IMG/VR virus record: IMGVR_UViG_3300024272_000034 | Source: a virus | Reading direction: 5' to 3' (one strand) | Length of the DNA: 64,000 nucleotides | In this document: piece after piece, positions 1 to 64,000 of the stretch | Position numbering within the stretch: position 1 is the first letter of the stretch | Layout: each line of letters begins with the position of its first letter | The notes under the pieces: generated by a model | Seen by the model: only the letters and a program-made list of their open reading frames with translations | The model's database searches: none | Told to the model about the DNA's origin: nothing | Position numbers and translations under genes: made by a program

Positions 1-2
1 CT

Positions 3-773
3 GGTGCAGGACTTATTGAAGGTTCTAAAGATGTTAAGATTCAAGTCCATGTAGCAGAGCAGACTGACAAGACATATGTTACCAGTGAAGGTGATGCTTT
101 AATTATTACTGAACAAGTAATTTCTAAAGACCCTGATGCTAGTATCTATGTAATGGTTATGAAAGATGGCGAGATTGAGACCGAGCCTTTTGTTGGAACT
201 ATTTTAGATGCTGAAGGAACTTTTGAAGCAGTTAATGTCACTGAAAAGGAACAGGCAGAAATCACAGCAGCTATTGCGGCAGGTAGAGCAATTGTAATTG
301 AGGATATTGCTGACCCAGCTTATACTCCTAATCCTACTGATGTTACTACTGAGGATGTTGATAGTGGTTATACTGAAAAGATTCGTGGTTTCTACGATGG
401 CGCAGTTGTAATGGTTGACTATTATACTGAAAAGGGTAAGGGTGCTCAGCAAATTGAAATTACTCCTGATAAGTTCGGTGGTAACTATTATCTTGAGGCT
501 TCTACTTTATTCCGTGATACTAATGGTGTAGATATGCCTGCTGAGTTTATTATTCCTAACTGTAAGATTCAGTCTAACTTTACCTTTACTATGGCTAGTT
601 CCGGTGACCCATCTACATTTACATTTACTATGGACGCATTCCCGGATTACACTCGTTTTGATAAGACCAAGAAAGTTTTGGCTGCTATCCAGATTATCAA
701 CGAGACTCAGAATGAGGAAGTATATCGTAGCAGAACTATTCATGACCCTGCTCACGATGCTATTTTAGGCTAA
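3..773 (+). CDS. putative major tail (tube) protein, 5' partial (continues upstream of window)
   Basis: Frame 3 is open from position 3 through the TAA at 771-773. It lies two small genes upstream of the tape measure gene. The protein is acidic and beta-rich with a TFTFTM repeat. The functional call rests on synteny only. Confidence 0.45.
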   Translation, partial: GAGLIEGSKDVKIQVHVAEQTDKTYVTSEGDALIITEQVISKDPDASIYVMVMKDGEIETEPFVGTILDAEGTFEAVNVTEKEQAEITAAIAAGRAIVIEDIADPAYTPNPTDVTTEDVDSGYTEKIRGFYDGAVVMVDYYTEKGKGAQQIEITPDKFGGNYYLEASTLFRDTNGVDMPAEFIIPNCKIQSNFTFTMASSGDPSTFTFTMDAFPDYTRFDKTKKVLAAIQIINETQNEEVYRSRTIHDPAHDAILG

Positions 774-778
774 TTTAA

Positions 779-988
779 ATGATTATCCATTCTAGTAGAG
801 CTACCAAGCTTGCGCCAGTGGCTTCTCCCAAGCAGCCTGAGGCTCAGCCTAAAGTGGAGAAAAAGCCTGAACGCAGACGTAAAGAAAAACAAAATCATAT
901 TGAAGTAGCTGAACAGTTACCAGTAGCTGAAAAGGCGAAGAAGATTTTGGAAGAAATAGAAGAAGAAGTTAAAAGTGAAAATGAATAA
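779..988 (+). CDS. small Lys/Glu-rich hypothetical protein (69 aa)
   Basis: ORF directly after the tail gene, followed by a hairpin terminator. Confidence 0.4.
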   Translation: MIIHSSRATKLAPVASPKQPEAQPKVEKKPERRRKEKQNHIEVAEQLPVAEKAKKILEEIEEEVKSENE

Positions 989-993
989 AATAA

Positions 994-1030
994 GGGAAGA
1001 GATAGAAATATCTCTTCCCTTATTTTTATT
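994..1030 (+). terminator. rho-independent terminator
   Basis: GGGAAGAGA-loop-TCTCTTCCC hairpin followed by a T run. Confidence 0.6.
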
Positions 1031-1048
1031 TAAAAGGAGGTTTAAGGA

Positions 1049-2158
1049 ATGAAATTCAATTCATCAGATAATTTATTAAACAAATTAAAGGAAACTAGTG
1101 AAGGAGCAAAACTTGCTAACACCGTTGATGAAATACATAAGTTATTATCTCATATAGGTAATAAAGGGGATGAGACTATAGCTTAGAGGGCTTCTGATTT
1201 TTTAACTTGGCTTTTATTTAATAAATCTATGAAGAATAAACTTTATCTTAGTGATGCAGTAAGAAATCAGTTATTAGAAAATCCTATAATTTTAGATGTA
1301 GTTAATTTTTTTAAGCAAAGCTCTTCAACAAGTCAAAATATTCAACAAAATCTTGCAAATTATAATGAAACCTTTTTGGGTGATTTCTACAATCAAAGAG
1401 GTATTACAACTGAACAAATGTTTGTAAAACTTATAAATAATTTTATTGTAAATGGTGAAAAAATTCAACATAGTGGAAATGATTAGGCTACTGTTTGGTT
1501 ATCTTCATTAGCAAAATATCTTGTTCAAGAGGGTGCTAATGAATTAGATAACTCATTCAAAAATTTGGTTAATGAATCAAATTTAATTAAAGAAAATAGA
1601 AAATTACGTTTTGCTTATAGAGATGTAAAAATAGATACAAGGTCTAACAATCCAAATGCAACAATTTAGTTTGGAGTTGAAGATGAAAAATTATAGGGTG
1701 ATTTACAAGCTGTATATTCAGTATTTTCTAGTGCAACAATTAAATCCAAAAATGATTTAAAAAATATTGATTTAGAGGAAGTAAATATTTTAAAAGCATA
1801 TTCAGCTTTTATCAATTATGCTCGTGGTAAAATTCCGCAATCAGAAATTAAAAATTTATTTGTTAGATATTATAAAGATAATAATGATGATTTTGTACAT
1901 AATCCATATATAACTTTACATATTAATCATATTATTTCAGTATATGCATTAACTGGTATGGGAACCACATTACAATCAGATTTAAATAGTATGCTTAAAG
2001 GTGCTCGCTATATAGTTGTTGTTGATAATATAAAATAGAAAGTAATTATTCATTCTACTCATGAAATCATTAATAAGATTTTATTAACAAAAAAATATAG
2101 CAAAAATATAGTGACAAATATTCAATTGAATTTAACAAGCAAAAGCTTGACAAAATAA
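1049..2158 (+). CDS. hypothetical protein, tail assembly chaperone candidate (369 aa with TAG read as sense)
   Basis: RBS AAAGGAGG upstream. The track ORF 1229..1486 and its flanks are in one frame, interrupted only by in-frame TAG. It ends at TAA 2156-2158. It lies between the major tail and tape measure genes. Confidence 0.5.
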
Positions 2159-2175
2159 AAAATTTTTGGTATAAT
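2147..2175 (+). promoter_or_regulatory. sigma-A type promoter TTGACA-N17-TATAAT
   Basis: Exact consensus -35 and -10 hexamers with a 17-nt spacer, upstream of the gene at 2205. Confidence 0.55.
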
Positions 2176-2204
2176 AATAAAAAAGAGTTAAAGGAGAAAA
2201 TAAT

Positions 2205-2729
2205 ATGGCAAAATTAGCATTTTCAAAACTTGGTTTAAAAGCCAATCAAGAAACTACTGTTATTTAGATTGATGAATACGATGTAGAAATTAAAAATTAT
2301 TTACCTATTAATGATAAGTTAGAATTAATTACGAATGTAATTAATAATTCAATTGATGAACATAATTATATGAATCCTGTTAAAGTAGATATGTATACTG
2401 AATTGGAAATTGTTGAGAAATATACTAATCTTACTTTTACTGATAAACAGAAAGAAGATATTGAAAAGTTATATGATTTACTTAAAGGAAATGGTATTAT
2501 TTTCAAGGTGTGTAATGCTATTCCAATAGAAGAGATTATGGAATTGCGCAACGCAATTAATCGGTCAGTAGATTCAGTTTATACATATCGTAATTCTGTG
2601 CTTGGTATTCTTGAGACAATTTCTACTGATTATTCAAATTTAGATTTTAATGCTACTGAAATACAGAAGAAGTTGGCAGACCCGCAGAACATGGAGTTAC
2701 TTAAGTCTGTATTAACCAAATTAGGCTAA
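2205..2729 (+). CDS. hypothetical protein, second chaperone candidate upstream of the tape measure gene (174 aa, 1 in-frame TAG)
   Basis: RBS AAAGGAGAAAA precedes the ATG. It is in frame with track ORF 2370..2729 across one TAG. Confidence 0.5.
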
Positions 2730-2767
2730 TAATATAACCTATTTTTTTAAAAAGAAATAGGAATAAT

Positions 2768-2800
2768 CGGATGTGAGAGATTGTTCTCACATCCGATTTT
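2768..2800 (+). terminator. rho-independent terminator
   Basis: CGGATGTGAGAG-ATTG-TTCTCACATCCG hairpin followed by TTTTTTATTTT. Confidence 0.65.
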
Positions 2801-2840
2801 TTATTTTGAACGAAAAGAGTGAAAGGAGTAATTATATATT

Positions 2841-5800
2841 ATGGCTCAATAGAGATTTGATTTTACATTAGGTATAAAAGCTGATACAAGTCAAGCCGAA
2901 TAGAAAATGAATGAGTTGGCTAATTCTTTGAAAAAAATTGCGTCAAATCCTCCATCTTTATTAGATGATTAGGATTTAAAAGATGCTACGAAATCAGCGC
3001 AAGAATTAGAAAAACATTTGTCTAAAGCTGTAAATGTAAATACTGGTAAATTAGATTTATCAAAATTTTCAAAAAGTTTATCCTCTGCTGGATAGGATTT
3101 AACATATTTTTAGAAAAATTTATCTAAACTTGGCGTAGAAGGTGAGTAGGCATTTTTAAAACTTGCTGAAAATATTGCTATGGCTGAAGTGCCAACAGTG
3201 CGTTTAAATAATCATTTAAAGAATTTTTTAGATGAATTAATTAAAGTCGGACGTTGGCAATTGAGTTCTAATATTATGCACGGACTGTAGGGAGCCATTT
3301 AGACTGCTTATGGTTATGCGCAAGATTTAAATGAATCATTAACAAACATTAGAATTGTTACTGGTTAGACTACAGATGAAATGGCTAAATTTGCGTTAAG
3401 AGCAAATGATGCGGCAAAAGCTTTAAGTACAACTACTACTAACTATACAGATGCGGCATTAATCTTCTATCAGCAAGGTCTTGCGGAAGATTAGGTTGAA
3501 GAGCGCACAAACACAACAATTAAAATGGCTAATGCTACTGGTGAAAATGTTACAAAGATATCTGACCAATTAACTGCGGTTTGGAATAACTTTGATAATG
3601 GTACCAAGCCATTGGAATATTATGCTGATGTTATGACTGCGTTAGGTGCGGCAACTGCTTCTAGTACTGATGAAATCGCTGAAGGTATTGAAAAGTTTGC
3701 TTCAATTTCTGAAATGATTGGTTTAAGTTATGAGTATGCGGCTTCCGCGCTTACGACCGTAACAGATGTCACTCGTCAAAGTGCCGATGTAGTAGGTACT
3801 GCATTTAAAACGATTTTCGCACGTATTTAGGGTTTAAAACTTGGTGATACATTAGAAGATGGTACATCTTTAAATAAATACTCATAGGCTCTTGCTTCTG
3901 TTGGTATTTCTATTTTTGATTAGAATCAACAATTAAAAGATATGGATGATATCCTTGATGAGATGGGCGCTAAATGGTCATTACTTAGTAGAGACTAGCA
4001 AGCTGCGCTCGCGCAAACTGTTGCTGGCGTAAGACAGTACAATCAGCTTGTATCTCTTATGAATAACTGGGATTTCTTTAAATAGAATGTAAATGTAGCA
4101 AAAGGTTCTGAAGGAACTTTAACTGAACAATCAGCTATTTATGAAGAAAGCTGGGAAGCATCTTTAAAGAGAGTTAGAGCTTCTGCTGAAGGTATTTATG
4201 ATAGTTTAATTGATGAAGAATTTTTTATTAAGATTAATGATATTTTTGCTAAATTATTAGAAGGAATTAATGGAGCAATAGATGGTATTGGCGGATTTGA
4301 AGGAATTTTAAAAACTTTAGGTAGTGTATTTATGTCTTATTTTGCTTCTAAAATGCCGAAAGCATTATCAGGCATAAGCAATACTTTTAGTATTATTACT
4401 GGAAAAGCTTTAAGAGATACTTAGAAAATACAATAGGAAAGTATTAATAGTTTATCTAAAATGCGTCCTGATGCTACTAATGCTGAAAAAATTTAGCAAG
4501 AAGGATTGAAAAAAGTTGCTATTTTAAAGCGTGAATTAACTAATATTTCTAATAAATTAACTGAAGAAGAAAAAGAAGAAAATTAGAATAGAATATAGCA
4601 AACCGCAGATATTTATGCTAATGCTGCTGCCATTGAAAAAGAAGCGGCAGAATTAAGAAAACTTAATGAAGAAAAAATTAAAAGTTCTTCTAATCAAATT
4701 ACAAACGAAGCTTTCGGATTTAGAGAAACTATTGCTGAAGATCAAAATCAAATAAATACATTAAGTTAGATATAGAATAGAACAAAATTAGATGATTCAA
4801 GATTAGATAAAGCTACTTCACGAGTTAATGAATTAACTGAGCAATTTTTTAAATTAAAAGATGCTATGGATGAAGTTATAGAATCTAAACAAATAGCTTT
4901 TGATAAAAAAGATTGGGAAGAATTTTCTAATATGGGAGAATTATTAGATTTTGATAGTAGAGAATCTAAAGAGTATTTCCAATATGTTGGAGAAGGAATT
5001 GATTAGTTAAAAGCAAAATATATTGATTTTAGAAAACAAGAGTAGTAGTATGAATATTTAAAAAATAAAATAGATATTAATAAAGCAGCTTGGACTGCTC
5101 CTGATTTTAATTTATCTTTGGATGAAGCAAAAAATTCTATTTCACAATATTTAAGACAAATAGATGAATTAAAAAAATAGGGATTTGTTTAGTTAGATAT
5201 AGATACAACAGAGTTGTAGTCAAAATTGAAATCAACTGATGTAACTGTTGAGGATTTACAAAAATCATTTATTTCTTTTTTAAATAATTTATCAAATAAA
5301 GCTTCAAAAACTTCTACAAGTTTTTCAAAAGATGGCGATAAGATTCATAGTGCATTATTAAAAATTTTAACTCCTTTAATGGGTGATAAAAGTCAAGCTG
5401 AAAAAGCAATTGAAGGTCTGCGCACAAAATTAGCAGAATTAACAGAAGAAGAAATGGATTCTGTTTTACGCACAACTGGAATGTTATCGGAAAGAGTAGA
5501 TGAACTTCCAAAACATGCTTATAAAGCCTCAGAAGCTATAATGGAACTTGGAAGTGCTTTAATGTCTTTAAATTCTTTTATGAATTCTGTTAGTAGTACT
5601 ACTCAAATACTTGAAGATAATACTGCTTCTATGGCTGATAAAATAGGAGCTGTTGTTGGAGCAGCTTCTACTGGAATTTTTACTTTTAATTAGACTAAAT
5701 AGGCAATGATTGCTGTTGTTGGAGCTGTAAGTAAATTTGCGGGAGCGGCAACTACAGCCGCCAAAAGTGGAGCTGCTTTATCGGGAATTTTAAGTAAAGG

Positions 5801-8800
5801 TTTAGCTGCTATTGGTGGCCCTACAACTTTAATTATTGCAGGTATTACTGCAGCAATAATGGGGTTAGTTGGCTTTTTAGGTACTAAATCAGCTGAAGCT
5901 GAAAAAGAATTAGAAGAAATTGAAAGAAAAACAGAAGAGCTTAATAATAAAATTTCAGAACAGTATACAGAAATTGAAACTAATAATGAATTAATTGAGT
6001 CTTATGAAAAATTATTAAATACTTATAAACTTACAGGTGAAGGAAAAGATTAGCTAGATATAAAAGCTAAAGAATTAGCTGAGGCTTTTAGAATTGAAGG
6101 ATCGGCTTTAGCAACTTTAACTGGTTAGTATGCTGATTATGAAAATTTATTAAATAAAGCTAAAAATAAATCTTATAATAATGTTAATGAACAAATTAAT
6201 TTAGTCCAAAATAAAAGAAATAGTAGTATAAAAGAATTTAATGATATTATTCAAGCTAAAAAGCATACTGATGATGTTGGGCATATAATGAGTAATCTTT
6301 CTTAGATTTCTTTATTTTCACTTAATGATGTTAATCGTAATTATGGCACTAAAAATGAATCTTCAAACGGAGATATGGCTGCTTTTAGAATTATTGATGA
6401 TTATTTAACAAAAAATAATTTAGGAGAAATTGGTAATAAAAATAGAAAAAATGGTACTATAATGACAGCTGAATTATTAGTTTCAGATATGGAAGAAGCT
6501 GTTAAGTTATTTGAATAGTTAGAAAATGAATTATTACCACAAGTAAAAGCTGTTAGTAACGGTCAAGAGACTAAAGAATTTGAAGAAAAAATTAAAAGTG
6601 CTAGAGAAGTTTTGTCAAAATATGTGGCATCAGATTAGGAATTAAAAGGTTTAGAATTAGCTTATAGTTTTAAAGATAAAGATTTTGAATCATTTGAAGA
6701 ATATAATAATTTAATAATTGAAACAGAAAATCGTTTAAAGAGCTGGGGATTTAGTACAAGTGAAATTGAATCTACAATTAATACTGCAATAAATTTAATT
6801 CCAGATTTAAAAATAAAACAATATGAAGAGTTAAGAGAAGTTGTAGAAACTTTATTATCTAATGGAGCTGGTAAAGGCATTACTGAAGGATTTTTAGGGC
6901 AATTATTTAGTGATGCTGAAAAAGGTGTTGGAATTTATGATAAATTAACTCTCGCTTCTTTAAATTGGTCAGTTTTAACAATTGATAATTGGGAGAAAGC
7001 TGCTAGTGCAGTTTAGAATTATACAAATGCAATTAAAGATGCCACTAATGCTCAAGAATTAAGGGATAGTGCTAAAAATGCTTTATCTTTATTAGAAGAT
7101 GGTTTAACTGAAAAAGAAGGCGAAGAGTTAAAAGGACTTATAGATTGGGGTAATGAAGAAAAAGGTATAGTTGAATATACTGAATTCTTAAAAATGAACC
7201 TTGAAGAGCAAAAGTCCTATTTGGAAGATTTTGCTAATATTAATTTATTTGAAAGATGGACCGATGAAATTCAAACTTCTAAAGATTTAATTGAATAGCA
7301 AAAATTACAGTTAGAAGATACAAAAAAAATATTAAAAAATGATTTATTATCTGTTTTAGATAGTGATGGTAGTTATCAGCAAGGTAATTACAGAAAAGTT
7401 TATGAATTATATGATTTAGATAAATGGTTTGAAAGTGAACAAGCTTTTGTTGATGCAATTTCTAACCCTAAAATGTTAGATAAATTGCTTAATAATCAAG
7501 ATTTTCTTATTACTATTGGCATTGATGAAGCTGAACTTATTCAAAATGCTGAAAATACTATTAATTCTGCTGAAGAATCTTTAGAATTAGAATTAAATAC
7601 TACTCCATCTGAACATTCTATAAAATATTTATTAGATGAAATTGAATCTCTTGAAACAGAATTAACAGTTAAAGCAAATACTTTAGAAGCAGATGAAATC
7701 CTTGATGAATTATTAGATAGACAATATCAATTAGATGTCCATGTTAATGCCGTTTTAGGTCAAGAACTTGATAAAAATTTAGAAAAGATAAAAAGTTTTA
7801 GTGATACTTTATCTCTAATTGGGGAAAATTATTAGGTTAGTGCAGATAATCTTCATGCTTTAGAAGCAGTAATTCCTGGAATTACTCAAAAATTAACTGT
7901 AAGTCAAGAAGGATTAATTTAGCTTCATAAAACTGAGGCAATTGCGGCAATTGAAAATACTAAAGCAAATACAATTAGTTCAAAAACAAAAATTTAGAAT
8001 CGTATTGATGAATTAAATGTAACAAAAACAGCTGCTGAAGCTGCTTAGAAAGCAATTCAAGCTGAAATAGATAAAAACTTAAAAGATGAAGAGACTCGTA
8101 CTAATGCTGTTAATAAAATGGCTGAAATTAGAGCCAATTATCAAAAAGCAACTAATGAAGGTGTAGCAGCAGATTATGCTAAAACATCAGCAGAAATGTC
8201 AGAAGATAGTGATGACAATATGGAAAATGATGTTGAAAATGCTAGTATTTCCACAGCTGCTTATGTAGAAAAATTCATTGCTTTACATGCTAATACTGAA
8301 AACTATAAACAAGAATATTTAAAATTTGTTGAAACTATGCTTTTAGCTGATTAGGCTGCTTTAGCTGGAGATCCTGTAGCTTTAAGTGCTTTATTAGGTA
8401 ATGTATAGGCTGTAAAAGATTTAGGTGGTACTGCAGAATAGATTGCTTAGGCAGAATTAGTAGCTAATGAAATGAAATTAACGGCTTCTGAAAAAGGGCA
8501 AGTTATCTAGTATAATGCTGCTATTGTTTAGAATAAAATCAATGATGAAGGCAAATTTGATTTTTCTGGTACGAGAAATGATGAAACTGGAAAAACAATA
8601 AAAGAATCTGAAGAAACGAAGAGAAAAACAGAAGATTATTTAAATAATTTAGCAAAAGAATATGCAAAATTAAATGAAGATACTGCTAACGAATTTTTAC
8701 AAAATCACTATGATTATTATGGTTCAATTATAACTTCTAGTGATGAAGCAATTGCTAAATTAAATATTGATTTAGCTGAAGAAACGGCAGCTCTTAATTC

Positions 8801-11800
8801 TTTAGATTAGATGATAGTAAATATAAAAAATGGAAAAAGTGCTACCGGAACCTCTTCACAATCTTCTGAAACTTTACAAGAAACAGTTAAAGAACATAAC
8901 CCTTATCAAAATGTTGATAATACTATTGAAGCTATTAATCTAAAATTAGAAGAATAGAAAGCTATAACTGAAAATTTAGAAAAAGGCACTGAAGAACATT
9001 TAGCATCTTTAGAAAATGAGCGCTTATTAACAGCAGAAATTGGTAAATATCAACAAGAGAAACTTAATATTGCTGAAAATGAATTAGCTACTTTAGAATA
9101 GAAATTATCTCAATTTGGAGCAGAATATGACCCATTAACTAGAAAAATTGTTAATTATGATGAAATAGTTAATGCTAAAGCAAGAGAAGTTGATAAATTA
9201 AATAAAGAACTTGCGGCCGCTTCTGGTCCTGAAAAAGAAAGATTATAGGAGCAAGTAAATGCTGCTGAAAAGCTTTATAATAATGTTAAAGAGTTAGCTG
9301 ATGAACATAGCAATACTGTTGATATTATTAATGATACTACTACTGCTTTAAGAGAAAATGGTTAGGCTATTGAAGATAATATAAAAACACAGGAAGAGTT
9401 TAATAAAGAATTACAAAAAGCAAGAAAAGAAGTAGAAAAAACAAATAAAGAAATTCAAGAAACCATTGATAATCTTAAAGATGAAGTAGATATTTACCAT
9501 CAATTAAATCATGAATTAGATAAGTAGAATGAAGAATTAGATAGATTAAGTAAATTAAAAGATTCTTTATATGGTGAAAATCATATAAAAGCAGCTAAAT
9601 AGGAATTAGAAGTTGTAAAACAAACATAGAAAACATATGAAGATTTACTTGATACTACATTAGATGACCTTGAAAATGCTATGGGTAAAGCTACTGTACA
9701 TTTTGATACTAAAATTGTATATGATGAAGATGGAGCAATTTTAAATTATCAAGAGTTACAGGAAGAATTAGTTCGTAAAGCTGAAACAGCTGCTAATGAT
9801 TTAACAGCTGCTAACATTCATTCTTTAACACTGCCTGAAGAATAGCGCGAGGAATATTTAAAACCATATCAAGATGCTTATGATAATGCTTTAGCTGCTT
9901 AGAAAGATGGATAGGATGCTATTAATAAAGTTCATGATTTAAGAGATTAGGCTTATAATTATGGACAGCAAGCAAGAGATAGTTTCTATAAAGGTTTAGA
10001 CCTTTAGGCTGAATTATGGGATTATAAATTTAATCTTTAGATTGAAATCAATGATAATGATTTGGAAGAATTAGAAAAGCAATTAGAAAAGATTGAAGAT
10101 AAAGGCTATGAAATGTCTGAAGCAATAGCTTTAATTAATACAGATTTTAGAAGTCTTTATGAAAATAATTATACATATTTACAAAGTGAAATTGATAATT
10201 TATAGAGTATGTATAGTGCTGGAGAAATTACAGAAGAAGCATATATAGAAAGATTAAAGAAAATCCAAGAAGAAGCCAAAGAAGCAGCGAATGAACTTGA
10301 AGAACTTGATGAAAAAGTATATGAATATTATGGCATTACATTAGAGAAAGCTAATGAAGAATTAGAATTCTATATCAAGTAGATGGAACATGCAACTGAG
10401 GTATTAGACCACTATAAAAATATTATTGAATTGGTTAATGGTGAATACGATTATGAGCGTTTAGGTATCGTTCTTGAGGGTTAGGCACATAATCTATAGA
10501 ATGAAATGGAAGTTGCTGTTAAATGGTTTGAGACCTTAGATGCGGAAAAAGCTGCAATTGAAGCTGAGTTAGCTAATCCTGGCATATCTGATGAATAGCG
10601 TGAAAAATTAAAAGAAGCTTATGAACCTATTTATGAAGCTTGGATGGAAGCACATGATGAAATGTTATCTAAAACTACTGAATGGGTTGAAGCAACTAAA
10701 GCAGTTATGGAAAATACTATGGCAAAAGCTGCTAGAGATTTAGAGATGTCTTTCACAGATGGCGTAGGTTTTGATGCCTTAAACGATTCTATGGATAGAT
10801 TAAATGAATATTCTGATATTTATTTAACTAAAACTAATCAAATTTATGAAGTTCAGAAAATGATGCGTACTGCTCAACAAGCCGCAGATAAAACCGACAA
10901 TGCTTCATCTAAACAGAGATTGAAAGCATTTATGGACGAACTGGGAGATTTACAAGAGAAAAATAAATTAAGTAATCTTGAATTAGAAATTGCGCAAAAG
11001 AAATATGATTTACTTGAAGCACAAATTGCTCTTGAAGAAGCTCAAAATGCTAAATCTACAGTTAGATTACAAAGAGATTCTGAAGGTAATTTTGGTTATG
11101 TATATACTGCTAATTAGGAACAAGTTGCTGAAGCTGAAACGCAAGTATATGAAGCAGAGCAAGAGTTATATAATTTAGCATTAGAATCTGCCAATGATTA
11201 CGCATAGAAGCGTATTGAATTGCAGCAATCATTATATGACGATTTAGTTGAGTTAGAAGAAAATCGTGTTGCTGGTATGTATGCAACTGAAGAAGAATAT
11301 AATAAAGCTCGTGAATAGCTGATTAAAGAATATAATGATTTATTTATTGCTTATGAGGATTAGTATAATTTAGCAATTGAAGCTGATGGTTATTTAAGAG
11401 TTTAGATTGCTGAAAGACATAATAAACAACAATTATCTGATACTGTTGGATTTTTAGATGAATCCACATAGAATATTCTTGAAACAACTACATTACAGCA
11501 AGAAACATGGATTACTCATTTTGATAATATTTTAGAAAAAACTCGTGGATGGCGTAATGATACCAATAGTGAATATGATTAGTCTGCTATTGATGCTTCT
11601 GAATGGTTAACAGCAACGCAAGGATATTTGAAAACTTGTGAAGATTCTTATAAAACTTGGTAGACTACAGTTACTGAACAAAATAAATATGTTTAGGAAG
11701 CTTTAGTTCATACTCAGGGAGAAACTGATAAATTAACTACTGAAAGTGATGAATTAAAAACAGCTTTAATTGGTGAAGATGGAAATGGTGGTCTTGTAAA

Positions 11801-12761
11801 AGCTCTTGGAGATGAATTATAGAAAGTTAGAGAGTTAATTACAGAATATGCTTTACAAAGTAATGGATTAGATATTTTAGCTGAAAAATATGAATCTTTA
11901 AGAGGTCAAATTGATAGTTTAATTTCATCAATTAATAGTATTCCTGATTGCGCTGAATGGTGTGTAAAAACATATGGAGATGGCGGAATGGGAGGAGGAG
12001 ATACTGGAGGTAATTTCCCAGTTGATCCTGACCCAGTTTTTTCATCTGATGATGATGATAGTAAATTTGGTTGTGGTGATCATACTGCTACAACAGCAGA
12101 TGATATTAAAGATACATCAATAACATCAAATACTAATAAAAATTATGCTGTAGAATCTGCTAAATATTGGAAAGGTCAACAAAGTATTGGAGAAGCTGCT
12201 GCTAATTTAGGAATTTCTGTTAGTGAAATGAATAAAATAAATATGGCTTTAGCGGGTTAGACTGAAAATTGGAATGGTACTAAAATTTTCACTGAAGAAT
12301 TTGCTGATTAGAATTTATCTGATGATTATGAAAGAACTCAAAAAAGTGGATTTGATGAAATTATTAATAATCAACAATCTGCTGCTAATGTAAATAAATG
12401 GCTTATAGATGAAGGTATAGCAACTGGTGCCACAGGCATGTATACTGGGGCTTGGGGTCCAGAAGGTAGATTAGCGTTATTGCATGAAAAAGAATTAGTA
12501 TTAAATAAAGAAGATACTAAAAATTTCTTACATGCAACCGATATTTTAAGAAGTATATCTGATGTAATAGATTTACAAGCTATGTCAAATCAATTTAATA
12601 CTTTATCTGCTAGTATCTATTCTGGTTCTTCTGGAATATTAGAACAATCAGTTCATATAGAAGCTAATTTCCCGAATGTATCTGATAGGAATGAAATTGA
12701 AGAAGCGTTTAATAATCTTATTAATACAGCTTCTCAATATGCGAATCGTAAAACTATATAA
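2841..12761 (+). CDS. tape measure protein, 3306 codons, with dozens of in-frame TAG codons read as sense
   Basis: All nine >=60-aa ORF fragments between 2841 and 12761 share one frame. The first ~2.4 kb was translated by hand and the only stops are TAG, about 29 in 795 codons. The protein is E/K/Q-rich coiled coil with the hydrophobic segment MIAVVGAVSKFAGAATTAAKSGAALSGILSKGLAAIGGPTTLIIAGITAAIMGLVGFLG. A LysM-like stretch lies near the C-terminus. It ends at TAA 12759-12761. Confidence 0.8.
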
Positions 12762-12766
12762 ATTAT

Positions 12767-12797
12767 AGGGGTCTGATAATTCAGACCCCTTATTTTT
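12767..12797 (+). terminator. rho-independent terminator after the tape measure gene
   Basis: GGGGTCTGA-ATAAT-TCAGACCCC hairpin followed by TTATTTTTATT. Confidence 0.7.
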
Positions 12798-12816
12798 ATT
12801 GGACTAGATTTATTAG

Positions 12817-12845
12817 TTGACTTTAGCAAAAAATTAAGTTATAAT
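12817..12845 (+). promoter_or_regulatory. sigma-A type promoter TTGACT-N17-TATAAT
   Basis: Near-consensus hexamers with a 17-nt spacer, 28 nt upstream of the ATG at 12873. The RBS AAGGAGA is at 12858. Confidence 0.55.
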
Positions 12846-12872
12846 AGAATATGGAGAGAAAGGAGATTGGTT

Positions 12873-15800
12873 ATGTCAAATAAAAATCTTGGAGAACAAT
12901 TGTGTGAAGCTGTTGATATAATTGCTAAAGCAAGAGTTGGCAGTGTAGCATATGACCAAACTATTATATGTACAATAACTAATGATACTTTAAAAGATAA
13001 AGGTCAATATAAAGTATCAAATGGTTCAGCTGAATTTGATGCTTATACTTCTAATACAGAATATCGTTCAGGAGACAATGTATATGTATCTATTCCAAGA
13101 AATGATTGGAATGAACAAAAATTTATTATAGGTAAATATACTAATAAAGATACTGGTGAATATTTTGTATATCAAAATCCTTTTAATACATTAGTTGATA
13201 TTACTGGCAATGTAATTAATGCTAATGTTCCTACTAATGAAAGTGGATTAGTAGCTAATAATCCTAATGAAGAATATATTATTTTATGGTCTTATAATAT
13301 AAATAATGAGGCTTTACGAAAAGAAAATGGTAATATTTTTAGTGGATATACTAGATTAGGATTACAAGCATCTTTTTAGTCACTTATAAATCCTTTTAGT
13401 TATAAAGAATATGAAAAAAATGATGATGGCAGTTTAAAACGCGATGAAGATGGATTATTAATAGTAAAGAATTAGGCTAATTCAAAAATTATTGATGGTG
13501 AATATGGTTTGCGGCTTCGTTTAAAAGTAACTCAAAACTAGACACTTAGTGAAGTTAAAAATGATGGTGCCGCAAATAAAGAGGTAATTTTTTATCTAAA
13601 TACCGCAGATATGAATGGTAATCCATATAATTTTAATAATTTTTTCTAGCAAGAAAAAGTTTTTGATGTTTCTGAATATGAATCAATTCATTCAATTTAG
13701 ATTGAATTTTATCAAATTAAAGATTCTTTCATTGATGCTTCTGGATATAAATTACCTTATTTGGATGAATGGGGAAATATAACTGCTCCAAATTTATATG
13801 TTAAAGATGTATATTTATGTCTTGGATATGATACTAGCGAGTTTGATGATGAAATGATTAAAGTATATACTTTAGATACTTTAACATATTCAAGAAAAAC
13901 AGAGCCCTTTATGGATAATGCTAAACGAATTGATTTGCGTTGGATACATAAAATGCCAGATGGTTCATTTAAATCAATTACTAAAGCAGATGCCGCAAAT
14001 TATAATTTTAAAATTTAGTGGTATAGATATCAATTAGGTTCTCCATCATCTGACCAATATTCAGATAAAGAGTGGATTTGGTTATCTGACCAAGAAACAG
14101 AAAATGGAAAAAATTATTATACAATTTAGGATGAAGATTGGTTAAATAATAATTAGCAATATAAAGGTAGTGAAAAATATCCCGGTTTCTTTAACACTTG
14201 GTTAATTCCAGATGTAGCTTTAAGTACGGAAATGGTTAAAGCAATTATATTTTTTAATGGAAAACCAATTAGAAGTAATATTGTTATTTTAACAAATGAA
14301 AATGAAGTTGTAAGTCGTCCAACAGTAGATGCTTTAGAAGCACTTACAATTCATTGTAATAATGGATTAGATGAAGCTGGGAATCCAATTTATTCTGAAA
14401 ATTATTTAATTTATAATGAAGGTAATGAATTAATTGATGAATCTTAGGCAAAACAACCACGGCAATTTGAATTAAAATTTGACCCAGAAGTTCCAACAGA
14501 AGATGATGAAACTGAAGGTTTAAAATATGCTAGATATGTGGAATGGCGCATTCCAAAAAAGAATACGATGATTGTAATGCCGCCAGATTATAAAGATAAT
14601 AATGCTTTAGAAGATATTACAGACCCAAATTATTATATTATTAGACGTAATGGTGTTTTAAACGCAGATAATAAATATGTTGTTTATAACAAACAATCTT
14701 TTAGAATAGATAATTATTATTCTGCTGAAAAATCAAATAATACTGTTTAGTGTACTATTGAAAAAGAACCAAATACTTTTTATATAGCAACTGTTGATTT
14801 ATTGTTTGGAGTTGCTGGTACTACTGGAACAGATACAACTTTAGTAATTAATTTTGATGATAGTAGTCTTGGAGCAATTGATTCTGCTATATCTGGTAAT
14901 ACAATTATTACTGCTAAATTATATGATAGTGAAAATAAAGATATTACACAAACAGTTATTAATCAAGATTGTGTTTTTGAATGGAAATGGAAAGGTAAAG
15001 AAGAATATCCTCATGAAAAAATACAAATACTTTCTCCGGAAGATTATTCAAATGAATTAAAAGAACAAGTACAAAAAAATCAATGCGTTATTAGTAATAC
15101 AAATAATCTACCTTTAGAACTTAATGAATGGAATATTCTTTAGTGTACTGTTACAGGATGGCAAGATTATCCTTTAGTAGCTTATTTTGCTATTCCATTA
15201 AAAAGAGACCCTGATAATGCAGAAAAGCGCACTTTATTTATGGAGGGCGCCACAAGAATTATCTATGATTCTGCTGGTACGCCTTCTTATTATAAAAATC
15301 CATATAAATTATTTTATTCTGAAGATATGACAGGAGAAAATCAAGAAGGTGAAATAGAAACTATTAATCAAATTAATCAATATTTAGAAGATTAGGATAT
15401 GATTAAAGATGATTATAGTATACGTTGGTAGCTTTCTTATCATCCAGATTTTTAGACTCTAAATTACTTACCTTCTATTGGAATTTCTAAAAATTATAAT
15501 GATGGTTTTAATTATAATATTGGATTAAAAGCTATTAATGTATATGTTAAAGGTTGCGAAGATTATATTACAATTAATTGTATAGATAAAAATGGAACTA
15601 TATTATGGTCTTAGCCTTTATTAATTTTACAAAATAAATATCCATCATCTATGCTAAATAAATGGGATGGTTCATTATCTATTGATGAAACGGAAAATGC
15701 TATTTTAGCAGCTAAAATTGCCGCAGGTAGTAAAGATTCTGAAAATAGATTTAGTGGTGTTATTATTGGTGATTGGGGCAATAAAAAAGAATATAAAGAA

Positions 15801-18230
15801 ACTACTAATGCTTCTGTAGCGGAAATTGGAGTTTATGGTTTTCATGAAGGAGCTATGAGTTTTGGTTTCAAAGAAAGTGGAAAAGCTTTTATAGGTAAAG
15901 ATACTCGCGGACGTATTCATTTTGATGGAAATGATGGTTCAATTTATTCTTCTGCTTGGATTGCTAATTCAGAAGATAATCATAGAGGATTGTATTTGGA
16001 TATTGATGATGGTAATATTCAAATGCGATAGGAGTATGGTTCTGCAAATATAACCACCTTTATACAAGTACCTGTAAATACTATTAATTTTAAATCTAAT
16101 ATATATTATGCTTTTCAAGAATATATATTAAGTAAAGAAGGATATAGTGCCAGTAAAACTTATTATGAACCATATGGATATAAATTAGTTGATATTGAAG
16201 CCGGTGGATATGAACCTGGTATATATTATAAAAGAATAGAATCTTCATCTACTACTGGTTCTGGTGATAATGCTGAAAATATTAAAATAACAGAATATGT
16301 TTTAGATAATGAATCTTTTAATCCAACTAAAAATTATTATTATGTATCTGCTTTTAAAGAAAGTTCAGTGAGTGCTTCTTCTTATTAGATTAATAAATAT
16401 TATATTAAACAAGAGCCAAATAAAGATGAAGCAACAGGTCAAATTTTAATAAATTCATTGATTCCAAAAGAACAGACAACTTATTATAAACCTTTTTTAA
16501 CTTATTATGAATAGACAGAAATTTCTCCTAATAAATATATTGATTTAGCAACTAGTTCTAATGAAACTGATTATAGAAACGTTTATCCTCTATCTATTGG
16601 ATATGAAAAAAATGTTTATGAGCGTGCATTTAGAGTAAGTTGGGATGGAACTATTTATGTAGAAAATGGTGAATTTAATGGTGAAATTCATGCTACTTCT
16701 GGAACTTTAGGAGATTTGGAAGTAACAGGAACGCTTATAGGTGGAACAATTGTTGGTGGTGATATTTCTGGTGCTTGGATTAGTGGTAGTACTATTGAAG
16801 GTAGTAGAGTATACGCTGATGATTTAATCTGTTATAATGGTAATATTGCTGGTTGGCGCATTACTGAAAATTATTTAAGAAATAGTAATGGAACAATTGT
16901 TTTATATTCAGATGGTGAGCGTGGAGAATTGGCAAAATTTGGTGGATGGAAAGTTACTAAGCTTGGTTTTGAAAATCGTCTTGGAACTTATAAAGATGCG
17001 AATAATATTCGCACCACAAATAATTTTAGTTATTTAAAAGGCGGATTGATTAGTGGTAGTATTTTAGATACGCCATCTGGAGGTATGCTTTTAGCTGGTA
17101 AATTTAAATTAGCTTAGAGTTTAAGCCCTGGTTTTGATACTAATACTGGTATTGGAAATTATTTGCTTATTCCTGGCACTATTGGTGTTGTAATGTCTGA
17201 TATTGAAACTAGTCCAGATGCACCAGAATATTATGGTATAGGATTAGAATATGGTGAACCTGTTAAATCTTAGATAAAAGCTACAGCTGTTAATGTTGGT
17301 ATGCGTTATGGAGTTAATCAATCTATATGGATTACTGATAAAACAATCGGTTTAGCATCTAATGATGGTGATTTGTCATTACATTCAAAAGATACTATTC
17401 ATGAATATTCAGCTACAAATGTTAATATTGGTGTAAAAACTGGTTCAGGTAATAATGTTGAGTTATATCCTTAGTTTGAATCTTATTATAATGGTGGATA
17501 GCAAACAGTAACATTAGGAATTTATGCCAATGATGCTATTACTATTGGTCCAGTAGAAAATGTAGGGGCTTCTTCTTGTAATTTAATTAGAATAGGAGAA
17601 CAGTCTTTAACTATGGATATTGGAGCATGGACTACTAATTTAAATATTGGATAGAATGCATAGAATATTAAAATAGGAGAATTTGCTAAAACTATCATAG
17701 AAATTGGTAGTTCGGTTCCAGAGATAAAACTTGGAAGTACTTCCACACCAAAAATAACTATTGGTAATACGGGAGCCGCTGTTACAATATAGAATAATTT
17801 GTTGACACCAAATTTATATATTACAAATGGTTTTGAAGCTATTGATGGTAATTATGCTGGAACTATAGTTATGAATCCTTCAGGTTTTTAGTTATAGGGC
17901 GGTTCCTTTACTTTAGGAAAAGATGGAGCTTCTGTTAGTGGAAATATTTATTATAATGGTTCTATTAATCTTGAAAATGGATTTAATGTTACTAGTGGTT
18001 CAATAAATATTGGCGGCGGAGAAAATGAAGCAATATTTGGTTCTATATATTATTCTGGTAGTGTTAATTTAGGTAATGGTTTATAGATAACTACTGGTGA
18101 TTTAAATATTAAAGGTGGTAGTGCTACTTTTGATAATAATTTAGAAGTAAAAGGAACTGTAACTATTGGAAGCGGATTGACGGTTGCGGAAGGAGCTACT
18201 GTTACTGGAGTTTATGCTACTTTATTATGA
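12873..18230 (+). CDS. giant tail-tip/baseplate structural protein (1785 aa; distal-tail/Tal-like position after the tape measure gene)
   Basis: Seven track ORF fragments are in one frame joined only by TAG, ending at TGA 18228-18230. The C-terminal third has Gly-rich beta-helix-like repeats (IGGTIVGGDISGAWISGSTIEG, GSINIGGGENEAIFGSIYYSGSVNLGNG). Confidence 0.65.
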
Positions 18231-18240
18231 GGTATAATAT

Positions 18241-19152
18241 ATGGCAACAATGAGTAAAATGACTTTAATTAAACCTGTTGGTGATACAACAGTATCTTAT
18301 GAAGGAGAATATATTAAAGATGAATATGGAACAGAATCTAAATCATCAGCCTCTAGCGGAGATAGAGTAAGACGAGAAAGAAATTTTGTAGCACAACGAA
18401 AAGGACCTATAGATGAATGGGATGATGGAACTACTGGAAATTATGCGCGAATTGAAGGTGGTAATGGCTCAGAAACCCAAACTTTATATGGAAGATATAG
18501 ATATTAGTATAGAATTGGAAAATGGTATTGGAAAATTACACAATCATCTGAATTTAACGATCGTACTGGTACAGTAAGTTCTTTAAATGAAATTCCAGAT
18601 GATTATACAACAACTTCTAATGGTAATAGATATACTTATACTTATACATGGGATTCTCGTACAATAAAAGATGGATATTGGAAAGATGATATAGATGAAC
18701 CTTATGAAGATGAAAATGGAAATATTGTATAGCCAGAATGGATTGATACCAGCTATAAGGTTTATGATTGGGAGGAATATTTACAAATAGAAACATTAAC
18801 TATTGATTGGGATTCTTGGACTCCAGAATATACAAAAGAAGATATGAGTGTAGATTTTTATCCGCGTCCTAAAGAATTTTATTTTATTAATTGTGAACCA
18901 GGAAAGCAATGGAGAGTTGATTTAGGTCTTTAGACTTTAATTACTAATATTTATGAATTTCAAGAATATGCTAATTAGTGGTAGGCTTGGAAAAAATAGG
19001 AGGAATATAGCAATACTCCATCATTTGATTCTCCACTTTCAGCTGCTAATATTAATTCAATTTATTCTTCTCTTGGTCATTCAGGAGGATATTCTTCAGG
19101 AAATGAAGTTAGAGCTAGTATATTTAAAGGATTGGAATCTATCATTAATTAA
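18241..19152 (+). CDS. tail-associated hypothetical protein (303 aa, several in-frame TAG)
   Basis: ATG lies 10 nt after the previous stop. The frame is contiguous through TAG codons to TAA 19150-19152. Confidence 0.5.
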
Positions 19153-19186
19153 TAAAAAAATAATTGAGATAAAGGAGATATATATT

Positions 19187-19360
19187 ATGACTTATGAAGA
19201 TATTCAAATATTAGTAAATATTTATAATACATTTTTAAGCGTTCATACATGTGGTGAAGATAGTTTTGCTATGACAGATTGTATGCGTGCTTTATATAAA
19301 TTTATTGAAACTAAACAAAAGGAATATATAGAAAAGCAAAAAGAGAATAAGGAGGCTTAA
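19187..19360 (+). CDS. small hypothetical protein (57 aa)
   Basis: RBS AAAGGAGATA upstream. The stop abuts the next gene's RBS. Confidence 0.4.
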   Translation: MTYEDIQILVNIYNTFLSVHTCGEDSFAMTDCMRALYKFIETKQKEYIEKQKENKEA

Positions 19361-19361
19361 T

Positions 19362-21608
19362 ATGAGCAAATTATATCCTCCAGTTATAGAGGGAATTATT
19401 CCAGCTTTTTATGCTAATGATGATGGGACAGCTAATTTAGTTGTCCCATTTTCTATGAATCCAACGGTTTCTTGGAATGAAGTTGGAAATATTAGATTAC
19501 AATTAAAAACAGTTCAAAATTTAAATACTAGATTAGTTGATACTGGATATTATACAGATTATTCTCAAAAAGATAAAGTAATATTTTCTTTTACAGAGCA
19601 AGCAGTAAAAGAAAATTTAAATATTGGTTAGCATTATAAAGTATAGATAGCTTATCAAGATATTGATGGTGATGTCGGTTATTATTCTACTGTTGGTGTA
19701 ACTAAATTTACAACAAAACCTACAATATATATTGAAAAATTAAATGAAGGAATAAAAAATTATCATCAGTATACTTATATTGGAGTATATTAGAATATTG
19801 ATGATAAAACTGAAAAAGTTTATTCTTATGAATTTAATTTATATGATGAAAATGATAATTTAATTAAAGCATCTGGTGAATTAATTCATGACAATACTTA
19901 GAACACTTAGTTGGGTTCTTCTGAAGATAAATTTGATATTATGAATGATTTAGAAGAAGATAAAATTTATTATTTGTAGTATAAAGTAACTACAATTAAT
20001 GGATTAATTGAATATTCTCCTAAATATAAAATTGTCCAAAAGTAGAGTATTAATGTAGATATTGAAGGTAAATTGACTGCGGAAATAGATAATGAAAACG
20101 GGTGTGTGCGATTATTTATTAATACTGATAATTCAGTAATTGGTGATTTTAGTATTTTACGCTCTAGTATTAAAGATAATTTTACTGAATGGCATGAACT
20201 ATATAAATTTAGATTGTAGAGTCAATTAACACATAGTTTAGAATGGATTGATTTTAATGTAGAACATGGTGTAGAATATAAATATGCTTTATAGCAATTT
20301 AATTTGCATGGAATAAAATCAAATAAACAATTTTCTGTTAATATTATTCCATATTTAGAACATTCTTATTTATATGATGGTGAGCGTTAGTTAAAAATTA
20401 AATTTAATCCTAAAGTTTCTTCTTTTAAAGATATTTTATTGGAACAAAAAACAAATACTATTGGTGGTAAATATCCTTTTATTTTTAGAAATGGAAATGT
20501 TTATTATAAAGAATTTCCAATATCAGGATTAATTTCATATCAAACAGATGAAGATTTTTTCTTTATTAAGCAATAGGAAGAATATAACCCAGTAACTGAT
20601 TTAACTTATGAAAATATTAATAATGAAAAAGATTTTAAACTTGAAGTATTAAAATGGTTAAATAATGGAAAACCTAAACTATTTAAGTCGGCAACAGAAG
20701 GTAATTATATCGTAAGATTAATGAATGCGTCTTTGTCACCGACCGATTAGCTTGGCCGCATGCTCCATACTTTTAGTACAACTGCTTCTGAAATCGCAGA
20801 TTATACATATAATAATTTATTAAAGTATAATATTGCGAGAATAAAAAATCCTATTTATTAGAATCTTAATTGGAAAACTATTGATATTGCTACTGGATTA
20901 AGAGAAGATTATACTGTTAATTTTAATGAAAAAGAAATGTTATCTTTATTAATTGAGGATGGAACCCCAGAAGATTTAATTTTAATTATAAATGGTTAGA
21001 ATTATGGTGATGCTAATCCAAATAATAATACATATATTGATAGTGACAGTAATGAAGTAGAAGAAGAAACTGATGATGGATTAGATGATTCACATGAAAA
21101 TACTTGGGTTGAAGGTGTCGGCACTAATAATTATGGTTTTATTGCTTAGTTAGATAAAAATGGTAAATATTATATAGATTTAAAAAACAATAATAAAATT
21201 ACAGCAGTGCGTTTTATAGATAAATCAATTTAGCATAAAGGTTTATTAACATATGCTTATAATAATATTGAAAAAAGTAATTTTGATTCAATTATTGATT
21301 ATAGTTTAGAAAGTTTTTCAAATTCTTATGAAAATTAGATTTATGATATAATATCTGAAATTGAAGATGAAAATACTACAATACAAAAAATTAATTATAT
21401 TTATGCTACTGTAACTAGTTCCAATAGAGACACAACATTAAATTTTGATGGAAGAATAATTGATGTTAAAGATATTGGAGAATATAAGATGTATGATTTT
21501 GATAGAGTCAATTCTTTAATTTGCGGTGACGGACTTAGAGTTGATATTATGTGCGATATTCAAAAAGTTATTTATGAAGGAGGAGAAAATAATGAATCCT
21601 CTACTTGA
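19362..21608 (+). CDS. baseplate/tail structural protein (748 aa, ~20 in-frame TAG)
   Basis: RBS AAGGAGG upstream. The long frame is interrupted only by TAG and ends at TGA 21606-21608, overlapping the next gene by 17 nt. Confidence 0.6.
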
Positions 21609-24403
21609 TAAAGATTTTTTAATTAAATTAGATGAATAGATTAATAAAGAGGTTTATGTCAGATTAATTACAATGACATATGATGAAGAACCTCTTGAAT
21701 AGATTGAAGGTGTAGCGACCGGAGGTTCTATTAATATTGATGGAACCTCTGCGGTCCGCCGCACTTGCTCTATTAGTTTAGTTACTAAAGAATTAAATAT
21801 TAATTAGTTTTATTGGGGCTTGAATAATAAGTTTAAAGTTGAAGTAGGATTATTAAATTTAATTGATACCAGATATCCTGATATTATTTGGTTCCCGCAA
21901 GGAACATATATAATTACTAATTTTAATATTAATTATACTACTAATAATTTTACTATTAGTATTAGTGGCAAAGATAAAATGTGCTTATTAAATGGTGATA
22001 TTGGTGGTAATTTAACAGCATCAATTGATTTTGGAGTTGAAGAATATGTAGATTTAAAAAATAATATTACATATTATAATCATATTCCAATTAAAGATAT
22101 TGTGCGTGAAGCAGTCCATACATATGCTAGAGAGCCTTACCATAATATTATTATTAATGATTTAGATGAAACAGCTGTTGAACTCTTGGAATATCGTGGT
22201 GATACTCCTTTATATTTATTATATAATGAAATAGCTGGTGTATATGAAAATTATATTTTAAATGGAGATACGCCTTGCTGGATATTATATGAAGATAATA
22301 GTGTTAGTGAAGAGATTACTTTAGCCACAATTGAAAGTATTGGTGGTTCTTATGATTCTAGAGTAGAACTTGCCCCGGATGAAAGCCGAGGAAGTAGTAT
22401 AATTTTTGATAGTAATAAATTTCCAATATATAGAATTGCTAAAATAACATATGGTTAGACTGTTGGATATAGAGCAACTGATTTAACTTATGCTGGTGAA
22501 TTAATTAGTAATACTGGAGATAGTTTGACTTCTATTTTAGATAAAATTATTCAAATGCTTGGTAATTATGAATATTTTTATGATTTGGAAGGTAGATTTA
22601 CGTTTTAGAGAAAAAAGACTTATTTACAAACTTCTTGGAATAATATAAAAAAAGTTGGTGATGAAGAATATGCGGATAGCGCAGCATATACTTCATCTAC
22701 TATCTATAATTTTACCGATAACAAATTAATCACATCTTTTTCTAATCAGCCAAATTTAACTAATTTAAAAAATGATTATTCTATTTGGGGAATGCGAAAA
22801 AGTATATCTGGTATTGATATTCCTATTCATTATAGATATGCGATTGATAAAAAACCAAAAGCATATAGAAAAATTACAGTTACTGAAGAAGATATTAGTG
22901 GTTATAATGCTGATAACCCTGAAACGCCAATGAAACCTACAGAATGGGAAACAATAGAAAATGCGCAAGTTTATCTATCTAAAGATTATGATTGGCGTGA
23001 ATTAATTTATCAAATGGCTTTAGATTATTATGCTTATAATCAATTAGAGAATTTTACTGCTAAAATAATTGAAGCAAATAAAGATTATGCTAATGAAACT
23101 GGAAGCTATTTAGATGGTACTACTGGATATGAATAGTATTATATTGATATATAGGGATTCTGGCGGCAATTATATGACCCACAGTATAATGACCATCCAG
23201 AATATATATTACATAAAGATGAAATAAATAATGAATTTAGTTTAGACGAAGAAAAACCTCTTTATACTGTTGGTCATTATGTTAGAGTTAATGAAGAAGA
23301 TGTTATAGATAGAAATTAGGTATTTACTTTATGGAAAAATTCAGAAACAAATAAATATGAATTACAACCATTATTAAATGTATATCCTATAGATTTTGAA
23401 GGTTCATTTAAAACAGATGAAGATGGTAATTATTTACCTTCTGATACTTTCTATATTGCGAATATAAATGGCACATTTTCACCTATTGCTTACGAAAAAA
23501 AACAATGGGTAGAGAAAGGCGAATTATATATAAAAAATCCTAATCAAAATGAAACTGATACACGAGAATATATTTTATTAATTGATTCAATCTCTTCTAT
23601 AGATTATCCTTTCTATGTATATAAAGATAAAGAAGAGAAAGATGGTATATAGGTTGATTTAATGATAGATATTACCACAGAGGCAGATATTGAATTATAG
23701 TCACTTTATTATGATAGAGAGAGTAAAAAATATCAAAAATATTTAGTAAGAAATTATTTAGATATTAGTGGAACAAAAATTGTAGAAGGTTCTGTTCCTG
23801 ATTATATTAAAATTAATTATTATGAAAAAGATGATAAATTTATTTCTAATGTAGATAATTCTGAAAAATATGGAGAATATAAAAATTGGAATAAAATGAT
23901 AATTGATGAACCTTCATCTTTAAATTTTTGGTTTGATTTTTTAGATGCTGAAAGTGAATTAGGGAAATATTCAGTTTCAATGATTGGAGATAGGACAAAA
24001 GTTATAAATGATAATACAATAACTGCGATATATTTTAGAGAGGTTCCTAATTTAATATTTACTACTTATGAAGATTATAAGAAAAATAATTTAAAATTTA
24101 TGTCTAGTTATTTACCAGTATTTGTTTAGAGTAATCTTGAAAGTTTGTTTAATATAAGCTCACAAGGTAAATCTGCAAAAGATGAATTAGATTAGTTACT
24201 TTATAATTATTCATATTGTATTGAAAATATAACAATTCAGGCTTTACCAATTTATTATTTGACTCCGAATACAAGAATTTTTATTTCAGATAATGAAAGT
24301 CAGATTAATGGAGACTATATAGTTAGTAAAATTTCTCTTCCATTAACTTATAATGGAACGATGTCTATTACTGCGACTAAAGCTCCAAAACGATTGCTTT
24401 AAT
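21592..24403 (+). CDS. baseplate/tail structural protein (937 aa)
   Basis: RBS GAAGGAGGAG upstream. Track ORFs 21820, 22792 and 23896 share its frame across TAG codons. It ends at TAA 24401-24403. Confidence 0.6.
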
Positions 24404-24419
24404 AGAAGGAGGAATTAAA

Positions 24420-24755
24420 ATGGCAAAAACTATTATGTAGTTTAGATATTATAATGAAACTGATAAAACAAAAAATTATCCAAAAAATTTAGCAAAATCG
24501 CAATTAACATAGGGAAGTGTTTTTAAAGATTATTTACCTTTTACATATATGAAAATTTATGCTCCTACTGGAACAAAATTTTTTTTAAATGGAAATAATA
24601 ATTCTCCTATTTTGATTGGCACATCTGGAATATATGAATTAGACTTAGAAGGTATTGCTGAAATTACGAGTTTAAAATTTGATAATACTTCTATTGAGAA
24701 TATTAACAATAATGAAAATAGTTATTTAACTATTGATGTTATTTGTAATAAATAA
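24420..24755 (+). CDS. small tail-associated protein (111 aa, 2 TAG)
   Basis: RBS GAAGGAGG upstream. In frame with track ORF 24549..24755. Confidence 0.45.
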
Positions 24756-24780
24756 AAATTATAAGAAAGGAAAATATTAA

Positions 24781-25808
24781 ATGGCAGATATTGTTTATAA
24801 TTATGTAAAATTTATGCGCGGTACACCTACTGCGTTTAAAAATCTTGCCTCTAAGAATAAAGATACTTTATACTTTATTCATGAAGAAGATGCTATTACT
24901 GGTTAGCTTTATATTGGTGATATTTTAATTTCTGATAATTTAGAAAATGATAGTAGTGCTATAGTTGCTAAATTATCTGATTTAGAAGATGTAAATATTA
25001 CTGGTGTTATTGATAAACAAGTTTTAGGTTATGATGCTAATACTGGTAAATGGATTCCTGTAACTTTAGAACAAGCTATTGATGTTGCTCCAATGATTGG
25101 TGCGACTGCTGATACTGATGGTATTGAAGGTCTTGTTCCTGCTCCAAAAGCTGGAGATGAAGGAAAATTCTTGCGTGGTGATGGTACTTGGGCAGAAGCT
25201 TTAACAGAATCTGGTGAAACTATTACTATCATTCAAGAAGATGTTTCTAATTTAAAAGAGCTTTTAGGAGCTCCTGCTTCTGAATCAGAAACAGCAACGG
25301 GTATTTATTAGATTTTAGATACAAAAGCTAATACTTCAGATGTTGCTAATTTAATTGCTGCTGAAGTAGCAAAGTTAGACCATTTAAAAAGAATAACTGT
25401 TAATTCTATTGACGATATAGATATTTCAGCTGAAAATGCTGAAGAATATATCTATATGGTTCCATCTAATGATTCAGAAGATAAAAATGCTTTTGAAGAA
25501 TATATGGTAATTAATGGAAAACTTGAAAGATTAGGAACTTATTCTATTGGTTCAGTTGGTGAAGAAAATTTAATTAATGCTATTAACACTAACGAATTTG
25601 TTATTTCAACTGATGGAACAAAAACTTTAAATTTATTAGAAGTTCCAGCTACAAAAATCGTTGATTTAGAAAATAATTCTACTTTCACTGTTTTATAGAC
25701 AGAAGTTGGTACATTAACCACTGAATTAACATAGGTGAATACACGCGTAGCTAGTATTGAAGAAGCAATTGCTGAATTACAAGAAAATTCTTCTTGGGGT
25801 TCTATTTA
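24781..25808 (+). CDS. tail fibre-like protein (342 aa)
   Basis: RBS AAAGGAAAA upstream. Track ORFs 25093 and 25456 are in frame across TAG. The C-terminal segment is heptad-like (VASIEEAIAELQEN). Confidence 0.5.
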
Positions 25809-25834
25809 ATTTAATATAAAGGAGATAAAAAATT

Positions 25835-27964
25835 ATGGCTAACGTAATGTTTAAAAGAGGCCTATCTACTGTCCTTCCTTGGAATAATGCGCAAGATGGT
25901 ACTTTTTATTTAACTAGTGATACTAATAGATTATATGTTGGTAATGGTACAACTCTTGCTGAACTTAATCGTTATGTAAAAACCGTTCAAACAATTAATG
26001 ATTTAAGTAATTTAAATGCTCATGAAAATGATTTTGCTTATATTCTTGATAAGAATATTTTAGCAGTATACGCACCAAATAAAGATAATTCTAATGTATT
26101 AGAATGGCATCAAGTAAATGTAAATACTAATACTGATACTTCTGTTACTGAAGTTTCTTTTAGTGATGGTACTGTTGTTGATGCTACTGATGATAGAGAA
26201 AAATCTATTAAAATTGATATGACTTTAATCCAAAAGAATAAAGATGTTCTTACTGGGGTTACAAGTGATGCTGGTTCAATTACTCAATCTTTCTATATTC
26301 CAGCTTCTGCTTTCTCTACAATGGAAACTAATGCTGCTGTTACTGCCACTGTAAATGTAAGTGATGGTGTAGCTACCATTAAAAATACTGGCACTGGAGC
26401 CGCAGGTGAAGGCTTTACTGTTAGTGGTGGTACTAATATTACTATTAGTGGAGATAGCGCTGGTATTACAATTACAAGTAGTGATACTACATATGATGTA
26501 AAAGTTGAAGGCACTGAAATTAGTTTAATTGATTCTAATGATAGTCAATCTATTACTAAAGTAAGTATTGTAGGCGATAATGATTGGATTGAGACTTCTA
26601 ATGAAAATGGTAATATTAAAATTACTCATGCTTCTAAAGAAGTTTCTAAACCAACAGCAGTTAACGGAGGAGAGCTTACAGAAGATAAAAAGTTCACTGT
26701 AATTACTGGTTTAACTGTTGATGATAATAATCATGTTACTGGTATTGCTACTACAGAATATGAAGCGAAAGATACAACCTATGCTCCTGAAATTGGTTTA
26801 AATAGTGATAAAGAATTATATGTGTCATTAGTAAATCAAGATGATTTGATTTGGGATTCAGAATCACTTGATATTTCTCATAAAATTACTATTGATGGCC
26901 AAGAATATAACGTAAAACCTGGAGATAATCTTGGTGAAATTTATTCTAAAGGTGAAATTGATAGACAATTAAAAGCACTTAATGGTATGACTTATAAAGG
27001 TGTGGTCAATAGTGAATCTGAACTTCCAGATGTTGCGCATATTGGTGATACTTATAAAGTTGGCACAGCTTTTGATATGTCAATTAATGGCATTACCATC
27101 AATCTTAAAGTCGGAGATTTATTAATTGTTAATAATTCTGATGAAAATGATGATGGCCAAATAACTGCTGATATTGCATGGGATAGAATTGAATCTGGTG
27201 AAGCTGCTGATACTACTTATGATTTAACTGCTACTAATAATACCATTACTTTAACTGATAGTCATGGTGCAGCAGATATTATTCCAGTTTCTGGCGATGA
27301 AATTATTACTTTAACTGCATCTGATAATGAACTTATAGCAACTCATAAAGAATATGATGAAGCTACTGCCACTGATGGTGGTGACGAAACTATTAGTGCT
27401 GGTGGAACATTTACTGCTGTTACTGGTATTGCTACTGATGGTTTTGGTCATACTACTGGTTTTACTACTAAAGATTTTACTATTCCAGGAGCCGATAAAG
27501 TTACTGCTGATGCTTCTCTTGTAAAACTTACTTTAAAAGATGCTAATGATGTTGAATAGGGTAGTATTGATTTAGATGCTGGTGCAGAATTAACTATTAC
27601 TGGTACTTCTACTGATAGTAAAAATTTAGTAGCTACAATTGCTCATAATAAAGTAACTAAAAATAATACAACTGGAACTGTTGCTCCTGTTCATGGTACT
27701 GGAACATTTGATGTTGTTGAAAGTGTTACCTATAATGATTATGGTCATGTAACTGGTGTAAAGACTACAACAGTGACTCTTCCTGCTGAAACTACTTATT
27801 CAATTCATGGTGTGACTGCCGCAGATAATGTTGCTACTTGGGAATTAAAGAATAATTCTGATGAAGTAATGGGTAATCCTATTGCAATTACTTCTAGTAG
27901 TTTAAAGGTTGCTACTAATGCTAGTTCCTAGGCTACTATTGAACTTGAATGGGGTTCATTTTAA
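25835..27964 (+). CDS. tail fibre / receptor-binding-like protein (709 aa) with repetitive Thr/Gly-rich beta domain
   Basis: RBS AAGGAGATAAAA upstream. The N-terminus (FKRGLSTVLP...DGTFYLTSDTNRLYVGNG) resembles tail-fibre N-terminal motifs. It continues through a TAG at 27557 to TAA 27962-27964. Confidence 0.55.
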
Positions 27965-28026
27965 TAAATAAATTGGACAAATGATATTAGTTTCTTTGAA
28001 AGAAAATTGAAATTTAAAGAAGAAAA

Positions 28027-28060
28027 GGGATGAAGAATTAATTTCTTCATCCCTTATTTT
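28027..28060 (+). terminator. rho-independent terminator
   Basis: GGGATGAAGAA-TTAA-TTTCTTCATCCC hairpin followed by TTATTTT. Confidence 0.65.
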
Positions 28061-28085
28061 AATTTGTGCGAAAGGAGAAATTAAT

Positions 28086-31000
28086 ATGGGAAACAATGCT
28101 GTTTTTCGTGTTGCTCGTGGATTAGATGAAAAAATAAATCAATTACCGTATGATGATGGTAAAGTTTATTTTGCTATTGATACTAAAAAAATTTATTTAG
28201 ATGCGAATGAACAAAGAACACCAATGGGTGGAAATACTGGTATTTATTATGGTAAAGCCGATTTTACTGGTGAAATTGGACCAACTTTTATCTTTAAATT
28301 TGAAGATATTGATGGTGATAATTTACCTAATATTAATGATTTAATTTTAAATAGCGATGGTAGTTTCTATAAAGTTATATAGATTTTAAATGAAGATGGT
28401 GAAATCTTTACCGAAAAATTAACAATTGCTGGTTCTGGTGGAGGAGGAGCTAATCCAGATGAACCTAGAGGAGAAATTAGTGTTGATATAAAATTTGATT
28501 CTACTGTAATTGTTGGTGAAAAAATTTTATTAAAAATTAAATTATTAGCAACAGATGCAGAGGGCCAAAATACTGGTGATGGCCGATATGAAATTAAATT
28601 ATAGAATATATTAAAAAAGAGCGGTACTTTAATTAATTCTGCAGGAGAAGATGAAGCTATTGAAAATTTAATTGATATTACTGATTTGTGTGTATTACCT
28701 GGAGATTATACTTTTAGAGTGAATTGCTATGCAGATACTGGTAATCTTGAACCTGAAGTAGTACCAAGAAACATTAAAATTAAAGTAGTTAATTTTACTA
28801 CTACTTGGAATTATACAGATACTACTATTAATAGTGTTTATTCTGATTTTACTATGACTTGGAGTACTAATGTTCAAGATGATAGTTATAGAGCTTATAT
28901 TGTAATTGATGATATTTATCCTTTTGATATTAAAGGAACTTCACTACATATTGCAAAAGAAAATTTAGCTGATTATGGTTTAAAACATGGCGCTCATAAA
29001 ATTGAATTACAATCTTTCGCTAAATTTGGTAATAGTTTAACTGAAAAATCAAGTAATAAGATTATAAAAAATGTAATCTTTTATGATAATGATCCAAATA
29101 TAACAAATTATATTATTGCTTGTGATTTCTTTGAAACTAATGTATAGCAATATAATACAATTCAATTACCAGTAATGATTTATCATGCAAGTAATATAAA
29201 TGGTACAGCAACAATTACATTTAAAACAAATAATAAAGTAACTGAATTAACAAATTGTAAAAATTTAACTAAATATATTTTTACTTATACTCCAGATAAA
29301 GCAGGATTTATTCCATTACAATTTTTAAGTGGTGGAACGACATTAGATTTAAATTTAAATGTAGAAGCTTTAGATATTAATGTTCAAGAAGTTTCTGGTT
29401 ATGAATTTAAATTTAAAGCAACAGATTTTGCTAATGATGAAGAAGTTAAACAATGGACTTGTAAGAATAAGCAAATTGAATTTTCTGAAAATTTTGACTG
29501 GATTAATGGCGGTTTAAAAAATGGAGATAATGATATCGGACCTTATTTTAGAATACAAGCTGGACATTGGATGAAAATTCCTTATAAACTTTTTGAAGAA
29601 GATTTAAAAAATACTGGTGCTTGTTTTAAAATGGTTTTTAAAGCTTATAATTGTAGAGATTATGATGCTACATTTATTAATTGTTTATCAAATGATAAAG
29701 GATTGGAAATGAAAGCATAGGGTGCTAATATCATATTAAATTCTAAAAAATCATTAAATACTCGTTATTGTGAAGATACATATATTGAATATGAATTTGA
29801 TATATGCAAATTTAATGAATCTAATAGAAGTGACCAATATTATACAATTTGGTTAGATGGTATACCTGCCAATGTTGATAATATGGGTATTACAGATTCA
29901 TTTTTACAAGCTAATGCGCAAGATTTAATTATTGGTTCAGAAGATTGTGATGTATTTATTTATTTAATTAAATTTTATAAAAAACATTTAACATTTAATG
30001 AACATTTATAGAATTTTATTATTGATGTACCAAATGCTAATGAAATTTTATCAAGATATGTACGTAATGATATAATTCTTAAAGATTCTTATGGTAATGA
30101 ATATATATCTCCTGAATTATTAGCTGAAAAAAATCCAGAATGTAATGTCTATTTGCTTGAAGTGCCATACATTCCAACTTCCAAAGATGATGTAAGTATT
30201 CCTAATCCAGATGATCCAAATAATCCTAATAAAGAATGTTGTACTTTTTCTCATTTAAAAGGTAGTAAAAATCATTTACGTGATTATAGTGGTGTTAAAG
30301 TACGCGCGCAAGGTACATCTTCAATGGACTATGGCATAGCGGCTTATAATATGGATATTAAATTTCCAGAAAAATGGAGTATGGATGAAGAAGCAATTCC
30401 AGTAAATTATATGAATATGAAAGTTAATGTTGCTTCTTGTGAAGGAGCAAATAATGCTTTAAATCAAGAATGGTATAATAGATATTAGCCATATAAAACT
30501 CAAAAACGTTTAGCTAATAAAAATGCTCGTGATACAATGGAATTTAAAAATGGCGTTGTATTTATTAAAGATAATAATACAAGTACAAATAGTGCTCCAA
30601 CAAATAATAATGCTTTTGTTGAAATTGAAGGATATGTAAATAAACCTTATCATCGTATGTATTCTATTTGTAATTTAGGTAATTCAAAAAAGAATATAGA
30701 TGTATTCCATGGTCAAGGTAATTAGTATGAGTGCTGTGTTGAAGTAAATGATAATAATACTAGCGGACAACGTATGGTTTCACTTAATGGTTTTTATGAA
30801 GCTAATAAAGACTTAGGTGTTGAAGAACATGAAGTAGAATTAAATTTAAGTGATGATTTATTTGATGAAAACGGTTTTGTTAAACCAGGAGTTGATTGGG
30901 GAAAAACCTATGATGCCCAACTTGAAGGCAATGAAAATTTTACTGAAGAATAGAGATGGATTGATAATAAAATGCTATGGAATAATGCAATAATAAAAGA

Positions 31001-34000
31001 AGGTATTTATGGTTTTAGATATTGCATTGATAAAGATGATTTTATTGCATCTGAAGAATTTCCTACTTATGATGATTATGAATAGGAAATTAGTAATAGA
31101 TTTTTAAGATTAGTTAGATGGTTTGTAAAAAATAATCCTTCTCAAGCTACTAACGCTCCATTAGAAAATCCAATTGAATTTCCAACTTATATAATTAAAG
31201 GTATTAAAGAAACCGCTTATGCTAACTATAATGCTACTGAAATATTAGCTGGTACAGAAGTTAAAGAAGGACTTACATTTACAGTAGATTCTTCTGCCTA
31301 TAGAGTTGCAAAAATGCTTAGAGAGAGTGAAAATTATTTAATTTTAGACTCTATTTTCTATCATTATATTTTTATTGAACGACACAGTATGTTAGATAAT
31401 GTTGCTAAGAACACGTTCTGGAATACTGAAGATGGTATTCATTGGGAATTAACTAAAAACTATGATAATGATACAGCGGATGGAATTAATAATAGTGGAC
31501 ATTTAGCACTTGATTATGGCGTTGAAATTATGGATAATACAACTGATGGAAAAGAAATATTTAATGCTAGACCTTCATCATGGTTACATTTCGCACACGG
31601 ATGTTTATCATTAAGAGAAAAAATGTATTCTGCATTATTTAATACAAAGGATGATACTAATGCTTGGTCTGCTAATAAATACTTAGAATTATTTGAAAGT
31701 TGGCAAAATGCTATTCCAGAAATTTGTTGGATTCAAGATTTTTATAGAAAATATTTTAGACCTAATGATATTTATGGTGATGCATCTTATTTAGCGCGTT
31801 TAGCGAGTGGTAAAAAAACACATCAAAGAAAATAGTATGAACTTTATCAAGAACAATATCTTGATTCTGAATATAAAACATGTGCTAGACGTGGTGAAGC
31901 TATTTCCTGGCGTTCTATGTAGCCAAGTGATCCTGAAATTATGATTGATAATAAATATGTTTTAGGAGCTACTGTAAAAATGTATGCTGATGGATATTTT
32001 GCTATGGCTCTTGCTAATGGAGCTGGTACAGAAGAATCTGTAAATATTCATATAAGAGGTAAAAAAGGTTAGTTAATTAATTTCTCAAAATCTTAGGAAA
32101 CAAATTTTAATGATGCGACTTGTTATATATATGGTCCAAGTTTATATCAAGAATTTATTCATGCTGAATCAATATATCCTAGTTATATTACAGCTACAAA
32201 TGCAACTAAATTAAGAAAATTTAGTCTTGAACCAATGTATAATAGTTAGAAAATTATGCTTAAAACTAGCTTATCTTTTGGAGATAATTTAGAAGAATTA
32301 ATTTTAAAAGATTGTTTAAGTATTCTTGATGAAACTAGTGGAAAACCAACCAGTATTGACTTAAATTTAAAGAATTGTGTACGCTTAAAAAAGATTGATA
32401 CAACTAATAGTACTTTATTTGCAAGTTATGAAATTGCAGATGGTGCTCCATTAGAAGAATTTTATATTCATCAACCAACTGGTTTATATTTATAGAATTT
32501 AAGATATTTAAATAAAAATAAATTCAATATTGAAAATTATGATTCATTAACATCTATTTAGATTAATAATATTGATTATAATGATATTAATAGTATTGAT
32601 ATTTTAAATAATGTTTATAGACATAATAATTCAATTATATATAATTTAGAAAATGTAAAATGGAAGTTTAATAATGAAGATAATATCACCGATACTAATA
32701 TTCCACTATTGGATTATTTGTTAACTCAATCATTAGCAATTGCTGGCAAAACGAAAGCTTTATCTTTAACAGGTTCAGCAATTATACCATATGAAGCATA
32801 TGATGGAATTAACTTATTAAGTTTATATGAAAAATATGGATTAGATTCTGGTGAAAAAGATAATACTTATCCAAATTTAATTTTAAATTTCCTTGATAAT
32901 AATGAAAATTCTAGATTATATACTATCAATATTGAAAATGGTGATGGTTAGATTGTTTGGACAAGATAGGTAGATAATTTTAATACATTAACAAATGAGA
33001 TTTTATCCAATAGTGCTTTGGGAGCTTTTGACGCAACTGCTGCAATTGCTAAATCTTATAGCAATGAATTTGTTTATAATTTTGCCAATTCTTGGGAATA
33101 TATAATTAATAATGAAATTAAACCTATAGAACCATTAGATGAATAGGGAATGTATTAGTATTTAGATATGTCTAAATTATAGAATGTTAATGAATCTAAT
33201 ATTACTATTCGTCCAGTATATATAACAGATACTCGTTATTATACAATTCAAATATATGATGTGTGGGGAGAAAAAATTCATGAAGCAAAAGTTGAATATT
33301 TAGCTTCTTTTGATGAAGTGCGTCCTCCAGTTCTTCCATTAATGAATGATTCTAATTTGGAATTAGAAAAGACATATTATTTAAAAGGATATGGAACTGT
33401 TAGAACTGATAATAGTATCATTAATGAACAAGATTGGAAAGCCACAGCTGATTTAATTTTATATACAAAATTTGAAGAAAAAAATGTATATGATATTGAT
33501 TATTCTTCTTATTTAGATATAGATACAACTGGTACTGTATTAAATGGTTTAAAGAAAAATAAAAATGATGAATATATTTATTAGGGGCAGAAAATTGTAA
33601 TTCCAAAGTCTATTCAAACGATAGCAACTAAGGCTTTTGGTTTTGAACAAAACGATAAAGCACAAAGTAGTAAAACTAATTTAACAAAAGTTTTTTTTGA
33701 AACAAATAGTAATTTAATGTATATTAATAAAGCTGCTTTTGGTTATTCTAACCTTGAATATTTTGAATTTGTTAATTCTATTGAAAGAATTGGTGAACAA
33801 GCTTTTAGAGGATGTAATTTATAGGCTATTAATTATAATGGTATATTAAAATTACCAACTTCTTTAAAACAAATTGGTTAGCATGCTTTTAATAGTTCTT
33901 TCGGTTCAATAACATAGAATGTAGAATTATTCGTGCAGATCCCATCAACTATTATAGAAATAGATAGTTATGGTTTAGCTCACTGGGGACCAATAAAAGC

Positions 34001-34238
34001 TGATATTGCTATTGGTTCTTCCAATAGTTTTTCTAATTTAAGTTTAGAAAAAACTCAAGGTGGAGTACCAATTATAAGTAGTAACTATGGTAATGATAAA
34101 GATATTTGTAATATTTATTTTTATACTAAAAATTATAAAGATAATAGCATTATTAATGGTATTCTTATTGGTGAATTTTTTGATGATAAAAATTTAAGTA
34201 GTAATTATAATATTACTGTTCATTATATTGATTCGTGA
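28086..34238 (+). CDS. giant (2050 aa) host-recognition/tail protein with C-terminal BspA-type leucine-rich repeats
   Basis: RBS AAAGGAGAAA upstream. Ten track ORF fragments are in one frame joined only by TAG, ending at TGA 34236-34238. The C-terminal region (IPKSIQTIATKAFGF...INKAAFGYSNLEYFEF...IGEQAFRGCNL...LKQIGQHAF) matches the BspA-like LRR pattern. Confidence 0.65.
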
Positions 34239-34247
34239 GGTAAGAAA

Positions 34248-34451
34248 ATGAAAAAAACAAAAATATATACTTATTTAGGTACAAATGGAACAATAACTTC
34301 TCCTATTCATTTAGAAAATATTTATAGTGTAGTAAAATATAATTTAATACCACAAGATGGTTATAAATTAACTAATGATGGTATTAATTTTTATAACTAT
34401 AAAGTTATAAGTGAAAATGAATTAGATCAATGGTATGAGGTTAAAGTTTAA
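34248..34451 (+). CDS. small hypothetical protein (67 aa)
   Basis: RBS GGTAAGAAA upstream. There are no internal stops. Confidence 0.4.
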   Translation: MKKTKIYTYLGTNGTITSPIHLENIYSVVKYNLIPQDGYKLTNDGINFYNYKVISENELDQWYEVKV

Positions 34452-34504
34452 GGACAAAAATAATTAAAATAAATTATTTTAATTGCATATAATATAGAAA
34501 TAAA

Positions 34505-34542
34505 TATTGATAGAGAATAATTTAAATTATTCTCTATCAATA
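34505..34542. repeat. perfect 18/18 inverted repeat (terminator or operator)
   Basis: TATTGATAGAGAATAATT / AAATTATTCTCTATCAATA lies between genes, preceded by the -10-like TGCATATAAT. Confidence 0.5.
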
Positions 34543-34568
34543 TAATTCTATAGAAAGGATGAATATAA

Positions 34569-36471
34569 ATGATTACAAAAGTAACGGAACAAAATTCTGT
34601 AAAATATCAAAAATTATTCAGAGAAGCTGAAGAATTATTAAAAAGTACTGGTACTGAAGATATTGTAGTTGGAGAAACAATTGACGATTTATATGAATAT
34701 TTTATTGCTTTTCCTTCAATCTTAAATGCGGCCGCTATTAAAGATGCTTCTGATGATAATAAAACTGGTGATCCTGAATATTACCAAAAGTATTTTACTA
34801 TATTACCTTTAGATGAACCAGTATTTGAAATTAATGCTGATACTCGTGCGATTACAATTCCACAGCAATTTAAAAGTATTGGTGTAACTGGTGATAATAT
34901 TGCGGAAATTGTTTTCTTTTCTATTGATAGATTCTTTGATGCTGTTGATTTTGGTGCTCCTGAAATTGAAGCTGTAATTGAATGGCATCGTACTACCGGA
35001 GATAATCAAGATACTTATGTTGATAAAGCTTATATAAAAGAATTAACATTAAAAGAAAATAAAGTTTTAATTGGATGGGTTATTGATGAACGCATTACTG
35101 AAGAGCCTGGTACAATTGAATTTGCTGTAAGATTGGTTATGAAAGACGAAAAAAATGAAATTATTTATAGTTTTAGTACATCAGCAGCAAAAGTAAATAT
35201 TAATAAAACACTTAATTTTTATCCAGATGCTACTGAAATTGATAATACGGCGATTGCGCAAGTTAAAGCTCGTATTTTAGCAACTAATTCGCCTGATGTA
35301 TCAAATGAAAATTCTTTAAATGCTCCAGCATATAATATTATAGAAGACGATGGTGATGAAATATCTACAAATATTGATTCTATGGTTGATGATGAAGGAA
35401 AACCATTAACATATTCTTATACTTCTACTAATGATTTTTATGCCGATTTTAATGATGAAGATAATGCTTTAGTAGTAAATGTTAAAGCTAGAAGTACTAA
35501 TGGTAATGGAGATGAACGTCTTCTTTATCGTTGGTTTAAATGGAATGAAAATGATAAAAACTGGCAAGCTTATCCTATTGGAGCTGTTGAAGCAGTTGAT
35601 GGAAATCAAACTATTATTGATTCTATTGGTAAATTTAAATGTGTAGCAATAGATAATGTTGGTATTCGTAGAGCGACAAAAGATAGCCAAATTCTTCATA
35701 TTCTTGGTCCATAGAAACCAGAAGTTAAAACTGCTGATGAAGGAGTTTATACTTCTATAATTTTAACCAATGAAGCAGATGGTATGGAATTAAATGTAAA
35801 ACCAGGTCATGAAAATGATGTATTTTATGTTGATAATTATGATATTAATAATAAAACAAAATTATCTTATGAATGGAAAAAGAGCAATAATCTTAATGAT
35901 ACTATTAAGATTGATATTGAAGATGCTTATGAACAAAAATATCAAGCAAAAGAAGAGGGCTATTATTATGGTTATGCTATAACTTAGCGTAATTTAAAAA
36001 TTGAAACATCTGATGAAGCTAGTATATATCGTGTAACTAAGCCTTTAATTCAACCTACTTTATAGTATACTGTATTAGGATTATAGAATGGTACTAATGG
36101 TAAAATTGGAGAAACTATTGAAATTGATTTTAGCACTTATGATGATGAAGGCAATGTATTAACAACTTATGCTTATGATACAATTGATTATTAGTGGTAT
36201 CGTTCTATGAATCAAAATCAAGGTGATAGTAGTTATCAAAAAGTTGAAGATGAAGACTATAATCAAGGACATCTTACAGCTACTGATAGAAAAATTTTAT
36301 TTACACCAAAAACTCCAGCAGCTTATAGAATTAAATTATTGGTTAAACGTAATGGATAGAGTATTCCTGAAAAAGATTTTGATGAAAATGATTCATCCAC
36401 TTGGCCAATGTTAAATCAATTATAGACCAATGGAACTTATGATGAATTAACTATTTCAATGAGCATAGATT
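34569..36471 (+). CDS. structural protein with Ig-like C-terminal region (634 aa); N-terminal domain paralogous to the gene at 36496
   Basis: RBS AAAGGATGAA upstream. Track ORFs 34569 and 35784 are joined through TAG. It ends at TAA 36469-36471. Confidence 0.55.
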
Positions 36472-36495
36472 AATCAATAAAGGAGGTTATAAGAT

Positions 36496-37059
36496 ATGAT
36501 AACCAATCCGGTTGATTATTACAATAAAATATTATAGATAAAAGATTTAAATAAACCTCAATATGCGCTTTTGCTTCCAACAGATGAAACAATTTATGAT
36601 ATTGATTTATCTACAAGAGAAGTTAAAGCACCTAAATTTTTAAGTTTACACAAAGATCATTATGCGGAAACCATTTATTTTAAAGTTGATAGATTTTTTG
36701 ATAATATGGATTTAGCAGATACAGTTTGTACTATTTAGTATGTAAATGATGGTGTAAAAAAACTTACAGGTGAAGCTGATGCGGGTCGCATTTATTTAGT
36801 ACCATTTTTTGATATTTTTACATATCGTGATGACAATAAAATGCTTATTCCTTGGCAAATTAGTGGTTTAGTAGCTAGAGCTCCTGGTAATATAACCTTT
36901 TCATTTAGATTTTATAAATTAAATGAAACAGGAGATTTTATTTATTGTTTAAATACTTCTCCTGCTACAAGTAAAATTCTTAATGGATTAGATTTAAAAC
37001 TTCCAGAAAATGATGAAGGTTATATGGAAGCAGGAATTGTAGATGATATTTATCATTAG
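36496..37059 (+). CDS. hypothetical protein (187 aa), paralog of the N-terminal domain of the gene at 34569
   Basis: RBS AAGGAGG upstream. Shared motif: LPxDEx[FY][ED]I[ND]xxTRx[IV]xxP ... AExx[FY]F.[IV]DRFFD.[VM]D[FL]. Confidence 0.5.
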
Positions 37060-37114
37060 ATAGATATTGTGAGTAAAGCTACTGATTTATATTGGATTGA
37101 AGTTGAATAAAAAT

Positions 37115-37143
37115 TTGACATAAATAAAAATTTATGTTATAAT
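37115..37143 (+). promoter_or_regulatory. consensus sigma-A promoter TTGACA-N17-TATAAT at the head of the rSAM cassette
   Basis: Exact hexamers with a 17-nt spacer. Confidence 0.6.
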
Positions 37144-37177
37144 AATATAAAAGAAAAGAAAGGTTAGGTATTTAATT

Positions 37178-37483
37178 ATGGCAACTACTTTAACAATTAA
37201 TTATTCTGTAAATGGAGTAGAAAAGAATCTTATATTAACTGAAATTACTAGATGTTCTGAAGATTTTAAATCTGAATATGTTTCTTTAAATATTTCTTGT
37301 AATGATATTGTTGAAAATAGTATTTTAGGTGAATTAATGAATTCTATAATTTCTGATATCATTTTTATAGAAGACTCTGAAACTACCACTTTTACTAATT
37401 ATACTCGTCTTTATAATATTAATCGTTCTTATAAAGGTGAAGGTTCTTCTTTAACTTTTAATTTAAGAGAATATTTTAATTAA
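37178..37483 (+). CDS. hypothetical protein (101 aa, no TAG), first gene of the cassette
   Basis: RBS AAAGGTTAGG upstream. A clean ORF. Confidence 0.45.
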   Translation: MATTLTINYSVNGVEKNLILTEITRCSEDFKSEYVSLNISCNDIVENSILGELMNSIISDIIFIEDSETTTFTNYTRLYNINRSYKGEGSSLTFNLREYFN

Positions 37484-37519
37484 TTTATTAAATTAAAATG
37501 AATAAAGGAGGAATAATTT

Positions 37520-38689
37520 ATGGCAGCTGATGATAAAATATTAGCAACGTAGATTAGTACAAATTCTTCTTCCTGGTATCAAAGATTAAGAGCTATTTAG
37601 GCAAATAATAAAACAGGTATAGGCGGGTCTGCTTTATAGCAGACCGCCGACCCTGGTATCACTTCAGGAACGAAGATGACAGCAACACATATTAATAATT
37701 TTATTAATGCTTTAACAGCTTTAAAATCAAATGTATTTTTAGCTTATGCGGATTGGACTAATTATACTCCTTCTACTGTTTCTAGTGGTGGAAAAGCTAA
37801 TGCTTCTACTACATAGACTAAAATTAATAATATGTTAACATCACTAGAAAGTATATGTAGTAATTGTTAGACATATAGTACAAATAGTTATTCTAATACT
37901 TGTTCAAATAATGCTACAACTAGTTATTCAACCTATTCGGAAAGTATTGATAAATATAATTATTCTAATACATGTAAAACTACTTATAATTCCACAGAAT
38001 CTACAAACTCTACTTGGAGTGAAAGCTGTAAAACAACTTCTAATAGTACTAATAGCTATTGTTCTGATGCTAATTGTAGCGCTTATAGCGAGAATGAAAC
38101 TTGTGCAGAATTTTATGTTGGTAATAGCACTTATTCTACAGATAGCACTAGCTCAAATTCTACTTATGGAGTTGGAGATTCTACTTAGGCAACAGATGCT
38201 ACTTCTGTTTGTGCTACTTTATCAACTTATAATGATGAAATATCTTATAGTACAGATTGTAGTGATGGTTGTTGGGATTGTACTTTTCATTCTTATTGTC
38301 CTGCAGCTGAAGTAGCTACTTATAGCGTCGGAGAGTGTTCAACTAATGCTACTAATTCTGAAAATTCAACAGAAGGAGTTTGTAGCACTTGTAGTACTAA
38401 TTCTACTGATTTTTATTGTAATGAAAACTCTTGTACTGAACATACAAATAGAGGTACATATTCAAATCATTCACAATGTAGTACTTGTGGAAAAAACAGT
38501 ACATATAATGATACTTGTCAAACTTGTGAGACTGATTCAACCACATCAAATACAACTTATACTTAGTCAAATTCTACATATACTAACACTAATGATGGTT
38601 ATAGTACATATTCAAAAAAAGCTACATATGGAACATATACTAATACAAGTGGTAATTCAACATATTAGACTTATACGGTAAAAAATTAA
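37520..38689 (+). CDS. Cys/Ser/Thr/Asn/Tyr-rich protein (389 aa, 22 Cys, 9 in-frame TAG); candidate rSAM substrate
   Basis: RBS AAAGGAGGAA upstream. Codon-by-codon translation gives an ordinary ~100-aa N-terminal region, then ~290 aa of low-complexity S/T/N/Y-rich sequence with CxxC and Cx2-6C spacings (SICSNCQTY, SYCSDANCSAY, DCSDGCWDCTFHSYCP, CSTCSTNS, CNENSCTEH, CSTCGKNS, CQTCETDS). It ends at TAA 38687-38689. Confidence 0.6.
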
Positions 38690-38719
38690 TTGAAATGAGA
38701 TAAAGGAGAAAATATTTTA

Positions 38720-40078
38720 ATGTTACAAGATAGAGAAACAATTATTTTATATACTACAGCAGTATGTAATTTAAATTGTACTTATTGTTTTATTGATAAA
38801 AATCCAAGTTTAAAAAAGATAGATCAATGGCTTGATGATAGTTTTTTAAAAACTCCAGATTATTATTTTGAATATGCAAAAAAAGCCGTTTTACAAGAAA
38901 AACTAAAAGAAGTATAGATTTGGGGTGGAGAACCTTTTTTGGGTATGCATAGAGCCTATGCAACAATAGATAAATTTATTAATTATTTTCCAAATTTAAA
39001 AAATTTTATGACTTCTACAAATTTTGTATCTCATTGTTTTTTTGAAGAATTTTATGGACTTCTTGATATTTTTAGAAAGCATCCAAATAGAAATTTTACA
39101 TATAGTTTATAGTTATCATTAGATGGTGTAAAGGAAATAAATGATATTAATAGAGGTAATGGAGTTACTGATCGTTTTATTATTAATTTTGAAAAATTTG
39201 TTAAAGAATTACAAACTTTATTACCAAACAATTTAACATTAAAAATGCATTTAAAGCCCACTATTGATACAAATTCTTTGAAAAAATTATAGACTAAAGA
39301 ACAAGTTTTTGAACAATTTATCTTTTTTGAAAGCTTCAATGAAGTATATTTGAAATATAATAAAAAAAATAATTTACTATTTTCACTTCCAATTCCTAAT
39401 ACAGCTTGCCCATCTCCTCATACTCAAGAAGATGGAATAATGTTTGCAAATTATTGTAAAATAACAAGAGAGCTTGAAAAAGAAAATAAAAATAATAAAA
39501 TTTTTAAATTTTATAATAATATTACAAGCTTTACTCCAAGAAGAAAAATTCAATATGACAAACTTTCATTATCAGGATATTGTCAAGGTCATTGTGGTAA
39601 TGGAAAAAGAGCTATTGGTCTTTTACCTAACAATATGGTTTCTTGTTGTCATAATGGTTTTGTTGATTTGCTAGCTGAATATAAAAAGAATGTATTAACA
39701 AATAGTGAACATATGGATAATGTTACTATTGAAAAAAGTTTATTTAAAAATAAACGTAATACTTTAATTTTCCCTTATGATAGTAAAGAATTTGAAATGT
39801 ATCAAAAACAATTAGAAGTTTTTTATCAAAATGATGATACTGCCAAAATTTCTAATTGTGCTTCTTTAATTAAATTATTGGCTGATTTTGAACAAATTGA
39901 TAAAAAATATCAAGATAAAAAAGAAGCTGTTAAAGGTGCTTATTTTATTTTTAATACTACATCATATTGTGTTAGAGATAATTTAGGTGTGACTGGAAGC
40001 ATCTATATGTATCCTGTTGGTTTAATTAAATTATTGCTAAATGGAGCTAGAGAATATATTGAGGAAGGATGTAATTAA
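38720..40078 (+). CDS. radical SAM enzyme with C-terminal Cys-rich (SPASM/twitch-like) region (452 aa, 3 TAG)
   Basis: CNLNCTYC (CxxxCxxC) near the N-terminus and GGEP in IWGGEPFL. C-terminal cluster CQGHCGNGKRA...SCCHNGF. Track ORFs 38720 and 39350 are in frame across TAG. Confidence 0.7.
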
Positions 40079-41467
40079 ATGGCAAAGTGTTTAAATTTTT
40101 AGGAAGAAAAAGATGTTATTTTATGGTCATTAATTAATGATACATTTGGAAGACTTTTTTCTAAAGAAAAAAAAGAAGATATTGAACATGATATGGGGTT
40201 AGAAATTTATATAACCCCTGAATGTAATTAGAATTGTTCTTATTGTTATTTATGTAAAAATGGTGATGAACTTTATCCTAAAGAATTAAGAAATCCTACA
40301 ATAATTTTAAATAATTTAAAAATTATGTTAGATTATTGTATTGATAATAATTGGAATCCTGGAAGATTTGATTTTTTTTCTGGAGAAATTTGGGATACTG
40401 ATTTAGGTTATAATGTTTTAAGCATTACAGAAGAAGCAATAGAAAGAGGTTTTCACCCTAGACTAATTGTAATTCCATCAAATTTTAGTTTTATTTTAAA
40501 TGAAGAAGCTAAAAATAGAGTTGAAAAATTTATGGAAAAATGTAGACAATTTAATATAAAGCCATGTTGGTCTTGTTCTAATGATGGTTTATTGTTAGAT
40601 TTAGAGACAAGACCATTTAATTCAGATGAATTAAATGCAAAAAAAGATACTGAAGATTATTATAAAAAATTATTTGAATTTTGTAAAAAATGGAATTTAG
40701 GTTTTCATCCAATGGTGGCAGCACACGGAATTGAAAAATGGTCAGAAAATTTTTTATGGTGGATGTCAGAATTAAAGAAATATAAATTTGAAAGAAATTC
40801 TTCAATAATGTTTTTAGAAGTTAGAAACGATGATTGGACAGATGATAAAATTTATCATTATTTAAAATATTTAAATACTAGTATTAATTATTTAAATGAT
40901 GAATGTATTAATTTAAATACATTGTCTTTTGAAGATTATGTTAGAAAAACTAATAAAAATATTAAATACAATTATACACCTGTTATTTTAGAAAAATCAA
41001 GTTTATAGCCTGGATGCACTATTCATAGATCTTTAGTTATTCGTTTAGGTGATTTAGCAATAGTTCCTTGTCATAGAACTTCTTATGAAGAATTTATTAT
41101 AGGACATTTTAAAGTAGAGAATAATAAAATTATAGGAGTTACAGCTAAAAATATTCAAATAATGAATTAGGTATGGCTAAATAATATGAGTGGTAATGCT
41201 AAATGCACTAATTGTCCTTATAGCAATTACTGTATGAAAGGATGTTATGGTTCTTAGTTTGAATCTACTGGAGAATTATTATATCCAATAGAATCAGTAT
41301 GCAATTTATATAAAGCAAGAGCAATATTTATTTTTTATAAATATTTAAAAATGGGTATTTATAGAGAAGATAATCCCGAGGATAAAAAATATTTTGATTT
41401 TATTCAATCAATTAAAGATACGAAGGAGTTTAAAAAATGGTACAAAATTGTTTAGGAATTGATTTAA
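40079..41467 (+). CDS. second radical SAM enzyme with C-terminal Cys cluster (462 aa, 5 TAG)
   Basis: Start overlaps the upstream stop (TAAATG). The rSAM motif is CN(TAG)NCSYC, i.e. CxxxCxxC if TAG is sense. C-terminal CTNCPYSNYCMKGCYGS resembles SPASM. Track ORF 40325..41008 is in frame. Confidence 0.65.
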
Positions 41468-42036
41468 TTAATATTTATGAAAATCTTATCATAAATGGAT
41501 TAAATGTAGAATTAGCAAAAGATATTGAAAAATATTTGATTTATTTTTTAGACAATAACACTAATGAAAATTAGTTATTATTATATAATTTATTAAATAT
41601 TTTAAAACGTCAATAGAATACATCAATTCTTCTAAATTTTTTAATTCAAGAAGTTGAATTAAAGTTATTAAGATTAAGTTTTTCTAATAATGATATAAAA
41701 AATAATAAAGATTGTTATAATATTTCATCTTGTCAAAAAAATGAATCTAAAGAAGAATTAAAGAAAATTTTAAAAGTAACTAATAAAGATTTATTCCCTC
41801 CAAAAGGGACTACAACTCGTATTATTAATAAAAGAAAAGAAGAAAATGAAGAACATGAATATGTTTTAGAGATAGATGATCAAGGTAATGTTTTAGAAAT
41901 TTTAGAACATTATATAACAAAAAATGATGCAGATTCTATTGATATATTAAATGATTCTCCTTTAAGCAAACTTAAAGAAAAATATCTTAAAGAAGATAAA
42001 GAAAATAATTCTTTAACAGAAAATGATTTAGAATAA
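41437..42036 (+). CDS. hypothetical protein (199 aa, 2 TAG) overlapping the rSAM gene end
   Basis: Frame +2 relative to the previous gene. Acidic C-terminal half. Function unknown. Confidence 0.45.
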
Positions 42037-42061
42037 TATTAATAATTTAAATATTTCTAAA

Positions 42062-43138
42062 ATGGGATTAGGAATTATGCGTCATAATTCTAATCAACAA
42101 TATACAAAACAACTAATAGAATATGCTTTAAATAATAAAATTAATTATTTTGAAGCTTGTGATTTCTATTTACAAAACGCTTGTGAAATACGTCTTGGGG
42201 ATGCTTTAAAATAGCATCCTCGGACTTCATATAAATTATGTGATAAACTTCCATTATCTACAATTCCTTATTTTATTCAAAAAAATAAAAATTGGAATTT
42301 AAATGATTATTTTAATAATCAATTAGCAAAATGTAGAACTGATTATTTTGATGTTTATTTGATTTAGGCTTTAGATGAACGTAATTTTAATTACTTGGAA
42401 AAATATCAAATTATTGATTTCTTTTTAAAACAAAAAGAACAAGGAAAAATTAAATTATTGGGTTTTTCTTTTCATGGAAAAGTTGATATTTTAAAAAAAT
42501 TATTAGAAATGAAATGTTGGGATATCGTTTAGTTTCAATTAAATTATTATGATTGGATTTTAGGTGAGGCGAAAGAATTATATTTTTTAACAAAAGAATA
42601 TGATTTACCTATTATTACAATGGGACCAACTAAAGGCGGATTATTAATAAATAATTTACCTAAAAAATCATTAGATAGATTAAAAGAAAACAATATTAAT
42701 CCAGTCTATTTATGTTATTCTTTTTTAGAAACTTTAGACAACGTTAAAATTATTTTATCAGGAGCAGAAACTTATGAAATGATTAAAGATAATTTAAATT
42801 ATTTTGAAAATGAATCTCATAAATTAACTCCAGAAGAGTGGTAGCATATTAAACAAAATATTCAAGATTATCAAGAATAGAGTTTAATTCAATGTACGGG
42901 ATGTCGTTATTGTGTTCAAAGATGTCCTGCTAATTTACCAATAGATAAAATTTTTAAAGAATATAATAATTTTATTCAATCTAAAGATTTATAGTCAAGA
43001 GAATTTTTATATTAGAATATTCATAGTTCTAACTCTACACAGAATTGTAAAAATTGTGGTCAATGTGTAAAAATTTGTCCGCAACATTTAAATATTCCAG
43101 AAATTTTTCATAAACAAATTTTCCCAGTAAGGAGATGA
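42062..43138 (+). CDS. aldo/keto reductase-fold oxidoreductase fused to a 2x[4Fe-4S] ferredoxin domain (358 aa, 7 TAG)
   Basis: N-terminal AKR-like pattern (LGIMR...INYFEACDFY...LGDALK...KLLGFSFHG...ITMGPTKGGLL). C-terminal CTGCRYCVQRCP and CKNCGQCVKICP. Ends at TGA 43136-43138. Confidence 0.65.
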
Positions 43139-43142
43139 AAAA

Positions 43143-43553
43143 ATGGTAGTATCTGAATTAGTAGCTACAATTTTTCAAGTTTGTATAATTCCATTATTGG
43201 GTGTATTAACTACTTTTTTTGTAAAATGGGTTAATTCCAAAAGCGCAGAAATCTCAAATAAAATTGATGATGAAACATTAAATAAATATTTAAATATGCT
43301 TACTGAAACAATTAATACTTGCGTTTTAGCAACCAATTAGACATATGTTGAAAGTTTAAAACAACAAGGAAAGTTTGATGCGGAAGCGCAGAAAGAAGCA
43401 TTTAATTTAACTTGTTCAGCAGTAATGGATATTTTAAGTGAGGACGCAAAAGAATATTTAACTTCTGCTATTGGAGATTTACAAATTTATATTACAAAGA
43501 AAATTGAAGCTGAAGTACATACAAATAAAGTTACACCTTGTGTAAATCAATAA
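43143..43553 (+). CDS. small membrane protein (136 aa, 1 TAG), N-terminal TM helix
   Basis: RBS AAGGAGATGAAAAA upstream. Hydrophobic N-terminus LVATIFQVCIIPLLGVLTTFFV. Last gene before the terminator. Confidence 0.5.
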
Positions 43554-43563
43554 AATAAATATA

Positions 43564-43604
43564 GGGGAACCTTTAGTATAATCTAAAGGTTCCCCTTATT
43601 TTTG
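43564..43604 (+). terminator. rho-independent terminator closing the cassette
   Basis: GGGGAACCTTTAG-TATAAT-CTAAAGGTTCCCC hairpin followed by TTATTTTTG. Confidence 0.75.
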
Positions 43605-43620
43605 TTTATATTAAATTCTA

Positions 43621-44314
43621 TTATAAGTAAGCCAACGTTCACGAATTAAATCATGAGATTTTTTGGGAAAATATAATACTTCATCATTTTCAAAAGTTAA
43701 ATGGTCAGTATCAATAATCTTAATTTCACTTAAATTAATCAATAAACTTGTGCTAAAAATAAAAATTGCGGATGTTGGTTCAATGGAGTTATTGCTTTTT
43801 CAAAAGATGAGCGCAATGACTAACCATCAAACATTGTTCCATTTTTTAAATGATAACATAAACAACGTTTTACAATGTTAATATAATTAACTTGACTTGA
43901 GCGTATTCTTCTTTCACCTTCCGCAGTTTTAATTACCAAACTATCTTCTCTTATCTCTTTTTTAATTATATTAAATAATTCAAACAATTCTTCTTTTTCT
44001 ATTGGTTTTAAAAAATAATGATCTGCATGCACTTTATAAGCAGGATAAGCGAGAGAAGGATCTTCTCCAATAAAAATAAAATAACTATTTGGGTCTATTT
44101 TATCCATGCGATGACTTAACTCATATAGATTTTCTGATGAATCAGTGTCCATAATATAAACATCAAAACTTGCAGGAACAACAAGTAAATCTTCTGATTT
44201 ATCAAAAATTGATACTTTTGCCACAGACTTAGATTCTATTAAATATTCTTGAATCATCTCACGCAATTCATTTAAATATGTTTTGTTGTCATCATAAATA
44301 GCAATAGAGAGCAT
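43621..44314 (-). pseudogene. LytTR-family response regulator (receiver + LytTR DNA-binding domain), interrupted by an apparent -1 frameshift
   Basis: Track ORF 43820..44314 encodes the receiver-like N-terminus and the start of LytTR (VIKTAEGERRIRSSQVNYINIVKRCLCYHLKNGTMFDG). The domain continues through a TAG. It ends in another frame (LINLSEIKIIDTDHLTFENDEVLYFPKKSHDLIRERWLTYNRI, stop at 43621-43623). The shift falls in a T-rich tract (CAATTTTTATTTTTAGC). The cause could be a true frameshift, programmed slippage or a sequencing error. Confidence 0.5.
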
Positions 44315-44349
44315 ATTTAAACTCCTCCTTTAAAATTTTTTACAATATT

Positions 44350-44378
44350 ATTATAACATAAATTTGTGAGAAAATCAA
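44350..44378 (-). promoter_or_regulatory. sigma-A type promoter (TTGATT-N17-TATAAT on minus strand) for the LytTR gene
   Basis: Reverse complement reads TTGATT TTCTCACAAATTTATGT TATAAT, about 30 nt upstream of RBS AAAGGAGG and the ATG at 44314. Confidence 0.5.
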
Positions 44379-44386
44379 ATTTTTTT

Positions 44387-44501
44387 GTGTAAAAAGTGTA
44401 AAAAATTTTAATTTTTGAGTATTTGATTTTTAAATTTACTTTTTGACATTCGGATTTTAAAAATAAAATTGTAATTTTGAAAAATTGAATAAAAATTGTA
44501 A
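44387..44501. promoter_or_regulatory. direct-repeat cluster in the divergent intergenic region (candidate operators)
   Basis: Tandem GTGTAAAAA x2 at 44387-44404. AAATTGTAA / AAATTGAAT / AAATTGTAA at 44466, 44482 and 44493. Confidence 0.4.
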
Positions 44502-44626
44502 GGATGAAAAATCAGACAAAAAATGTGTGAGTGTTTCTTGTTTAAAAATCTGAAACAATTTTTATATAGTAATGGAAGGGTAAGAGAAAAATAAAAAAAA
44601 TGAATAAATACCTTGGAGGTGAATAT

Positions 44627-45103
44627 ATGAATTATCAATATAATCAGTAGCAGGTGAGTCCACCGCAGAATTAGACGACTCAGCAGTATTCTTACCAACG
44701 ACAAGTTCCTTATACTTCTGGAACTTGGAATGCGAGAGTCAGACCGGTTTCTTCAATTGAAGAAGTAAGAGCATCTTCAATTGATTTTGATGGCTCAATT
44801 TTTTATTTCCCAGATGTTGCTAATAAAAAAATCTATACTAAATTTATTAATTTAGATGGCTCTGTGGCAATTAATGTATATGAGTTAAAAGAAATGCCAA
44901 CAGGTTAGGCAGCAGATTCATCTTACATTACAAGAGAAGAATTTGAAAACGTAATTATGTAGTTAAAAATGATGTATAATAATTCTTCTGCGCCTTCTAC
45001 TCCAATAGAAGAATAGCAATAGGTATAGTAGTAGATGAATAGTAATTAGTTTGCGGCACCACCCGCACAATAGCAACATAATGTTTCGCCATTACAATTT
45101 TAA
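44627..45103 (+). CDS. hypothetical protein (158 aa) with Gln-rich C-terminus encoded by mixed CAA and TAG codons
   Basis: RBS GGAGGTGAA upstream. The C-terminus reads TAG CAA TAG GTA TAG TAG TAG ATG ... GCA CAA TAG CAA, which is QQQVQQQ...AQQQ if TAG=Gln. Ends at TAA 45101-45103. Confidence 0.55.
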
Positions 45104-45116
45104 GGAGGTATGAAGA

Positions 45117-45362
45117 ATGGCACAAGTTGATCCGAGACAATTAATAGCTATGATTAGAAATGGTCAAAATCCTCAACAACTTATGTTAAGTGTTTTAGAG
45201 ACGATGCAAGATACTCCTTTTGGAGCCAATTTATTGAATCTCGCTCGCAATGGTTAGACTGCGGAGATTGAAAAAATTGCTCGGAATATCACATCTCAAA
45301 GAGGTATGGATTATGATAAAGAGTTTAATGCCTTTAAACAATAGTTTTTTGGCTTTAAATAA
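45117..45362 (+). CDS. small hypothetical protein (81 aa, 2 TAG)
   Basis: RBS AAGGAGGTATGAAGA upstream. Ends at TAA 45360-45362. Confidence 0.45.
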
Positions 45363-45399
45363 ATAAAATATTTTTTTTAATTAAAGGAGGGTTTCTTTT

Positions 45400-46194
45400 A
45401 TGTTTAATTCTAATGGTTACAGTTTGGCAGATATCGTTGCCGCAACAGGTGGCGGTAGAGAGAATTGCGGCGGCTTCGGCGGCTGGGGCGGAGATGGATG
45501 GTGGATTATCCTCTTATTCTTGCTCTGGGGTAACAACGGCTGGGGCGGCAATCAAGGTGGACGTGGAACAGTTCGTGAAGAAATTGCTTATGGTTTTGAT
45601 ATGAACGGTTTAGAAAATAGCGTCCGTGGTGTTCAGCAAGGTATTTGTGATGGTTTCTATGCCATGAATACTGGTATGTTAAATGGATTTAGTAACATTC
45701 AAAATACTCTATGTCAAGGTTTCTCTGGTATCAATCAAGGTACAGCTCAGTAGACATTTGATTTATCTACTCAGTTACATGGTATGGCAGCTGATAATGC
45801 GGCTTGTTGCTGCGAAACTCAGCGCGCTATTGAAAGAGGATTTGCTGAAACCAACTATAACATGGCAACTCAAGCTTGCGATACTCGTAGAGCAATTGCT
45901 GATAGCACTCGTGATATTATTGACAGTAATAACGCAGGTGTTCGTTCTATTTTAGATTTCTTAACTCAGGATAAGATTGCTACTCTTACCGCAGAAAATC
46001 AGAGTCTAAAATTCGCAGCTTCTCAGGCAGCTCAGAACGCTTTCATTGCAGCTAATCAGGAAGCTCAAACCGCAGAACTTATTCGCAGACTTGATACCCC
46101 ATGTCCTATTCCCGCTTATGTAGTTCCTAATCCTAATTGTTGCTATCCATCTTATGGATATGGGTATGGCAACACTGGATGCTGCGGTGGTTAA
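45400..46194 (+). CDS. Gly/Trp/Cys-rich protein with one hydrophobic segment (264 aa, 1 TAG)
   Basis: RBS AAAGGAGGG upstream. Track ORFs 45400 and 45784 are in frame across the TAG at 45751. N-terminus GGFGGWGGDGWWIILLFLLWGNNGWGGNQGG. Cys clusters CCCETQ and NPNCCYPSYGYGYGNTGCCGG. Confidence 0.55.
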
Positions 46195-46219
46195 TTAACA
46201 AAGGAGGTAAAAAATCTGT

Positions 46220-46639
46220 ATGGAAATTATTGCTAATGCTTTATAGACAGTTCCAGCAAATCAGACTGTTTATTTCACAGATACCGCCGTATGCGGTGGC
46301 CCATCTATGACTCATAGAGCTGGTAGTGGTTTAATTACTCTTAGAGGAATTACTAATCAATGTAGAGCAAGATTCCGCATCACTTTTGGAGCAAATATTG
46401 CTGTTCCAACAGGAGAAACAGTTGGACCAATTTCATTGGCTATTGCGATAGAGGGTGAACCTCTTCAAGCTACTACAATGATTGAAACACCAGCGGCTGT
46501 TGAAGAGTTCTCAAATGTTTCAAGAACTACCTTTATTGATGTTCCTCGTGGATGTTGTGTAAGTGTAAGTGTAAGAAATGTAAGTGATATTCCAGTAAAT
46601 GTACAAAACGCAAACTTAATTGTTGAACGTGTTGCTTAA
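46220..46639 (+). CDS. BclA C-terminal-domain-like (C1q/TNF-like) protein (139 aa, 1 TAG)
   Basis: RBS AAGGAGGTAAAAAA upstream. The C-terminus ...NVQNANLIVERVA and the internal RFRITFGANI...GPISLAIAIEGEPL pattern resemble the BclA exosporium CTD, which ends ...IIIEKVA. The assignment is by motif recall only. Confidence 0.4.
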
Positions 46640-46657
46640 TGAAAGGAGGTCTTATAA

Positions 46658-47305
46658 ATGGAGAAAAGATTAGAACATATGAAAGAATCTTTAATGGCTT
46701 GCGTTGAAAGTCAATTAACTCATTTAGATACAGTTGATACTAAAGAATTAGGTGAAGCCATTGATATGATTAAAGACCTTGAAGAAGCAATCTATTATTG
46801 TACTATTACAAAAGCAATGAAGGAACAGGATAAAGGAGAAAAAGAATCTCATAAATATTATCCAGTAATGTATAATAGAGATATGGATAGAGATATGGGA
46901 AAAATGTATTATGAAAACCCAAATTATATGGGTGGTAATGATACAAAACGTCAATATTCATCTGGAAATGGAGGAGGCAACTCCTCCTCCATGAGTAATT
47001 CTTCTGGAAGCGGAGGAGGTAATTCATCCTCTGGAAATACTGGTTCAAAACAATATAGTGAAACAGAATATAATTTAATGCGCGACCAGCGTGAAGGACG
47101 TAGTCCTCAGTCGCGCCGCATGTATATGGAATCAAAAGAAATGCATTCAGATAAAGCAACTCAAATGCGTGAATTAGAAACTTATATGCAAGAGTTAACT
47201 CAAGATGTAGTTGAAATGGTTGAAGGTGCAACTGTTGAAGAAAAGCAGTATTTAAGTAAACGAGTAGCAGCTCTTGCAAACAAATTGGCTCAATTAAATG
47301 ATTAA
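46658..47305 (+). CDS. hypothetical protein with Gly/Ser/Asn low-complexity core (215 aa, no TAG)
   Basis: RBS AAAGGAGGTC upstream. A clean ORF. The core repeats NGGGNSSSMSNSSGSGGGNSSSGN. Confidence 0.5.
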   Translation: MEKRLEHMKESLMACVESQLTHLDTVDTKELGEAIDMIKDLEEAIYYCTITKAMKEQDKGEKESHKYYPVMYNRDMDRDMGKMYYENPNYMGGNDTKRQYSSGNGGGNSSSMSNSSGSGGGNSSSGNTGSKQYSETEYNLMRDQREGRSPQSRRMYMESKEMHSDKATQMRELETYMQELTQDVVEMVEGATVEEKQYLSKRVAALANKLAQLND

Positions 47306-47561
47306 CATTAATGGTGAACAATGGAGAGTGTTTTTAACCTCTCCATTTCACCCTGCTTTAAAACGCAGTGATGGTGCTTATACTCTAGGATGCTGTGATG
47401 ATGTAACAAAAACAATTTATATAAGTAATGATGTAAGTGATAAATATTTAAAAAAAGTTTTATGCCACGAACTCACTCACGCCGCAATGTTTAGCTACAA
47501 CGTAGATTTGACTTATGAGCAAGAGGAAGTTCTCGCTGATATTATAGCAACATATGGATAG
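47298..47561 (+). CDS. small HExxH-motif protein, putative minimal zinc metallopeptidase (87 aa)
   Basis: LCHELTHAAMF contains HExxH. Overlaps the previous gene by 8 nt. Confidence 0.4.
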   Translation: MININGEQWRVFLTSPFHPALKRSDGAYTLGCCDDVTKTIYISNDVSDKYLKKVLCHELTHAAMFSYNVDLTYEQEEVLADIIATYG

Positions 47562-47630
47562 GAAATTATTCATATGGCAAATCTTCTCTTTAAGAGGTTA
47601 AAAGATGAAAGAGAAGAAGAAAGAAAAAAT

Positions 47631-47668
47631 GGGAGTATCTAATAATTTAGATACTCCCATTTTTTTTG
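47631..47668. terminator. bidirectional rho-independent terminator between the convergent modules
   Basis: GGGAGTATCT-AATAATTT-AGATACTCCC hairpin with an A run upstream and a T run downstream. Confidence 0.7.
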
Positions 47669-48106
47669 TTATATATTACAATCTCGTACTTCTAACTTCA
47701 TCGCACTTTCATAATAATTTTTAGCTTGACCATTGCCGCCCAAAGAAGTATATAATTTATAAAATTCAGTTAATTGGTCATACTAGTCGGGAGTCATAAA
47801 TCCTTGTCTAATAAATCCTTTGCATAATTGAACTAAACGGAAACGATAAGAAGAAATAATTAAATTCATGTGATTCTTTTCTACTTGACCCACATTATAG
47901 ATATAAGACCTTAATTCTTCAAGCTCCTATTGAATTGGTTCAATTTTACTGTCAATTGTTTCATTCAATTTGTCAGTCTCTTGGTCTGCTAAAAGCTTTT
48001 TATAATTTTTCATTTGACTATGCATATATTTACAAAAAGCTAAAGCACCAGCAGAAATTAAACCAAAAATAATTTCAATGAAATGTTCAGTTAAAAAAGC
48101 TAACAT
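47669..48106 (-). CDS. membrane protein with N-terminal TM helix (145 aa, 2 in-frame TAG)
   Basis: The reverse-strand frame is open through two TAG codons. N-terminal hydrophobic FIEIIFGLISAGALAF. It was missing from the ORF track because TAG splits it. Confidence 0.45.
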
Positions 48107-48172
48107 TATAACAAATCCCCTTTCTTAAAATTTTTTCTCACACTATATCAATTTTAAGTAAGGGGATTTTAT

Positions 48173-48664
48173 TTATTCAGACCAATCAAATGATTTTGCC
48201 TAAGAGTTTAGATACCAGTGACCAATACATATTGCGTCACTTTCATCTTCTGTAGCTTGTTTATTATAAAGCGTTTTTATTAATAACTAAGCTTCTTTTT
48301 TCTACTCTGGACGAGTTCTACTTTTTATACCGATTTTACTTTTCCATACTGTAGCTAATACAGCTTCAACTGGTATATCTAATTCTACAATCAATTCATA
48401 AATAACACCAAATACTTCTGCTAATGTTTTAAAGGTTTGAACATTTCCTGTTACATTAGATTGAAGTTGTATATCTTCCATTATAACTTTATTAATAGAA
48501 TAAGTATCAATTAATTGATGAACATTTTTTCTAATATTAAGCAATCTATCTCCTAAATCGGATTGATTACAAGTAAAATGTCCATAATCAATTAATTGAT
48601 TATCTTCAAATATAGCATATCCAGTTATTTTAGAAGACTAATCTAAAGATAAGATTCTGCTCAT
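48173..48664 (-). CDS. ruvC: RuvC-family Holliday junction resolvase (163 aa, 4 in-frame TAG)
   Basis: N-terminus MSRILSLD(TAG)SSKITGYAIFED matches the RuvC/YqgF catalytic motif. C-terminal DESDAICIGHWY matches the acidic motif. ATGA start/stop overlap with dut. Confidence 0.6.
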
Positions 48665-49356
48665 ACTGATTCAAAAACATCTGCTTTTAATCCAAGAGAA
48701 TTAAAAACATCAAGTAATTTTTCATCAATTTTAATTTCGTTATTTAAATTAATTGATTGTAAAGAAGTAGAACCAAATCCGCCTGTTCGTAAGCCAATAG
48801 CTACATCATCTTCAATGGTATAATAAGGTTTAATAATTCCTTGACCAATAATATCTCCTCGTTTTAATTGAATATCAAATGGAGATAAATTAATTAATTG
48901 AAAGAAAATTTCACCTTCATTATCAGGATTATTATAATAATCAGCGTCAATAATACCAACTCCATTAGCAAGAATAAGCCAATATTTTAAAGGAGTAGAA
49001 GACCGCACGCTTAATTCAAGATAAGTATTTGGAAGTAATTCACATTTCATTCCAGTAGAAACTAAAGAAGGTTTAATTTTTGATGCTTTAGTAACAGCGG
49101 CAACATCTTCAAGAGTATAAGGTTTACTCATCTTTTGCGCAAGCTCATATTCAGCCTTCTTCTTTTCTTCTGAGTCAATTACATTCTAATGTAATTGGAA
49201 TAGTTCATATCTACCAAGCCAATTCAATTCTTCAGAACAAGATGGAATTATAATATCTTCAGCTACAACAAAATCATATCCAGCGCTCTGTTCTGTTTTT
49301 CTAATTGGTAAAGGTAAATCAATATCATTAAATCTACTTACTTTTTCAAATTTCAT
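48661..49356 (-). CDS. dut: dUTPase-family protein (231 aa) with an ~80-aa insert carrying one in-frame TAG
   Basis: Track ORF 48661..49131 carries motifs 2-5 (GIIDADYYNN, RTGGFGST). The same frame continues upstream through one TAG to ATG 49354-49356, adding motif 1 (SAGYDF). Confidence 0.6.
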
Positions 49357-49601
49357 TATTCTACCTCATAATTAATATTAACAAAACTTATCGGGTCTTT
49401 TTCATCATTGAAATGTTTGTTTAAAGTAACTTTATACCAACTATCAATAACTGCACCTTTAGATTTTCTTTCTTTAAATTCACTAGAATATTTTGCTAAT
49501 GAAAATTCAGTAGCATTCTTAGCTTCATCAATAATTTCTTTTACTTCATTTTCATTATCTACTCTATATACTTCAATTGTACTTACAAGATATTTTGACA
49601 T
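49356..49601 (-). CDS. hypothetical protein (81 aa)
   Basis: RBS GAGGT upstream. TAATG overlap with dut. Confidence 0.4.
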   Translation of the reverse strand: MSKYLVSTIEVYRVDNENEVKEIIDEAKNATEFSLAKYSSEFKERKSKGAVIDSWYKVTLNKHFNDEKDPISFVNINYEVE

Positions 49602-49602
49602 T

Positions 49603-49863
49603 TTAATTTACCTCAATATTAATTTTTTTAGTATTATAATTTTTTACATTATACATTTGAATATCTTCAATAAAACCTTCAAGATATCCTTCATTACCAT
49701 ATAGGTGAATATTGTATATATCATATGTATAACAACTACTAACAATTACTTCTGCTAAATTATCAATAGTTGTTGAAGCTATTTCTCGCTTACCATTATC
49801 ATCATAAATAAATATATACTAATCAGTATTAAATAAATTAACTGAACTAACAATATAACTCAT
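49603..49863 (-). CDS. hypothetical protein (86 aa, 1 in-frame TAG)
   Basis: Reverse frame is open from ATG 49861-49863 through one TAG to TAA. Confidence 0.35.
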
Positions 49864-49864
49864 T

Positions 49865-50215
49865 TTATCCTCCATATGAAACCATTAAACCTTCACAATC
49901 AAATAAGCACATACATAAATTTTCATCTTCATTTGTCCGCACCCAAATTTCAATTGTATCAGAAGCTTCCATATAATCAACAGTAATAATCTTACCAATA
50001 TCTAAAGCGCAAGTAAGAACTGCTTTTCCTTTATTTTCAAAATCCGATTCGTTTGCTTTTGGATAGAAAATAGTATAATAAGAAATTTCTTTACATAAAA
50101 GCATTAAATTTGAATAATTTTTCATTTTATCATTAATTAATTCAATATAAGGGTCTATATTATCTGCTATTGGAAGCTATGAAACAATAGATTTATTTAA
50201 ATCATATAGATTCAT
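49865..50215 (-). CDS. hypothetical protein (~116 aa with upstream extension through one TAG; start uncertain, alternative start at 50125)
   Basis: Track ORF 49865..50125. The frame stays open upstream through a TAG to ATG 50213-50215. Confidence 0.35.
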
Positions 50216-50299
50216 AGAAATATTTCCATAATCTTTAGATTCTTTTTTTAAATTACACTTCATTATTTATCTCCTTTTTTATTTTATATAATAATTATA

Positions 50300-50782
50300 T
50301 CATATTTTTTTATTTTTGTCAAGATAAATAATACGTTGATTGCGGCTTCCTCTCATAGGAAGTGTAATGTCTCTTTCAGCTTCAATATAAGGTCCATCAA
50401 TTAAACAAGTAATTAATTCTAAAATTTCTTTTATATTTGGATTATGAGGTAAATCATCGTAAGTATACCCTGTCCATAAATAAATTTCTGTATCTGGTAA
50501 TTTTTCTTTAACAGTTTTTATTACCAATAAAGTCAAAAAAGTATTTTCAGGACATAAAGGTTCTCCACCCAAAATACTTAAAGAACGCTTAATACCATTA
50601 GCTTGAAGAGCTTCAATTATTTCATTAATTACATCAGTAGTAAATTCTAGTCCTCCGTCATAATCCCAAGTTTCGGGATTATGACAGCCAAGACAATGAT
50701 GCGGACATCCTTGAGTATAGAAAGAAACTGATACACCAGTTGCCGCAGAAAAATCATTTTTAATTAAACCTGCATATCGCAT
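50300..50782 (-). CDS. nrdG: anaerobic ribonucleotide reductase activating protein (160 aa)
   Basis: GCPHHCLGCHNPETW (CxxxCxxC radical-SAM cluster) after the GVSVSFYTQ motif. Adjacent to nrdD. No TAG. Confidence 0.75.
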   Translation of the reverse strand: MRYAGLIKNDFSAATGVSVSFYTQGCPHHCLGCHNPETWDYDGGLEFTTDVINEIIEALQANGIKRSLSILGGEPLCPENTFLTLLVIKTVKEKLPDTEIYLWTGYTYDDLPHNPNIKEILELITCLIDGPYIEAERDITLPMRGSRNQRIIYLDKNKKI

Positions 50783-51411
50783 TATTCTTCCTCCTCTAAG
50801 TCTAAATCATGAACATCATCTGGATTAGCTACTTCGTAATAAAATATACATCTACAACTGGGATGATATGGTGGGAGATTAACATCTTCATCTGGCGGAT
50901 ATTCTCCGCCTTCACACATATCACATCCACTTTCAATTACTAATAAAGTAGCATTAATAGGTCTTTTATTTTTCTTTACTGCATTTTCTACATTTTTAGT
51001 TTCTGTATTTAAAATTCTTTCAAATTTATAAACTAAATTATCTCTTATTTCTTTATAAGTTTTTTCTTTTAAAATATCTTGTCTTGTCTCTTCCCAAATT
51101 AAAGACAATCTATCTTGAATTGTTTTTCCATCTTCTTTATAAGTTAAATCAAAGATATTTTTGATATTAAATTCTTCTACTTCTTCATATAATTTTTCTA
51201 TATATTTACTTGTAATAAGATATGTTTCAGTTAATGATTCATAAAATAAATCTTCAATTTTTTTATATGCTTTATCCCAAAGTTTAATATTAAAATTATT
51301 TGAATATTCTCTGACAGCTTTTAAAGATTTATTTATAATTTTTTCAAAATATTTATCTTTAGATTCGTCAATTAAATCTTCTAATTTAAGTATTTCTTTT
51401 CTGATACTCAT
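50782..51411 (-). CDS. hypothetical protein with C-terminal zinc-ribbon-like Cys motif (209 aa)
   Basis: Clean ORF between nrdD and nrdG. The C-terminus has CDMCEGG...HPSCRC. Confidence 0.45.
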   Translation of the reverse strand: MSIRKEILKLEDLIDESKDKYFEKIINKSLKAVREYSNNFNIKLWDKAYKKIEDLFYESLTETYLITSKYIEKLYEEVEEFNIKNIFDLTYKEDGKTIQDRLSLIWEETRQDILKEKTYKEIRDNLVYKFERILNTETKNVENAVKKNKRPINATLLVIESGCDMCEGGEYPPDEDVNLPPYHPSCRCIFYYEVANPDDVHDLDLEEEE

Positions 51412-51416
51412 AACAA

Positions 51417-53708
51417 TTATCCATGTTTAACCCTTCGCTCTACCTCATCTTGTTTACCAAGGTTAAAAGCAGTTTTATAATTACCAGTTAAATAACCAGT
51501 AACTCTACGCAATTGTTGAATTTCTTTACTTCCGCATTCTGGACATTCATCATTAAATTCATCAGTATATCCGCATTTAAGACAAGTATCATTTGGAACA
51601 TTTACTGCGAAATAAGGAATATCTTTATCCATAGCATAATTTACTAAAATTTCTAATGCCTCAAGATTATTTTTAATTCCACTATCCAATTCAACATAAG
51701 TAATACATCCAGCAGAAGAATAACAGGTTAATTGAGATTCAATATCAATTTTTTCAAATGGAGACATCTCTATCCACACAGGTACATGCATAGAATTAGT
51801 AAAGAATTCTTTATCGGAAACATTCTCAATTACACCATATTTATCTTTAAATTTCTTTAAAGCAGTATGACATAGGTTTTCCGCAGGTGAATAATAAACA
51901 CCAAAATTTAATTTATATTCATTTTTAAATTGAGCACAACGAGTTTTAAACAATTCTTCAATTCGTTTTGCTAATTCCATTCCTTCTGGAGTAGTATGAT
52001 TTTTTCCAATAAGAATTTGAAGCGTTTCAGCAAGACCTAATTGTCCAAGAGCAAGGGTACCATGCTTAAGAGCGGAACGTATTCCTTCTTCTGGAATATA
52101 TCCTGCCATAAGTCCATTTTCATACATAAACTTAGCAGAATCAGGAGATTGACTACAAATCCATTCAAATCTTTCAATAAGCATATCTTTAGCATCATAT
52201 ATTGCTTTATCAAGAATTTCCATAAAAATATCTACAAGTTCAGTAGTATATTTATATTTATCTGTAAATTGATTTTCCCACTCTTCTTTTGCTTCCATGG
52301 CTAATGTAGGAAGAATAATTGTTACAGGACAAATATTACCTCTACCATCTTTGAGTTGACCAAAACCATTAATATCCCAACCATTTGCTGTGCGGCATCC
52401 CATCGTTGAGAAATAAGTTCTTGGGTCATTAATATCATATCCAGCATTACCAGACCAATCAACATTTGCGTAATTGGGATATAGTCTTTGAGCGGTTGAT
52501 TTTAAAGCCAATTGGAATAAATCATAATTGGGGTCTCCAGGTTTACGATTTACACCTTTCATACATTGAAAGATTCCACAAGGGAAAATAGATGTTTTAT
52601 GTAAAGCTCCAATACCTTCAATGGATACTTCAAGCAAAGCTTTAGTCACCATTCTACCTTCTGGTAAAGTACAAGTACCATAATTAATAGAAGTAAATGG
52701 CAACTGATTGCCTGAACGAGATTGAAGTGTATTAAGATTATGATACATTCCTTCTACGGCTTGATGTGTTTCTTTTTTTGTTTCAAATAGAGCTGCTTGA
52801 CTTAAATATTTATCAAGATTAACAATATTACTAAAAGTGAAATCTTCATATTTAAGATTAAATTCTTTTAAATATTTTTCTTTATGATTTTCAACCCAAT
52901 TATCTAATTCTTCATTTGGCATATCCAAAAGAGACAGAGCTAAAAATTCGTCAGTATGTTTTACATATTCTAATACATAATGTTTAAAAAATGATTTGCG
53001 TATATAAGGCACCATGGTCCAGTCAATATGTGTCGCAGAAACACCACCAAATTGTTGTAAACTTTGTAATTGGAAAATAACCGCTACAAGCTGAAATGCT
53101 GTATTTACAGAACCTGCGGGACGCACATCTGTTTGTCTGGTATTAAATCCTTTAGCAAGCAAATCATCAAAAGGAATAGATAAGCAATTATGTGAACCAA
53201 CATAATAACTATTTAAGTCATGAATATAAATACGATTATTTAAATGATTTTCTCTTGCTTTTGGTGATACAATAAAATCTAATGCTAATTGTTTCGTGAC
53301 CACATCTCCAGCTTCACCTGTGCGGCCTCCAAAAGATGCTTCATCTACATTAGCATTTTGGTTTTGGATATTTGTAGCATTTAATTTTTCTTTAACTGCG
53401 TCAATAAAATCATTTTCATAATGTCTAGCAACTTCTTTTTTATATCTATAACGAATATATTCTCTTGCTACATCACTGCGTTCAGAACGCATTAAATATT
53501 CTTCAACTTTATCTTGAACTTTTTCAACAGTAAATGGTTTATCTGAATTATGTACAGCATCTTTATAAATAGCTTCCGCTATATCAGCAGCTGTATCTGT
53601 TTCATAAAGTTTTCCATCAACTTCAAGAAAAGCTTTATTTATTGCGGTAATAATTTTACCTTTATTAAAAGGAACAAGTGTTCCATCTCTTTTATAAATT
53701 TGTACCAT
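51417..53708 (-). CDS. nrdD: anaerobic ribonucleoside-triphosphate reductase (763 aa)
   Basis: ATP-cone-like N-terminus. C-terminal zinc ribbon CLKCGYTDEFNDECPECGS. Glycyl-radical motif RRVTGYL. No TAG. Confidence 0.85.
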   Translation of the reverse strand: MVQIYKRDGTLVPFNKGKIITAINKAFLEVDGKLYETDTAADIAEAIYKDAVHNSDKPFTVEKVQDKVEEYLMRSERSDVAREYIRYRYKKEVARHYENDFIDAVKEKLNATNIQNQNANVDEASFGGRTGEAGDVVTKQLALDFIVSPKARENHLNNRIYIHDLNSYYVGSHNCLSIPFDDLLAKGFNTRQTDVRPAGSVNTAFQLVAVIFQLQSLQQFGGVSATHIDWTMVPYIRKSFFKHYVLEYVKHTDEFLALSLLDMPNEELDNWVENHKEKYLKEFNLKYEDFTFSNIVNLDKYLSQAALFETKKETHQAVEGMYHNLNTLQSRSGNQLPFTSINYGTCTLPEGRMVTKALLEVSIEGIGALHKTSIFPCGIFQCMKGVNRKPGDPNYDLFQLALKSTAQRLYPNYANVDWSGNAGYDINDPRTYFSTMGCRTANGWDINGFGQLKDGRGNICPVTIILPTLAMEAKEEWENQFTDKYKYTTELVDIFMEILDKAIYDAKDMLIERFEWICSQSPDSAKFMYENGLMAGYIPEEGIRSALKHGTLALGQLGLAETLQILIGKNHTTPEGMELAKRIEELFKTRCAQFKNEYKLNFGVYYSPAENLCHTALKKFKDKYGVIENVSDKEFFTNSMHVPVWIEMSPFEKIDIESQLTCYSSAGCITYVELDSGIKNNLEALEILVNYAMDKDIPYFAVNVPNDTCLKCGYTDEFNDECPECGSKEIQQLRRVTGYLTGNYKTAFNLGKQDEVERRVKHG

Positions 53709-53778
53709 TAATAAATCCTCCGAAAATATTAATTTGGGGCGACCCTATTATATTTAATAGTTGTTTTTTTATGGTTAA

Positions 53779-54333
53779 TTACTTCTGCCCAATGATGCTT
53801 AAAATTGTCTTTACGTTCTTCATTAAGTCTAATGTATTATCATTTTGTAATTCAATATATTCAAAAGGTAAATCTGAAAAATCTTTTTTATCAGTTCCAT
53901 AACGTCTAACAATTTCATCAACATTTGGTTCATCTTCTCTATTTAATTGTCTTAAAAGTCTTTGTTTATCAGAAGCTTTTATATAAAAAATAGTTACATC
54001 AATTTGAGGGTCTGATAGTAAAAATTCAACACGAGATGGGTCAAATACTCCTATATTTATAACATCTGAACGTAAACATTCATAATCAGTTCCATAAAAC
54101 CAATCATTAAAAGTTGCCATTTCTACTAATTCATTATTAATAGCTTTTTGCGCAAATTGCTCTGGTGTTATAAAATAGTAATTAATACCTTCAATTTCAT
54201 TATCTCTACGAGGACGTGTAGTATAACTAATAATAGAATGAACATCATTAGTATTTTCTAAAATCATTCTTAATAATGTATCTTTACCAGAACCAGATTG
54301 CCCAATTAAAGCAATTATTTTATACTTCTTCAT
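53779..54333 (-). CDS. gmk: guanylate kinase-like nucleoside monophosphate kinase (184 aa)
   Basis: P-loop GQSGSGKDTL and YTTRPRRDNEIEGINYYF (TTRxPRxGExxGxDYxF pattern). Confidence 0.6.
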   Translation of the reverse strand: MKKYKIIALIGQSGSGKDTLLRMILENTNDVHSIISYTTRPRRDNEIEGINYYFITPEQFAQKAINNELVEMATFNDWFYGTDYECLRSDVINIGVFDPSRVEFLLSDPQIDVTIFYIKASDKQRLLRQLNREDEPNVDEIVRRYGTDKKDFSDLPFEYIELQNDNTLDLMKNVKTILSIIGQK

Positions 54334-54559
54334 TTATGTCAATAGCCTCATCTTCATATTCATATTTTAATTGATTAGGTAATTCATTACGATAAAAAGT
54401 ATATTTCCTTTTACAGGTAGGACAAAAATAAACATACTGTTCAGGATAAGTACATAAAACTTTACCAGTACTTTTTATTTCTTCATTACAATCTTCACAA
54501 TAAAAGCTATCTATATAGATAGCTTTTACATATCGTCTTTTAATTTTCATCTTCTTCAA
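54320..54559 (-). CDS. small zinc-ribbon protein (79 aa)
   Basis: CEDCNEE...CPTCKRKY. Overlaps its neighbours. Confidence 0.4.
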   Translation of the reverse strand: MKKMKIKRRYVKAIYIDSFYCEDCNEEIKSTGKVLCTYPEQYVYFCPTCKRKYTFYRNELPNQLKYEYEDEAIDINEEV

Positions 54560-57047
54560 TTCCTCCTTGATAACGTTCCGAAGTTAATTTTAAATCAGTT
54601 TTATTTACAATTTCTTCAATTTTATACAACTGATGACCTGGCGTACTATTGTATTTTTTAACAATAAAATTATCTCCAGAACGAATACCCATAACCGCAA
54701 TCATATTACCACGATTAAACCAAGATTTTTCTACAATCTTTTTAGTTCCATCAGGATTTTTGATAGAAATTTGTTTATCAAATAAAGAAAAATATTCTTT
54801 TCTAAATTTAACTTCTACAACTCCATGAGTTGTTAATAACGTTACTGTGCTTTTAACCTTATTTTTTGCTATACAGGTTCCGCAAATTTTATGAAGTTTA
54901 AACATATGAATTTCTTTTCCTCCACGAGCAAACACTTGGTCTACTATTGGTTCTTCTGGCAAAGCAAAGAAATCAACAAATCCATATTTATTATGATTTA
55001 CATCAATTAATTCATGTTCGTGATAATAAAAACATAAAACTTCCATCTCCCAAGCAGAAATTGTACCTGAAGCATATTTCTCCCAATCTTCAAGAAAAAC
55101 AGCATCATTTATTTTTACTAAGATTTCATCTTTATTTTCATTAATCCATGTTCTAAAAATATCCATCCAATTTTGATAAATTTTTTCCCATTGCTTAATA
55201 TTCATAAAGAAAATTGTATCTTTTGTTATAATCAAATTATCACAATGTACTTCAATAAGAAAATTAATAGCTCTTTCATCTAATTTATATAATTCATTAT
55301 TAAATTTACAAATTGCTTTTAAATAACGATTAAATTCATATACTCTTCTTGCTAAAATTTGTTCTTCAGTTTCAGATGGAAGTAGATTATATTTAATTAA
55401 TCCACCCATATTTTGTAGAGTAATTCTTTTTTTTCTATCGCAAGTTTCCCAAATATACCAAGCCATACAAGTTTTACGTTCCATCATATCATCAAAAGCT
55501 CCACCCTTAATCAATGAAATCATAGCTTGCTTGCCTGGATTTACTTTATTCAAAAAATCTCGCGGAGATACATAAGGTCTATGTTCAATGATAGATGCTA
55601 CGACATCATCACCAACATTTAATAATCCTTTTAAACCAAAAAGAATTCTATTGTTCTCAGCATCTGGCGCAAAGCCATATTTAGATTTATTAATATTTGC
55701 TAAACTAACTTTAATACCAGCAGCTTGAATATCACCAATAGCTTTCGCAATTTTACCATAATCAGTACTTGCGCCAGCTTCTTCATCAGTTGCGCCACTA
55801 TTAACAATTAAACAAGCTGTATTCCAATAGATAGGATTAAATTTAGTTGCCAATAAAATTGTTTGAATACCAACAAATGAATAAGGTAATGAATGATTTA
55901 AACTAAAAGCATATCCAAGTTGTGGAGCGACCGCAACTTCCCAGACATAATCTGCTATATTAGAATTTCCAATTTTTTCATACACTTGCGCTTTTAATTC
56001 CGGAATTTTTGACATCTGTTTTTTTGCTACTATTTTACGAGCAGCGTTTGCTTCACCTAAAGTAAAATTAGCAACCTCCATCAAAATTTCCATCATTTGC
56101 TCTTGGATAGGACAGCAACCATAATATTTATCACAATGTTTATGCATTAACTCAATCATTTTTTCAGGCAAATGATTAAATTTCATTTCTTTATCAAAAA
56201 TATTAATTCCTGATTTTTGAATGCGAGCATATCTATCTTGCTGACTTTCTTTACCTTTTTCAGACATAAGTCTCATCATAGCATTTGCGGCAGTCATCTC
56301 TAAAGGATTTTGTGGTTTAAGTTTTTTCGCAATTGCTAATCCAACACCACCACTAAACTGAAATACATCCAATATATCACCTGCGGCTAAATGATTCCAA
56401 ATATAATTTTCAGATGTGTCAATTATTTCTGGATGAATATATTTATTATAAGTTTCTCTTAAACCAATATTTTCAATTAAATTATCCTCATGTAACATTT
56501 CAAAACATTTAATAATTTTATCAGAAACTTCAGTTACAAGAAAATCATATTTAGTATCACCTGCTGCTTCCGCCGCATGTAAGTCAAAACAAGTAATTAA
56601 ATCTCCATTTGGTGCTCTCATAAAAGATGCTGTATCAAATGGATTTTTATCATAAAGAATTACACCAGAAGCATGAATGCCACGTTTATTTACTAATCCC
56701 TCTATTGAAATGATAATATCAACCAATCCAGGATATTGATTAACTTCTTTTATAAAAGTTGTAACTGGTTTTCTATCTTTTTCTTCATCACCATATAATA
56801 CTTCTGAAATAGACCATAAAAATCCACGTTCTTGAGGAATTAATGATGACATATATTGCGCTACATCTACATCTATTCCTTCTGGATATTCTTCACTTCT
56901 ATAACCACGACAAGCTGTAAGAACAGCTGATTTAGTTCCTTCAGTTCCAAAAGTTGCTACCTGAACCAAACCAAATTCTCCACGTTCTTTACGAATTGCT
57001 TCAAAAATCGCTGGTCTTTTACTTGGAGCCAGGTCTATATCAATATC
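54540..57047 (-). CDS. dnaE: DNA polymerase III alpha subunit, exon 2 (836 codons), begins DIDIDLAPSKRPAIFEAIRKERG
   Basis: The track ORF from 56969 extends in frame to 57047 with no stops. The conserved PDIDIDF / GEFGLVQVATFGT motifs are reconstituted across the splice. Confidence 0.8.
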   Translation of the reverse strand, partial: DIDIDLAPSKRPAIFEAIRKERGEFGLVQVATFGTEGTKSAVLTACRGYRSEEYPEGIDVDVAQYMSSLIPQERGFLWSISEVLYGDEEKDRKPVTTFIKEVNQYPGLVDIIISIEGLVNKRGIHASGVILYDKNPFDTASFMRAPNGDLITCFDLHAAEAAGDTKYDFLVTEVSDKIIKCFEMLHEDNLIENIGLRETYNKYIHPEIIDTSENYIWNHLAAGDILDVFQFSGGVGLAIAKKLKPQNPLEMTAANAMMRLMSEKGKESQQDRYARIQKSGINIFDKEMKFNHLPEKMIELMHKHCDKYYGCCPIQEQMMEILMEVANFTLGEANAARKIVAKKQMSKIPELKAQVYEKIGNSNIADYVWEVAVAPQLGYAFSLNHSLPYSFVGIQTILLATKFNPIYWNTACLIVNSGATDEEAGASTDYGKIAKAIGDIQAAGIKVSLANINKSKYGFAPDAENNRILFGLKGLLNVGDDVVASIIEHRPYVSPRDFLNKVNPGKQAMISLIKGGAFDDMMERKTCMAWYIWETCDRKKRITLQNMGGLIKYNLLPSETEEQILARRVYEFNRYLKAICKFNNELYKLDERAINFLIEVHCDNLIITKDTIFFMNIKQWEKIYQNWMDIFRTWINENKDEILVKINDAVFLEDWEKYASGTISAWEMEVLCFYYHEHELIDVNHNKYGFVDFFALPEEPIVDQVFARGGKEIHMFKLHKICGTCIAKNKVKSTVTLLTTHGVVEVKFRKEYFSLFDKQISIKNPDGTKKIVEKSWFNRGNMIAVMGIRSGDNFIVKKYNSTPGHQLYKIEEIVNKTDLKLTSERYQGGIEEDEN

Positions 57048-58229
57048 CGTTTATTGGACTATATTTTTCATAATGACTTACTAAGAGCATTTTACTTCAG
57101 TCATTACTAGAACATCTTTCAGACGGTGCTTATCTCCGCCTTACATAAATAGTCTCTACACATTTAATCTTATTTTTCTATTTGTTTCCAATAATAGCCT
57201 TTATATAAAGTTCCATTTTTAATCGCTTTATCTAATTGAGTGTGTCCTTTCATTCCTAAGAATTGTAAGACTGCGGTTTTAGCATTAAATATTTGAATTA
57301 AATTGTAATTTTCATCATACATTTCAATTCGTTTTCCATTTAATGCTTGATTACCACTTTTACCATACATACCATTTTTTTCGCCAGCGGTTTTACCTTT
57401 ACTATTTACAGACATTTTCTACTTAGACTCTTCTGTATGTTTTTTACCATACATTCCATTATTAGAACCTTTTGTTTTTTCACTCATTTTTTGTTTAAAC
57501 TCTTCAGTTCTATAAGGAGAGTTGTCTCTTTCAAATTCTGCCCAATAAGATAAAAATGCTTTAGTTTTTTCACTATGGTATTTTCCATACATTCCATTAT
57601 TCTTACCACGATTTACTTCACTTAATTTTCGGCACAAAACTTCTTTTTCTTCTGGTGTATATCCTGCGGTAGTGTTTCCTCCACAACCGCCCTCATGAAT
57701 ATTATAAAACAATGGATTTGATGTGGCATTATATAAGGCAATAAATTGTTTTTCTTTTTCACTATTTTCTAAATCATTTTTAGAAACAAATAAAATGGAC
57801 TTTGTAAAACAGTCTTTTCCATATTTGGCAATTTCTTTTTTCAATTCTTTTCCGCTGCCTAAATATGAATCATCTAATTCTCCATAATGTTTTCCGATAT
57901 ATTTCATACCATTTATATTATTAGTAGTTAAATAAATATAATGTTGTTTCATTTAAACAACCCCCTTTCATATATATTTAACTTTTAGAATTAGACAATG
58001 ACCTGACTTTGTCCAAGATTTTTAGCACGGTATTCCCAATCTAACCTTTTTTAGGTCATAGGGTCTCTTAGTCAGTTGATTCGCATTTATATAACATAAA
58101 TCTTATTTCGCTGATACCGTTAGCCTGCGGTTACTCGTCTCGCCGGTCGGATGACCGGGCCGCCGCAGACACCCATTAAGCAATGGTTAATGTTCTTTTT
58201 TTACAACTGCCCAATATCAATATTAGACT
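57048..58229 (-). mobile_element. group I intron in dnaE carrying a GIY-YIG homing endonuclease gene
   Basis: Exon 1 ends ...NKERAELP at 58230 and exon 2 starts at 57047. Joining them restores the conserved DnaE motif. The intron follows a U and ends in G. Its 5' part (58090-58170) is GC-rich and structured. The read-through tail after exon 1 (SLILILGSCKKRTLTIA) is unconserved. Confidence 0.7.
57170..57952 (-). CDS. GIY-YIG homing endonuclease with four NUMOD3 (NGMYGK) repeats (260 aa) containing one in-frame TAG
   Basis: The N-terminus YIYLTTNNINGMKYIGKH is the GIY-YIG motif. Track ORFs 57419..57952 and 57170..57415 are in one frame separated only by a TAG (TEESK-TAG-KMSVNSKGK). The C-terminus has an HTH-like IKNGTLYKGYYW. 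RBS GGGGG upstream. Confidence 0.7.
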
Positions 58230-59600
58230 AGGCAGTTCGGCTCTCTCTTTATTTAAAAATCTCCAATAAGGGAGACCCCAACGAATTGGGTCAAGTTGAG
58301 TAATACCAAGCAAATAATTTGAAAGAAAACCGGTCGCAGAACCTCGTCCAGGTCCAACAATTGAACCGCATTCCCAAAACAAATCAATATAATGTTTAAA
58401 AGTATTGAAATAAGCGAAAAGACAATCATCAAGTTTTTCTCCAATAAACTTAATTACATCTGCCTCAATTTCAATACGATTAATATATTCTTCATTAAAT
58501 AAATTTTTATTTATTAATTCTTGTAGACATTCATTAATCCAATATCTTTCTTGAGATTCATCAGATATTAAAAGTGATTTAATAATCGGCCAATTAGTAT
58601 CTAATTCATCTTTTAATGAATTATTAATACCAAAATAAGATAAAGTTTTAGGATAATCTTTTACTTTTACTTTTGGAATAATTTGTTTTCTTTCAATTGA
58701 ATAAAATTCAATTTTATTTTTTATTTCATTTGTATTATTTAAAATCCATTCTGAAATATCATCATCTTGATAAGCATATGTTAATAATTCTTTAGCTTCA
58801 TTATAATCCATTAAACGAGCAAATTCATAAAATGAATCAACTTCTCGTTCTCCACCTTTAGAATTTAAATAAGCTTTATGAACCCATCTATCTTGACTTG
58901 TATAATAATGAGCATCAGTTCCTGCGACTAATTTAATTCCAAAAGATTGAGAAATAGAGTATAATTTTTTATTAACCAATACTTGGTCTTTTGTAGTTGC
59001 TGGGGCGCATTCTAAATAGAAATCATCACCAAATAATTCAAGACAATAATTAATAAAATCAATTATTTTTGAATAATATACTTTCATTGTTTCCATGTCT
59101 TGAACTTCTTCAGCTAAACAAAATTGTAATAAATTTGATGATAATTCTCCACCAAGACAAGCTGTTGTAGCTATTAAATGTCCTTTATATTTATTAACAA
59201 TAGTTGATAATTCTTTTTTTAAAACTGGAACTCTTTCCATTTTTCTATCAACATATAAATTATACCAAGCTATTGAACTTAATTCTTTTAATGCCATATA
59301 ACCAATTTTATCTTTGGCAATTAAAATAAAGTGATAATATTTTTGACCACTACTTCTATCATCTGTTAAATAAATTTCATTACCAAGTGCAATTGTAAAA
59401 TCTGGATTTGTCTCTCTCAATTTCTTAGCATATTGATTTACTTCCATGTGCGCAGATAAACATTCATGGTCTGTAATTGCTATACCGTTTAAACCCAATT
59501 CAATTGCTTTATCAATTAAATCTTTAGGTCTATTTATACAATCAAGTAAGCGAATATTTGAATACATTGTATGATTATGACAATTAAAATAACTGTTCAT
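58230..59600 (-). CDS. dnaE: DNA polymerase III alpha subunit, exon 1 (PHP domain, 457 codons)
   Basis: N-terminal PHP motifs CHNHTMYS, AITDHEC. Ends ...RFLNKERAELP before the intron. Confidence 0.8.
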
Positions 59601-59662
59601 ATATATTCACTCTCCATTTTTATTTTTTCATATAAATATTATACCATATTTTATATGAAAAA

Positions 59663-59857
59663 TCAAGTTGTATATTCTTGAAGTACAGAAGCTAATGTAC
59701 GCCTAAAATCTTCATTTCTTTGAACTCGTAATTTTAAATCATCCATTTCAGCTTTTTCTTTATCTAATTGTTTTGCCATAGCTAATAATGAATGAGCGGC
59801 TGCTTCTAAATCGCGAGCAGCTTGTGTTAAGTTTTTTGAAGTTTCGTTTTCATCCAT
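59663..59857 (-). CDS. small hypothetical coiled-coil protein (64 aa)
   Basis: Clean ORF. Confidence 0.35.
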   Translation of the reverse strand: MDENETSKNLTQAARDLEAAAHSLLAMAKQLDKEKAEMDDLKLRVQRNEDFRRTLASVLQEYTT

Positions 59858-59860
59858 AGA

Positions 59861-61051
59861 TTAACTACTCCTTATTAATACTAATTTATCTTTAGCTCTT
59901 GTGATTGCTGTATATAACCATTTTTGATGTTCTTCTTTATTGAATGGAAATCTTTCTTCAAATACTAAAACTTTATTCCATTCACTACCTTGTGCTTTAT
60001 GACAGGTAATAGCATAAGCATATGCAAAATCATATGGTGGCTCTAAATCACAATTTTTATTTTTTTTCATTTTATATATTTCAATTGGAGTTAATGTTGA
60101 AGTATTATTAACTAAATAATTATAATCAATTGGAATATTCATAAAAGTATCATCTTCAAAATCCATATGAGTCATCATATATTCAATTGGTGCCGTTCTA
60201 ATATATCTAAATGTATATTTATTTTGTTTAAAAAAAGAATCTATTGTTCCAATAGAGCCATTTGTGAGTGGCCAATTTCCATTAGCAGAATAGAATTCCC
60301 AATGATTAGATAGACTGATAATCTTATCTCCGACACATGGCTCTGGGCCATATCCCTTTTTTTCTCTAATAAAATTATTTATGTAATTTCTTGTATCATT
60401 AGTGGCGCAAAGAATTTGGTCTGCCCAATCATACATTCCAGTACAAATTTCGTTTTTAGAAAATAATTTTACTTGTTCTCCTAATGCTTGAAAGCTACTT
60501 AAAGGCTTACCCTCTCTTACATGCATTGATAGTCTAATAATTTCACTATCTTGCGCTTGCCGCATAATTTCATCAAGAAAAATATGCGGATTATCTAATA
60601 CATGATTATTGTCTTCTGGATTTACAGGTGGTAACTGGCCGGGGTCGCCGCAAGCTAATACATATATTTTATGACTTAATAACAAATCCCACATAGGCTT
60701 AGGTAACATAGATACTTCATCAACAACAATTACTTTATAAGCATCTTCTAAGTTTTTCCGTGGTTCATGAATAAACTTTCCACTTGGTAATTGTTTAGAA
60801 TAATAAAGTAATTTATGCGCAGTAGTAGCATTATAGCATCCTTTTTGTTTAAGAACAGTAGCTGCTTTACCAGTAAAAGCTATATAACAAACTTCAGTTA
60901 CTGGGTCTACTGGTAAAGCTGAAATAATATATTTAATTAAAGTACTTTTACCACTACCAGCATATCCTGAAATTATAGTATATGGTTCTTTATCAAAATA
61001 TCTTTTAATAGAAATAGTTAAACCTTCTGTTTGTTTATTTGTTAATATCAT
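59861..61051 (-). CDS. SF1 DNA helicase, RecD/Dda-like (396 aa)
   Basis: Walker A GYAGSGKST. Walker B VIVVDEVSML. ACGDPGQLPPV. ITCHKAQGSEW. YTAITRAKDKLVLI. Confidence 0.75.
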   Translation of the reverse strand: MILTNKQTEGLTISIKRYFDKEPYTIISGYAGSGKSTLIKYIISALPVDPVTEVCYIAFTGKAATVLKQKGCYNATTAHKLLYYSKQLPSGKFIHEPRKNLEDAYKVIVVDEVSMLPKPMWDLLLSHKIYVLACGDPGQLPPVNPEDNNHVLDNPHIFLDEIMRQAQDSEIIRLSMHVREGKPLSSFQALGEQVKLFSKNEICTGMYDWADQILCATNDTRNYINNFIREKKGYGPEPCVGDKIISLSNHWEFYSANGNWPLTNGSIGTIDSFFKQNKYTFRYIRTAPIEYMMTHMDFEDDTFMNIPIDYNYLVNNTSTLTPIEIYKMKKNKNCDLEPPYDFAYAYAITCHKAQGSEWNKVLVFEERFPFNKEEHQKWLYTAITRAKDKLVLIRSS

Positions 61052-61053
61052 TT

Positions 61054-61287
61054 TTAATCCTCTTTATTATTTACATGAGCATGTACTAATTGTTCTAAAC
61101 AATTATAAAAGTGCATTTTTTGAGTTTCTGCTTGATTATGTTCTTGTTCATAATCATGACTACGCTCTGCTTTTAATCTAGCAACTTCGTCACAGAGAAT
61201 AGCATATCTAAAATAAATGCTATCAAAACCAAAATCTAATCTATCTTTATATAAATTTTCTAATGCTTTTTCCTCTATTGTAATCAT
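61054..61287 (-). CDS. small hypothetical protein (77 aa)
   Basis: Clean ORF with a 4-nt overlap to its neighbour. Confidence 0.35.
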   Translation of the reverse strand: MITIEEKALENLYKDRLDFGFDSIYFRYAILCDEVARLKAERSHDYEQEHNQAETQKMHFYNCLEQLVHAHVNNKED

Positions 61288-61643
61288 AAGTTAAACTCCT
61301 TTATAAAATTTTCGTACCATTTATCAATTTGCTCAAAAATTTCTAAATCACTTTTTTCTTTTGGTTTCTCGGTCTCAGCTTCCAACACCGGCCGGAGCAA
61401 TTTTTCCTCCATTAAATAGACAGTATTCATTATATGGTCATATGTAAGCAATTTATTTTCAGTATCATTAATCCTAGCATCTAAATTTCTCACCTAATCT
61501 TCTATTGTGTCTATACGACCGTAACGACCAAGTGCTTTAACTATATCTGTAACTTCATATAATGAAATTCTATATTTATCTTCAAATTGATTTTCAAACC
61601 ATGTGAAATTATCTTCACCAAGCTTTATTTGAGTTTGTATCAT
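61284..61643 (-). CDS. hypothetical protein (119 aa with N-terminal extension through one TAG)
   Basis: Track ORF 61284..61493 starts at a GTG. The frame continues upstream through a TAG to ATG 61641-61643 (MIQTQIKLGEDNF...). Confidence 0.4.
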
Positions 61644-61723
61644 AAATATATTTACCCCTCACTTATTATTATTTCTATATATATTATATCATATTTTTTT
61701 ATAAAAATCAAAAAGGGAAGATT

Positions 61724-62554
61724 TTATTCTTCCCTTACAAAATATTCATATGCTTTTAAAGCATTTGTTTTTCTTACAGAATAATAAGCAGAATTGCAAC
61801 GTTCATAACTTTTAGCAAAAGCTAGTGCTACTTCTTGAGCATCTTGTAATGCTAAAAACTTTTCATATGAAAAATCTTTTTGATAAGCGCGCCCAAAAGT
61901 ATTAATTTCATATTCAATAGTATCTCTTAAAAAATCACATTGCTCTTGTAAACTTCCACCCACAATAGAACTATAATATGTGGTATTCCATTGGCACATT
62001 CCATAATGAACTTTGCCACCATATAGCCAATATTGAATATCTAAAGTATTACCTCCAACTTCAGCCATTATATTTCCTAAAATACCAGCAATTACATAAT
62101 TATTATATCCTAAATTTTTTAAATATAACCAAATTTCTGTTGCTACTGGATAATCTGTTTTTCTTTCTAACCAGAAATTATAATCATTTGTATATTTAGT
62201 ATATAATTCATGTGCTTCTTCCCATTCTCTTTTGGCTAATTGAATAATTAAATGATTATCTTCATATCTAAGAGCCCGAGCCATTTCTGCCATTTGATGA
62301 GCAATTTCTTTTTTATCCTGATAGTAAGAAATTTTTGTTGTTAAAATTTCTAAATCATCGGTTTCAATATATTCATGTGGAATAGTTTTTTCTGTTGAAT
62401 ATACTGGTTCACATTCTTCAGCCGGTACATCAGCTACACAAGTTGAAACTGGTGATAATATAATTGGTTCATCAGCTTTAATTAAAGTAGTATTTGGATT
62501 TATGTGAAAGAAAATAGATAAAGTTAAAGTGAATACAATAATATATTTTTTCAT
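61724..62554 (-). CDS. secreted protein with signal peptide and putative lysozyme-like/cell-wall hydrolase domain (276 aa)
   Basis: RBS AGGAGAAAAATT precedes ATG 62552-62554. Signal peptide MKKYIIVFTLTLSIFFHINP. The motif AGILGNIMAEVGG...YGMCQW is recalled as tail-lysozyme-like; this is weak. Confidence 0.45.
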   Translation of the reverse strand: MKKYIIVFTLTLSIFFHINPNTTLIKADEPIILSPVSTCVADVPAEECEPVYSTEKTIPHEYIETDDLEILTTKISYYQDKKEIAHQMAEMARALRYEDNHLIIQLAKREWEEAHELYTKYTNDYNFWLERKTDYPVATEIWLYLKNLGYNNYVIAGILGNIMAEVGGNTLDIQYWLYGGKVHYGMCQWNTTYYSSIVGGSLQEQCDFLRDTIEYEINTFGRAYQKDFSYEKFLALQDAQEVALAFAKSYERCNSAYYSVRKTNALKAYEYFVREE

Positions 62555-62592
62555 AATTTTTCTCCTAATATTTCTATTAGGTCTATCGTGTT

Positions 62593-64000
62593 TTAAAAAT
62601 AGTATGTTTGTTTTCCTGTAATTTCGTAATCTTCTATAATAATTTGCGGACTTACAATACCATTCCAAATATTTCGCTCGCATTTGCCAACGATATTAAT
62701 TGTTACACAACCTAAATTAGAATATAAAGATTCATATTCTTCTTTAGACGACCTGAATTTAATTAAACTCATCCCATTTGGAAGTGTAATCTTTAGAGTA
62801 GGATTTTTATCTTCAGACATTAACTTTAAATTTTCATTATTAATTTTAATATTTTCAATCGCAATTAATGGTTCTTCTACTCCTTGACCCCAAATTGTTT
62901 TTAAGTTGGCTAATTCTAAAACATCATTAACATTCATGTCATTATGATTAAAAATATAATCAACTTTATAACTAGGGATAAACTCAAAATCCTTTAAATT
63001 ATCATTAGCATATTCAATAAACTTATCAATTCTATCATTTGTAAAAGCGCATCCAAAGGCTTGAGCATGACCTTCCGCAAATTCGTCAAGATGGCTTGAT
63101 ATAATAAATTCTCTAAAATTATCAAATTTAGAATTACTTAAACCTCTACCAGAACCTTCCCAAGAATTATCATCTTGTTCATTTAAAAGTAATACTGGCT
63201 TTTGATATTTAGACATTAATTGATTTGCGATTAAGCCTGTTAAATTCTTATCAATAGAATATTTTTTTGGTAATTGAATTACTAAAATTTTATTTTTTAA
63301 AAGATTTTGTTCTTGAATGAGATTTTCAATTATTTCCAAGCTCGTGTCTCTTGCTTTAGTTTGTCTATTTTTAATATTAGAGCAATTACGACAAGCTTGT
63401 TCTACCCTTGTCTCTGTTTGACCTTGACATCCACGCTTAGTTGAAGAAATCATTTTATAACCTAAATGGTCTAACATAGATTCAAATAGAATTAGCTTTT
63501 CATTTTGCGTGCCAACCCGAATGGTTGCGTTGACATAAGGAGCAATATAAAAAGCTATACCGAATGGTGTTAACTCACCTTTTAATGAAAAGGCTTGTTT
63601 ATCTACCATTCCTTTAAAAAATGGATTACGAACTTGTTTAATACCACATCTAATTAAATGTGTAGTTTCAAAATCTCGTAAATCCATCATATCTGCTACC
63701 ATACCAAGAGCAACTAAATCAAGAAATTGATTAGCATAATCTACATCTAAAAGTTCATCAATATATGAACAAAATTTATAAACCATACCAACACCAGACA
63801 GTGATTTTGTAGGATAATCACATAGTTGATTATTAATTACGCAGGCATCTTCACATTCATATTCAGCTTCATGATGGTCAATAACTAATACATCTATATT
63901 TTTAGATTTTAATTCTTTACATTCATCATAGCTATTGGAACTAGAATCTGGAGCAATAACTAATTTAATGTTATTAGTAATAGTTTCTGGAATTATACCA
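62593..64000 (-). CDS. RecJ-like DHH-family single-strand exonuclease, 5' end beyond window
   Basis: The frame is open from the window edge. DHH motif VLVIDHHEAE lies upstream of the track ORF. DHHA1-like GHAQAFG lies within it. Confidence 0.65.
   Translation of the reverse strand, partial: GIIPETITNNIKLVIAPDSSSNSYDECKELKSKNIDVLVIDHHEAEYECEDACVINNQLCDYPTKSLSGVGMVYKFCSYIDELLDVDYANQFLDLVALGMVADMMDLRDFETTHLIRCGIKQVRNPFFKGMVDKQAFSLKGELTPFGIAFYIAPYVNATIRVGTQNEKLILFESMLDHLGYKMISSTKRGCQGQTETRVEQACRNCSNIKNRQTKARDTSLEIIENLIQEQNLLKNKILVIQLPKKYSIDKNLTGLIANQLMSKYQKPVLLLNEQDDNSWEGSGRGLSNSKFDNFREFIISSHLDEFAEGHAQAFGCAFTNDRIDKFIEYANDNLKDFEFIPSYKVDYIFNHNDMNVNDVLELANLKTIWGQGVEEPLIAIENIKINNENLKLMSEDKNPTLKITLPNGMSLIKFRSSKEEYESLYSNLGCVTINIVGKCERNIWNGIVSPQIIIEDYEITGKQTYYF

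Follow-up and report, generated by a model that had tools for sequence, protein, structure and literature searches.

The DNA analysed here (the window, 64,000 nucleotides) carries a block of 26 plus-strand genes, which starts downstream of the major tail protein gene and runs through tail genes to a holin and a set of small late genes, and is followed by minus-strand genes that include a replication and nucleotide-metabolism block (Table 1). It comes from a tailed phage with low GC content, a genome of 138 kb or more and a long, non-contractile-type tail, found in a gut community of Bacillota. The composite assembly spans window coordinates -9,848 to +127,999 and the genome ends beyond it. A metagenome scan for sequence past +128 kb returned distant tail-fibre relatives only, and the nearest homologue of the last gene (87% identity) lies on a 3.8 kb contig; the genome is therefore open at both ends.

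The tape measure gene was identified by matches to PHROG tape measure families (phrog_4211, E 3e-42, residues 42-524, across many TAG codons). The Pfam Radical_SAM, Aldo_ket_red and Fer4 matches likewise run across TAG codons. For the major tail protein, the best annotated GenBank match is phage phAss-1, which is 52% identical across half of the protein; a single unannotated fecal contig has a higher score. An exact-protein look-up of the gene at 61724-62683 returned no record.

Table 1. Genes of the window and their in-frame TAG codons
Feature	Position	Strand	TAG	Remarks
Late gene, downstream of major tail protein	1049-2158	+	5	369 aa
Late gene, downstream of major tail protein	2205-2729	+	1	174 aa; phrog_30570 match across TAG
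Tail tape measure gene	2841-12761	+	78	3306 aa; ends TAA
Tail/baseplate/fibre-like gene	12873-18230	+	28	
Tail/baseplate/fibre-like gene	18241-19152	+	6	
Tail/baseplate/fibre-like gene	19362-21608	+	17	
Tail/baseplate/fibre-like gene	21574-24402	+	12	PHROG tail protein family match
Tail/baseplate/fibre-like gene	24420-24755	+	2	
Tail/baseplate/fibre-like gene	24781-25809	+	4	
Tail/baseplate/fibre-like gene	25835-27964	+	2	
Tail/baseplate/fibre-like gene	28086-34238	+	25	
Late gene	34569-36473	+	7	
Late gene	36496-37110	+	3	
Late gene	37178-37483	+	0	
Ser/Thr/Cys-rich protein	from 37520	+	8	389 aa
Radical SAM gene	38720-40078	+	3	Pfam Radical_SAM
Second CxxxCxxC gene	40079-41467	+	6	
Gene	41437-42036	+	2	
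Aldo/keto reductase fused to 4Fe-4S domain	42023-43138	+	8	Pfam Aldo_ket_red, Fer4
Holin	43143-43553	+	1	136 aa; phrog_13712, E 2e-30
Response-regulator-receiver-like gene within late block	43739-44314	-	1	Pfam Response_reg below curated cutoff
Q-rich protein	44600-45103	+	11	167 aa; 6.6% of codons, densest in window
Small late gene	45117-45362	+	2	
Small late gene	45400-46194	+	1	
Small late gene	46220-46639	+	1	
Small late gene	46658-47305	+	0	
Small late gene	47298-47642	+	1	
Gene	47669-48106	-	2	
RuvC	48173-48664	-	4	Pfam RuvC, profile 1-144/148, across three TAG
dUTPase	48661-49356	-	1	Pfam dUTPase match
Gene	49603-49875	-	1	
Gene	49865-50263	-	1	
Replication/nucleotide block, TAG-free with one exception	50300-61051	-		NrdG, NrdD, guanylate kinase, two DNA polymerase III alpha pieces, PIF1-like helicase
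GIY-YIG/NUMOD3 homing endonuclease	57170-57952	-	1	sole TAG carrier in 50300-61051
119-aa gene	61284-61643	-	1	standard-code callers give 49-aa and 69-aa pieces

TAG codons in the reading frames of the window

The initial annotation had proposed amber recoding for positions 1049-47561, with gene fragments that share one frame and genes that end at TAA or TGA, and these claims are borne out. In order to measure coding capacity, stop-to-stop ORFs of at least 100 aa were counted with each stop codon read through in turn. Coverage of the window rises from 62% in the standard code to 96% when TAG is read through (68 ORFs, the longest of 3310 aa), compared with just 65% for TGA. Reading through TAA gives 95%, a figure rejected as an AT-rich artefact made of 237 overlapping short ORFs, the longest of 858 aa. 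A code 4-type recoding (TGA as Trp) is not indicated, with no gain in coverage and zero in-frame TGA.

The 26 plus-strand genes (1049-47642) comprise 14,767 codons with 234 in-frame TAG (1.6% of codons) and not a single in-frame TAA or TGA; all of them terminate at TAA or TGA, and the frame is kept across every TAG. Interruption by TAG had been claimed for every gene, and this holds for 24 of the 26, the genes at 37178-37483 and 46658-47305 being TAG-free. The tape measure gene has 78 in-frame stops, every one a TAG, at a density of 2.4% (78 of 3306 codons) and thus lower than the 3-4% first given. In the other two frames of this gene TAG makes up about 21% of stops (179 of 864), and by hand estimate the chance of 78 out of 78 at 0.21 each (0.21^78) is about 1e-53. 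TAG codons are distributed evenly along the genes: the last ten codons contain 9 of them, where 10.7 would be expected, and since there is no excess near gene ends TAG is no hidden terminator. Altogether, at least 35 genes of the window use TAG as a sense codon, and nowhere is it detectable as a terminator.

Recoding does not end at position 47561, where the feature had been closed: 11 further TAG codons lie on the minus strand in 47669-50263, 57170-57952 and 61284-61643, and the TAG-rich block also extends leftward past the window start. The earlier description of recoding throughout the late and structural module thus captures a bias towards late genes, and the recoding itself is genome-wide, with TAG at 1.35% of codons on the plus strand versus 0.30% on the minus strand. 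The density of TAG in virion genes of the plus strand is 4-5 times that in minus-strand genes. NrdD, both polymerase pieces, helicases, topoisomerases and ligase contain zero TAG. Beyond the late block TAG is carried by RuvC, dUTPase, two GIY-YIG genes and the endolysin, which lies outside the window and is the most TAG-dense gene of its strand (11 TAG). As 29 of 81 minus-strand genes contain TAG, the split between early genes and standard code is not a clean one. The hallmark of code 15, a late bias towards structural and lysis genes with replication genes compatible with the standard code, is nevertheless present, the lysis genes being represented by the holin (one TAG) and the endolysin.

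The residue encoded by TAG

Alignments with related phages support glutamine as the residue that TAG would encode. Over 79 TAG columns of the window aligned to sense codons of relatives, Gln is the best fit, and it leads Lys by 23.3, Glu by 24.4 and Ser by 48.8 ln-units under a substitution matrix that was derived from those very alignments. The sequences used in the family searches carried X at TAG positions, to avoid bias. Among well-conserved TAG columns, Gln occupies 11 of 20, and Ser, Lys, Asp and Asn one apiece. The relatives' own TAG codons co-occur with Gln in columns (for example, 23 Q with 27 TAG in one and 8 Q with 8 TAG in another), and in the reverse test, performed on the first set of related loci, they stand opposite 8.0% of the window's Gln cells and at most 1.7% of the cells of any other amino acid.

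Single positions agree with this reading. Residue 170 of the aldo/keto reductase is TAG here and Gln in 98 of 99 bacterial homologues, a sample limited to distant sequences since the close ones (P0001-P0021) might have been translated with code 15 themselves and were left out. Alignment of the tape measure and ruvC genes, which the initial annotation had named as a check, places Gln in most relatives opposite tape measure TAG columns 103, 154, 330 and 386, and the first Gln of the KSQVQ motif of E. coli RuvC opposite RuvC residue 121. Conserved Gln/TAG columns also occur in the genes starting at 19362, 21574 and 24420. The three peptides first quoted as examples are found in the tape measure gene (nt 4575, 5034 and 5160), with TAG exactly at the Q assigned to it. 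In the Q-rich gene TAG is interspersed with 7 CAA and 5 CAG codons, and of all Gln-type codons TAG provides 34% on the plus strand against 10% on the minus. Protein-level proof of TAG as Gln comes from other phages, of the crAss-like group only (PMC9523058).

An amber suppressor tRNA outside the window

ARAGORN, and Rfam at E up to 1, detected no tRNA and no group I intron in the window, and tRNAs were likewise absent from the 2.35 Mb of 137 related loci that surround two marker genes. A tRNA with a CUA anticodon, for which a search of the complete genome had been suggested, was found in the same phage at window coordinate 125,074-125,168 on the minus strand, some 61 kb past the right end. Its cluster was reached by a six-step walk along one IMG/VR contig, which is linked to the window through identical tiling assemblies. 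The cluster holds six tRNAs, all that were seen in this phage, and one of them is the CUA species; three of the four genes adjoining it are without TAG and one has a single TAG.

This tRNA(CUA) is 95 nt long, with a normal D arm, and a 27-nt variable region that forms a long arm; CCA is not encoded. The acceptor end resembles that of Gln tRNAs in the A1.C72 mismatch and G73, but has C3-G70 rather than G3-C70. In E. coli, the classical amber suppressors that insert Gln are supE, a tRNA-Gln with CUA anticodon, and su7, a tRNA-Trp with CUA anticodon charged by GlnRS; GlnRS reads U35 within their CUA anticodon together with G73 and a 1:72 pair that is weak or unpaired. The acceptor end of supE and su7 is shared by the tRNA(CUA) of this phage and by 11 of 13 distinct CUA tRNAs of the phage family, which have the weak 1:72 pair and G73 as in Gln and Trp tRNAs. 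This combination is absent from the Ser, Leu and Tyr tRNAs of the family (G1-C72 with G73 in 37 of 39 Ser tRNAs; A73 in nearly all Leu and Tyr tRNAs). By analogy with the E. coli suppressors we infer that the long-arm tRNA(CUA) is probably charged with Gln. In other respects they differ: supE and su7 are cellular, short-arm tRNAs that give partial suppression, whereas the phage encodes its own tRNA of 95 nt with an extra arm and has hundreds of sense TAG codons. In many Bacillota, Gln-tRNA is made indirectly via GluRS and GatCAB.

Long-arm CUA tRNAs are kept in four divergent recoded phages, phAss-1 among them. They measure 91-95 nt, and their arm consists of a stem of 3-5 bp and a YUGA-containing loop; compensatory changes occur in both the arm stem and the acceptor stem; position 1:72 is unpaired in three of the four and a weak A-U in phAss-1, and all have G73. 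No mention of a long variable arm in suppressor tRNAs was found in the phage-recoding literature searched. It is tentatively proposed that the sole amber suppressor detected here might belong to a class of phage tRNA(CUA) that is conserved but so far undescribed. The motif GGQ(H/N/S)(V/I)N, a weak test, revealed no release factor in the 138 kb composite.

These observations bear on who reads TAG and as what. A sense codon for another amino acid (Glu, Lys, Ser or Leu) is improbable. It could account for the many TAG columns that face Glu, Lys, Arg, Ala or Asn (Gln is the majority in just 18 of 79), for the type II-like long arm of the sole CUA tRNA, a trait of Ser, Leu and Tyr tRNAs, and, in the case of Ser, for two TAG columns with Ser in relatives (6 of 6 and 13 of 53 sense partners); the log-likelihoods and conserved columns given above, the invariant reductase Gln and, for Ser, Leu and Tyr, the acceptor end of the tRNA all argue against it. 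Also improbable is that Gln is inserted by a host suppressor or in a code-15 host, with a dispensable or non-functional phage tRNA(CUA). The window does lack a tRNA, the structure of the phage tRNA is odd, and only 35-40% of recoded phages carry suppressor tRNAs in published surveys (bioRxiv 10.1101/2021.08.26.457843). However, the complete lack of TAG in core replication genes fits a host in which TAG ends translation, published cases show recoded phages in standard-code hosts, and conservation of the long-arm tRNA with compensatory changes in four divergent relatives argues for a functional molecule.

Real stops, whether in pseudogenes of a decaying element, in truly split genes or through sequencing error, are highly improbable. 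The JGI gene calls, made with the standard code, do fragment the late genes, and the ENA and Logan calls are full length. The stop-type asymmetry (234 of 234 interruptions are TAG, always with the frame kept) refutes this explanation, and domain matches that run across TAG codons and the same pattern in dozens of related phages speak against it. The JGI, ENA and Logan assemblies are independent and match the window at 99.98-100% identity, which excludes an assembly artefact. For pyrrolysine, whose probability we consider negligible, the only hint is the 'Pyl' label of ARAGORN, its default for any CUA anticodon. The alignments favour Gln and not Lys-like residues, the tRNA lacks the compact tRNA-Pyl form (27 nt in the variable region instead of 3), and a pylS/pylBCD-type match is absent from the Pfam results obtained for genes of the window and of its right extension to about 71,000.

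Relatives, possible timing role and significance of the recoding

The closest GenBank relative is phAss-1 (OQ749652), of the proposed Phassvirus group (Babkin et al. 2023, PMC10607447); NCBI places it in a 'Caudoviricetes code 15 clade'. The only nucleotide-level match to GenBank phages was the NrdD gene of two Thomasclavelia phages, so that phAss-1 is only a distant relative; our phage is clearly outside the proposed phAss-1 genus, for which the cut-off is above 80% nucleotide identity. Both are large gut phages in which the tape measure gene is long, late genes occupy one strand and replication genes including NrdD and NrdG the other, and TAG is read as Gln in genes for tape measure, tail, dUTPase and holin. 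Each carries at least one tRNA-Sup-CTA gene (three in phAss-1, one of them a 91-nt long-arm form), and in neither was a phage aminoacyl-tRNA synthetase found. In contrast, phAss-1 has 36 tRNAs, with two suppressor genes directly beside NrdD, whereas in the present phage (28% GC, 3306-aa tape measure protein) the first 61 kb or so to the right of the window are free of tRNAs, and only six tRNAs were seen in all, with a single CUA species among them. Standard-code and TAG-recoded members stand side by side in its family. A host search with the lysin gave no match in genomes; with NrdD it led to gut metagenome bins labelled Bacilli, Mollicutes, Erysipelotrichaceae or Clostridia, in which many contigs may be phage.

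Recoded gut phages of the crAss-like, Lak, Garnet, Amethyst, Agate and other groups (bioRxiv 10.1101/2021.08.26.457843; Peters et al. 2022, PMC9523058) share with this phage low GC, TAG as Gln with TAA and TGA retained as stops, TAG mostly in structural and lysis genes and none in core replication genes, a recoded homing endonuclease within an early gene, suppressor tRNAs in regions compatible with the standard code, and the coexistence of close standard-code and recoded lineages. This lineage differs in being related to large Bacillota phages of the phAss-1 / Enterococcus EF1 type, and no RF2 or GlnRS was found in its 138 kb (motif search only).

We favour, with a probability of about 0.92, code 15 with TAG as Gln, TAA and TGA as sole terminators, a phage-encoded tRNA(CUA) and a putative role in late timing. 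As inferred from published work on recoded phages, the host would read the standard code and translate early genes immediately. The suppressor tRNA would build up next, presumably charged with Gln by host enzymes, as its weak 1:72 pair, G73 and U35 fit the Gln identity set of E. coli GlnRS. Virion and lysis genes that contain TAG would become fully translatable only after this build-up, and recoding could serve late and lytic functions as a timer or safety catch, as hypothesised in the timing model of Borges et al. (bioRxiv 10.1101/2021.08.26.457843). Both the phenomenon and this model are already published, relatives of this phage included, and the recoding is nothing new in kind.

In practice, annotation, protein clustering and prediction of host and function for this lineage need translation table 15. 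A low-GC lineage of Bacillota phages, distant from phAss-1, joins the list of code-15 phages, and the standard-code and recoded relatives within one family provide close comparisons for the origin of recoding. That the replication core lacks TAG, while tail genes and the endolysin abound in it and homing endonucleases are recoded, fits the published idea of a delay in the expression of virion and lysis genes. The long-arm suppressor tRNA is the one point possibly worth follow-up: if a tRNA of type II shape is truly charged with Gln, this would be an unusual identity solution, and the arm might aid escape from host tRNA nucleases or tune competition with RF1.

Recoding of TAG and gene content in the window

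The initial annotation proposed that TAG, and no other stop codon, is reassigned throughout the late/structural module (1049-47561); this recoding is real and was correctly read. When ORFs of at least 100 aa were measured stop to stop in the window (28% GC), coverage rose from 62% with the standard code to 96% with TAG read through, and the longest ORF grew from 837 to 3310 codons. Reading through TGA gave 65%, no real gain over 62%, and no TGA recoding of the code 4 type was found. TAA read-through was rejected: it reached 95% coverage, yet with 237 short overlapping ORFs, as expected from AT-rich DNA by itself. The 26 plus-strand genes of 1049-47642 hold 14,767 codons. TAG interrupts them in frame 234 times and TAA and TGA never do, although both are common in the off-frames of the same genes; all 26 terminate at TAA or TGA, so that the claim of TAG as the only interrupting codon held. 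Within the tape measure gene TAG accounts for 78 of 78 in-frame stops, while it makes up about 21% of off-frame stops, an outcome with a chance probability near 1e-53 (hand calculation). TAG is evenly spread along genes, with 9 observed in the last ten codons versus 10.7 expected, and so does not double as a terminator. The peptides quoted in the initial annotation were recovered with TAG where it had placed them, while some finer statements needed correction. TAG use in the tape measure gene is high, although we measured 2.4% of codons instead of 3-4%, and 24 of the 26 genes carry TAG rather than every one, two being TAG-free. Use in the late block stood but its right boundary did not, as TAG is also found on the minus strand at 47669-50263 (including RuvC and dUTPase), 57170-57952 and 61284-61643. 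Assemblies from JGI, ENA and Logan, which cover several samples, match the window at 99.98-100% identity; some of these sources already give full-length gene calls, and thus used a recoded table.

PHROG and Pfam matches pass uninterrupted through TAG codons (see table). The left-edge gene encodes a major tail protein of large long-tailed Bacillota phages (Enterococcus EF1 and Bacillus Tsamsa types). Further along, the late operon contains a cassette, with the holin gene directly after the reductase gene, that looks like a protein/peptide-modification system inside the virion and lysis module; its second radical-SAM-type gene has a CxxxCxxC motif and no Pfam match. In the reductase, the catalytic-His position of bacterial homologues is a TAG, facing Gln in 20/20 close relatives, which may themselves have been translated with code 15 (TAG as Gln). 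The window's top TAG density is that of a Gln-rich protein without match in Pfam and PHROG searches. The minus-strand block 50300-64000 encodes NrdG, NrdD, guanylate kinase, DNA polymerase III alpha, a PIF1-like helicase, a lysozyme-like protein and a RecJ-like protein, and is free of TAG except in the GIY-YIG/NUMOD3 gene and one small gene. The polymerase gene is split in two (54540-59600) with this homing-endonuclease gene between the pieces, which looks like an intron or mobile insertion; an Rfam search of the window found no group I intron.

Features of the phage, in window numbering extended beyond 64000 where needed
Feature	Coordinates	Strand	Remarks
Tape measure protein		+	PHROG match (E 3e-42) spans TAG
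Tail protein			PHROG match spans TAG
Cassette in late operon	37520-43553	+	389-aa Ser/Thr/Cys/Asn-rich protein; two radical-SAM-type genes; 199-aa protein; aldo/keto reductase-4Fe-4S fusion
Radical SAM			Pfam match spans TAG
Aldo/keto reductase fused to 4Fe-4S domain			Pfam match spans TAG
Holin	43143-43553	+	PHROG match spans TAG
Response-regulator-receiver-like gene	43739-44314	-	within late block; Pfam score under curated cutoff
Gln-rich protein, 167 aa	44600-45103	+	11 TAG (6.6% of codons)
RuvC			Pfam match (profile positions 1-144 of 148) spans TAG
dUTPase			Pfam match spans TAG
Polymerase C-terminal piece	54540-56852	-	
GIY-YIG/NUMOD3 endonuclease	57170-57952	-	Pfam match spans TAG; 1 in-frame TAG
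Polymerase N-terminal piece	58176-59600	-	PHP domain and start of polymerase domain
Small gene	61284-61643	-	carries TAG
Second GIY-YIG gene	71,637-72,626	-	6 TAG
Endolysin	81,303-82,934	-	Amidase_2 and VgrG3-like lysozyme domain; 11 TAG
tRNA(CUA)	125,074-125,168	-	outside window; positions 15857-15951 of L243, the stretch with the tRNA cluster

The amino acid inserted at TAG

IMG/VR holds hundreds of relatives in which the homologous structural region is TAG-recoded in some and standard-code in others. We aligned the window proteins to these loci with X at each TAG and read off the facing codons; Gln was already the best fit with standard-code relatives alone. All loci together yielded 79 TAG columns with sense-codon partners, each of which was given a weight of one and scored with a substitution matrix derived from those columns of these alignments that lack TAG. 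Gln was best, with a margin of 23.3 ln-units to Lys, 24.4 to Glu, 37.6 to Arg and 48.8 to Ser, and it was the residue in 11 of the 20 columns with at least 5 partners and at least 60% agreement. Where relatives also carry TAG, the columns mix it with Gln (23 Q and 27 TAG, 8 Q and 8 TAG, 18 Q and 6 TAG). In the first set of loci, the codon most often facing a window TAG is CAA and, conversely, relatives' TAG lies opposite 8.0% of window Gln cells, versus 1.7% or less for all other residues. Cellular homologues provide independent support, since 98 of 99 distant homologues, most of them from bacteria, have Gln where the aldo/keto reductase has TAG at residue 170, and residue 121 of RuvC (TAG) is opposite the first Gln in the KSQVQ motif of E. 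coli RuvC. The proposed assignment to glutamine is thus borne out.

TAG usage across the genome and a CUA tRNA

Exact-protein look-ups placed the window on a 99,463-bp JGI contig, and a composite of 137,847 bp (window coordinates -9,848 to +127,999) was built along IMG/VR contig 3300018878_000164, which joins the window through a 3,212-nt identical overlap; three more assemblies tile over the window's right end with 100% identity. Its 128 called genes end at TAA (110) or TGA (18) and at no other codon. TAG occurs 289 times in 21,330 plus-strand codons (37/47 genes, 34% of Gln-type codons) and 63 times in 20,799 minus-strand codons (29/81 genes, 10%). The preference for late genes therefore stands, while a limit to the late module does not. 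The comparisons show TAG to be a predicted Gln sense codon genome-wide, preferred in virion and lysis genes, and the replication core avoids it. The endolysin gene, adjoined by a membrane-protein gene, is the densest on the minus strand; with the second GIY-YIG gene, it makes up the two most TAG-dense substantial genes of this mostly TAG-poor strand. A motif search of the composite found no release factor.

No tRNA was found in the window. Beyond it, where the initial annotation had advised looking, the phage encodes a CUA tRNA of its own, in a minus-strand cluster of six at 124.1-126.2 kb (Lys-UUU, Gly-UCC, Leu-UAA, CUA, Ser-UGA, Thr-UGU); three of the four called genes adjoining the tRNA(CUA) are TAG-free and one has a single TAG. 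In this 95-nt tRNA, a normal cloverleaf is extended by a 27-nt variable region whose stem pairs CCUG with CAGG. Its acceptor end has G73 and an A1.C72 mismatch and lacks an encoded CCA. Such a long arm is found in 4 of 13 distinct CUA tRNAs of related loci, those of the present phage, phAss-1 (91 nt), L180 and L238, with stems that vary through compensatory changes and loops holding CUGA or GUGA. Judged from sequence, this long-arm putative suppressor, which lies outside the window, is the sole element that may be new: among the phage-recoding papers listed by a term search, the phAss-1 and Borges papers included, 'variable arm' had zero occurrences. Overall similarity to other tRNAs favoured no isotype decisively. 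Of the 13 distinct CUA tRNAs, 11 have G73 together with a 1:72 position that is weakly paired or mismatched, and all Gln (9/9) and Trp (6/6) tRNAs of the phage family have A-U or U-A at 1:72 and G73, while its Ser tRNAs have G1-C72 in 37/39 and its Leu and Tyr tRNAs nearly all A73. E. coli GlnRS reads a weak 1:72 pair, G73 and U35, and tRNA-Trp with a CUA anticodon gets charged with Gln. The 1:72 position, G73 and U35 of the phage tRNA(CUA) fit this identity set, which makes its charging with Gln plausible. Besides, two related phages share identical 95-nt AT-rich tRNA-like elements (L158 1224-1318 and L193 39-133), for which the ARAGORN 'anticodon' is two bases.

Proposed mechanism and related phages

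According to a published model (bioRxiv 10.1101/2021.08.26.457843), the host would terminate at TAG and early genes would be translated immediately, while the suppressor tRNA would accumulate and be charged by host enzymes; full-length late and lytic proteins would appear only after charged suppressor has built up. The same work already described stop-codon recoding in gut phages, its late/lysis-gene bias and recoded homing endonucleases, and Gln at TAG has been shown by proteomics in crAss-like phages (PMC9523058). The closest annotated GenBank relative, phAss-1 (135,976 bp; "Caudoviricetes code 15 clade" at NCBI), uses TAG as Gln in 41 ORFs and has three tRNA-Sup-CTA genes and no synthetase, and some of its related metagenomic genomes are recoded while others are not (PMC10607447). 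The recoding seen here belongs to this already known phenomenon. The present phage is a distant relative outside the proposed Phassvirus genus; in contrast to phAss-1, it has few tRNAs and none near NrdD, and apart from NrdD no nucleotide-level similarity to GenBank phages was found.

Within one phage family, the structural regions of the related loci L059-L137 and L323-L374 are either fully standard-code or heavily TAG-recoded. Standard-code members reach 98-99% ORF coverage without read-through, and TAG terminates 18 of their 209 ORFs, while recoded members go from 32-73% with the standard code to 92-100% with TAG read through. This mixed-code family is a ready-made set in which to study the origin of recoding.

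Follow-up and report, generated by a model that had tools for sequence, protein, structure and literature searches.

A single 3,306-codon tape measure gene, with TAG read as glutamine, in an SPbeta-like long-tailed phage

Introduction

A 64,000-nucleotide stretch of viral DNA (IMG/VR record IMGVR_UViG_3300024272_000034; the whole stretch is called the window below) contains a reading frame that stays open over 3,306 codons provided that TAG is not taken as a stop. A preliminary description of this locus proposed one exceptionally long tape measure gene whose product would specify a tail near 0.5 µm. Is this one gene, is its product a tape measure protein (TMP), and how unusual is it? We put the probability at about 0.88 that the locus is a genuine single 3,306-codon TMP gene of an SPbeta-like long-tailed phage, with TAG read as glutamine.

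Results

The reading frame and its relatives

The gene under study is the following.

2841..12761, + strand: tail tape measure gene, 3,306 codons plus TAA, with 78 in-frame TAG codons taken as Gln

This frame (frame 1) consists of 3,306 sense codons and a TAA stop at 12759-12761, which is its only TAA; it has no TGA and 78 TAG codons, and the product would be a protein of ~370 kDa. Over these positions the remaining two + frames hold 165 and 520 TAA/TGA codons, and a run of 3,306 codons without TAA or TGA has a chance of ~1e-74 even at 5% per codon. Internal TAA/TGA stops, which had been named beforehand as the sign that the frame is really several genes, were thus sought and found nowhere in it. 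The ATG at 2841 is preceded by a Shine-Dalgarno sequence (AAAGGAG) ~12 nt upstream, M1 is invariant across the alignment with relatives, and the C-terminus can be aligned to them up to the final residues. When TAG is counted as sense, the ORF-covered residues in the window rise from 8.6k to 20.9k aa.

Megablast found no match to the gene among 50,697 phage records, so that its kinship is visible only at the protein level. There the database matches exceed 7,000, the best 120 of which measure 2,682-3,363 aa, and 71 of the 73 complete TMP ORFs from IMG/VR fall between 2,678 and 3,299 aa. The IMG/VR set includes six unique standard-code TMPs with 0-2 in-frame TAGs. The standard-code relatives are single ORFs of 2,678-3,260 aa which align end to end with the window protein, as illustrated by L053, which covers query residues 1-3303. 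The family median is ~2,900-3,100 aa, and TMPs of 4,304 and 4,517 aa occur in two relatives; these two (>3,900 codons) were missed by a scan for the conserved C-terminus and were recovered by exact-match DNA walking. The figure of 3,306 codons in the preliminary description therefore holds but the word exceptional does not, given a lineage norm of ~3,000 aa, 3,280 aa in phage AM4, 3,149-3,209 aa in the Phass-1 group, up to 4,517 aa among relatives and 5,002 aa in P23-45. The TMP is long but normal for its lineage, and such genes have already been described.

TAG is decoded as glutamine

Codon-resolved comparisons within the family argue decisively for TAG being read as Gln. Opposite the window TAGs, standard-code relatives show Q at 26% of positions versus a background of 6.8% (p=1.5e-16). 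In the reciprocal test, the TAGs of recoded relatives face Q (10.2%) or TAG (8.6%) in the query, versus 2.2% overall. In seven conserved-Gln columns TAG makes up 75 of 406 codons, interchanging specifically with CAA/CAG, versus 4 of 3,341 codons in conserved K/E/L/Y/W/S columns. Two further tests were set aside: one, against database homologues, had some circularity, those proteins being TAG->Q translations themselves; the other, which used distant cultured TMPs, gave a noisy signal in which K appeared as often as Q. The proposal that TAG is a sense codon here is thus upheld, and a full-length TMP needs TAG to be read through.

These data also bear on whether the region might be several short genes or a decayed pseudogene in which TAG is a true stop. 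Translation table 11 does break it into fragments of at most 179 codons (the longest TAG-free run in the gene), the homologous Phass-1 region appears in GenBank as numerous small hypothetical proteins, and a suppressor tRNA was not found in the 64-kb window. ARAGORN detected no tRNA gene of any kind there; most of the genome lies outside the window, since relatives' contigs reach ~130-200 kb. Such a reading is nevertheless hard to reconcile with the complete lack of inner TAA/TGA, with the end-to-end homology to single-ORF standard-code relatives, with the exchange of TAG and CAA/CAG at conserved Gln columns, and with the same TAG pattern running through the entire late gene block. Recoding of TAG to Gln in phages also has literature support, from sequence analysis of the Phass-1 group (PMC10607447) and, for crAss-like phages, from metaproteomics (PMC9523058). 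We regard the several-genes or pseudogene reading as effectively refuted already, its probability being close to nil.

The gene belongs to a TMP family within an SPbeta-like tail module

The protein matches two curated TMP core models well above their cutoffs: PF10145 (91.4 bits vs 33.2, E=9e-26, aa 189-396) and TIGR01760 (116.1 bits vs 28.8, E=1.7e-33, aa 152-456). It also matches 11 PHROG TMP families, including phrog_34405 and phrog_4211, and the tape measure call of the preliminary description is thereby confirmed. Searches of PDB sequences with the N-terminal 600 aa, aa 2200-3000 and the C-terminal 406 aa returned nothing usable. The neighbouring genes are listed here.

3..773, + strand: YomU_Tube-like major tail tube gene, of which the window start leaves only the 3' part, no TAG
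2205..2729, + strand: YomO-like gene of 174 aa directly upstream of the TMP gene, putative tail assembly chaperone
12873..18230, + strand: 1,785-aa distal tail protein gene immediately downstream of the TMP gene, 28 TAGs

The tube gene shows 49% identity to an L001 gene with PF27173 (YomU_Tube) and 35% to a phrog_2729 protein of Enterococcus phage VRE9_2; the full ORF is 344 aa in L011, a contig that is 100% identical to window positions 1-4444 and has 51-79%-identical homologues of L001 genes with SPbeta-type Pfam families. The YomO-like gene is 51-55% identical to L001 and L003 genes flagged (weakly) as PF27287 YomO and matches phrog_30570; a counterpart stands at the equivalent position in VRE9_2 and Phass-1, and it is this position that suggests a putative tail assembly chaperone. 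A canonical frameshifted chaperone pair (G/GT) was not found upstream of the TMP gene, since the overlapping ORF (2473-2715) does not extend to the YomO-like stop. The 1,785-aa protein is syntenic with, and 35-39% identical to, the post-TMP gene of L001 and L003, and at its N-terminus it is similar to the VRE9_2 "tail protein" and to the Phass-1 post-TMP gene.

The order tube - (variable gene) - YomO-like - TMP - distal tail is the same in L001, L003, VRE9_2 and Phass-1, the relatives' neighbouring genes bear the SPbeta-named Pfam families YonB, YomW, YomV, YomU_Tube and YomO, and no sheath gene occurs in the 10 kb upstream. Judged by these similarities, the TMP gene sits in an SPbeta-like siphovirus tail module. 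With its core models, its position in the tail module, its long helical stretch with a hydrophobic segment and its single polypeptide, the protein has the attributes of a TP901-type TMP; both its identity and its single-gene status are established in this analysis.

Another kind of giant virion protein, such as the ejected cargo or central-fibre proteins of crAss-like podoviruses, was weighed in the light of the window-wide TAG recoding and of giant ORFs (1,785 and 2,050 aa), which look superficially crAss-like. A crAss-like giant cargo or RNA polymerase (RNAP) protein is, however, ruled out by the TMP core models and the siphovirus synteny (tube gene included), and homologous genes are found in cultured siphoviruses with measured long tails; we assign the giant-cargo explanation a negligible probability.

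In bacterial genomes, relatives are confined to phage-sized contigs binned into MAGs, whose taxonomic labels disagree (Clostridia and Bacilli for the most part), and do not point to a host. The source of the phage would be an anaerobic community of low-GC Bacillota, probably in an animal gut. IMG/VR UViG 3300022661_000362 represents the same phage.

Conserved ends and a length-variable centre

Alignment with relatives divides the TMP into the following parts, all on the + strand.

2841..4400 (aa 1-520): conserved N-terminal module, TP901-type core, 15 TAGs
4638..9440 (aa ~600-2200): hypervariable, helical central spacer, the only part varying in length
5703..5891 (aa 955-1017): double hydrophobic, transmembrane-like segment
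9438..11840 (aa ~2200-3000): conserved helical module with no enzymatic signature, 24 TAGs
11841..12410 (aa ~3001-3190): variable Gly/Asp/Ser-rich linker
12141..12260 (aa 3101-3140): stretch within the linker described earlier as "LysM-like"
12432..12758 (aa 3198-3306): conserved C-terminal module, TG.YTG.WG...LHEKELVLN...IEANFP...EIEEAFNNLINTASQYANRK

The N-terminal module has ~50-69% column identity over 181 relatives. The spacer can be aligned in just 5-45% of relatives, and its length ranges from ~1,100 aa in relatives of 2,678-2,785 aa, through ~1,600 aa here, to ~2,700-3,000 aa in those of 4,304 and 4,517 aa. This modular conservation pattern, with length variation confined to the spacer, is directly observed; the spacer, in which heptad periodicity is enriched, is probably the ruler proper. 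The hydrophobic segment claimed for the protein is indeed present (19-residue Kyte-Doolittle windows up to 2.14), and the hydrophobic region aligns with residues 998-1157 of the Lactococcus AM4 TMP. The module at aa ~2200-3000 is aligned in 75-97% of relatives and also in VRE9_2 (E=9e-15); searches of Pfam, NCBIfam and PDB gave nothing for it, and it lacks catalytic motifs. The C-terminal module is aligned in 96% of relatives at 59% identity, and its GGYTG motif region is common to the window TMP, SPbeta YomI, VRE9_2 and AM4; it would be the tail-tip-proximal end. The linker and C-terminus were compared by MAFFT on trimmed sequences, as the use of full-length relatives scattered the variable part.

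With regard to composition, the protein is E/L/A/K-rich rather than E/K/Q-rich as had been stated, Q making up 5.7%. The coiled-coil claim fared better. The 3.5-residue periodicity has a power of 15.2 versus 6.3+-0.5 in shuffles, heptad-type periodicity is seen in 32% of windows along the TMP versus 5% expected, Pro is limited to 29 residues (0.9%), and helical periodicity with low Gly+Pro extends over nearly the whole protein. Internal duplications, the other property suggested for inspection, are absent: self-BLAST returned only the identity hit, and the length therefore does not stem from recent internal repeats.

Additional domains were sought as well. The LysM profile (PF01476) matched neither the whole TMP (E<=0.1) nor the C-terminal 277 aa or the 96-aa stretch (E<=1), and CW_7 (Cpl-7, PF08230) did not match the linker at E<=1. 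AlphaFold2 (AF2) models were made for TAG-free sub-segments only, and both are of low confidence: the single-sequence model of the linker (pLDDT 46) is disordered, with helices only over the "LysM-like" stretch, whereas that of the C-terminal module, built with an MSA (pLDDT 60), has two helices (pLDDT 70-86) and is otherwise extended. A LysM domain, the fold of which is beta-alpha-alpha-beta, and a CW_7 domain in the window's own linker are accordingly rejected. Among relatives, P0105 has CW_7 at the linker position (32.1 bits vs cutoff 25), P0112 a sub-threshold CW_7 (22.2 bits), and some bear SH3b-looking inserts there. Certain TMPs are fused to an enzyme, such as a lysin in SPbeta YomI and T5 Pb2 or an RNAP in P23-45. 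In the window TMP, Pfam and NCBIfam gave the TMP core only, catalytic motifs (SLT, M23, DxDGD-type, HExxH) were lacking, and a fused RNAP or lysin is rejected in that neither domain, motif nor PDB sequence relative was detected.

Predicted tail length

Homologous cultured phages have 0.14-0.16 nm of tail per TMP residue. Perkons combines a TMP of 2,439 aa with a tail of 381 nm, and SPbeta one of 2,285 aa with a flexible tail of 320 nm (0.140 nm/aa); AM4 has a TMP of 3,280 aa, and its genus-mates Phi949 and PhiL47 have tails of 500 and 480 nm. P23-45 combines 5,002 aa with 800 nm (~0.16 nm/aa). Extrapolated from the homologues' ratios, a tail of ~0.46-0.53 µm would be reasonable for the window phage. 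The value of ~0.5 µm given earlier thus appears sound.

The ~1,400 aa in conserved modules might be partly globular and fall short of 0.15 nm per residue; in SPbeta, whose TMP has two enzyme domains, the ratio is no higher than 0.14 nm/aa.

A genuine TMP could also be a ruler in part only, the remainder being cargo or globular and the tail clearly shorter than 0.5 µm. The non-ruler parts would then be the 2200-3000 module, the linker and the N-core, comparable to the P23-45 RNAP and the YomI lysin domains. Such an arrangement would agree with three conserved modules totalling ~1,400 aa beside a spacer that alone varies in length, with the lower SPbeta ratio, with the N-terminal RNAP of the P23-45 TMP and with the small cell-wall-binding domains that relatives insert in the linker. 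It agrees less well with the window TMP itself, which has no detectable enzymatic or globular domain and keeps its helical periodicity and low Gly+Pro nearly throughout, and with homologues that share at least the N-core and still give 0.146-0.156 nm/aa overall. We therefore consider a partial ruler unlikely.

TAG usage across the window

The preliminary description called this gene one of the richest sites of TAG usage. That is correct as a count, since the TMP gene holds 78 of the 234 in-frame TAGs in + strand genes of the window, the largest number; its TAG density is second only to that of one 167-aa ORF. TAG makes up 41% of its Gln codons, however, and this load is ordinary and typical of low-copy late genes. 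The same TAG pattern runs through the whole late gene block of the window, and the - strand replication genes (NrdD, split DnaE, Dda, RecJ; from 50.3 kb onward) have practically no TAG: in-frame TAG thus occurs in late genes, and early genes are largely devoid of it. Family-wide, low-copy genes such as that of the TMP have TAG at ~38-53% of Gln codons, and the virion genes of highest copy number (tail tube, YonB-like and a 272-aa head-module gene) at 1-3%, with TAG wholly absent from each of these in 40-43 of 51-52 relatives.

Tentatively, and with considerable doubt, TAG might act as a graded, low-efficiency Gln codon which gates virion assembly and sets stoichiometry. As the first TAG is codon 4 of the TMP gene and the full-length yield would scale as (per-codon efficiency)^78, the TMP would be the tightest suppression-dependent checkpoint. 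Per-codon efficiencies of 0.99 and 0.95 would give yields of 46% and 2%, and at least ~0.99 would be required for a useful amount of TMP. Under such gating, tails would begin only at near-complete suppression, with tube and capsid subunits accumulating regardless. The same data are explained without a regulatory role if highly expressed genes simply disfavour a codon that is decoded slowly, as in ordinary codon-bias selection.

Discussion

A mechanism can be proposed from established TMP biology. A few TMP copies would form an extended helical bundle, probably held at the tail-tip initiator complex through its C-terminal end, and the tube protein would polymerise around the bundle until its end. 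Since tube growth would stop there, the length of the protein would set that of the tail. At infection the TMP would be expelled, and the hydrophobic hairpin may help to form a conduit through the envelope. As TAG already stands at codon 4 and occurs 78 times, a functional TMP, and with it the tail, would have to await the onset of TAG suppression late in infection. Ruler function, tail length, orientation, membrane role and timing are all what we infer.

The locus confirms TAG->Gln recoding cleanly and quantitatively, in a gene whose product must be complete to function, and places the phage in a large, mostly uncultured SPbeta-like lineage with predicted tails of ~0.4 to ~0.7 µm. It does not extend known tail-length limits or reveal a new mechanism. 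The lineage map of conserved ends and one length-variable spacer tells where tail length could be engineered, and the fact that the most abundant virion proteins avoid TAG across the family offers a hint, open to testing, on suppression efficiency.

Comparison with known systems

Thermus phages P23-45/P74-26 (5,002 aa; 0.8-0.9 µm tail), which hold the tail-length record, resemble the window phage in their giant TMP and ~0.16 nm/aa; homology was not detectable here, and their TMP is ~1,700 aa longer with an N-terminal virion RNA polymerase. Bacillus phage SPbeta shares the YomU tube, YomV, YomW, YomO and YonB neighbours, and its YomI (CwlP, 2,285 aa) has the TP901-type N-core and the C-terminal GGYTG module. 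YomI is ~1,000 aa shorter, uses the standard code, is annotated as a transglycosylase and carries lytic domains, whereas no lysin domain is detectable in the window TMP.

Among PHROG families the best match is that of the TMP of Enterococcus phages VRE9_2/EF1/H1 (2,673 aa, phrog_34405). This TMP has the N-core, the 2200-3000 module, the C-terminal module and the gene order in common with the window TMP, but is standard-code, ~630 aa shorter and 21-41% identical. The Audreyjarvisvirus phages AM4/Phi949/PhiL47 are cultured siphoviruses with a TMP of similar size (AM4), an N-core, a hydrophobic region and a GGYTG module. AM4 differs in its standard code, its middle region and an integrase-like gene directly upstream of the TMP gene; identity is 23-29% over the N-core and hydrophobic region and 45% in a short C-terminal match.

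Phass-1 (OQ749652), BK046881 and BK025033 form the "Caudoviricetes code 15 clade" (PMC10607447). Like the window, this group has TAG->Gln late genes, a TMP ORF of 3,149-3,209 aa (annotated as standard-code fragments), the N-core and C-terminal end, a YomO-like gene upstream and a related distal tail protein downstream. Phass-1 has three suppressor tRNA genes and the window, which covers only part of its phage's genome, none. The TMPs are ~32-34% identical over aligned parts with no nucleotide-level match, and the window phage therefore belongs to a different genus-level lineage from Phass-1.

A single tape measure gene

On the plus strand, 2841-12761 is one uninterrupted frame with 3,306 sense codons, its coordinates and codon count exactly as given in the preliminary description made from the sequence; it ends in a TAA stop and contains 78 in-frame TAG codons, no TGA and no other TAA. 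Since the other two plus-strand frames hold 165 and 520 TAA/TGA codons within these coordinates, the uninterrupted run is not due to chance (about 1e-74 for 3,306 codons at 5% per codon). Read with the standard code, the region falls apart into fragments of at most 179 codons, and the ORF-covered residues of the window rise from 8.6k to 20.9k aa once TAG is taken as sense. An AAAGGAG ribosome-binding site lies about 12 nt 5' of the start ATG, and both ends of the protein can be aligned with relatives as far as the terminal residues.

Protein searches, made with TAG translated as Gln, confirmed the assignment as a tail tape measure protein (TMP). Residues 189-396 matched Pfam PF10145 (91.4 bits, cutoff 33.2), residues 152-456 matched NCBIfam TIGR01760 (tape_meas_TP901; 116 bits, cutoff 28.8), and 11 PHROG tape-measure families were hit, the best being phrog_34405 and phrog_4211 (profiles of about 2,650 positions each). 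A search of 5.8 billion proteins gave more than 7,000 matches, of which the best 120 all belonged to PF10145, measured 2,682-3,363 aa and came from contigs of up to 208 kb. Overall identity to the nearest full-length relatives, including the TAG-recoded human-gut phage Phass-1, was only about 32-38%, and the gene had no nucleotide match among 50,697 phage records; it is therefore a divergent, new TMP within a known kind of gene.

To this were added 80 IMG/VR loci; the TMP ORF is complete in 73 of them, with a median length of 2,893 aa. Standard-code members of the family account for seven loci (six unique sequences), each a single ORF of 2,678-3,260 aa that contains 0-2 in-frame TAGs, and the alignment of one of these (L053) covers query residues 1-3303. 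The alternative that the region comprises several genes is ruled out by these single-ORF relatives. These results demonstrate both the identity of the TMP gene and its status as one gene.

TAG is read as glutamine

Comparison of TAG positions with database homologues is partly circular because those proteins are themselves TAG-to-Gln translations, and comparison with distant cultured TMPs is noisy; three codon-resolved tests within the family are clean. Standard-code members had Gln opposite 26% of the window TAGs against a background of 6.8% (p=1.5e-16). TAG of recoded relatives was most frequent opposite window Gln (10.2%) and window TAG (8.6%), against 2.2% overall. Moreover, at the seven conserved Gln columns (a Gln-type codon in at least 90% of 58 relatives) 75 of 406 codons were TAG, compared with 4 of 3,341 at 59 conserved K/E/L/Y/W/S columns. 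As judged by these alignments, TAG is shown to be decoded as Gln in the TMP gene.

The tail module

The relevant genes are:

3-773 (+), tail tube gene, first in order, 5' end cut by the window start
1049-2158 (+), variable 369-aa gene, second in order
directly after the 369-aa gene and before the TMP gene, YomO-like gene
2841-12761 (+), TMP gene, after the YomO-like gene
after the TMP gene, gene for a 1,785-aa distal tail protein, with more tail genes beyond
about 47.7 kb to the window end (-), NrdD, split DnaE-type polymerase, Dda-like helicase and RecJ genes

The order from tube to distal tail is syntenic in relatives, in Enterococcus phage VRE9_2 and in Phass-1. Two of the best 120 matches have neighbours of the Pfam families YonD_N, YonB, YomW, YomV_2nd, YomU_Tube and YomO, all named after virion proteins of Bacillus SPbeta. 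The same series was found upstream of the window start in L011 (UViG 3300022661_000362, 23.4 kb), of which 7161-11604 equals window 1-4444 at 100% nucleotide identity; this contig ends within the TMP gene and so lacks the full TMP. No sheath gene was present upstream of the window start in L011. From 50.3 kb onward, the minus-strand replication-type block is essentially TAG-free. Together with the SPbeta-like synteny, this indicates an SPbeta-like siphovirus tail module whose late genes are recoded. We put the overall explanation, a single recoded TMP gene of an SPbeta-like siphovirus, at a probability of about 0.88.

The 369-aa gene had no Pfam or PHROG match. At this position the other relatives compared have no counterpart of it but unrelated genes of 364-514 aa; it marks a spot at which the tail module, syntenic elsewhere, is variable. 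In the minus-strand block, the DnaE-type polymerase is split into an N-terminal PHP part (58176-59600, phrog_405 positions 41-443) and a C-terminal part (54540-56852, positions 503-1096), with a GIY-YIG/NUMOD3 homing-endonuclease gene (57170-57952) between them.

TAG load differs between late genes

Of the 234 in-frame TAGs in plus-strand genes, 78 lie in the TMP gene (2.36 per 100 codons). It had been described as one of the richest sites of TAG usage, which is true of the count but not of the share of Gln codons, 41% compared with 38-53% in other large late genes; the high count therefore reflects length. The N-core contains 15 TAGs, the spacer 37, the conserved module 24 and the region near the end 2. 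The first TAG is codon 4; among 63 recoded relatives, 53 of them unique, the first TAG usually falls within the first 60 codons. We infer that essentially no TMP would be made without suppression. The window's highest TAG density is in a 167-aa Gln-rich putative ORF at 44600-45103 (+), with 11 TAGs (6.6 per 100 codons).

TAG usage by gene across 51-53 recoded relatives (gene; percentage of Gln codons that are TAG; TAG-free loci)
Tail tube (window 3-773); 2.7%; 43/52
YonB-like; 1.4%; 43/52
272-aa head-module gene; 1.9%; 40/51
TMP; 38%; 0/53
YomW-like; 44%; 3/52
YomV-like; 53%; 0/52

A 313-aa gene groups with the TMP, YomV-like and YomW-like genes (38-53%). The contrast covers window 3-773 and L011 866-7933, and the relatives are loci L012-L090. 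The paired comparison of TMP with tube gave p=3.5e-10. Ordinary codon selection, disfavouring a less efficient codon where expression is highest, would fit this pattern; a TAG load that gates or tunes expression would also fit, full-length TMP yield varying as efficiency^78.

Modular anatomy of the protein

Comparison with 181 unique relatives gave the following map:

aa 1-520, conserved N-module with the TP901 core, about 50-69% identity
aa ~600-2200, hypervariable spacer, just 5-45% of relatives alignable
aa 955-1017, double hydrophobic segment within the spacer, conserved also in Lactococcus phage AM4
aa ~2200-3000, conserved module, recognisable in VRE9_2 too (E=9e-15)
aa ~3001-3190, variable Gly/Asp/Ser-rich linker
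aa 3198-3306, conserved C-terminal module, its GGYTG motif region also in SPbeta YomI, VRE9_2 and AM4

All length differences among relatives lie in the central spacer, which spans about 1,100 aa in relatives of 2,678-2,785 aa, about 1,600 aa here and about 2,700-3,000 aa in relatives of 4,304 and 4,517 aa; the alignments show it to be the sole length-variable part of this map. The expected hydrophobic segment is thus found, and the coiled-coil character also held: 32% of windows exceeded the shuffled 95th percentile for hydrophobic 3.5-residue periodicity, which is enriched along the TMP (mean power 15.2 vs 6.3±0.5 in shuffles). Together with the low number of prolines (29), this fits a ruler that is extended and helical or coiled-coil. 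Of all residues, E makes up 11.2%, L 10.1%, A 9.4%, K 7.8% and Q 5.7%. A search for internal duplications, proposed earlier, found none in the TMP, and no enzymatic domain or motif was detectable in the aa 2200-3000 module or the rest of the protein.

The LysM-like stretch suggested near the C-terminus found no support: LysM gave no match on the whole TMP (E<=0.1), nor, even at E<=1, on its last 277 aa or on the stretch of 96 aa. A low-confidence AlphaFold single-sequence model of aa 2995-3139 (pLDDT 46) depicts a disordered acidic/glycine linker with only helices over the claimed stretch and no beta strands. At the linker position, relative P0105 carries a genuine peptidoglycan-binding CW_7 repeat (32.1 bits vs 25), P0112 a CW_7 repeat below threshold, and P0096 and P0107 SH3b-looking inserts; the window's own linker matches none of these CW_7 or SH3b-type inserts. 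The linker may at most be a hot spot for cell-wall-binding modules in relatives. The C-terminal module, modelled with an alignment, showed two helices (pLDDT 70-86) with extended segments between, and it plausibly folds only within a trimer and tail-tip complex.

Predicted tail length

Perkons combines a TMP of 2,439 aa with a tail of 380.6±16 nm, or 0.156 nm per aa (PMC13245101), SPbeta a YomI of 2,285 aa with 320 nm, or 0.140 (PMC8270828), and P23-45 a TMP of 5,002 aa with 800 nm, or 0.160. The AM4 TMP has 3,280 aa and its genus-mates Phi949 and PhiL47 have tails of 500 and 480 nm, giving about 0.146-0.152 (PMC3888941). Because these consistent ratios of 0.140-0.160 applied to 3,306 aa give 0.46-0.53 µm, the tail is probably of this length, in agreement with the earlier estimate near 0.5 µm. 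Most of the earlier interpretation holds, but the gene had also been called exceptionally long, which has to be given up: TMP ORFs of the Phass-1 group reach 3,149, 3,150 and 3,209 aa (PMC10607447), and relatives of 3,318-3,363 aa occur among the best 120 of more than 7,000 matches. ORFs of 4,517 aa with 64 TAGs (L012+L146, IMGVR_UViG_3300031853_000052) and 4,304 aa with 84 TAGs (L014+L145, IMGVR_UViG_3300021254_000022) share the conserved N- and C-terminal modules. At 0.15-0.16 nm per aa these predict tails of about 0.65-0.72 µm, which would be surpassed solely by the Thermus P23-45/P74-26 group; P74-26 holds the record at nearly 1 µm (PMC10034513).

Host and other recoded genes

In bacterial genome collections every relative lies on a phage-sized, MAG-binned contig from an animal gut; the taxonomic labels, mostly Clostridia, Bacilli, Erysipelotrichaceae or Oscillospiraceae, may be binning artefacts. 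An anaerobic low-GC Bacillota host fits the 28% GC and the encoded anaerobic ribonucleotide reductase.

The TAG-recoded late block also includes all the genes from 37520 to 43138:

37520-38689 (+), 389-aa Cys/Ser/Thr/Asn-rich protein, 8 TAGs, no Pfam match
38720-40078 (+), radical-SAM gene (PF04055, 34 bits; CNLNCTYC), after the Cys-rich gene
40079-41467 (+), rSAM-looking gene (CNQNCSYC), no Pfam match
between the latter and the next gene (+), 199-aa ORF
42023-43138 (+), aldo/keto reductase fused to a 4Fe-4S dicluster domain

They may form a putative maturase system, whose substrate would be a Cys-rich protein, either secreted or of the virion. A protein of 264 aa, rich in Gly and Cys, is encoded at 45400-46194 (+); its N-terminal region is hydrophobic, and it contains CCC and CC clusters ("CCCETQ", "CCYPSYGYGYGNTGCCGG").

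Proposed mechanism and comparison with known systems

TMP function is established from lambda gpH, TP901-1 and T5 Pb2. By analogy, a few TMP copies would assemble into an extended helical bundle whose conserved C-terminal end holds it at the tail-tip initiator, and tube polymerisation along the bundle would let TMP length set tail length. During infection the TMP would be ejected, its hydrophobic hairpin contributing to a trans-envelope channel. With no detectable enzymatic domain, the window TMP differs from SPbeta YomI, an annotated transglycosylase, and from the P23-45 TMP, which carries an N-terminal RNA polymerase.

Follow-up and report, generated by a model that had tools for sequence, protein, structure and literature searches.

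A putative RiPP-like radical-SAM cassette with a protein-sized, Cys-bearing precursor in the late region of a TAG-recoded phage

The gene cassette described here resembles, by analogy, the clusters that make peptide natural products in bacteria. The known substrates of the radical-SAM (rSAM) maturases of sactipeptides and ranthipeptides are peptides of ∼40–50 aa. In long-leader RiPPs (proteusins with NHLP or Nif11 leaders), rSAM enzymes act on a variable core that follows a large, folded and conserved leader. QhpD, the rSAM/SPASM enzyme of quinohemoprotein amine dehydrogenase maturation, forms several thioethers at Cys of a protein subunit, which is kept uncleaved in the final assembly. For TIGR04115, an rSAM family whose targets carry CXXX repeats, no publication was found in the searchable literature, nor was any published description found of a phage modification system like that of genes A to F below.

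The window (the whole stretch of DNA analysed, 64 kb from an uncultivated phage) uses TAG as a sense codon, as reading it so raises long-ORF coverage from ∼0.5 to ∼1.0 across 1–48 kb. Gln is the residue most enriched in other homologs opposite the TAG columns of recoded C and D orthologs (4–5 times background), and the cassette was translated with TAG as Gln. The cassette sits after the tail and structural genes, and the seven genes (A to G) that an earlier note had placed between a promoter and a terminator were recovered with every element in position. The promoter (37115..37143, + strand) is of sigma-70 type, TTGACA-N17-TATAAT, with a 12/12 match and an extended -10 TG. There are only three exact matches to this pattern in the window, this one included, and all lie no more than ∼60 nt 5' of a gene start and are oriented toward the gene. 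At the other end, a bidirectional intrinsic terminator (43563–43596, listed to 43606) has a 14-bp stem with 7 GC pairs and T-runs on both strands, and ends both the + strand operon and a convergent − strand gene (43739–44314). No further + strand terminator-like sites were found within the cassette. The genes are tightly packed, with a gap of 0 between C and D, overlaps of 31 nt (D–E) and 14 nt (E–F), and a gap of 4 nt between F and G, which fits a single transcription unit. A GGAG-type ribosome-binding site is present before B, C, D, E and G; before A there is only the weaker AAAGG, and F lacks one.

The last gene, G (43143–43553, + strand, 136 aa), had been taken for a small membrane protein of the system, but it is a holin (phrog_13712, E 1.1e-31), with a hydrophobic N-terminal segment (aa 4–26) judged by eye to be a transmembrane helix. 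It is conserved 3' of E or F in a clade of ∼100-kb phages. The holin closes the transcription unit and lies outside the modification machinery, so that the modification cassette proper comprises genes A to F. TAG codons occur in every gene of the unit except A, as they do in the virion genes, and most of the − strand replication genes lack them. This TAG content, together with the co-transcribed holin, suggests that the cassette is expressed late.

Genes C and D encode two rSAM enzymes. Gene C (38720–40078, + strand, 452 aa) matches Pfam Radical_SAM at 34 bits (cutoff 29.5) and carries the motifs CNLNCTYC (residues 16–23) and WGGEP. Gene D (40079–41467, + strand, 462 aa) matches the SPASM family TIGR04085 at 31.4 bits (cutoff 27), with CNQNCSYC at residues 49–56 and FSGEI. 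Both families have an invariant CxxxCxxC. Both proteins had been credited with C-terminal auxiliary Cys clusters, which is borne out in full for D, with its complete 7-Cys SPASM signature (C313, C331, C376, C379, C385, C389 and C408). In C, there are four further conserved Cys (C246, C292, C310 and C417), and its auxiliary region is a one-cluster remnant, either twitch-like or a partial SPASM. With these features the anatomy of the cassette and the class of its enzymes are established. The nearest relatives of C and D, by sequence and fold, are SPASM-type peptide and protein maturases (CteB, ChlB, SkfB, PapB and the SCIFF maturase); in fold, cyclophane synthases and anSME come just as near. 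For D, the best named family matches are PapB and the SCIFF maturase, and the PDB profile match is CteB (1.3e-5). The likeness to known maturases holds at superfamily level only, with scores 10–20 times under every curated rSAM family cutoff, and C and D are previously uncatalogued rSAM enzymes. Searches of C, D, E and A gave no sign of an RRE, a point against the RiPP-type reading; in the two enzymes the rSAM motif begins too early (residue 16 of C, residue 49 of D) to leave room for one at the N-terminus.

The Cys-bearing protein is encoded by gene B (37520–38689, + strand, 389 aa), and is 5.7% Cys, 17% Ser, 19% Thr, 11% Asn and 7.7% Tyr, with five CxxC pairs across its whole length. Residues 1–115 (37520..37864) make up a small helical domain that ends in the junction motif I-C-S-N-C, while residues 116–389 (37865..38689) are a low-complexity, S/T/N/Y-rich tail of 274 aa with 21 Cys. 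In the model of an ortholog (P0001), pLDDT is 85–95 for residues 1–115 and 30–40 for the tail, which is thus predicted to be disordered. The N-terminal domain belongs to a single family that spans lineages, with 182 representatives among 1.84 billion proteins, and it is at the N-terminus in nearly all of those listed. It has no fold match in PDB or BFVD and no match to another protein of the window, and searches of Pfam, NCBIfam and PHROG assigned B to no family. We regard the domain as a candidate for enzyme recognition and/or anchoring. In the tail, composition is kept and sequence is not. Identity to ortholog tails is 23–36%, compared to ∼24% in shuffled controls, the DNA of the tail has degenerate 36-nt repeats only, and repeat types are lineage-specific, with literal CXXX repeats in one family member (L027). 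Short motifs are conserved at the extreme C-terminus of the family's tails, in B itself the ending ...STYQTYTVKN.

This hypervariable tail is proposed to be the region on which C and D act. Aromatic residues or His make up ∼12% of it (median of the family, 11%) and are present in all 27 tails from cassette loci; no defined aromatic-x-x motif is enriched above the expectation from composition. Cys spacing is irregular (3–36 residues). Of 111 representatives, 87 have Cys in the tail, as does each of the 27 tails encoded next to C and D. A few tails of the family hold just 0–2 Cys, which means that Cys chemistry cannot be the sole or universal modification. Thioether and/or C–C crosslinks are the chemistry we infer; thioether formation is only a candidate, since the likeness to known maturases is at superfamily level and the fold is as close to cyclophane synthases and anSME. 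The enzymes might instead modify B without crosslinking it, by epimerisation, formylglycine-type oxidation of Cys or Ser, or other side-chain chemistry, so that the tail might become protease-resistant or reactive while unstapled. This is improbable given the prevalence of Cys, the fact that the best sequence-level matches (CteB, PapB, the SCIFF maturase, ChlB, DynA and SkfB) are crosslink formers, and the lack in B, by eye, of a sulfatase-type C/S-x-P/A-x-R motif.

Conservation of the locus was assessed from 41 distinct C genes on metagenomic phage contigs. D is adjacent to C in 40 of these loci, and a B-family gene lies within 4.5 kb of C in 36; each remaining locus is explained by a contig end, by fusion or divergence of the ORF, or by a weak match. 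The order A-B-C-D-E recurs in nine loci retrieved independently via B. The pairing of C with D is obligate, and B, C and D are linked, a linkage that persists across wide divergence and changes of genetic code and genomic context. There are no C homologs in GenBank phages, and those above 37% identity were found on phage-like contigs only, with a B-like gene wherever flanking DNA is available. The earlier note had likened the cassette to RiPP systems, with rSAM enzymes acting on the Cys-rich protein, and had named two outcomes that would speak against this, enzymes of an unrelated family with their own substrate and conserved neighbourhoods without the Cys-rich gene; neither was found. B therefore appears to be the substrate of C and D. 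That B is a mere neighbour, a low-complexity structural or metal-binding (CxxC) protein, with C, D and F forming an auxiliary metabolic or cofactor module or acting on a host or other phage protein, is very improbable. The five CxxC pairs could bind metal and F is a redox protein; against this stand the durable linkage, the confinement of close C homologs to B-bearing phage-like contigs, the membership of C and D in a peptide- and protein-modifying SPASM clade, and the dispensability of F.

Gene F (42023–43138, + strand, 371 aa) encodes an aldo-keto reductase (PF00248, 7.5e-25) fused to a 2x[4Fe-4S] ferredoxin domain (Fer4_9, 1e-10), and its closest PDB matches are generic AKRs and FdhB-type dicluster domains. 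It is present in 10 of the 41 loci, about one quarter, and missing from 31, and is proposed to be an accessory, a candidate electron supply for the rSAM clusters. Gene E (41437–42036, + strand, 199 aa) has HMM matches in 15 of the 41; its N-terminal ∼90 aa are conserved among orthologs, which differ in the length of the middle and C-terminal parts. No Pfam, NCBIfam, PHROG or PDB match was found for it, and there is no PqqD/RRE signal. Gene A (37178–37483, + strand, 101 aa) has no TAG codons and is left unassigned by searches of the same four collections. It is kept solely in the ∼100-kb clade, where it lies immediately 5' of B (L001–L012), and evolves fast (18–53% identity to orthologs).

On the best reading, the cassette is a RiPP-like system in which radical chemistry modifies a precursor of protein size late in infection. 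The constant N-terminal domain of B would serve for enzyme recognition and probably later for anchoring, and the modified part would be the long, aliphatic-poor tail rich in Cys, aromatics and S/T/N. C and D would each cleave SAM reductively to a 5'-deoxyadenosyl radical that abstracts H atoms from tail residues, giving many intramolecular modifications: most likely Cys-derived thioether bridges in the case of D, with its full SPASM, and possibly aromatic C–C bridges in the case of C. In this way covalent staples would give the disordered tail a protease-resistant structure. E, and A in the ∼100-kb clade, may be accessory partners, and F an optional feeder of electrons from NAD(P)H to the Fe-S clusters. 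Translation of the operon would require TAG suppression, and its promoter is of a consensus host type; taken together with the terminal holin, this suggests that the product is made just before lysis.

As to the destination of the product, the reading to which we give most weight, though tentatively, is that of a late RiPP-type maturation cassette whose modified B is displayed on the virion, most likely as a decoration or an accessory fibre encoded where the structural module ends in tail-fibre genes. No protease or transporter family was detected among the seven gene products (Pfam, NCBIfam, PHROG), B has no hydrophobic N-terminal signal sequence by eye, and the neighbours are structural genes, all of which argues against a classical exported RiPP and toward the virion. 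In other loci, a tail lysin precedes the cassette (L013) or tail-fibre-like genes lie 5' of it (L028, L035 and L047, by eye only), while the distant loci L019, L021 and L022 have neighbours of no obvious structural kind. Phage cargo genes, too, usually sit between tail-fibre and lysis genes, which counts against a virion role, as does the finding that the N-terminal domain of B matches neither another protein of the window nor a known virion fold. It is possible, if clearly less probable, that the same biochemistry yields a giant RiPP-like effector freed at holin-driven lysis, which could kill competitors in the manner of a bacteriocin, block receptors or exclude superinfection, or act as a signal. 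The shared transcription unit with the holin is in keeping with this, as are the lysis-type genes that adjoin the cassette in other clades (L017, L047, L025 and L027, by eye) and the absence of a known virion fold in the N-terminal domain. Hypervariable 'cores' after a constant leader-like domain are a RiPP hallmark, and the combination of an rSAM pair with YcaO (directly 5' of B-like genes in L021 and L025, among few loci inspected) and glycosyltransferases (GT2 and GT8 genes 3' in a few inspected loci) is typical of natural-product clusters and also speaks for the RiPP-type reading in general. However, searches of the cassette revealed no gene for a leader protease, export or immunity, cores of 100–370 residues far exceed, to our knowledge, those of any known RiPP, and the short conserved motifs at the extreme C-terminus suggest docking or assembly.

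The contig L005, from a related phage, has next to a B-C-D module of its own a true TIGR04115 member (404 bits, cutoff 350) with a 256-aa CXXX-repeat protein. The view that nothing equivalent had been described in a phage must be qualified accordingly, as no paper on such a system was found but an analogous one is already in the curated family libraries. There, too, an rSAM/SPASM enzyme adjoins a protein whose N-terminal region is free of repeats and whose C-terminal region, as in B, is long, Cys-periodic and of low complexity. The cassette differs in using two enzymes rather than one, its own N-domain family and irregular tail Cys, and C scores only 24 bits against the cutoff of 350, with D unlisted. 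Against the sactipeptide and ranthipeptide maturases (CteB/SCIFF maturase, PapB, SkfB), C and D fall ∼10 times under the curated cutoffs and lack the space for an N-terminal RRE, and B, a 115-aa folded domain plus the tail, comes without protease or exporter. Triceptide synthases (ChlB) and DynA/YhhB share only 13% identity, with matches mainly on the rSAM core. The long-leader RiPPs are similar in that a conserved, folded, leader-like domain precedes a variable tail, and the Nif11-type maturase TIGR04064 gives weak matches (D, 4.3e-6). In contrast to proteusins, the N-terminal domain of B has no Pfam family or known fold and the setting is a phage; we know of no proteusin core that comes near the B tail, which is several times longer. 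QhpD differs in family (TIGR03906 scores of 17.8 and 15.3 bits, cutoff 453), no dehydrogenase subunit family was found in scans of the cassette and neighbouring genes, and the phage system has two enzymes and a substrate that is hypervariable and several times larger. The QhpD/QhpC pair is nevertheless the closest conceptual precedent for reading B as a structural protein.

The seven genes A to G (37115–43604, + strand) form one promoter-to-terminator unit that depends on TAG for its translation and has a holin gene last. With TAG read as Gln, their positions are exactly those given by the earlier note, and the consensus promoter and strong terminator that it placed around them are borne out: the promoter (37115–37143) matches the consensus at 12 of 12 positions and has an extended -10 TG, and the terminator (43563–43596) has a 14-bp stem with T-runs on both strands. 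From the one to the other, no further terminator-like site was found on the + strand. The genes overlap or are tightly packed, with ribosome-binding sites of the GGAG type 5' of B, C, D, E and G, a weaker AAAGG for A, and none for F. Exact TTGACA-N17-TATAAT sites occur only three times in the 64 kb (2147–2175, + strand; 37115–37143, + strand; 50294–50322, - strand), with A/T-rich spacers that are alike. Each is within about 60 nt 5' of a gene start and faces that gene; for this reason they look like real host-type promoters, and they are probably the strong host-RNA-polymerase promoters of the phage. Two ORFs inside B, a hydrophobic one of 256 aa (37911–38681, + strand) and one of 279 aa with 27 TAGs (37824–38663, - strand), were rejected as shadow frames, a product of the low-complexity codon pattern, because the orthologs keep their N-terminal domain and C-terminal motif in the frame of B.

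The standard bacterial code leaves broken ORFs across the region of the window. Reading TAG as a sense codon raises the coverage by ORFs of at least 100 aa from about 0.5 to about 1.0 over bases 1–48,000, and recoding of TGA gives no comparable gain in the window. At the TAG columns of recoded C and D orthologs, Gln is the residue most enriched in other homologs (0.15 and 0.12 vs a background of 0.03), which justifies the reading of TAG as Gln. No suppressor tRNA is present within the 64-kb window. Up to about 37 kb the + strand is given to virion and tail genes, with PHROG matches to a virion structural protein family and to tail protein families; giant ORFs of 3306, 1785 and 2050 aa also occur on this strand of the window. 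Beyond about 48 kb, replication and nucleotide-metabolism genes occupy the - strand and contain hardly any TAG. Sense TAG codons cluster in genes of the virion, tail, cassette and lysis groups (1–48000, + strand), with 78 in the 3306-aa ORF; the replication and nucleotide-metabolism genes (48000–64000, - strand) mostly have zero. This distribution agrees with a published idea, according to which stop-codon recoding is said to gate late genes. An anaerobic ribonucleotide reductase activase (50300–50782, - strand; phrog_626, 9e-47) adjoins a gene for a 763-aa protein (51417–53708, - strand) that has a C-terminal RVTGY glycyl-radical-type motif and was read by eye as NrdD; the pair is a third radical-SAM-dependent system within the window. 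The overall picture is of a TAG-recoded phage of about 28% GC with an anaerobic host.

C (452 aa) and D (462 aa) are two intact radical-SAM (rSAM) enzymes of the peptide/protein-modifying class. They show the CxxxCxxC and GGE-type SAM-binding motifs of the superfamily (PF04055) and a partial TIM barrel, and C is a radical SAM protein in Pfam. D carries CNQNCSYC and scores 31.4 bits with the SPASM model (TIGR04085), against a cutoff of 27. In its alignment, CNxxCxYC and seven C-terminal Cys that follow the SPASM pattern (313, 331, 376, 379, 385, 389 and 408) are invariant; a C-terminal 7-Cys signature for two auxiliary [4Fe-4S] clusters was taken as the mark of SPASM, and only D has it. C shows CNLxCxYC, WGGEP and Cys 292, 310 and 417 without variation, and Cys246 almost so. 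These four extra conserved Cys are enough for one auxiliary cluster. Since, in addition, its alignment to the CteB motif covers the first half only, C is twitch-like and falls short of a full SPASM. The auxiliary Cys clusters that the earlier note ascribed to both enzymes are therefore complete in D and reduced to one in C. The two are remote paralogs (hhalign E-value 9e-7, 14% identity). In NCBIfam the best matches are DynA (1.2e-9), TIGR04463 and YhhB for C, and PapB (2.5e-9), the SCIFF maturase and the SPASM domain model for D. HMM searches, by which the earlier note had hoped to place the enzymes, thus succeed with D at the level of SPASM and stop short of any named maturase family, the matches to named enzymes reaching 25–38 bits vs cutoffs of 340–525 bits. 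Profile searches of the PDB find CteB (D 1.3e-5, C 0.012), ChlB (C 0.0023) and SkfB. On these NCBIfam and PDB matches, C and D fall within the SPASM-type clade of peptide/protein modifiers and outside every curated family; the type of reaction does not follow from homology.

Gene B (389 aa, rich in Cys, Ser, Thr, Asn and Tyr) encodes the candidate substrate, with a constant head and a variable tail. The N-terminal domain of the family is 100–115 aa long, can be aligned in all lineages and closes with (I/V)-x-C-(R/S)-N, the junction motif of the window's B being ICSNC. Structural models are those of relatives and not of the window proteins: P0001 for B, its closest ortholog with matching synteny, and P0167 for C. 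In the AlphaFold model of P0001, residues 1–115 form a small helical domain (pLDDT 85–95), and the other 310 residues have a pLDDT of 30–40. A fold search of the PDB and BFVD with the B model gave no match, the long disordered tail possibly reducing its sensitivity, and the domain has no Pfam family. Its recurrence in the tail-fibre proteins of the window was looked for and not found, and none of the window's other proteins is related to it. The domain was found 182 times in 1.84 billion representative proteins, in nearly every case at the very N-terminus of a protein of 150–480 aa.

The tails of the family are low in aliphatic residues (median 11%) and high in Ser, Thr and Asn. Three or more Cys are found in 87 of 111 representative tails, and 4–44 Cys in all 27 tails that adjoin C and D; aromatic or His residues have a median of 11% in the representative tails and are likewise present in 27 of the 27 locus tails. 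A few members of the family have tails without Cys. Repeat types vary by lineage, with the NSTY type in the window's clade and xSNGx pentads or CNHG...TQTNTA units elsewhere; the tail at L027, one of the related phage loci, carries literal CXXX repeats, and that at L038 CY repeats. A short conserved motif, STY-x-V-(V)-T or T-x-I-D-I-x-N-A, closes the tails. When the closest relative is set aside, orthologous tails are 23–28% identical, vs about 24% in shuffled-composition controls; at this shuffled level of the tail, identity is still 58–70% in C and 46–55% in D. In the window's B, 21 irregularly spaced Cys lie in the tail, and the whole protein has 22 Cys and five CxxC pairs, such pairs being enriched. 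A fixed donor-acceptor motif was sought around the Cys and aromatic residues, and only weak preferences emerged, for (T/I/V)-C-S-T and N-S-T-Y. At the DNA level, only eroded 36-nt repeats are left in the tail. Nine B-like proteins, literal CXXX-repeat ones included, gave nothing significant in Pfam, and the CXXX-repeat proteins of L005 and L027 and the window's B had no match in NCBIfam.

There is no room for an N-terminal RRE in C or D: their rSAM motifs start at residues 16 and 49, respectively, and an RRE takes about 85 aa. Orthologs of E (199 aa) and A (101 aa) show no PqqD-type signal, and both proteins, singly or across orthologs, are without a Pfam, PHROG, NCBIfam or PDB signal, so that a role of either as a PqqD-type RRE is unsupported. 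F is the aldo-keto reductase joined to a 2x[4Fe-4S] ferredoxin that had been predicted: PF00248 scores 88 bits (cutoff 24), Fer4_9 scores 42 bits (cutoff 27), and the two CxxCxxCxxxCP motifs of such a dicluster ferredoxin fusion are present (CTGCRYCVQRCP and CKNCGQCVKICP). G, previously described as a small TM protein, turns out to be the holin of the lysis system (phrog_13712, E-value 1.1e-31, 119 of 136 residues aligned), with a hydrophobic stretch at aa 4–26 that reads by eye as a TM helix.

B has 46 homologs in a large protein collection, all metagenomic and none named. Nine independent contigs fetched through them carry a small protein, B, an rSAM enzyme of about 455 aa, an rSAM-like one of about 470 aa and a small overlapping gene; only some of the nine also have F, and in a clade of phages of about 100 kb the holin then follows. 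Each enzyme family is large: C has at least 240 clusters and D at least 673, none named and many on contigs of 100–280 kb. A single-sequence pattern scan of IMG/VR gave no match, and the IMG/VR loci were recovered by a profile-based scan. Profile scans of IMG/VR and GTDB genomes yielded further loci, among them phages that keep the standard code and contigs that were binned with MAGs of Clostridium, Faecalibacterium, Roseburia, Lachnospiraceae and Bacilli. Scored with HMMs of the cassette parts, the loci comprise 41 distinct C genes. D adjoins C in 40 of these, the exception being cut by a contig end, and a gene of the B family lies within 4.5 kb of C in 36, so the Cys-rich gene that the earlier note expected in conserved neighbourhoods does belong to them. 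The five C genes without B are three at a contig end, one with a fused or divergent ORF (L035) and one with a weaker downstream match (L047). The pairing of C and D is obligate, and the linkage of the pair to a precursor-like protein is near-obligate. Of the 41 loci, 15 have an E-type gene, 10 have F and 9 have a gene of the holin type. From these counts the conserved core is B-C-D with a small coupled gene behind it, to which A, F and G are added in particular clades. In blastn against GenBank phages the whole cassette gave only a spurious 43-nt match in the promoter region, tblastn of C against 50,697 GenBank phage records found no homolog, and literature searches turned up no description of a phage B-C-D rSAM system. 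L047 (Roseburia MAG contig CANRSX010000028.1) has the standard code, and its genes run C-D-E-B. By eye, these are followed by an amidase-like gene; upstream, on the other strand, are genes of bacterial appearance, among them a 671-aa gene with a methionyl-tRNA synthetase-like N-terminus. The locus may be an integrated prophage, and hence a clue to a host.

Around the core, the flanking genes differ. Just 5' of the cassette promoter, the window has genes for proteins of 634 aa (34569–36473), with a weak PHROG match, and 204 aa (36496–37110), with none. They are candidate partners of the cassette product. By eye the two proteins seem to have a domain in common ('AEIVFFSIDRFFDAVDF' vs 'ETIYFKVDRFFDNMDL'), and L003, L008, L009 and L010 have proteins of similar size at this position; in L013 the gene 5' of the cassette is that of a tail lysozyme/M23 protein. 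A 191-aa gene (43739–44314, - strand; phrog_8810, 1.7e-17) converges on the cassette terminator. It has a promoter-like site at 44378–44350, and its L010 counterpart has a weak Response_reg match; with a C-terminal half that is LytTR-like by eye, it is possibly a phage-encoded regulator adjoining the lysis gene. The region 44600–47650 is a block of higher GC (0.33–0.35 vs about 0.26) with six + strand genes, which recurs in gene order and length 3' of the cassette in L001, L003 and L009. It encodes a Gly/Trp/Cys-rich protein of 264 aa (45400–46194, + strand; phrog_16490, 7e-57), with a hydrophobic stretch and a C-terminal CCYPSYGYGYGNTGCCGG, and a protein of 139 aa (+ strand; phrog_20016, 4e-58).

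Some relatives carry tailoring genes of known type. A YcaO cyclodehydratase (PF02624) is directly 5' of the B-like gene in L021 (4150–5955, 1e-30) and L025 (4102–5949, 1e-35), and GT2/GT8 glycosyltransferases lie a few kb 3' of the C-D pair in L025 (12150–14757) and L022 (10014–11036). To judge from these neighbours, the tails of such phages may also be heterocyclised or glycosylated. Another family, of about 280–310 aa and often in tandem, occurs 3' of the module (L021 10231–11181; L019 11070–12851; L005 15105–16821; L011 8569–10278) and is possibly a further tailoring enzyme; its N-termini read by eye as '(Y)YCPG(F/L)(Y/F)E...(I/V)(Y/F)G.FP..IWNGG'. In Pfam, L021 10231–11181 has only a sub-threshold match to DUF2661 (E-value 0.009); L005 15105–15944 has no Pfam or NCBIfam match, and its tandem partner (15898–16821) none in NCBIfam. 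A constant core with changing tailoring genes is the behaviour of a RiPP cluster, and at the level of system type the RiPP-like reading of the earlier note stands: the general definition applies at the genomic level only, in the constant N-domain, the variable tail and the linked enzymes.

In the mechanism that we infer, B would be the substrate, its N-domain would guide C and D, and its tail would be multiply crosslinked by them, with F feeding electrons to the rSAM enzymes and expression of the cassette being late. D might form thioethers at Cys and C might form C-C bridges at aromatic residues, a split that fits the weak family matches and the two modifiable residue classes in every tail. 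Both thioether chemistry and hardening of the virion are putative for B, as read from sequence. As the product, a virion-exposed accessory structure is favoured, given that the cassette is at the tail end of the structural module, that motifs are conserved at both termini of B, that no protease, exporter or signal peptide was found, and that the variation of the tail resembles that of surface-exposed parts. In some distant loci, the neighbours of the cassette are not structural genes. A released effector is a serious rival, with the cassette co-transcribed with the holin, organized like a natural-product cluster and placed where phage cargo genes are also typical.

The virion reading in its fullest form is of a giant RiPP in large uncultivated phages of anaerobic Firmicutes, with a stapled core and, as product, a crosslinked surface fibre built into the virion; we hold this to be possible, though on the doubtful side. 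A new helical leader-like domain would precede a hypervariable core of 100–370 residues, which two new rSAM families would staple, sometimes joined by YcaO and glycosyltransferases. If true, it would be the first rSAM post-translational chemistry to build a virus particle, and the crosslinks could replace disulfide bonds in an anaerobic cytoplasm. If C and D do modify B, the substrate range of rSAM/SPASM maturases, now one of short peptides, would reach to a disordered domain of about 270 residues in which some twenty sites could be modified. Two uncurated enzyme families (at least 240 and 673 clusters) would be added, as would a new domain for recognition or as a leader (182 representatives), and diversifying RiPP-type clusters would be known beyond bacteria, in phages, here at the boundary of virion and lysis genes and translated only under TAG suppression. 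Since the tails keep their composition only, C and D may tolerate very diverse sequences, which is of interest to enzymology and biotechnology. In gut phages, the system would be a testable way of making hypervariable surface structures that resist proteases, or of making released effectors.

Compared with known systems, the cassette differs in enzymes, substrate and partners. For the thioether maturases SCIFF/CteB (TIGR03974) and PapB (NF047865), with cutoffs of 425 and 340 bits, D scores only 32.5 and 36.8, and C 25.9 (PapB); these maturases have an N-terminal leader-binding RRE (PqqD-like), which is absent from C and D. The CXXX-repeat-target maturase TIGR04115 (cutoff 350) gives 24.4 bits with C and does not list D, and its target has Cys at every fourth residue, unlike the irregular spacing in the window's B. 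As a positive control, a second rSAM system (6353–9913) just 5' of the B-C-D-E-F module of L005, a 188-kb phage contig, has a literal CXXX-repeat protein of 256 aa, two small proteins and an enzyme of 428 aa that truly belongs to TIGR04115 (403.7 bits vs the cutoff of 350). With QhpD (TIGR03906, cutoff 453 bits) C scores 17.8 and D 15.3, and no gene for its amine dehydrogenase partners (QhpA/QhpC) is among the window genes scanned. Neither an above-cutoff score for anSME (TIGR03942) nor a sulfatase substrate with C/S-x-P/A-x-R was found. Membership of the cyclophane synthase class (XyeB, YhhB, GrrM, FxsB, ChlB) was defined by an above-cutoff score together with a repeated aromatic-x-x motif in the precursor. 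RiPP systems remove the leader and export the product, whereas the seven products of the cassette include no protease or transporter family; the leader of B could be cleaved by a host enzyme or by a phage gene elsewhere. The cassette is of an already known kind, that of the rSAM/SPASM maturation systems, and what is new here is the two uncurated enzyme families, the new precursor domain, the setting between virion and lysis genes of a phage, and a substrate of protein size.

Follow-up and report, generated by a model that had tools for sequence, protein, structure and literature searches.

We identified, in a gut phage with a recoded stop codon, a late gene that encodes a 389-aa protein, here named T (target protein), and that is followed directly by the genes of two radical-SAM enzymes, R1 and R2; the order of the three genes is preserved in distantly related loci. 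The gene is located in a 64,000-nucleotide stretch of the viral record IMGVR_UViG_3300024272_000034, and this whole stretch is referred to below as the window. Based on gene context, we lean, somewhat beyond even chances, towards a model in which T is the dedicated substrate of R1 and R2, is cross-linked by them and persists as a full-length product. That T and the R1-R2 pair are functionally linked is a claim in which we place more confidence than in this model as a whole. The initial annotation of the window had already proposed T as a candidate giant radical-SAM substrate, and the gene context, which it did not cite, backs this proposal: R1 and R2 lie downstream of T here, in all eight loci examined with a T homologue and in most loci found through R2. 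No description of a T-R1-R2 module was found in the searchable literature.

Organization of the late operon

The T, R1 and R2 genes are adjacent and co-oriented, with 30 nt between the stop codon of T and the start codon of R1 and a gap of 0 nt between R1 and R2. One promoter-like site and one terminator-like hairpin bracket the gene set, which is arranged as follows:

37115..37143, plus strand: promoter-like site TTGACA-17-TATAAT with a TG extension, proposed from a 12/12 consensus match only and the sole 12/12 match in 36400-43800
37178..37483, plus strand: 101-aa gene directly upstream of T, with no family matches
37520..38689, plus strand: T gene, uninterrupted from ATG at 37520 to TAA at 38687-38689, encoding 389 aa with TAG as a sense codon
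38720..40078, plus strand: R1, radical-SAM enzyme of 452 aa, with CNLNCTYC and GGEP motifs (Pfam Radical_SAM, 4e-8; phrog_1802)
40079..41467, plus strand: R2, radical-SAM/SPASM enzyme of 462 aa, with a CNQNCSYC motif and a 7-Cys SPASM domain (TIGR04085)
41437..42036, plus strand: S, acidic protein of ~199 aa, whose gene overlaps the end of R2 and the start of the AKR gene
42023..43138, plus strand: aldo-keto reductase (AKR) fused to a 2x[4Fe-4S] ferredoxin domain (Pfam Aldo_ket_red, 7.5e-25; Fer4_9, 1e-10)
43143..43553, plus strand: holin, the last gene before the terminator (phrog_13712 holin, 1e-31)
43563..43596, no strand assigned: bidirectional intrinsic-terminator-like hairpin with a 14-bp stem and T runs on both strands

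The module is located between tail-fibre-type genes and lysis genes. The tail-fibre-type genes near T include one for a 2076-aa protein whose relatives carry LRR_5. This place in the late tail-to-lysis block is compatible with T being a phage surface or virion protein. The slot upstream of T is also occupied in four related loci (L001, L003, L007 and L008), by a gene of 105-122 aa, the likeness being one of size and position. For S, no family match was obtained in Pfam, NCBIfam or PHROGs, and Pfam revealed neither dehydrogenase genes in the operon nor a sulfatase domain.

Conservation of the linkage between T and R1-R2

In all eight of the loci examined that contain a T homologue (L001, L003, L005, L007, L008, L011, L012 and L013), the gene order is T-R1-R2-S, with the orthology of the module genes confirmed by BLAST. 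Two of these loci encode T proteins with Cys-free tails, and both retain R1 and R2. A scan with an R2 alignment retrieved 11 loci in metagenome-assembled genomes (MAGs) of Clostridia and Bacilli and 45 loci in IMG/VR, many of the latter on phage contigs of 120-200 kb; searches of IMG/VR with single T and R1 sequences returned no matches. Wherever the contig reaches far enough upstream, R1 and R2 are paired in these 56 loci, and in most of them a protein with the T-type N-terminal domain, or a T-like low-complexity protein, adjoins the pair. The order T, R1, R2 is maintained at only 29-36% R2 identity, while the surrounding genes change. Among the 50,697 GenBank phage records, a DNA search with the module and tblastn searches with T and with R2 found nothing relevant.

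The remaining members of the module are less uniform. At the S position, each of the complete modules examined encodes a protein of 141-241 aa with weak conservation. The AKR fusion is an accessory member, present in about half of the related loci (orthologues in L005, L007, L010, L011 and L012), and a GT2 glycosyltransferase is added in several. Both AKR and GT2 are missing from many modules, unlike T, R1 and R2. The target slot itself is variable: L010 has a 243-aa CxxxC-repeat protein in place of T, L035 encodes the T N-terminal domain joined to a Cxxx-type tail with 45 Cys, and in L005 a CxxxC-repeat system is found nearby. Additionally, a YcaO gene (2e-29) adjoins T in L020.

The radical-SAM enzymes R1 and R2

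R1 carries the CxxxCxxC signature (CNLNCTYC, starting at residue 16) and the GGEP motif, both present in 18 of 18 orthologues, and scores 34 bits on Pfam Radical_SAM (cut-off 29.5). Three to four further Cys are conserved in its C-terminal part (C292, C310 and C417, together with C246, found in 16 of the 18 orthologues), and R1 probably carries one auxiliary cluster. Its weak NCBIfam matches are to the DynA, rSAM_vs_C_rich, YhhB and PapB maturases, each of which falls short of its cut-off by an order of magnitude.

In R2, the cluster residues C50, C54 and C57 are invariant in 30 of 30 homologues, as are all seven Cys of the SPASM domain (C316, C334, C379-x2-C382-x5-C388-x3-C392 and C411), which scores 31.4 bits on the TIGR04085 SPASM model (cut-off 27). 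A search of PDB sequences with an R2 profile gave CteB as the best match (5wgg, 5e-5); phmmer searches of PDB with R1 and R2 gave nothing meaningful. The AF2 model of P0047, a protein 60% identical to R2, has a pLDDT of 91.5 and shows a single helix ahead of the core. In a Foldseek search with this model, anSMEcpe ranked first (4k37, E = 3e-8) and CteB second, followed by ChlB, SuiB and TigE, all of which we take to be protein- or peptide-modifying SPASM enzymes. R2, with its seven SPASM Cys, falls in the structural class of anSME, CteB and SuiB.

Both enzymes fall far below every cut-off of the curated maturase families in NCBIfam, and neither contains a recognisable RRE domain. The R2 family comprises 673 database relatives, and none of the best 120 of these 673 bears a name. 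An origin of R1 and R2 as recent paralogues was considered and rejected, as the cluster motif is the sole feature that they share. Lower-ranked fold matches of R2 include the sugar-modifying radical-SAM enzymes DesII and SpeY; these matches, together with the low maturase scores of both enzymes and the lack of an RRE and of any match for S, count against the proposed model.

These observations bear on whether T is processed at all. T might have a plain structural or adhesive role in the phage, as a fibre, whisker or decoration protein whose polar tail is mucin-like. The radical-SAM, AKR and GT genes would then form a separate pathway directed at a small molecule, at a sugar, or at the cell wall or DNA of the host, and their adjacency to T would reflect only shared late timing. 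The position of T between tail-fibre-type and lysis genes would suit such a protein, but shared timing alone does not readily account for an order of T, R1 and R2 that outlasts the turnover of their surroundings. The AKR, GT2 and n1/n2 genes do resemble small-molecule tailoring genes and fit a small-molecule or sugar pathway equally well, a point against the substrate model; nevertheless, AKR and GT2 are the genes that many modules lack, and the nearest structures to R2 are those of peptide- or protein-modifying enzymes. The architecture of L011, where an additional N-terminal domain of ~190 aa precedes the T domain in a fusion, the dispensability of tail Cys in some members and an enrichment of N-x-S/T sequons (994 observed vs 763 ± 21), which would fit glycosylation over radical chemistry, all agree with a structural role. 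Against this role, the proteins that replace T in the same slot are Cxxx-repeat proteins, a bioinformatically defined class of radical-SAM targets. Overall, we consider a purely structural T unlikely, though deserving of serious attention, and we retain T as the candidate substrate of R1 and R2.

The T protein family

T consists of three segments:

37520..37864, plus strand: N-terminal helical domain (N-domain), aa 1-115, delimited by homologue alignments and the AF2 model of homologue P0001
37865..38665, plus strand: low-complexity polar tail, aa 116-382, S/T/N/Y-rich with 21 Cys, delimited by composition and predicted to be disordered
38666..38686, plus strand: C-terminal motif Q-T-Y-T-V-K-N, corresponding to the family consensus [STNGAQ]-[YF]-x-[VI]

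No match to T was found in Pfam, NCBIfam or PHROG, even at permissive thresholds (Pfam E <= 10; NCBIfam E <= 1). A database search yielded 46 relatives (P0001-P0046), and a profile of the N-terminal region, run against 1.84 billion representatives, retrieved 209 clusters at E <= 0.001. Judged from these profile matches, T is a member of a family that comprises at least 209 clusters and has no annotation. Its members, of 200-470 aa, share one plan: an N-domain of ~115 aa with an I/V-C-x-N boundary (I-C-S-N in T), a polar low-complexity tail of 60-364 aa and a short C-terminal motif, which occurs within the last 25 residues in 100 of 153 members, against 6 ± 2 in control windows. In the N-domain alignments, W19 and A77 are invariant, N59 is invariant or nearly so, and L23, N71, I102 and N115 are nearly invariant. 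In the AF2 model of P0001, a 42%-identical homologue, the N-domain is confidently predicted to form four helices, with a pLDDT of 81-94 across most of its length, whereas the tail, at pLDDT 30-40, is predicted to be disordered. Disorder and structure prediction had been suggested as a check in the initial annotation. A Foldseek search of BFVD and PDB with this model gave no match below E = 1.

The T domain is nearly always found at residues 1-110 of the family clusters; exceptions are L011, in which the extra domain ahead of it makes it internal, and L023, in which the domain order is reversed and the N-domain is C-terminal. The first ~100 residues of T had been described as ordinary and amphipathic, and likened to a leader or recognition region. 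Ordinary they are, but they do not resemble a disposable leader: they form a predicted folded domain, this domain can be internal or C-terminal in relatives, and the examined modules showed neither a leader peptidase nor an exporter.

The same observations bear on a second alternative, in which T is a classical RiPP precursor whose N-domain is a cleaved leader and whose modified tail, or pieces of it, are released at lysis, for instance as a bacteriocin. The layout does look like leader and core beside adjacent maturases, and YcaO, adjacent to T in one locus, is a typical RiPP enzyme. The length of the N-domain would be no obstacle, as leaders of ~90-100 aa exist in NHLP and proteusin precursors. 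Nevertheless, the N-domain matches no known leader family and is mobile within the protein, as seen in L011 and L023, the C-terminus is conserved, and tails reach 364 aa. Furthermore, no Pfam peptidase or ABC exporter domain, including a C39-ABC exporter, was annotated in any module examined, and no immunity gene was seen in them. A released RiPP is thus improbable, and we give it little weight beside a T that is modified and kept at full length.

Composition and variability of the tail

T contains 22 Cys, at residues 113-336, in agreement with the number initially reported for its low-complexity core. Cys makes up 5.7% of T, compared with 1.0% pooled over the 22 other genes of the window, a 5.5-fold enrichment; most virion-type genes among those 22 have 0-0.7%. 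Similarly, S+T accounts for 36% of T and 13% of the other window genes. Taken from residue 116 to residue 389, the tail contains 40% S+T, 12% N, 12% aromatic residues and 21 Cys.

The initial annotation had emphasised C-S/T pairs and CxxC and Cx2-6C spacings. On shuffling, none of these departs from the level set by tail composition: C-S/T pairs number 10 against 8.5 expected (p = 0.31), Cx2-6C spacings 8 against 5.7 (p = 0.17) and CxxC 4 against 1.5 (p = 0.06). A single Cx3C was observed in T, with 1.5 expected. That the Cys spacings of T are at chance weighs against the proposed model. The motif C[STAKG]T is above expectation (7 vs 2.3, p = 0.004), and the only clearly non-random short motifs of T are NST (10 vs 1.3 expected) and NST[YFW] (6 vs 0.14 expected).

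Aligned with its nearest relatives, T reaches 44-68% identity over the N-domain and 21-36% over the tail. Across subfamilies the tails are radically unlike, being S/T/N/Y-rich, D/E/G/Y-rich, built of FSQNSTN or SNGT repeats, or Cxxx-like. In a close subfamily of 21 sequences, the tail is ~2x as variable as the N-domain. By these comparisons, the tail of the T family is fast-evolving. A DGR-type template or tandem DNA repeats were considered as the origin of this variability and rejected, as neither a template repeat nor, at the DNA level, a tandem array was found for the tail of T.

Tail Cys content varies as well, with a median of 7 (4.8%) and a range of 0-26 across 153 relatives; 22 of the 153 have two or fewer. 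Conservation of Cys spacing, which had been suggested as a check, holds within the close subfamily, where 7 of the 9 Cys columns in the tail do not vary, but not across the family. Neither the number nor the position of Cys is conserved at family level, an observation that also speaks against the proposed model. The initial annotation had regarded orthologues lacking the cysteines as refuting its proposal. Such orthologues do exist (4 of 153 have no tail Cys), yet the Cys-free relatives keep both enzymes.

Proposed mechanism

We infer that T is the most likely substrate of R1 and R2 because its order-preserving linkage to them extends across deep divergence, Cxxx-repeat proteins replace it in the same slot, a YcaO gene occasionally accompanies it, and R2 belongs to the class described above. 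T would thus be a protein substrate for both of the phage-encoded radical-SAM enzymes downstream of it. Expression of T, R1 and R2 would be late and would apparently come from a single operon with the holin gene at its end. The N-domain and the C-terminal motif may serve as conserved handles that dock to the enzymes, to S and/or to the virion, and the disordered polar tail held between them would be the part that is modified. There, R1 and R2 would remove hydrogen atoms from residues of the tail and form cross-links within the molecule, with the AKR-ferredoxin fusion possibly supplying or recycling electrons.

In T, which is a Cys-rich member, the bonds would most plausibly be thioethers from Cys sulfur to carbon. 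This cannot be the universal chemistry of the family, because some relatives without tail Cys keep R1 and R2; for the same reason, a Cys-independent bond is possible, and NST(Y/F/W) is a candidate second site for it. The product would remain full length and, on lysis, would be released or assembled in the form of a covalently stapled module that resists proteases. A full-length product is favoured over a cleaved and secreted RiPP because the N-domain is folded and mobile, the C-terminus is conserved, cleavage and export genes were not seen in the modules examined, and the genes have a late-operon position beside those for tail and lysis.

A more specific and decidedly tentative version, which we think possible rather than probable, is that phages of gut Clostridia use the R1/R2 pair on a late virion-associated protein, cross-linking its disordered tail densely, in an oxygen-independent manner and without disulfides. 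T would then be a 'giant RiPP' kept on its folded N-domain, and R1 and R2 would be two new maturase families, at least one of them with Cys-independent chemistry at NST(Y/F/W). A cross-linked virion-associated T, if true, would be the first phage structural protein known to us to carry a radical-SAM modification.

If T is modified, the reach of radical-SAM maturation would widen from short peptides to a phage family of 200-470-aa proteins with at least 209 clusters, and two uncharacterised enzyme families would be involved. Phages of strict anaerobes could in this way make covalently stabilised extracellular proteins without disulfides. RiPP chemists would gain a natural library in which very different tails are processed by related enzymes, and phage biologists a new type of late module that has no counterpart among the 50,697 GenBank phage records searched.

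Comparison with known radical-SAM systems

Three hallmarks of radical-SAM/SPASM maturation systems in general, namely the cluster motif, a SPASM domain (in R2) and an adjacent, co-oriented precursor-like gene, are present here. The T module is best described as a phage-borne variant of such systems with repetitive targets, one that fails the sequence-defined tests for each known system. It is distinguished by two new enzyme families and by an unusually large putative substrate family that keeps a folded domain. Comparisons of T with SCIFF, ranthipeptide, QhpC and spore-coat proteins, proposed in the initial annotation, all fail by sequence.

CXXX-repeat radical-SAM systems (TIGR04115 maturase; PF27846 tSAM_targ_Cxxx_rpt) are defined bioinformatically, and we know of no biochemical characterisation of them. 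As in the T module, a Cys-rich low-complexity protein is encoded beside a radical-SAM/SPASM-type enzyme, and the relatives L010 and L035 have true CxxxC-repeat proteins in the target slot. In contrast, T has no Pfam match at E <= 10 and contains no more Cx3C than chance predicts, R1 reaches 24.4 bits where the TIGR04115 cut-off is 350, and the T module is phage-borne, with two enzymes and a folded N-domain of 115 aa.

The SCIFF/ranthipeptide (CteB, PapB) and sactipeptide synthases resemble R2 in its 7-Cys SPASM domain, CteB being its best PDB sequence match, and T, like a SCIFF or ranthipeptide precursor, is Cys-rich with abundant Asp/Asn/Thr acceptors. The differences are that T has 389 aa compared with a precursor of ~45 aa and lacks the conserved six-Cys pattern, that R2 scores 32.5 bits against 425 for TIGR03974 and 36.8 bits against 340 for NF047865, that no RRE is present here and that some T relatives have no Cys.

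With anSME, the top structural neighbour of R2, the module shares an enzyme without an RRE that would act on a full-length and afterwards uncleaved protein. Unlike the anSME/sulfatase pair, the module has two enzymes rather than one. The anSME motif C/S-x-P/A-x-R was considered for T and rejected, with 0 occurrences and no sulfatase domain.

In the QhpC/QhpD system, radical-SAM chemistry installs Cys-to-Asp/Glu thioethers in a protein that stays a structural component, the gamma subunit of quinohemoprotein amine dehydrogenase. It thus provides a precedent for a cross-linked protein retained in a structure, as we propose for T. The QhpD model (TIGR03906), however, has a cut-off of 453 bits and gives only 17.8 and 15.3 here, the family search revealed no resemblance of T to QhpC, and dehydrogenase partner genes are absent from the operon. 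HxsA with HxsB/HxsC, and GrrA/GrrM, also combine a repetitive low-complexity target with one or two radical-SAM enzymes. Their repeat chemistry differs, and they are bacterial systems rather than phage late-operon modules; the HxsC and GrrM models are among the weak matches here, at a negligible 12-16 bits against cut-offs of 268-310.

Reading frame and TAG codons

The T gene is a genuine protein-coding gene. As initially annotated, 37520-38689 forms an uninterrupted frame for 389 aa when TAG is read as sense. Nine TAG codons had been reported in it; the actual number is eight, at aa 11, 27, 40, 99, 117, 223, 349 and 383 (nt 37550, 37598, 37637, 37814, 37868, 38186, 38564 and 38666). Because those at aa 11 and 27 align with CAA/CAG Gln codons of homologous genes, we take TAG to encode Gln. 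With TAG counted as a sense codon, the ORFs in the window that reach 100 codons or more add up to 71.3 kb instead of 41.9 kb, and giant late ORFs emerge, one of which bears 78 TAGs.

The Leu/Ile-rich ORFs at 37911-38315 and 38346-38681 lie in the +1 frame of the T gene and are artefacts, as had been proposed; in databases, this alternative frame appears only as the frameshifted ends of two entries. Frame 1 is the real frame, because both the family N-domain and the terminal family motif QTYTVKN are found in it, which settles the frame check suggested at the outset. The notion that the low-complexity region is non-coding in the frame of T, or that the ORF is an artefact of TAG read-through, could draw on the eight in-frame TAGs and on an alternative frame open for 281 codons over the same region, but it can be set aside as refuted by the family sequences, since TAG is read through in every large late gene of this phage, the TAGs match Gln codons in homologues, the N-domain, tail and C-terminal motif are common to 209 family clusters in the frame of T, and the alternative frame is Leu/Ile-rich nonsense.

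No tRNA genes were found in the window. A crAss-like identity of the phage was considered and rejected, given that it carries a DnaE-type polymerase and NrdD as replication genes. The minus-strand replication genes contain 0-1 TAG each, and the GC content of this phage genome segment is low, at ~28%.

Recoding of TAG in the late genes

Reading TAG as a sense codon reveals three giant late ORFs in the window:

2832-12761, plus strand: giant late ORF 1, 3310 codons including the stop, with 78 in-frame TAG codons
12780-18230, plus strand: giant late ORF 2, 1817 codons including the stop
28011-34238, plus strand: giant late ORF 3, 2076 codons including the stop, with 25 in-frame TAG codons

LRR_5 repeats are present in homologues of the third. 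In-frame TAG codons are plentiful throughout the plus-strand late genes (1-47600), and the minus-strand replication genes (47600-64000), among them those of NrdD and a DnaE-type polymerase, contain almost none (0-1 TAG). Neither a suppressor tRNA nor a tRNA gene of any other kind was found in the window.

Transcription and composition of the proposed modification module

Two signals flank a 101-aa gene, the Cys/Ser/Thr-rich target protein T, the radical-SAM enzymes R1 and R2, the small acidic protein S, the aldo-keto reductase (AKR) and the holin:

37115-37143: promoter-like site, a perfect TTGACA-17-TATAAT with a TG extension
43563-43596: strong bidirectional terminator

Since they enclose both the module and the holin gene, this arrangement suggests that the holin is transcribed together with the modification module. 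The AKR, which is fused to a two-cluster ferredoxin domain (window 42023-43138), is encoded downstream of R2/S in approximately half of the modules, among them those of the related loci L005, L007, L010, L011, L012, L021, L026, L040 and L042. Its function may be to supply electrons specifically to the radical-SAM enzymes, or it may act as a tailoring reductase.

Other genes accompany the module in related phages:

L012:12290-13390: GT2-family glycosyltransferase
L005:15105-16821: conserved proteins n1 (~279 aa) and n2 (~294 aa)

ORFs resembling the L012 glycosyltransferase adjoin the module in about ten loci (including L025, L027, L030, L031, L035 and L043-L045), and T-family tails are enriched in N-x-S/T sequons (994 vs 763 +/- 21); based on both observations, the tails may also be glycosylated in some phages. 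The n1-n2 pair, which has no match in Pfam or PHROG, is found in many loci, with equivalents in L007, L019, L021-L023, L026, L040, L042, L046 and L056.

Possible second modification systems and unusual relatives of T

A second, distinct radical-SAM gene, uR, is present in some of these large phages:

L005:6353-9255
L026:1366-4269
L010:3163-4845
L068:1532-3409

In L005 and L026, uR lies near a CxxxC-repeat protein (with a weak PF27846 match in L005), giving these genomes two radical-SAM/target systems each. A YcaO-domain gene (L020:38-2194; PF02624, 2e-29) lies directly upstream of a T-type protein, with which it shares one open frame if TAG is sense, suggesting an additional backbone modification in this phage.

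In one relative (L023:5603-6454) the usual domain order is reversed: the low-complexity repeats (FSFPSSNF) are N-terminal, and the helical domain, weakly matched (E = 0.009), is C-terminal. The C-terminal ends of the homologues P0002 and P0013 turn into Leu/Ile/Met/Val-rich sequences that reproduce the alternative-frame ORFs of the window, and look like frameshift or gene-call artefacts.

Follow-up and report, generated by a model that had tools for sequence, protein, structure and literature searches.

Our analysis indicates that the window, the whole 64,000-nucleotide stretch of viral DNA that was analysed, carries on its minus strand (44314-43611) a gene for a response regulator composed of a receiver and a LytTR domain. 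It is described best, and with moderate confidence for all its parts taken together, as a gene found throughout a phage clade, whose codon 165 (TAG) is read as Gln, whose copy in the window has suffered a private deletion, and whose product would bind an adjacent array of 27-bp repeats and govern the promoters on both sides of it. The frameshift plus stop that first drew attention to the gene is not biologically special, being a normal codon and a single private deletion. The value lies in the conserved system, a regulator in fixed synteny together with a delimited candidate operator (six 27-bp units, two promoters) unlike the textbook LytTR site.

Domain architecture and homology of the regulator

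Once the missing base is put back and TAG is translated as Gln, the ORF runs from its ATG to a TAA at 43611-43613 and has 234 codons; as written, it is interrupted by one in-frame TAG and one frame change. The structure was modelled with AlphaFold2 for P0001, an intact homologue 97% identical to the window protein (pLDDT 87.9). The model has the CheY-like (beta-alpha)5 receiver fold, with strands and helices over residues 2-123, and its best match in Foldseek is full-length ComE (4cbv, E 2.7e-13). Numerous receiver domains match it at TM 0.7-0.83, and on the LytTR side it matches the LytTR domain of AgrA (4g4k, TM 0.81, rmsd 2.1) as well as 4xqj, 3bs1 and 3d6w. The divergently oriented receiver and LytTR regulator proposed in the initial annotation is thus borne out by the model, by Foldseek and by a transitive profile search, which reached ordinary REC+LytTR proteins over their full length at 1e-24 to 1e-30.

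Compared with PDB sequences, the family profile matched the receivers of LytTR regulators (6m8o at 4e-8, MrkE); all its matches at E <= 0.01 were receivers, and none was a LytTR chain. Pfam PF00072 was found in 61 of 74 family members at E <= 0.01, the window protein scoring 21.9 bits (cut-off 30.2), and Pfam LytTR matched just one of the 74 at the same threshold. The LytTR HMM, by which the initial annotation had proposed to judge the joined translation, gave 17.4 bits for it, which falls below the cut-off of 22.6, in a match that spans profile positions 6-96 of 98, across the TAG and the frame break. We keep the LytTR assignment despite this failure because of the fold and the transitive profile evidence; the Pfam LytTR cut-off is passed by 6 of 10 sampled proteins from that search. 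NCBIfam gave only weak LytR/BtsR similarity for the regulator, and phrog_8810, which has no assigned function, matches it over its whole length (2.4e-20).

The window belongs to a large siphophage that is SPbeta-like, has a Gram-positive host (Clostridia-type) and reads TAG as glutamine. Its PolIII alpha is 39.5% identical to that of SPbeta-group phages (best annotated match), and the YorF and YorH Pfam families occur just past the window end. Throughout the clade the regulator gene is conserved and syntenic, always lying between the holin gene and the divergently transcribed operon. A search of 185,579 species genomes (GTDB) gave no copy of the regulator, and just two relatives were found in IMG/VR; the DNA of 43000-45200 had no match among GenBank phages, where the protein matches of the regulator were all below 30% identity. 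This clade of TAG-recoded SPbeta-like gut phages is undescribed so far.

TAG as a glutamine codon

The ORF content of the window rises from 13.9k to 23.7k aa once TAG is no longer taken as a stop. In ORFs of 3309, 2075 and 1816 codons there are 78, 25 and 28 TAGs, respectively, and all 42 tabulated window ORFs end in TAA or TGA (TAG terminator in 0 of 42). The TAG share of Gln codons is 28-67% in most large structural genes and 17-67% across the plus-strand block. Position 165 of the regulator is Gln in 73 of 74 homologues, its codon is CAG in a 97%-identical relative (L001), and the same TAG recurs in four otherwise identical assemblies; among the orthologues, 13 of 16 carry 1-5 TAGs at varied places in the gene, while its length stays at ~235 codons. 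The in-frame TAG noted initially is thus present, but by this alignment it is a normal Gln codon of a code-15 phage and not a second lesion. Standard-code annotation mis-calls such genes, the JGI calls splitting the regulator into 164 + 68 aa.

No tRNA was found in the 64-kb window with ARAGORN; suppressor tRNAs are missing from some recoded phages (PMC10607447). Full-length regulator would be producible only after TAG suppression becomes active. The core replication genes of the window phage are TAG-free. The use of TAG as a marker of a strictly 'late' regulator is weakened by the NrdD, NrdG and Gmk genes of some relatives, which do carry TAG, and late-only translation of the regulator is not firmly established because of such TAGs in replication genes.

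Promoters and the 27-bp repeat array

The initial annotation had given the gene its own near-consensus promoter, pointing away from the plus-strand genes, and this holds: the promoter has 10 of 12 consensus matches with a TG upstream of the -10, and it is kept in 15 of 16 relatives with sufficient upstream sequence, including the spacer TCrCAAAAATATG (Table 1). It reads as a strong, conserved sigma-A-type extended -10 promoter. The intergenic region that it shares with the plus-strand genes measures 312 bp (44315-44626) and not 310 bp as first given. On the other side of this region, the TATAGT of the candidate divergent promoter lies inside a conserved block, TATATAGTAATGGAAGGGTAAGAG (44563-44586). 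The exosporium-like character attributed to the downstream genes applies to one of them, g4, which has a BclA-CTD/BxpB/ExsFA fold. Rfam returned nothing credible on 43300-45300, its sole match being a microRNA model (23.9 bits) on the terminator hairpin.

Six 27-bp units, all in the same orientation, occupy exactly the gap that separates the -35 regions of the two divergent promoters. Self-identity of the region at lag 27 is 0.53, versus 0.35 +/- 0.04 in shuffles (0 of 2000 as high). The autocorrelation maximum in relatives is also 27 bp and the phasing recurs in distant relatives, with in-phase boxes at -12, -39, -66, -93 and -121 from the -35 and a CAC-type core at 45 of 72 in-phase positions (12 distant relatives). 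In the window's own subclade the boxes are degenerate, and the CAC core is kept in the two promoter-proximal units only.

The repeats picked out at the outset, two copies of GTGTAAAAA and three of AAATTG(T/A)A(A/T) at 16 and 11 bp, are present and belong to this conserved array. The ACACA core of the promoter-proximal unit ends 7 nt 5' of the regulator -35, and it does so at the same distance in nearly all relatives. The first and third AAATTG(T/A)A(A/T) copies, whose starts differ by 27 bp, form the cores (TTACAATTTT) of two neighbouring units, and the second straddles a unit junction; the outermost unit is kept in relatives as ACTCAC(A/G). As single words, TTACAATTTT (6 versus 1.7 expected) and GTGTAAAAA (6 versus 1.75 expected) are mildly enriched in the window. 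A search of the 64 kb for the composite unit, with a pattern one base out of register, gave 5 matches versus 2.3 expected, none of them convincing, and so no second copy of that unit outside the array.

Table 1. Features of the regulator locus and its surroundings (positions in the window).
Feature	Position	Strand	Basis or details
Holin gene, convergent with regulator	43131-43553		phrog_13712 at 1e-31
Bidirectional intrinsic terminator	43563-43596	both	14-bp stem, common to the convergent holin gene
Response-regulator gene	43611-44314	-	receiver, residues 1-123; LytTR domain, ~125-232
Premature TGA	43739-43741	-	three codons past the deletion (...FLFLA-QVY-stop)
Private 1-nt deletion site	43750-43751	-	alignment to L001 and four assemblies; Pro189 codon
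In-frame TAG, codon 165, Gln	43820-43822	-	homologue alignment; code-15 window
Shine-Dalgarno AAAGGAGGAG of regulator gene	44322-44331	-	sequence
Regulator promoter	44350-44378	-	-35 TTGATT 44378-44373; 17-nt spacer; extended -10 TGtTATAAT (hexamer 44355-44350)
Six 27-bp direct-repeat units	44379-44540	-	self-similarity; relatives' in-phase boxes; units, high to low, 44540-44514, 44513-44487, 44486-44460, 44459-44433, 44432-44406, 44405-44379
GTGTAAAAA x2 (TTTTTACAC x2 on gene strand)	44387-44404	+	promoter-proximal unit; tandem copies 44387-44395 and 44396-44404
AAATTG(T/A)A(A/T) x3	44466-44501	+	AAATTGTAA, AAATTGAAT, AAATTGTAA starting at 44466, 44482, 44493; spacings 16, 11 bp
GTGTGAGTGT (ACACTCACAC on gene strand)	44525-44534	+	outermost unit; adjoins the -35 region of the divergent promoter
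Candidate divergent promoter	44541-44586	+	weak -35 TTTAAA/TTAAAA; 17-18 nt; TATAGT 44565-44570
Divergent operon g1-g6	44627-47642	+	presumed target of the regulator
g1	44627-45103	+	11 TAG codons
g2	45117-45362	+	
g3	45400-46194	+	Gly/Cys-rich; phrog_16490
g4	46220-46639	+	BclA/ExsF fold; phrog_20016
g5	46658-47305	+	
g6	47298-47642	+	M78-like

Proposed regulation through the array

From their adjacency and conservation, we infer that the regulator binds the array and controls both promoters. It would bind the 27-bp units and would probably do so in oligomeric form. Feedback on its own transcription may proceed from the unit that lies 7 nt 5' of the regulator's -35, and perhaps also from a box-like stretch of the promoter spacer. 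The outermost unit may serve it to activate the promoter with the weak -35 that drives the divergent operon (g1-g6, among them the gene of the exosporium-fold protein). Against this model, the regulator promoter, being near-consensus, should itself need no activator; the 27-bp period and the number of units (4-6) differ from the described LytTR pair at 21-22 bp; within the window's subclade the boxes have become degenerate; and the g3-g4 module also occurs in other phages without such a regulator.

The spacing of canonical LytTR repeats is 21-22 bp. Described LytTR operators are pairs of 9-11-bp direct repeats with 11-13 bp between them, and in LytTR systems with autoactivation direct repeats lie 4-11 bp 5' of the -35 of an extended -10 promoter (PMC6193735). 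The layout of LytTR operators initially ascribed to the region is found here in part: direct repeats abut the -35 of an extended -10 promoter, with the proximal core at a fitting position (7 nt versus the reported 4-11 bp), but the 27-bp period, the 4-6 units, the 9-bp tandem and the 16/11-bp sub-spacings are all unlike the described pair.

It is possible, though unlikely, that the array is instead bound by some other phage or host protein, as an iteron-like origin or in partition or packaging, or that it merely consists of phased A/T tracts curving the promoter DNA, and, as part of the same estimate, that the targets of the regulator lie elsewhere, for instance among the LytTR-controlled genes of the host. 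The units are rich in T/A tracts, their period differs from described LytTR sites (PMC6193735), their boxes have degenerated in the window's subclade and no array-like unit elsewhere in the window would define a regulon, all of which agrees with this alternative; its difficulty is that the array always adjoins the regulator gene, that all units have a single orientation and that the end units stand at fixed distances from both -35 regions, with the core at 7 nt in nearly all relatives. The cumulative GC skew moreover peaks near 47-48 kb with no origin-like minimum at the array, and replication-initiator and partition genes are not among the flanking genes; the origin or iteron version is rejected on these two grounds.

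Receiver pocket and possible signal input

In the phosphorylation pocket of the receiver, the acceptor Asp56 is present in 71 of 74 homologues, Lys103 in 69 and Pro104 in all 74, and the acidic pair and the Thr/Ser position appear from the alignment to have drifted, with Ser in 56 and Asp in 15 at position 8, Asp in 51 and Asn in 15 at position 9, and Ser in 41 and Gly in 28 at position 83 (the Thr/Ser site). The corresponding residues of the window protein are D8, D9, D56, G83 and K103. HisKA and HATPase_c were absent among the Pfam marks of the genes from 40.6 kb to ~10 kb past the right end and from the scanned neighbours, and a crude motif scan (N-box/G1-box plus H-box) in six frames of the window gave no histidine kinase, so that none was seen in the about 74 kb covered. 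The cognate kinase or peptide gene that the initial annotation suggested looking for was found neither in the window nor in the ~10 kb past its right end. The drifted pocket and the lack of a kinase nearby suggest that the regulator would either be phosphorylated by a host kinase or be active without phosphorylation.

A more far-reaching reading, which we consider decidedly doubtful, would join these elements: an orphan AgrA-like regulator, translated only after the switch to TAG = Gln and activated by a host LytTR-pathway kinase, would polymerise on the array, eavesdrop on quorum or sporulation signalling, and switch on the operon for exosporium-like surface proteins (BclA/ExsF-fold and Cys/Gly-rich). 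If true, this would amount to a new LytTR operator geometry and to a new phage strategy, in which the expression of late or conversion genes is coupled to host signalling and to a switch of the genetic code. The system bears on how LytTR domains read multi-copy arrays and on whether phages read host kinases via orphan response regulators.

The frame break

The -1 shift reported initially is confirmed, the frame 3' of the break being -1 relative to the 5' frame, but its placement in a T-rich tract at 43690-43720 is wrong. The alignment puts it at 43750/43751, where one G of a plus-strand GG is missing, that is, one C of the gene-strand CCA for Pro189 (GCA CCA AGT becomes GCA CAA GT), a residue invariant in 74 of 74 homologues. 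The TGA that follows stops the ORF after 191 codons and costs the LytTR domain its final 46 residues, among them those of the invariant PSLLIN strand; as written, the window copy is unable to yield a complete LytTR domain.

Over 1.1 kb, the deleted base is the single difference between the window and four assemblies (L025, L026, L027, L030), all of which encode the intact 234 aa, and 40659-64000 differs from a single JGI contig (L025 + L032) by one mismatch and the deletion gap. More than 300 homologues are intact, and 16 orthologous loci likewise have one continuous frame. An exact-word search of IMG/VR and GTDB genomes found neither the deleted nor the intact allele, and no record was found of the 43-aa ORF unique to the deletion allele. 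The deletion is thus private to the window copy. It reflects either a null allele of recent origin or an error in the consensus, and not programmed frameshifting, because the four otherwise identical assemblies and more than 300 homologues are intact.

That the gene is instead a decaying pseudogene, and the region a relic without current function in this phage, is improbable. The ORF as written does stop short of 46 residues, invariant ones among them, as expected of such decay, but its lesions number one, TAG being a sense codon, and the 1.1-kb gene region shows 0 other substitutions relative to the four intact, otherwise identical copies. In addition, the promoter, Shine-Dalgarno sequence and terminator are all intact, and the conserved family has 22-23 invariant positions and ~56 nearly invariant ones; decay could at most be a loss that one population suffered very recently. 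The break might also be read as programmed -1 frameshifting by the ribosome, or as slippage of transcription along the T-rich tract, that sets the level of full-length regulator. This reading would accord with the -1 downstream frame and the T runs (TTTTTATTTTT) just 5' of the break, but has next to no chance of being correct and is already refuted by the intact relatives, for the break lies at GCA C(C)A AGT, away from the T runs, GCA CAA GTT offers no X XXY YYZ heptamer, and the four identical assemblies, the 97% relative, the 16 orthologous loci and the more than 300 proteins have a single continuous frame.

Comparison with known systems

The TAG-to-Gln gut phages (Borges et al., bioRxiv 10.1101/2021.08.26.457843; phAss-1 group, PMC10607447) likewise have low GC, TAG-rich structural and lysis genes and, as in the window phage, core replication genes free of TAG, and phAss-1 shares with the window a giant tape-measure protein of ~3300 aa, PolIII alpha, NrdD/G, dUTPase and a holin (PMC10607447). 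Unlike these phages, the window has no DNA match in the phage collection and its PolIII alpha is closest to the SPbeta group; a response regulator is mentioned in neither of the two papers.

LytTR-domain genes of the Pseudomonas phages Lu11, PMG1 and D3, proposed to 'listen in' on host agr-like signalling, also encode phage-borne LytTR-type proteins (PMC3901668). They differ in belonging to unrelated phages of Gram-negative hosts, in being uncharacterised and in having no described operator. To our knowledge, phage-borne LytTR regulators have been noted before and never characterised.

Regulators of the AgrA/ComE type have the same two-domain architecture and fold, with conserved acceptor Asp and Lys. 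They differ from the window regulator, which is phage-encoded and has no adjacent kinase or peptide genes that we found, whose family has a drifted acidic pair and Thr/Ser position and a LytTR sequence below the Pfam cut-off, and whose gene contains TAG sense codons and adjoins an array of 4-6 units with a 27-bp period in place of two repeats 21-22 bp apart. The arrangement of the locus resembles that of agr, where the direct repeats to which AgrA binds lie between two divergent promoters, P2 and P3, and the regulator gene likewise stands beside a divergent promoter pair with same-orientation repeats in between (PMC4227749). As in other LytTR systems, the proximal repeat lies a few bp 5' of the -35 of an extended -10 promoter (PMC6193735). 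RemA of Bacillus subtilis has no receiver domain, and its LytTR-like fold binds sites that are repetitive and poorly conserved (PMC8481266); by analogy only, it would resemble the regulator proposed here in placing such a fold on several weakly conserved repeats and not on one dimer site.

Results

The two anomalies flagged in the regulator, a minus-strand response-regulator gene, are ordinary: one recoded codon and one private indel. The window (28% GC) is that of a TAG-recoded phage, in which TAG is read as glutamine. Taking TAG as sense raises its long-ORF content from 13.9k to 23.7k residues and gives ORFs of 3309 codons (78 TAGs), 2075 codons (25 TAGs) and 1816 codons (28 TAGs); TAG is the terminator of none of the 42 listed ORFs, and the 64-kb window holds no tRNA genes. 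TAG writes 28-67% of the Gln codons in most large structural genes and 17-67% across the plus-strand block, and none in the NrdD, NrdG, Gmk, PolIII alpha and helicase genes. In three more distant relatives (L002, L004 and L005), TAG also occurs in the replication and nucleotide-metabolism genes (NrdD/NrdG/Gmk; 16 TAGs in nine genes), and the extent of recoding therefore varies inside the clade. Standard-code gene calling cuts the intact regulator gene of one JGI assembly (3300029705, 2953-3657) into 164 and 68 aa, and public annotations of this phage group show the same kind of fragmentation.

The TAG at codon 165 of the regulator, first taken for an anomaly, encodes glutamine. The frame is continuous in all of the more than 300 homologues (~235 aa), Gln165 is kept in 73 of the 74 aligned, and the codon is CAG in the 97%-identical relative L001. 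Of 16 orthologous loci, 13 have between one and five TAGs, placed elsewhere in the gene; their length is still ~235 codons, and they terminate at TAA or TGA. The frame change ahead of the last ~45 codons is a private one-base deletion. It is the sole indel against L001 in 861 aligned bases (GCACCAAGT to GCA-CAAGT), and over 1100 bases four independent assemblies, three from ENA samples and one from JGI, differ from the window at this base alone (AACTTGTGCT in the window, AACTTGGTGCT in the assemblies), all encoding an intact 234-aa regulator that also has TAG165. Over 23.3 kb (40659-64000), one JGI contig differs from the window by only one mismatch and the deletion gap. The missing base falls in the codon of Pro189, invariant in 74/74 homologues, and a TGA follows three codons on, cutting the last 46 residues from the product as written, among them those of the C-terminal helix and the invariant PSLLIN strand. 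An exact-word search found the deletion allele nowhere else in IMG/VR and GTDB genomes; the change is either genuine, making this a null allele, or an error of the consensus. Programmed frameshifting is excluded, since the site has no slippery heptamer and no relative examined has a two-frame arrangement.

Features of the window discussed in the text
Feature	Coordinates	Strand	Remarks
Regulator	44314-43611	-	Receiver then LytTR-like domain; translation read from sequence
In-frame TAG	43820-43822		Codon 165
Regulator promoter	44378-44350	-	TTGATT, 17 nt, TGtTATAAT
Repeat array	44379-44540		27-bp units
GTGTGAGTGT	44525-44534		Unit adjoining divergent promoter
Divergent promoter	44563-44586 (block)	+	Candidate; weak -35, -10 TATAGT, within conserved block
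g1	44627-45103	+	Gln-rich
g3	45400-46194	+	Gly/Cys-rich
g4	46220-46639	+	BclA-CTD/BxpB/ExsFA (TNF-like) fold, structure model
Peptidase	47298-47642	+	M78/SprT-like, HExxH
Accessory cassette	37113-43127
Cassette protein	37517-38689		389 aa, Ser/Thr/Cys/Asn-rich
Cassette protein	38699-40078		Radical SAM enzyme
Cassette protein	40079-41467		Second CxxxCxxC protein
Cassette protein			Acidic, 199 aa
Cassette protein	42017-43138		Aldo-keto reductase fused to two 4Fe-4S clusters
PolIII alpha	54540-59600	-	Split
PolIII alpha, N part	58176-59600	-	474 aa
PolIII alpha, C part	54540-56852	-	770 aa
Homing endonuclease	57170-57952		GIY-YIG/NUMOD3

The joined regulator translation scores below the Pfam cut-offs for Response_reg (21.9 vs 30.2 bits) and LytTR (17.4 vs 22.6 bits), although the LytTR match spans profile positions 6-96 of 98, bridging both the TAG and the frame change. 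The AlphaFold2 model of the protein of the 97% relative (pLDDT 87.9) consists of a (beta-alpha)5 receiver and, C-terminal to it, an all-beta domain; its top Foldseek match is full-length ComE (4cbv, E 2.7e-13), and the AgrA LytTR domain also matches (TM 0.81, rmsd 2.1). The family profile matches 9717 representative proteins (E <= 0.001), those matched over their full length at 1e-24 to 1e-30 being ordinary receiver plus LytTR proteins; among ten sampled, six pass the LytTR and eight the receiver Pfam cut-off. The regulator matches phrog_8810 (function not known) end to end. Since only 1/74 family members hits Pfam LytTR directly (E <= 0.01), the initial description as a divergent LytTR protein is the right one. 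In the 74 aligned receivers, Asp56 is kept in 71, Lys103 in 69 and Pro104 in all; the first acidic position is mainly Ser, the second is Asn in 15, and Gly occupies the Thr/Ser position in 28, including the window protein. Phosphorylation is possible, though not assured. Pfam marks over 40.6-74 kb include no kinase families, and a scan of the window gave no kinase motifs.

Of the 16 relatives whose upstream sequence is long enough, 15 keep the regulator promoter, spacer motif TCrCAAAAATATG included. Exactly six 27-bp units make up the 162 bp separating the two divergent -35 regions, and lag-27 self-identity is 0.53 vs 0.35 +/- 0.04 in shuffles (reached in 0/2000); lag 27 is the maximum in relatives too. 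The repeats first noticed here are real and belong to this array: two successive units have the first and third AAATTGTAA copies as their cores, the copy between these straddles a unit junction, and the unit adjoining the regulator's -35 is formed by the tandem GTGTAAAAA pair. The window's subclade has degenerate inner units and retains the CAC core in the two end units only. Twelve more distant relatives have ACAC(A/G)AA-type cores upstream of the regulator promoter, at -12, -39, -66, -93/-95 and -121/-122 relative to the first -35 base, filling 45 of 72 in-phase positions against a chance expectation of ~1% per position (a rough estimate from base composition). All cores share a single orientation, and the unit consensus in relatives is approximately TttC-N4-tACACAAAtTTttTT. 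The 64 kb contain no further array copies.

Gene order is the same in every relative with enough sequence: tail genes, holin, the regulator on the opposite strand, the divergent operon, then RuvC, dUTPase, NrdG, NrdD, Gmk and PolIII alpha. A search of 185,579 species genomes turned up no relative. The divergent operon encodes products of 124-133 aa and 81 aa, phrog_16490 (g3), phrog_20016 (g4) and a ~210-aa product, and ends in the window's subclade with an M78-like peptidase gene. Its first gene, g1, has no family match, and its TAG density is among the highest in the window (11/158 codons, 48% of its Gln codons). The g4 model (pLDDT 88) resembles the exosporium proteins BclA-CTD, BxpB and ExsFA (TM 0.73-0.78), so the label 'exosporium-like' given to the downstream genes is valid for g4 at the level of fold. 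Its family is very large and conserved (at least 7997 proteins; the best 120 all >= 72% identical). The g3-g4 pair (34% GC vs ~27% elsewhere) is mobile: small temperate phages that lack a regulator of this type (Dulem virus 33 and Butyrivibrio virus Ceridwen) carry it too, between the lysis genes and the integrase or lysogeny-control genes. The peptidase gene closes the plus-strand block, and gene orientation flips there (47669); the cumulative GC skew has its maximum at ~47-48 kb, resembling a terminus or module boundary.

The window encodes a giant tape-measure protein, holin (phrog_13712), RuvC, dUTPase, NrdD/G and a split PolIII alpha, with YorF, YorH, DnaB and a RecJ-like gene just outside. 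Such a gene set is indicative of an SPbeta-like lineage; PolIII alpha shares 39.5% identity with that of SPbeta-group phages. A Clostridia-type host is indicated by the strong Shine-Dalgarno sequences and by the g3-g4 module, which Ceridwen and the lemur-gut 'Dulem' viruses also have. A similar group of recoded siphophages, phAss-1, has been described (PMC10607447); a search with 43000-45200 found no DNA similarity to GenBank phages. PolIII alpha is a single gene of ~1320 aa in relatives, and its interruption by a homing-endonuclease gene is therefore probably an intron with its endonuclease. The accessory cassette, absent from L001, L002, L004 and L005 and with TAG codons in all its genes, looks like a protein- or peptide-modification cassette within the late block.

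Discussion

Because the layout of the locus resembles that of described LytTR systems, we propose that the regulator may bind the array, where it would exert feedback on its own promoter as well as switch on the weak divergent promoter. Its synthesis would need TAG suppression, and its activity either a host kinase or no phosphorylation whatever. The regulator may instead act on a host regulon. Binding of the array by another protein is made less likely, as is a structural DNA role of the array, by the GC-skew profile and by the end units, which keep a fixed register with the two promoters.

In described LytTR systems, the regulator gene lies beside a divergent promoter pair separated by same-orientation repeats; the promoter is of the extended -10 type, and the proximal repeat precedes its -35 by a few bp (PMC4227749, PMC6193735). 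The LytTR-operator layout proposed in the initial annotation holds in these respects: the phage gene adjoins such a pair, its repeats lie between the promoters in one orientation, and the proximal repeat again lies a few bp ahead of the -35 of a promoter with an extended -10. It departs from them in its 27-bp period and number of units. The conserved phage regulator and its unusual repeat array are of modest interest, as a testable variation on a known type of system.
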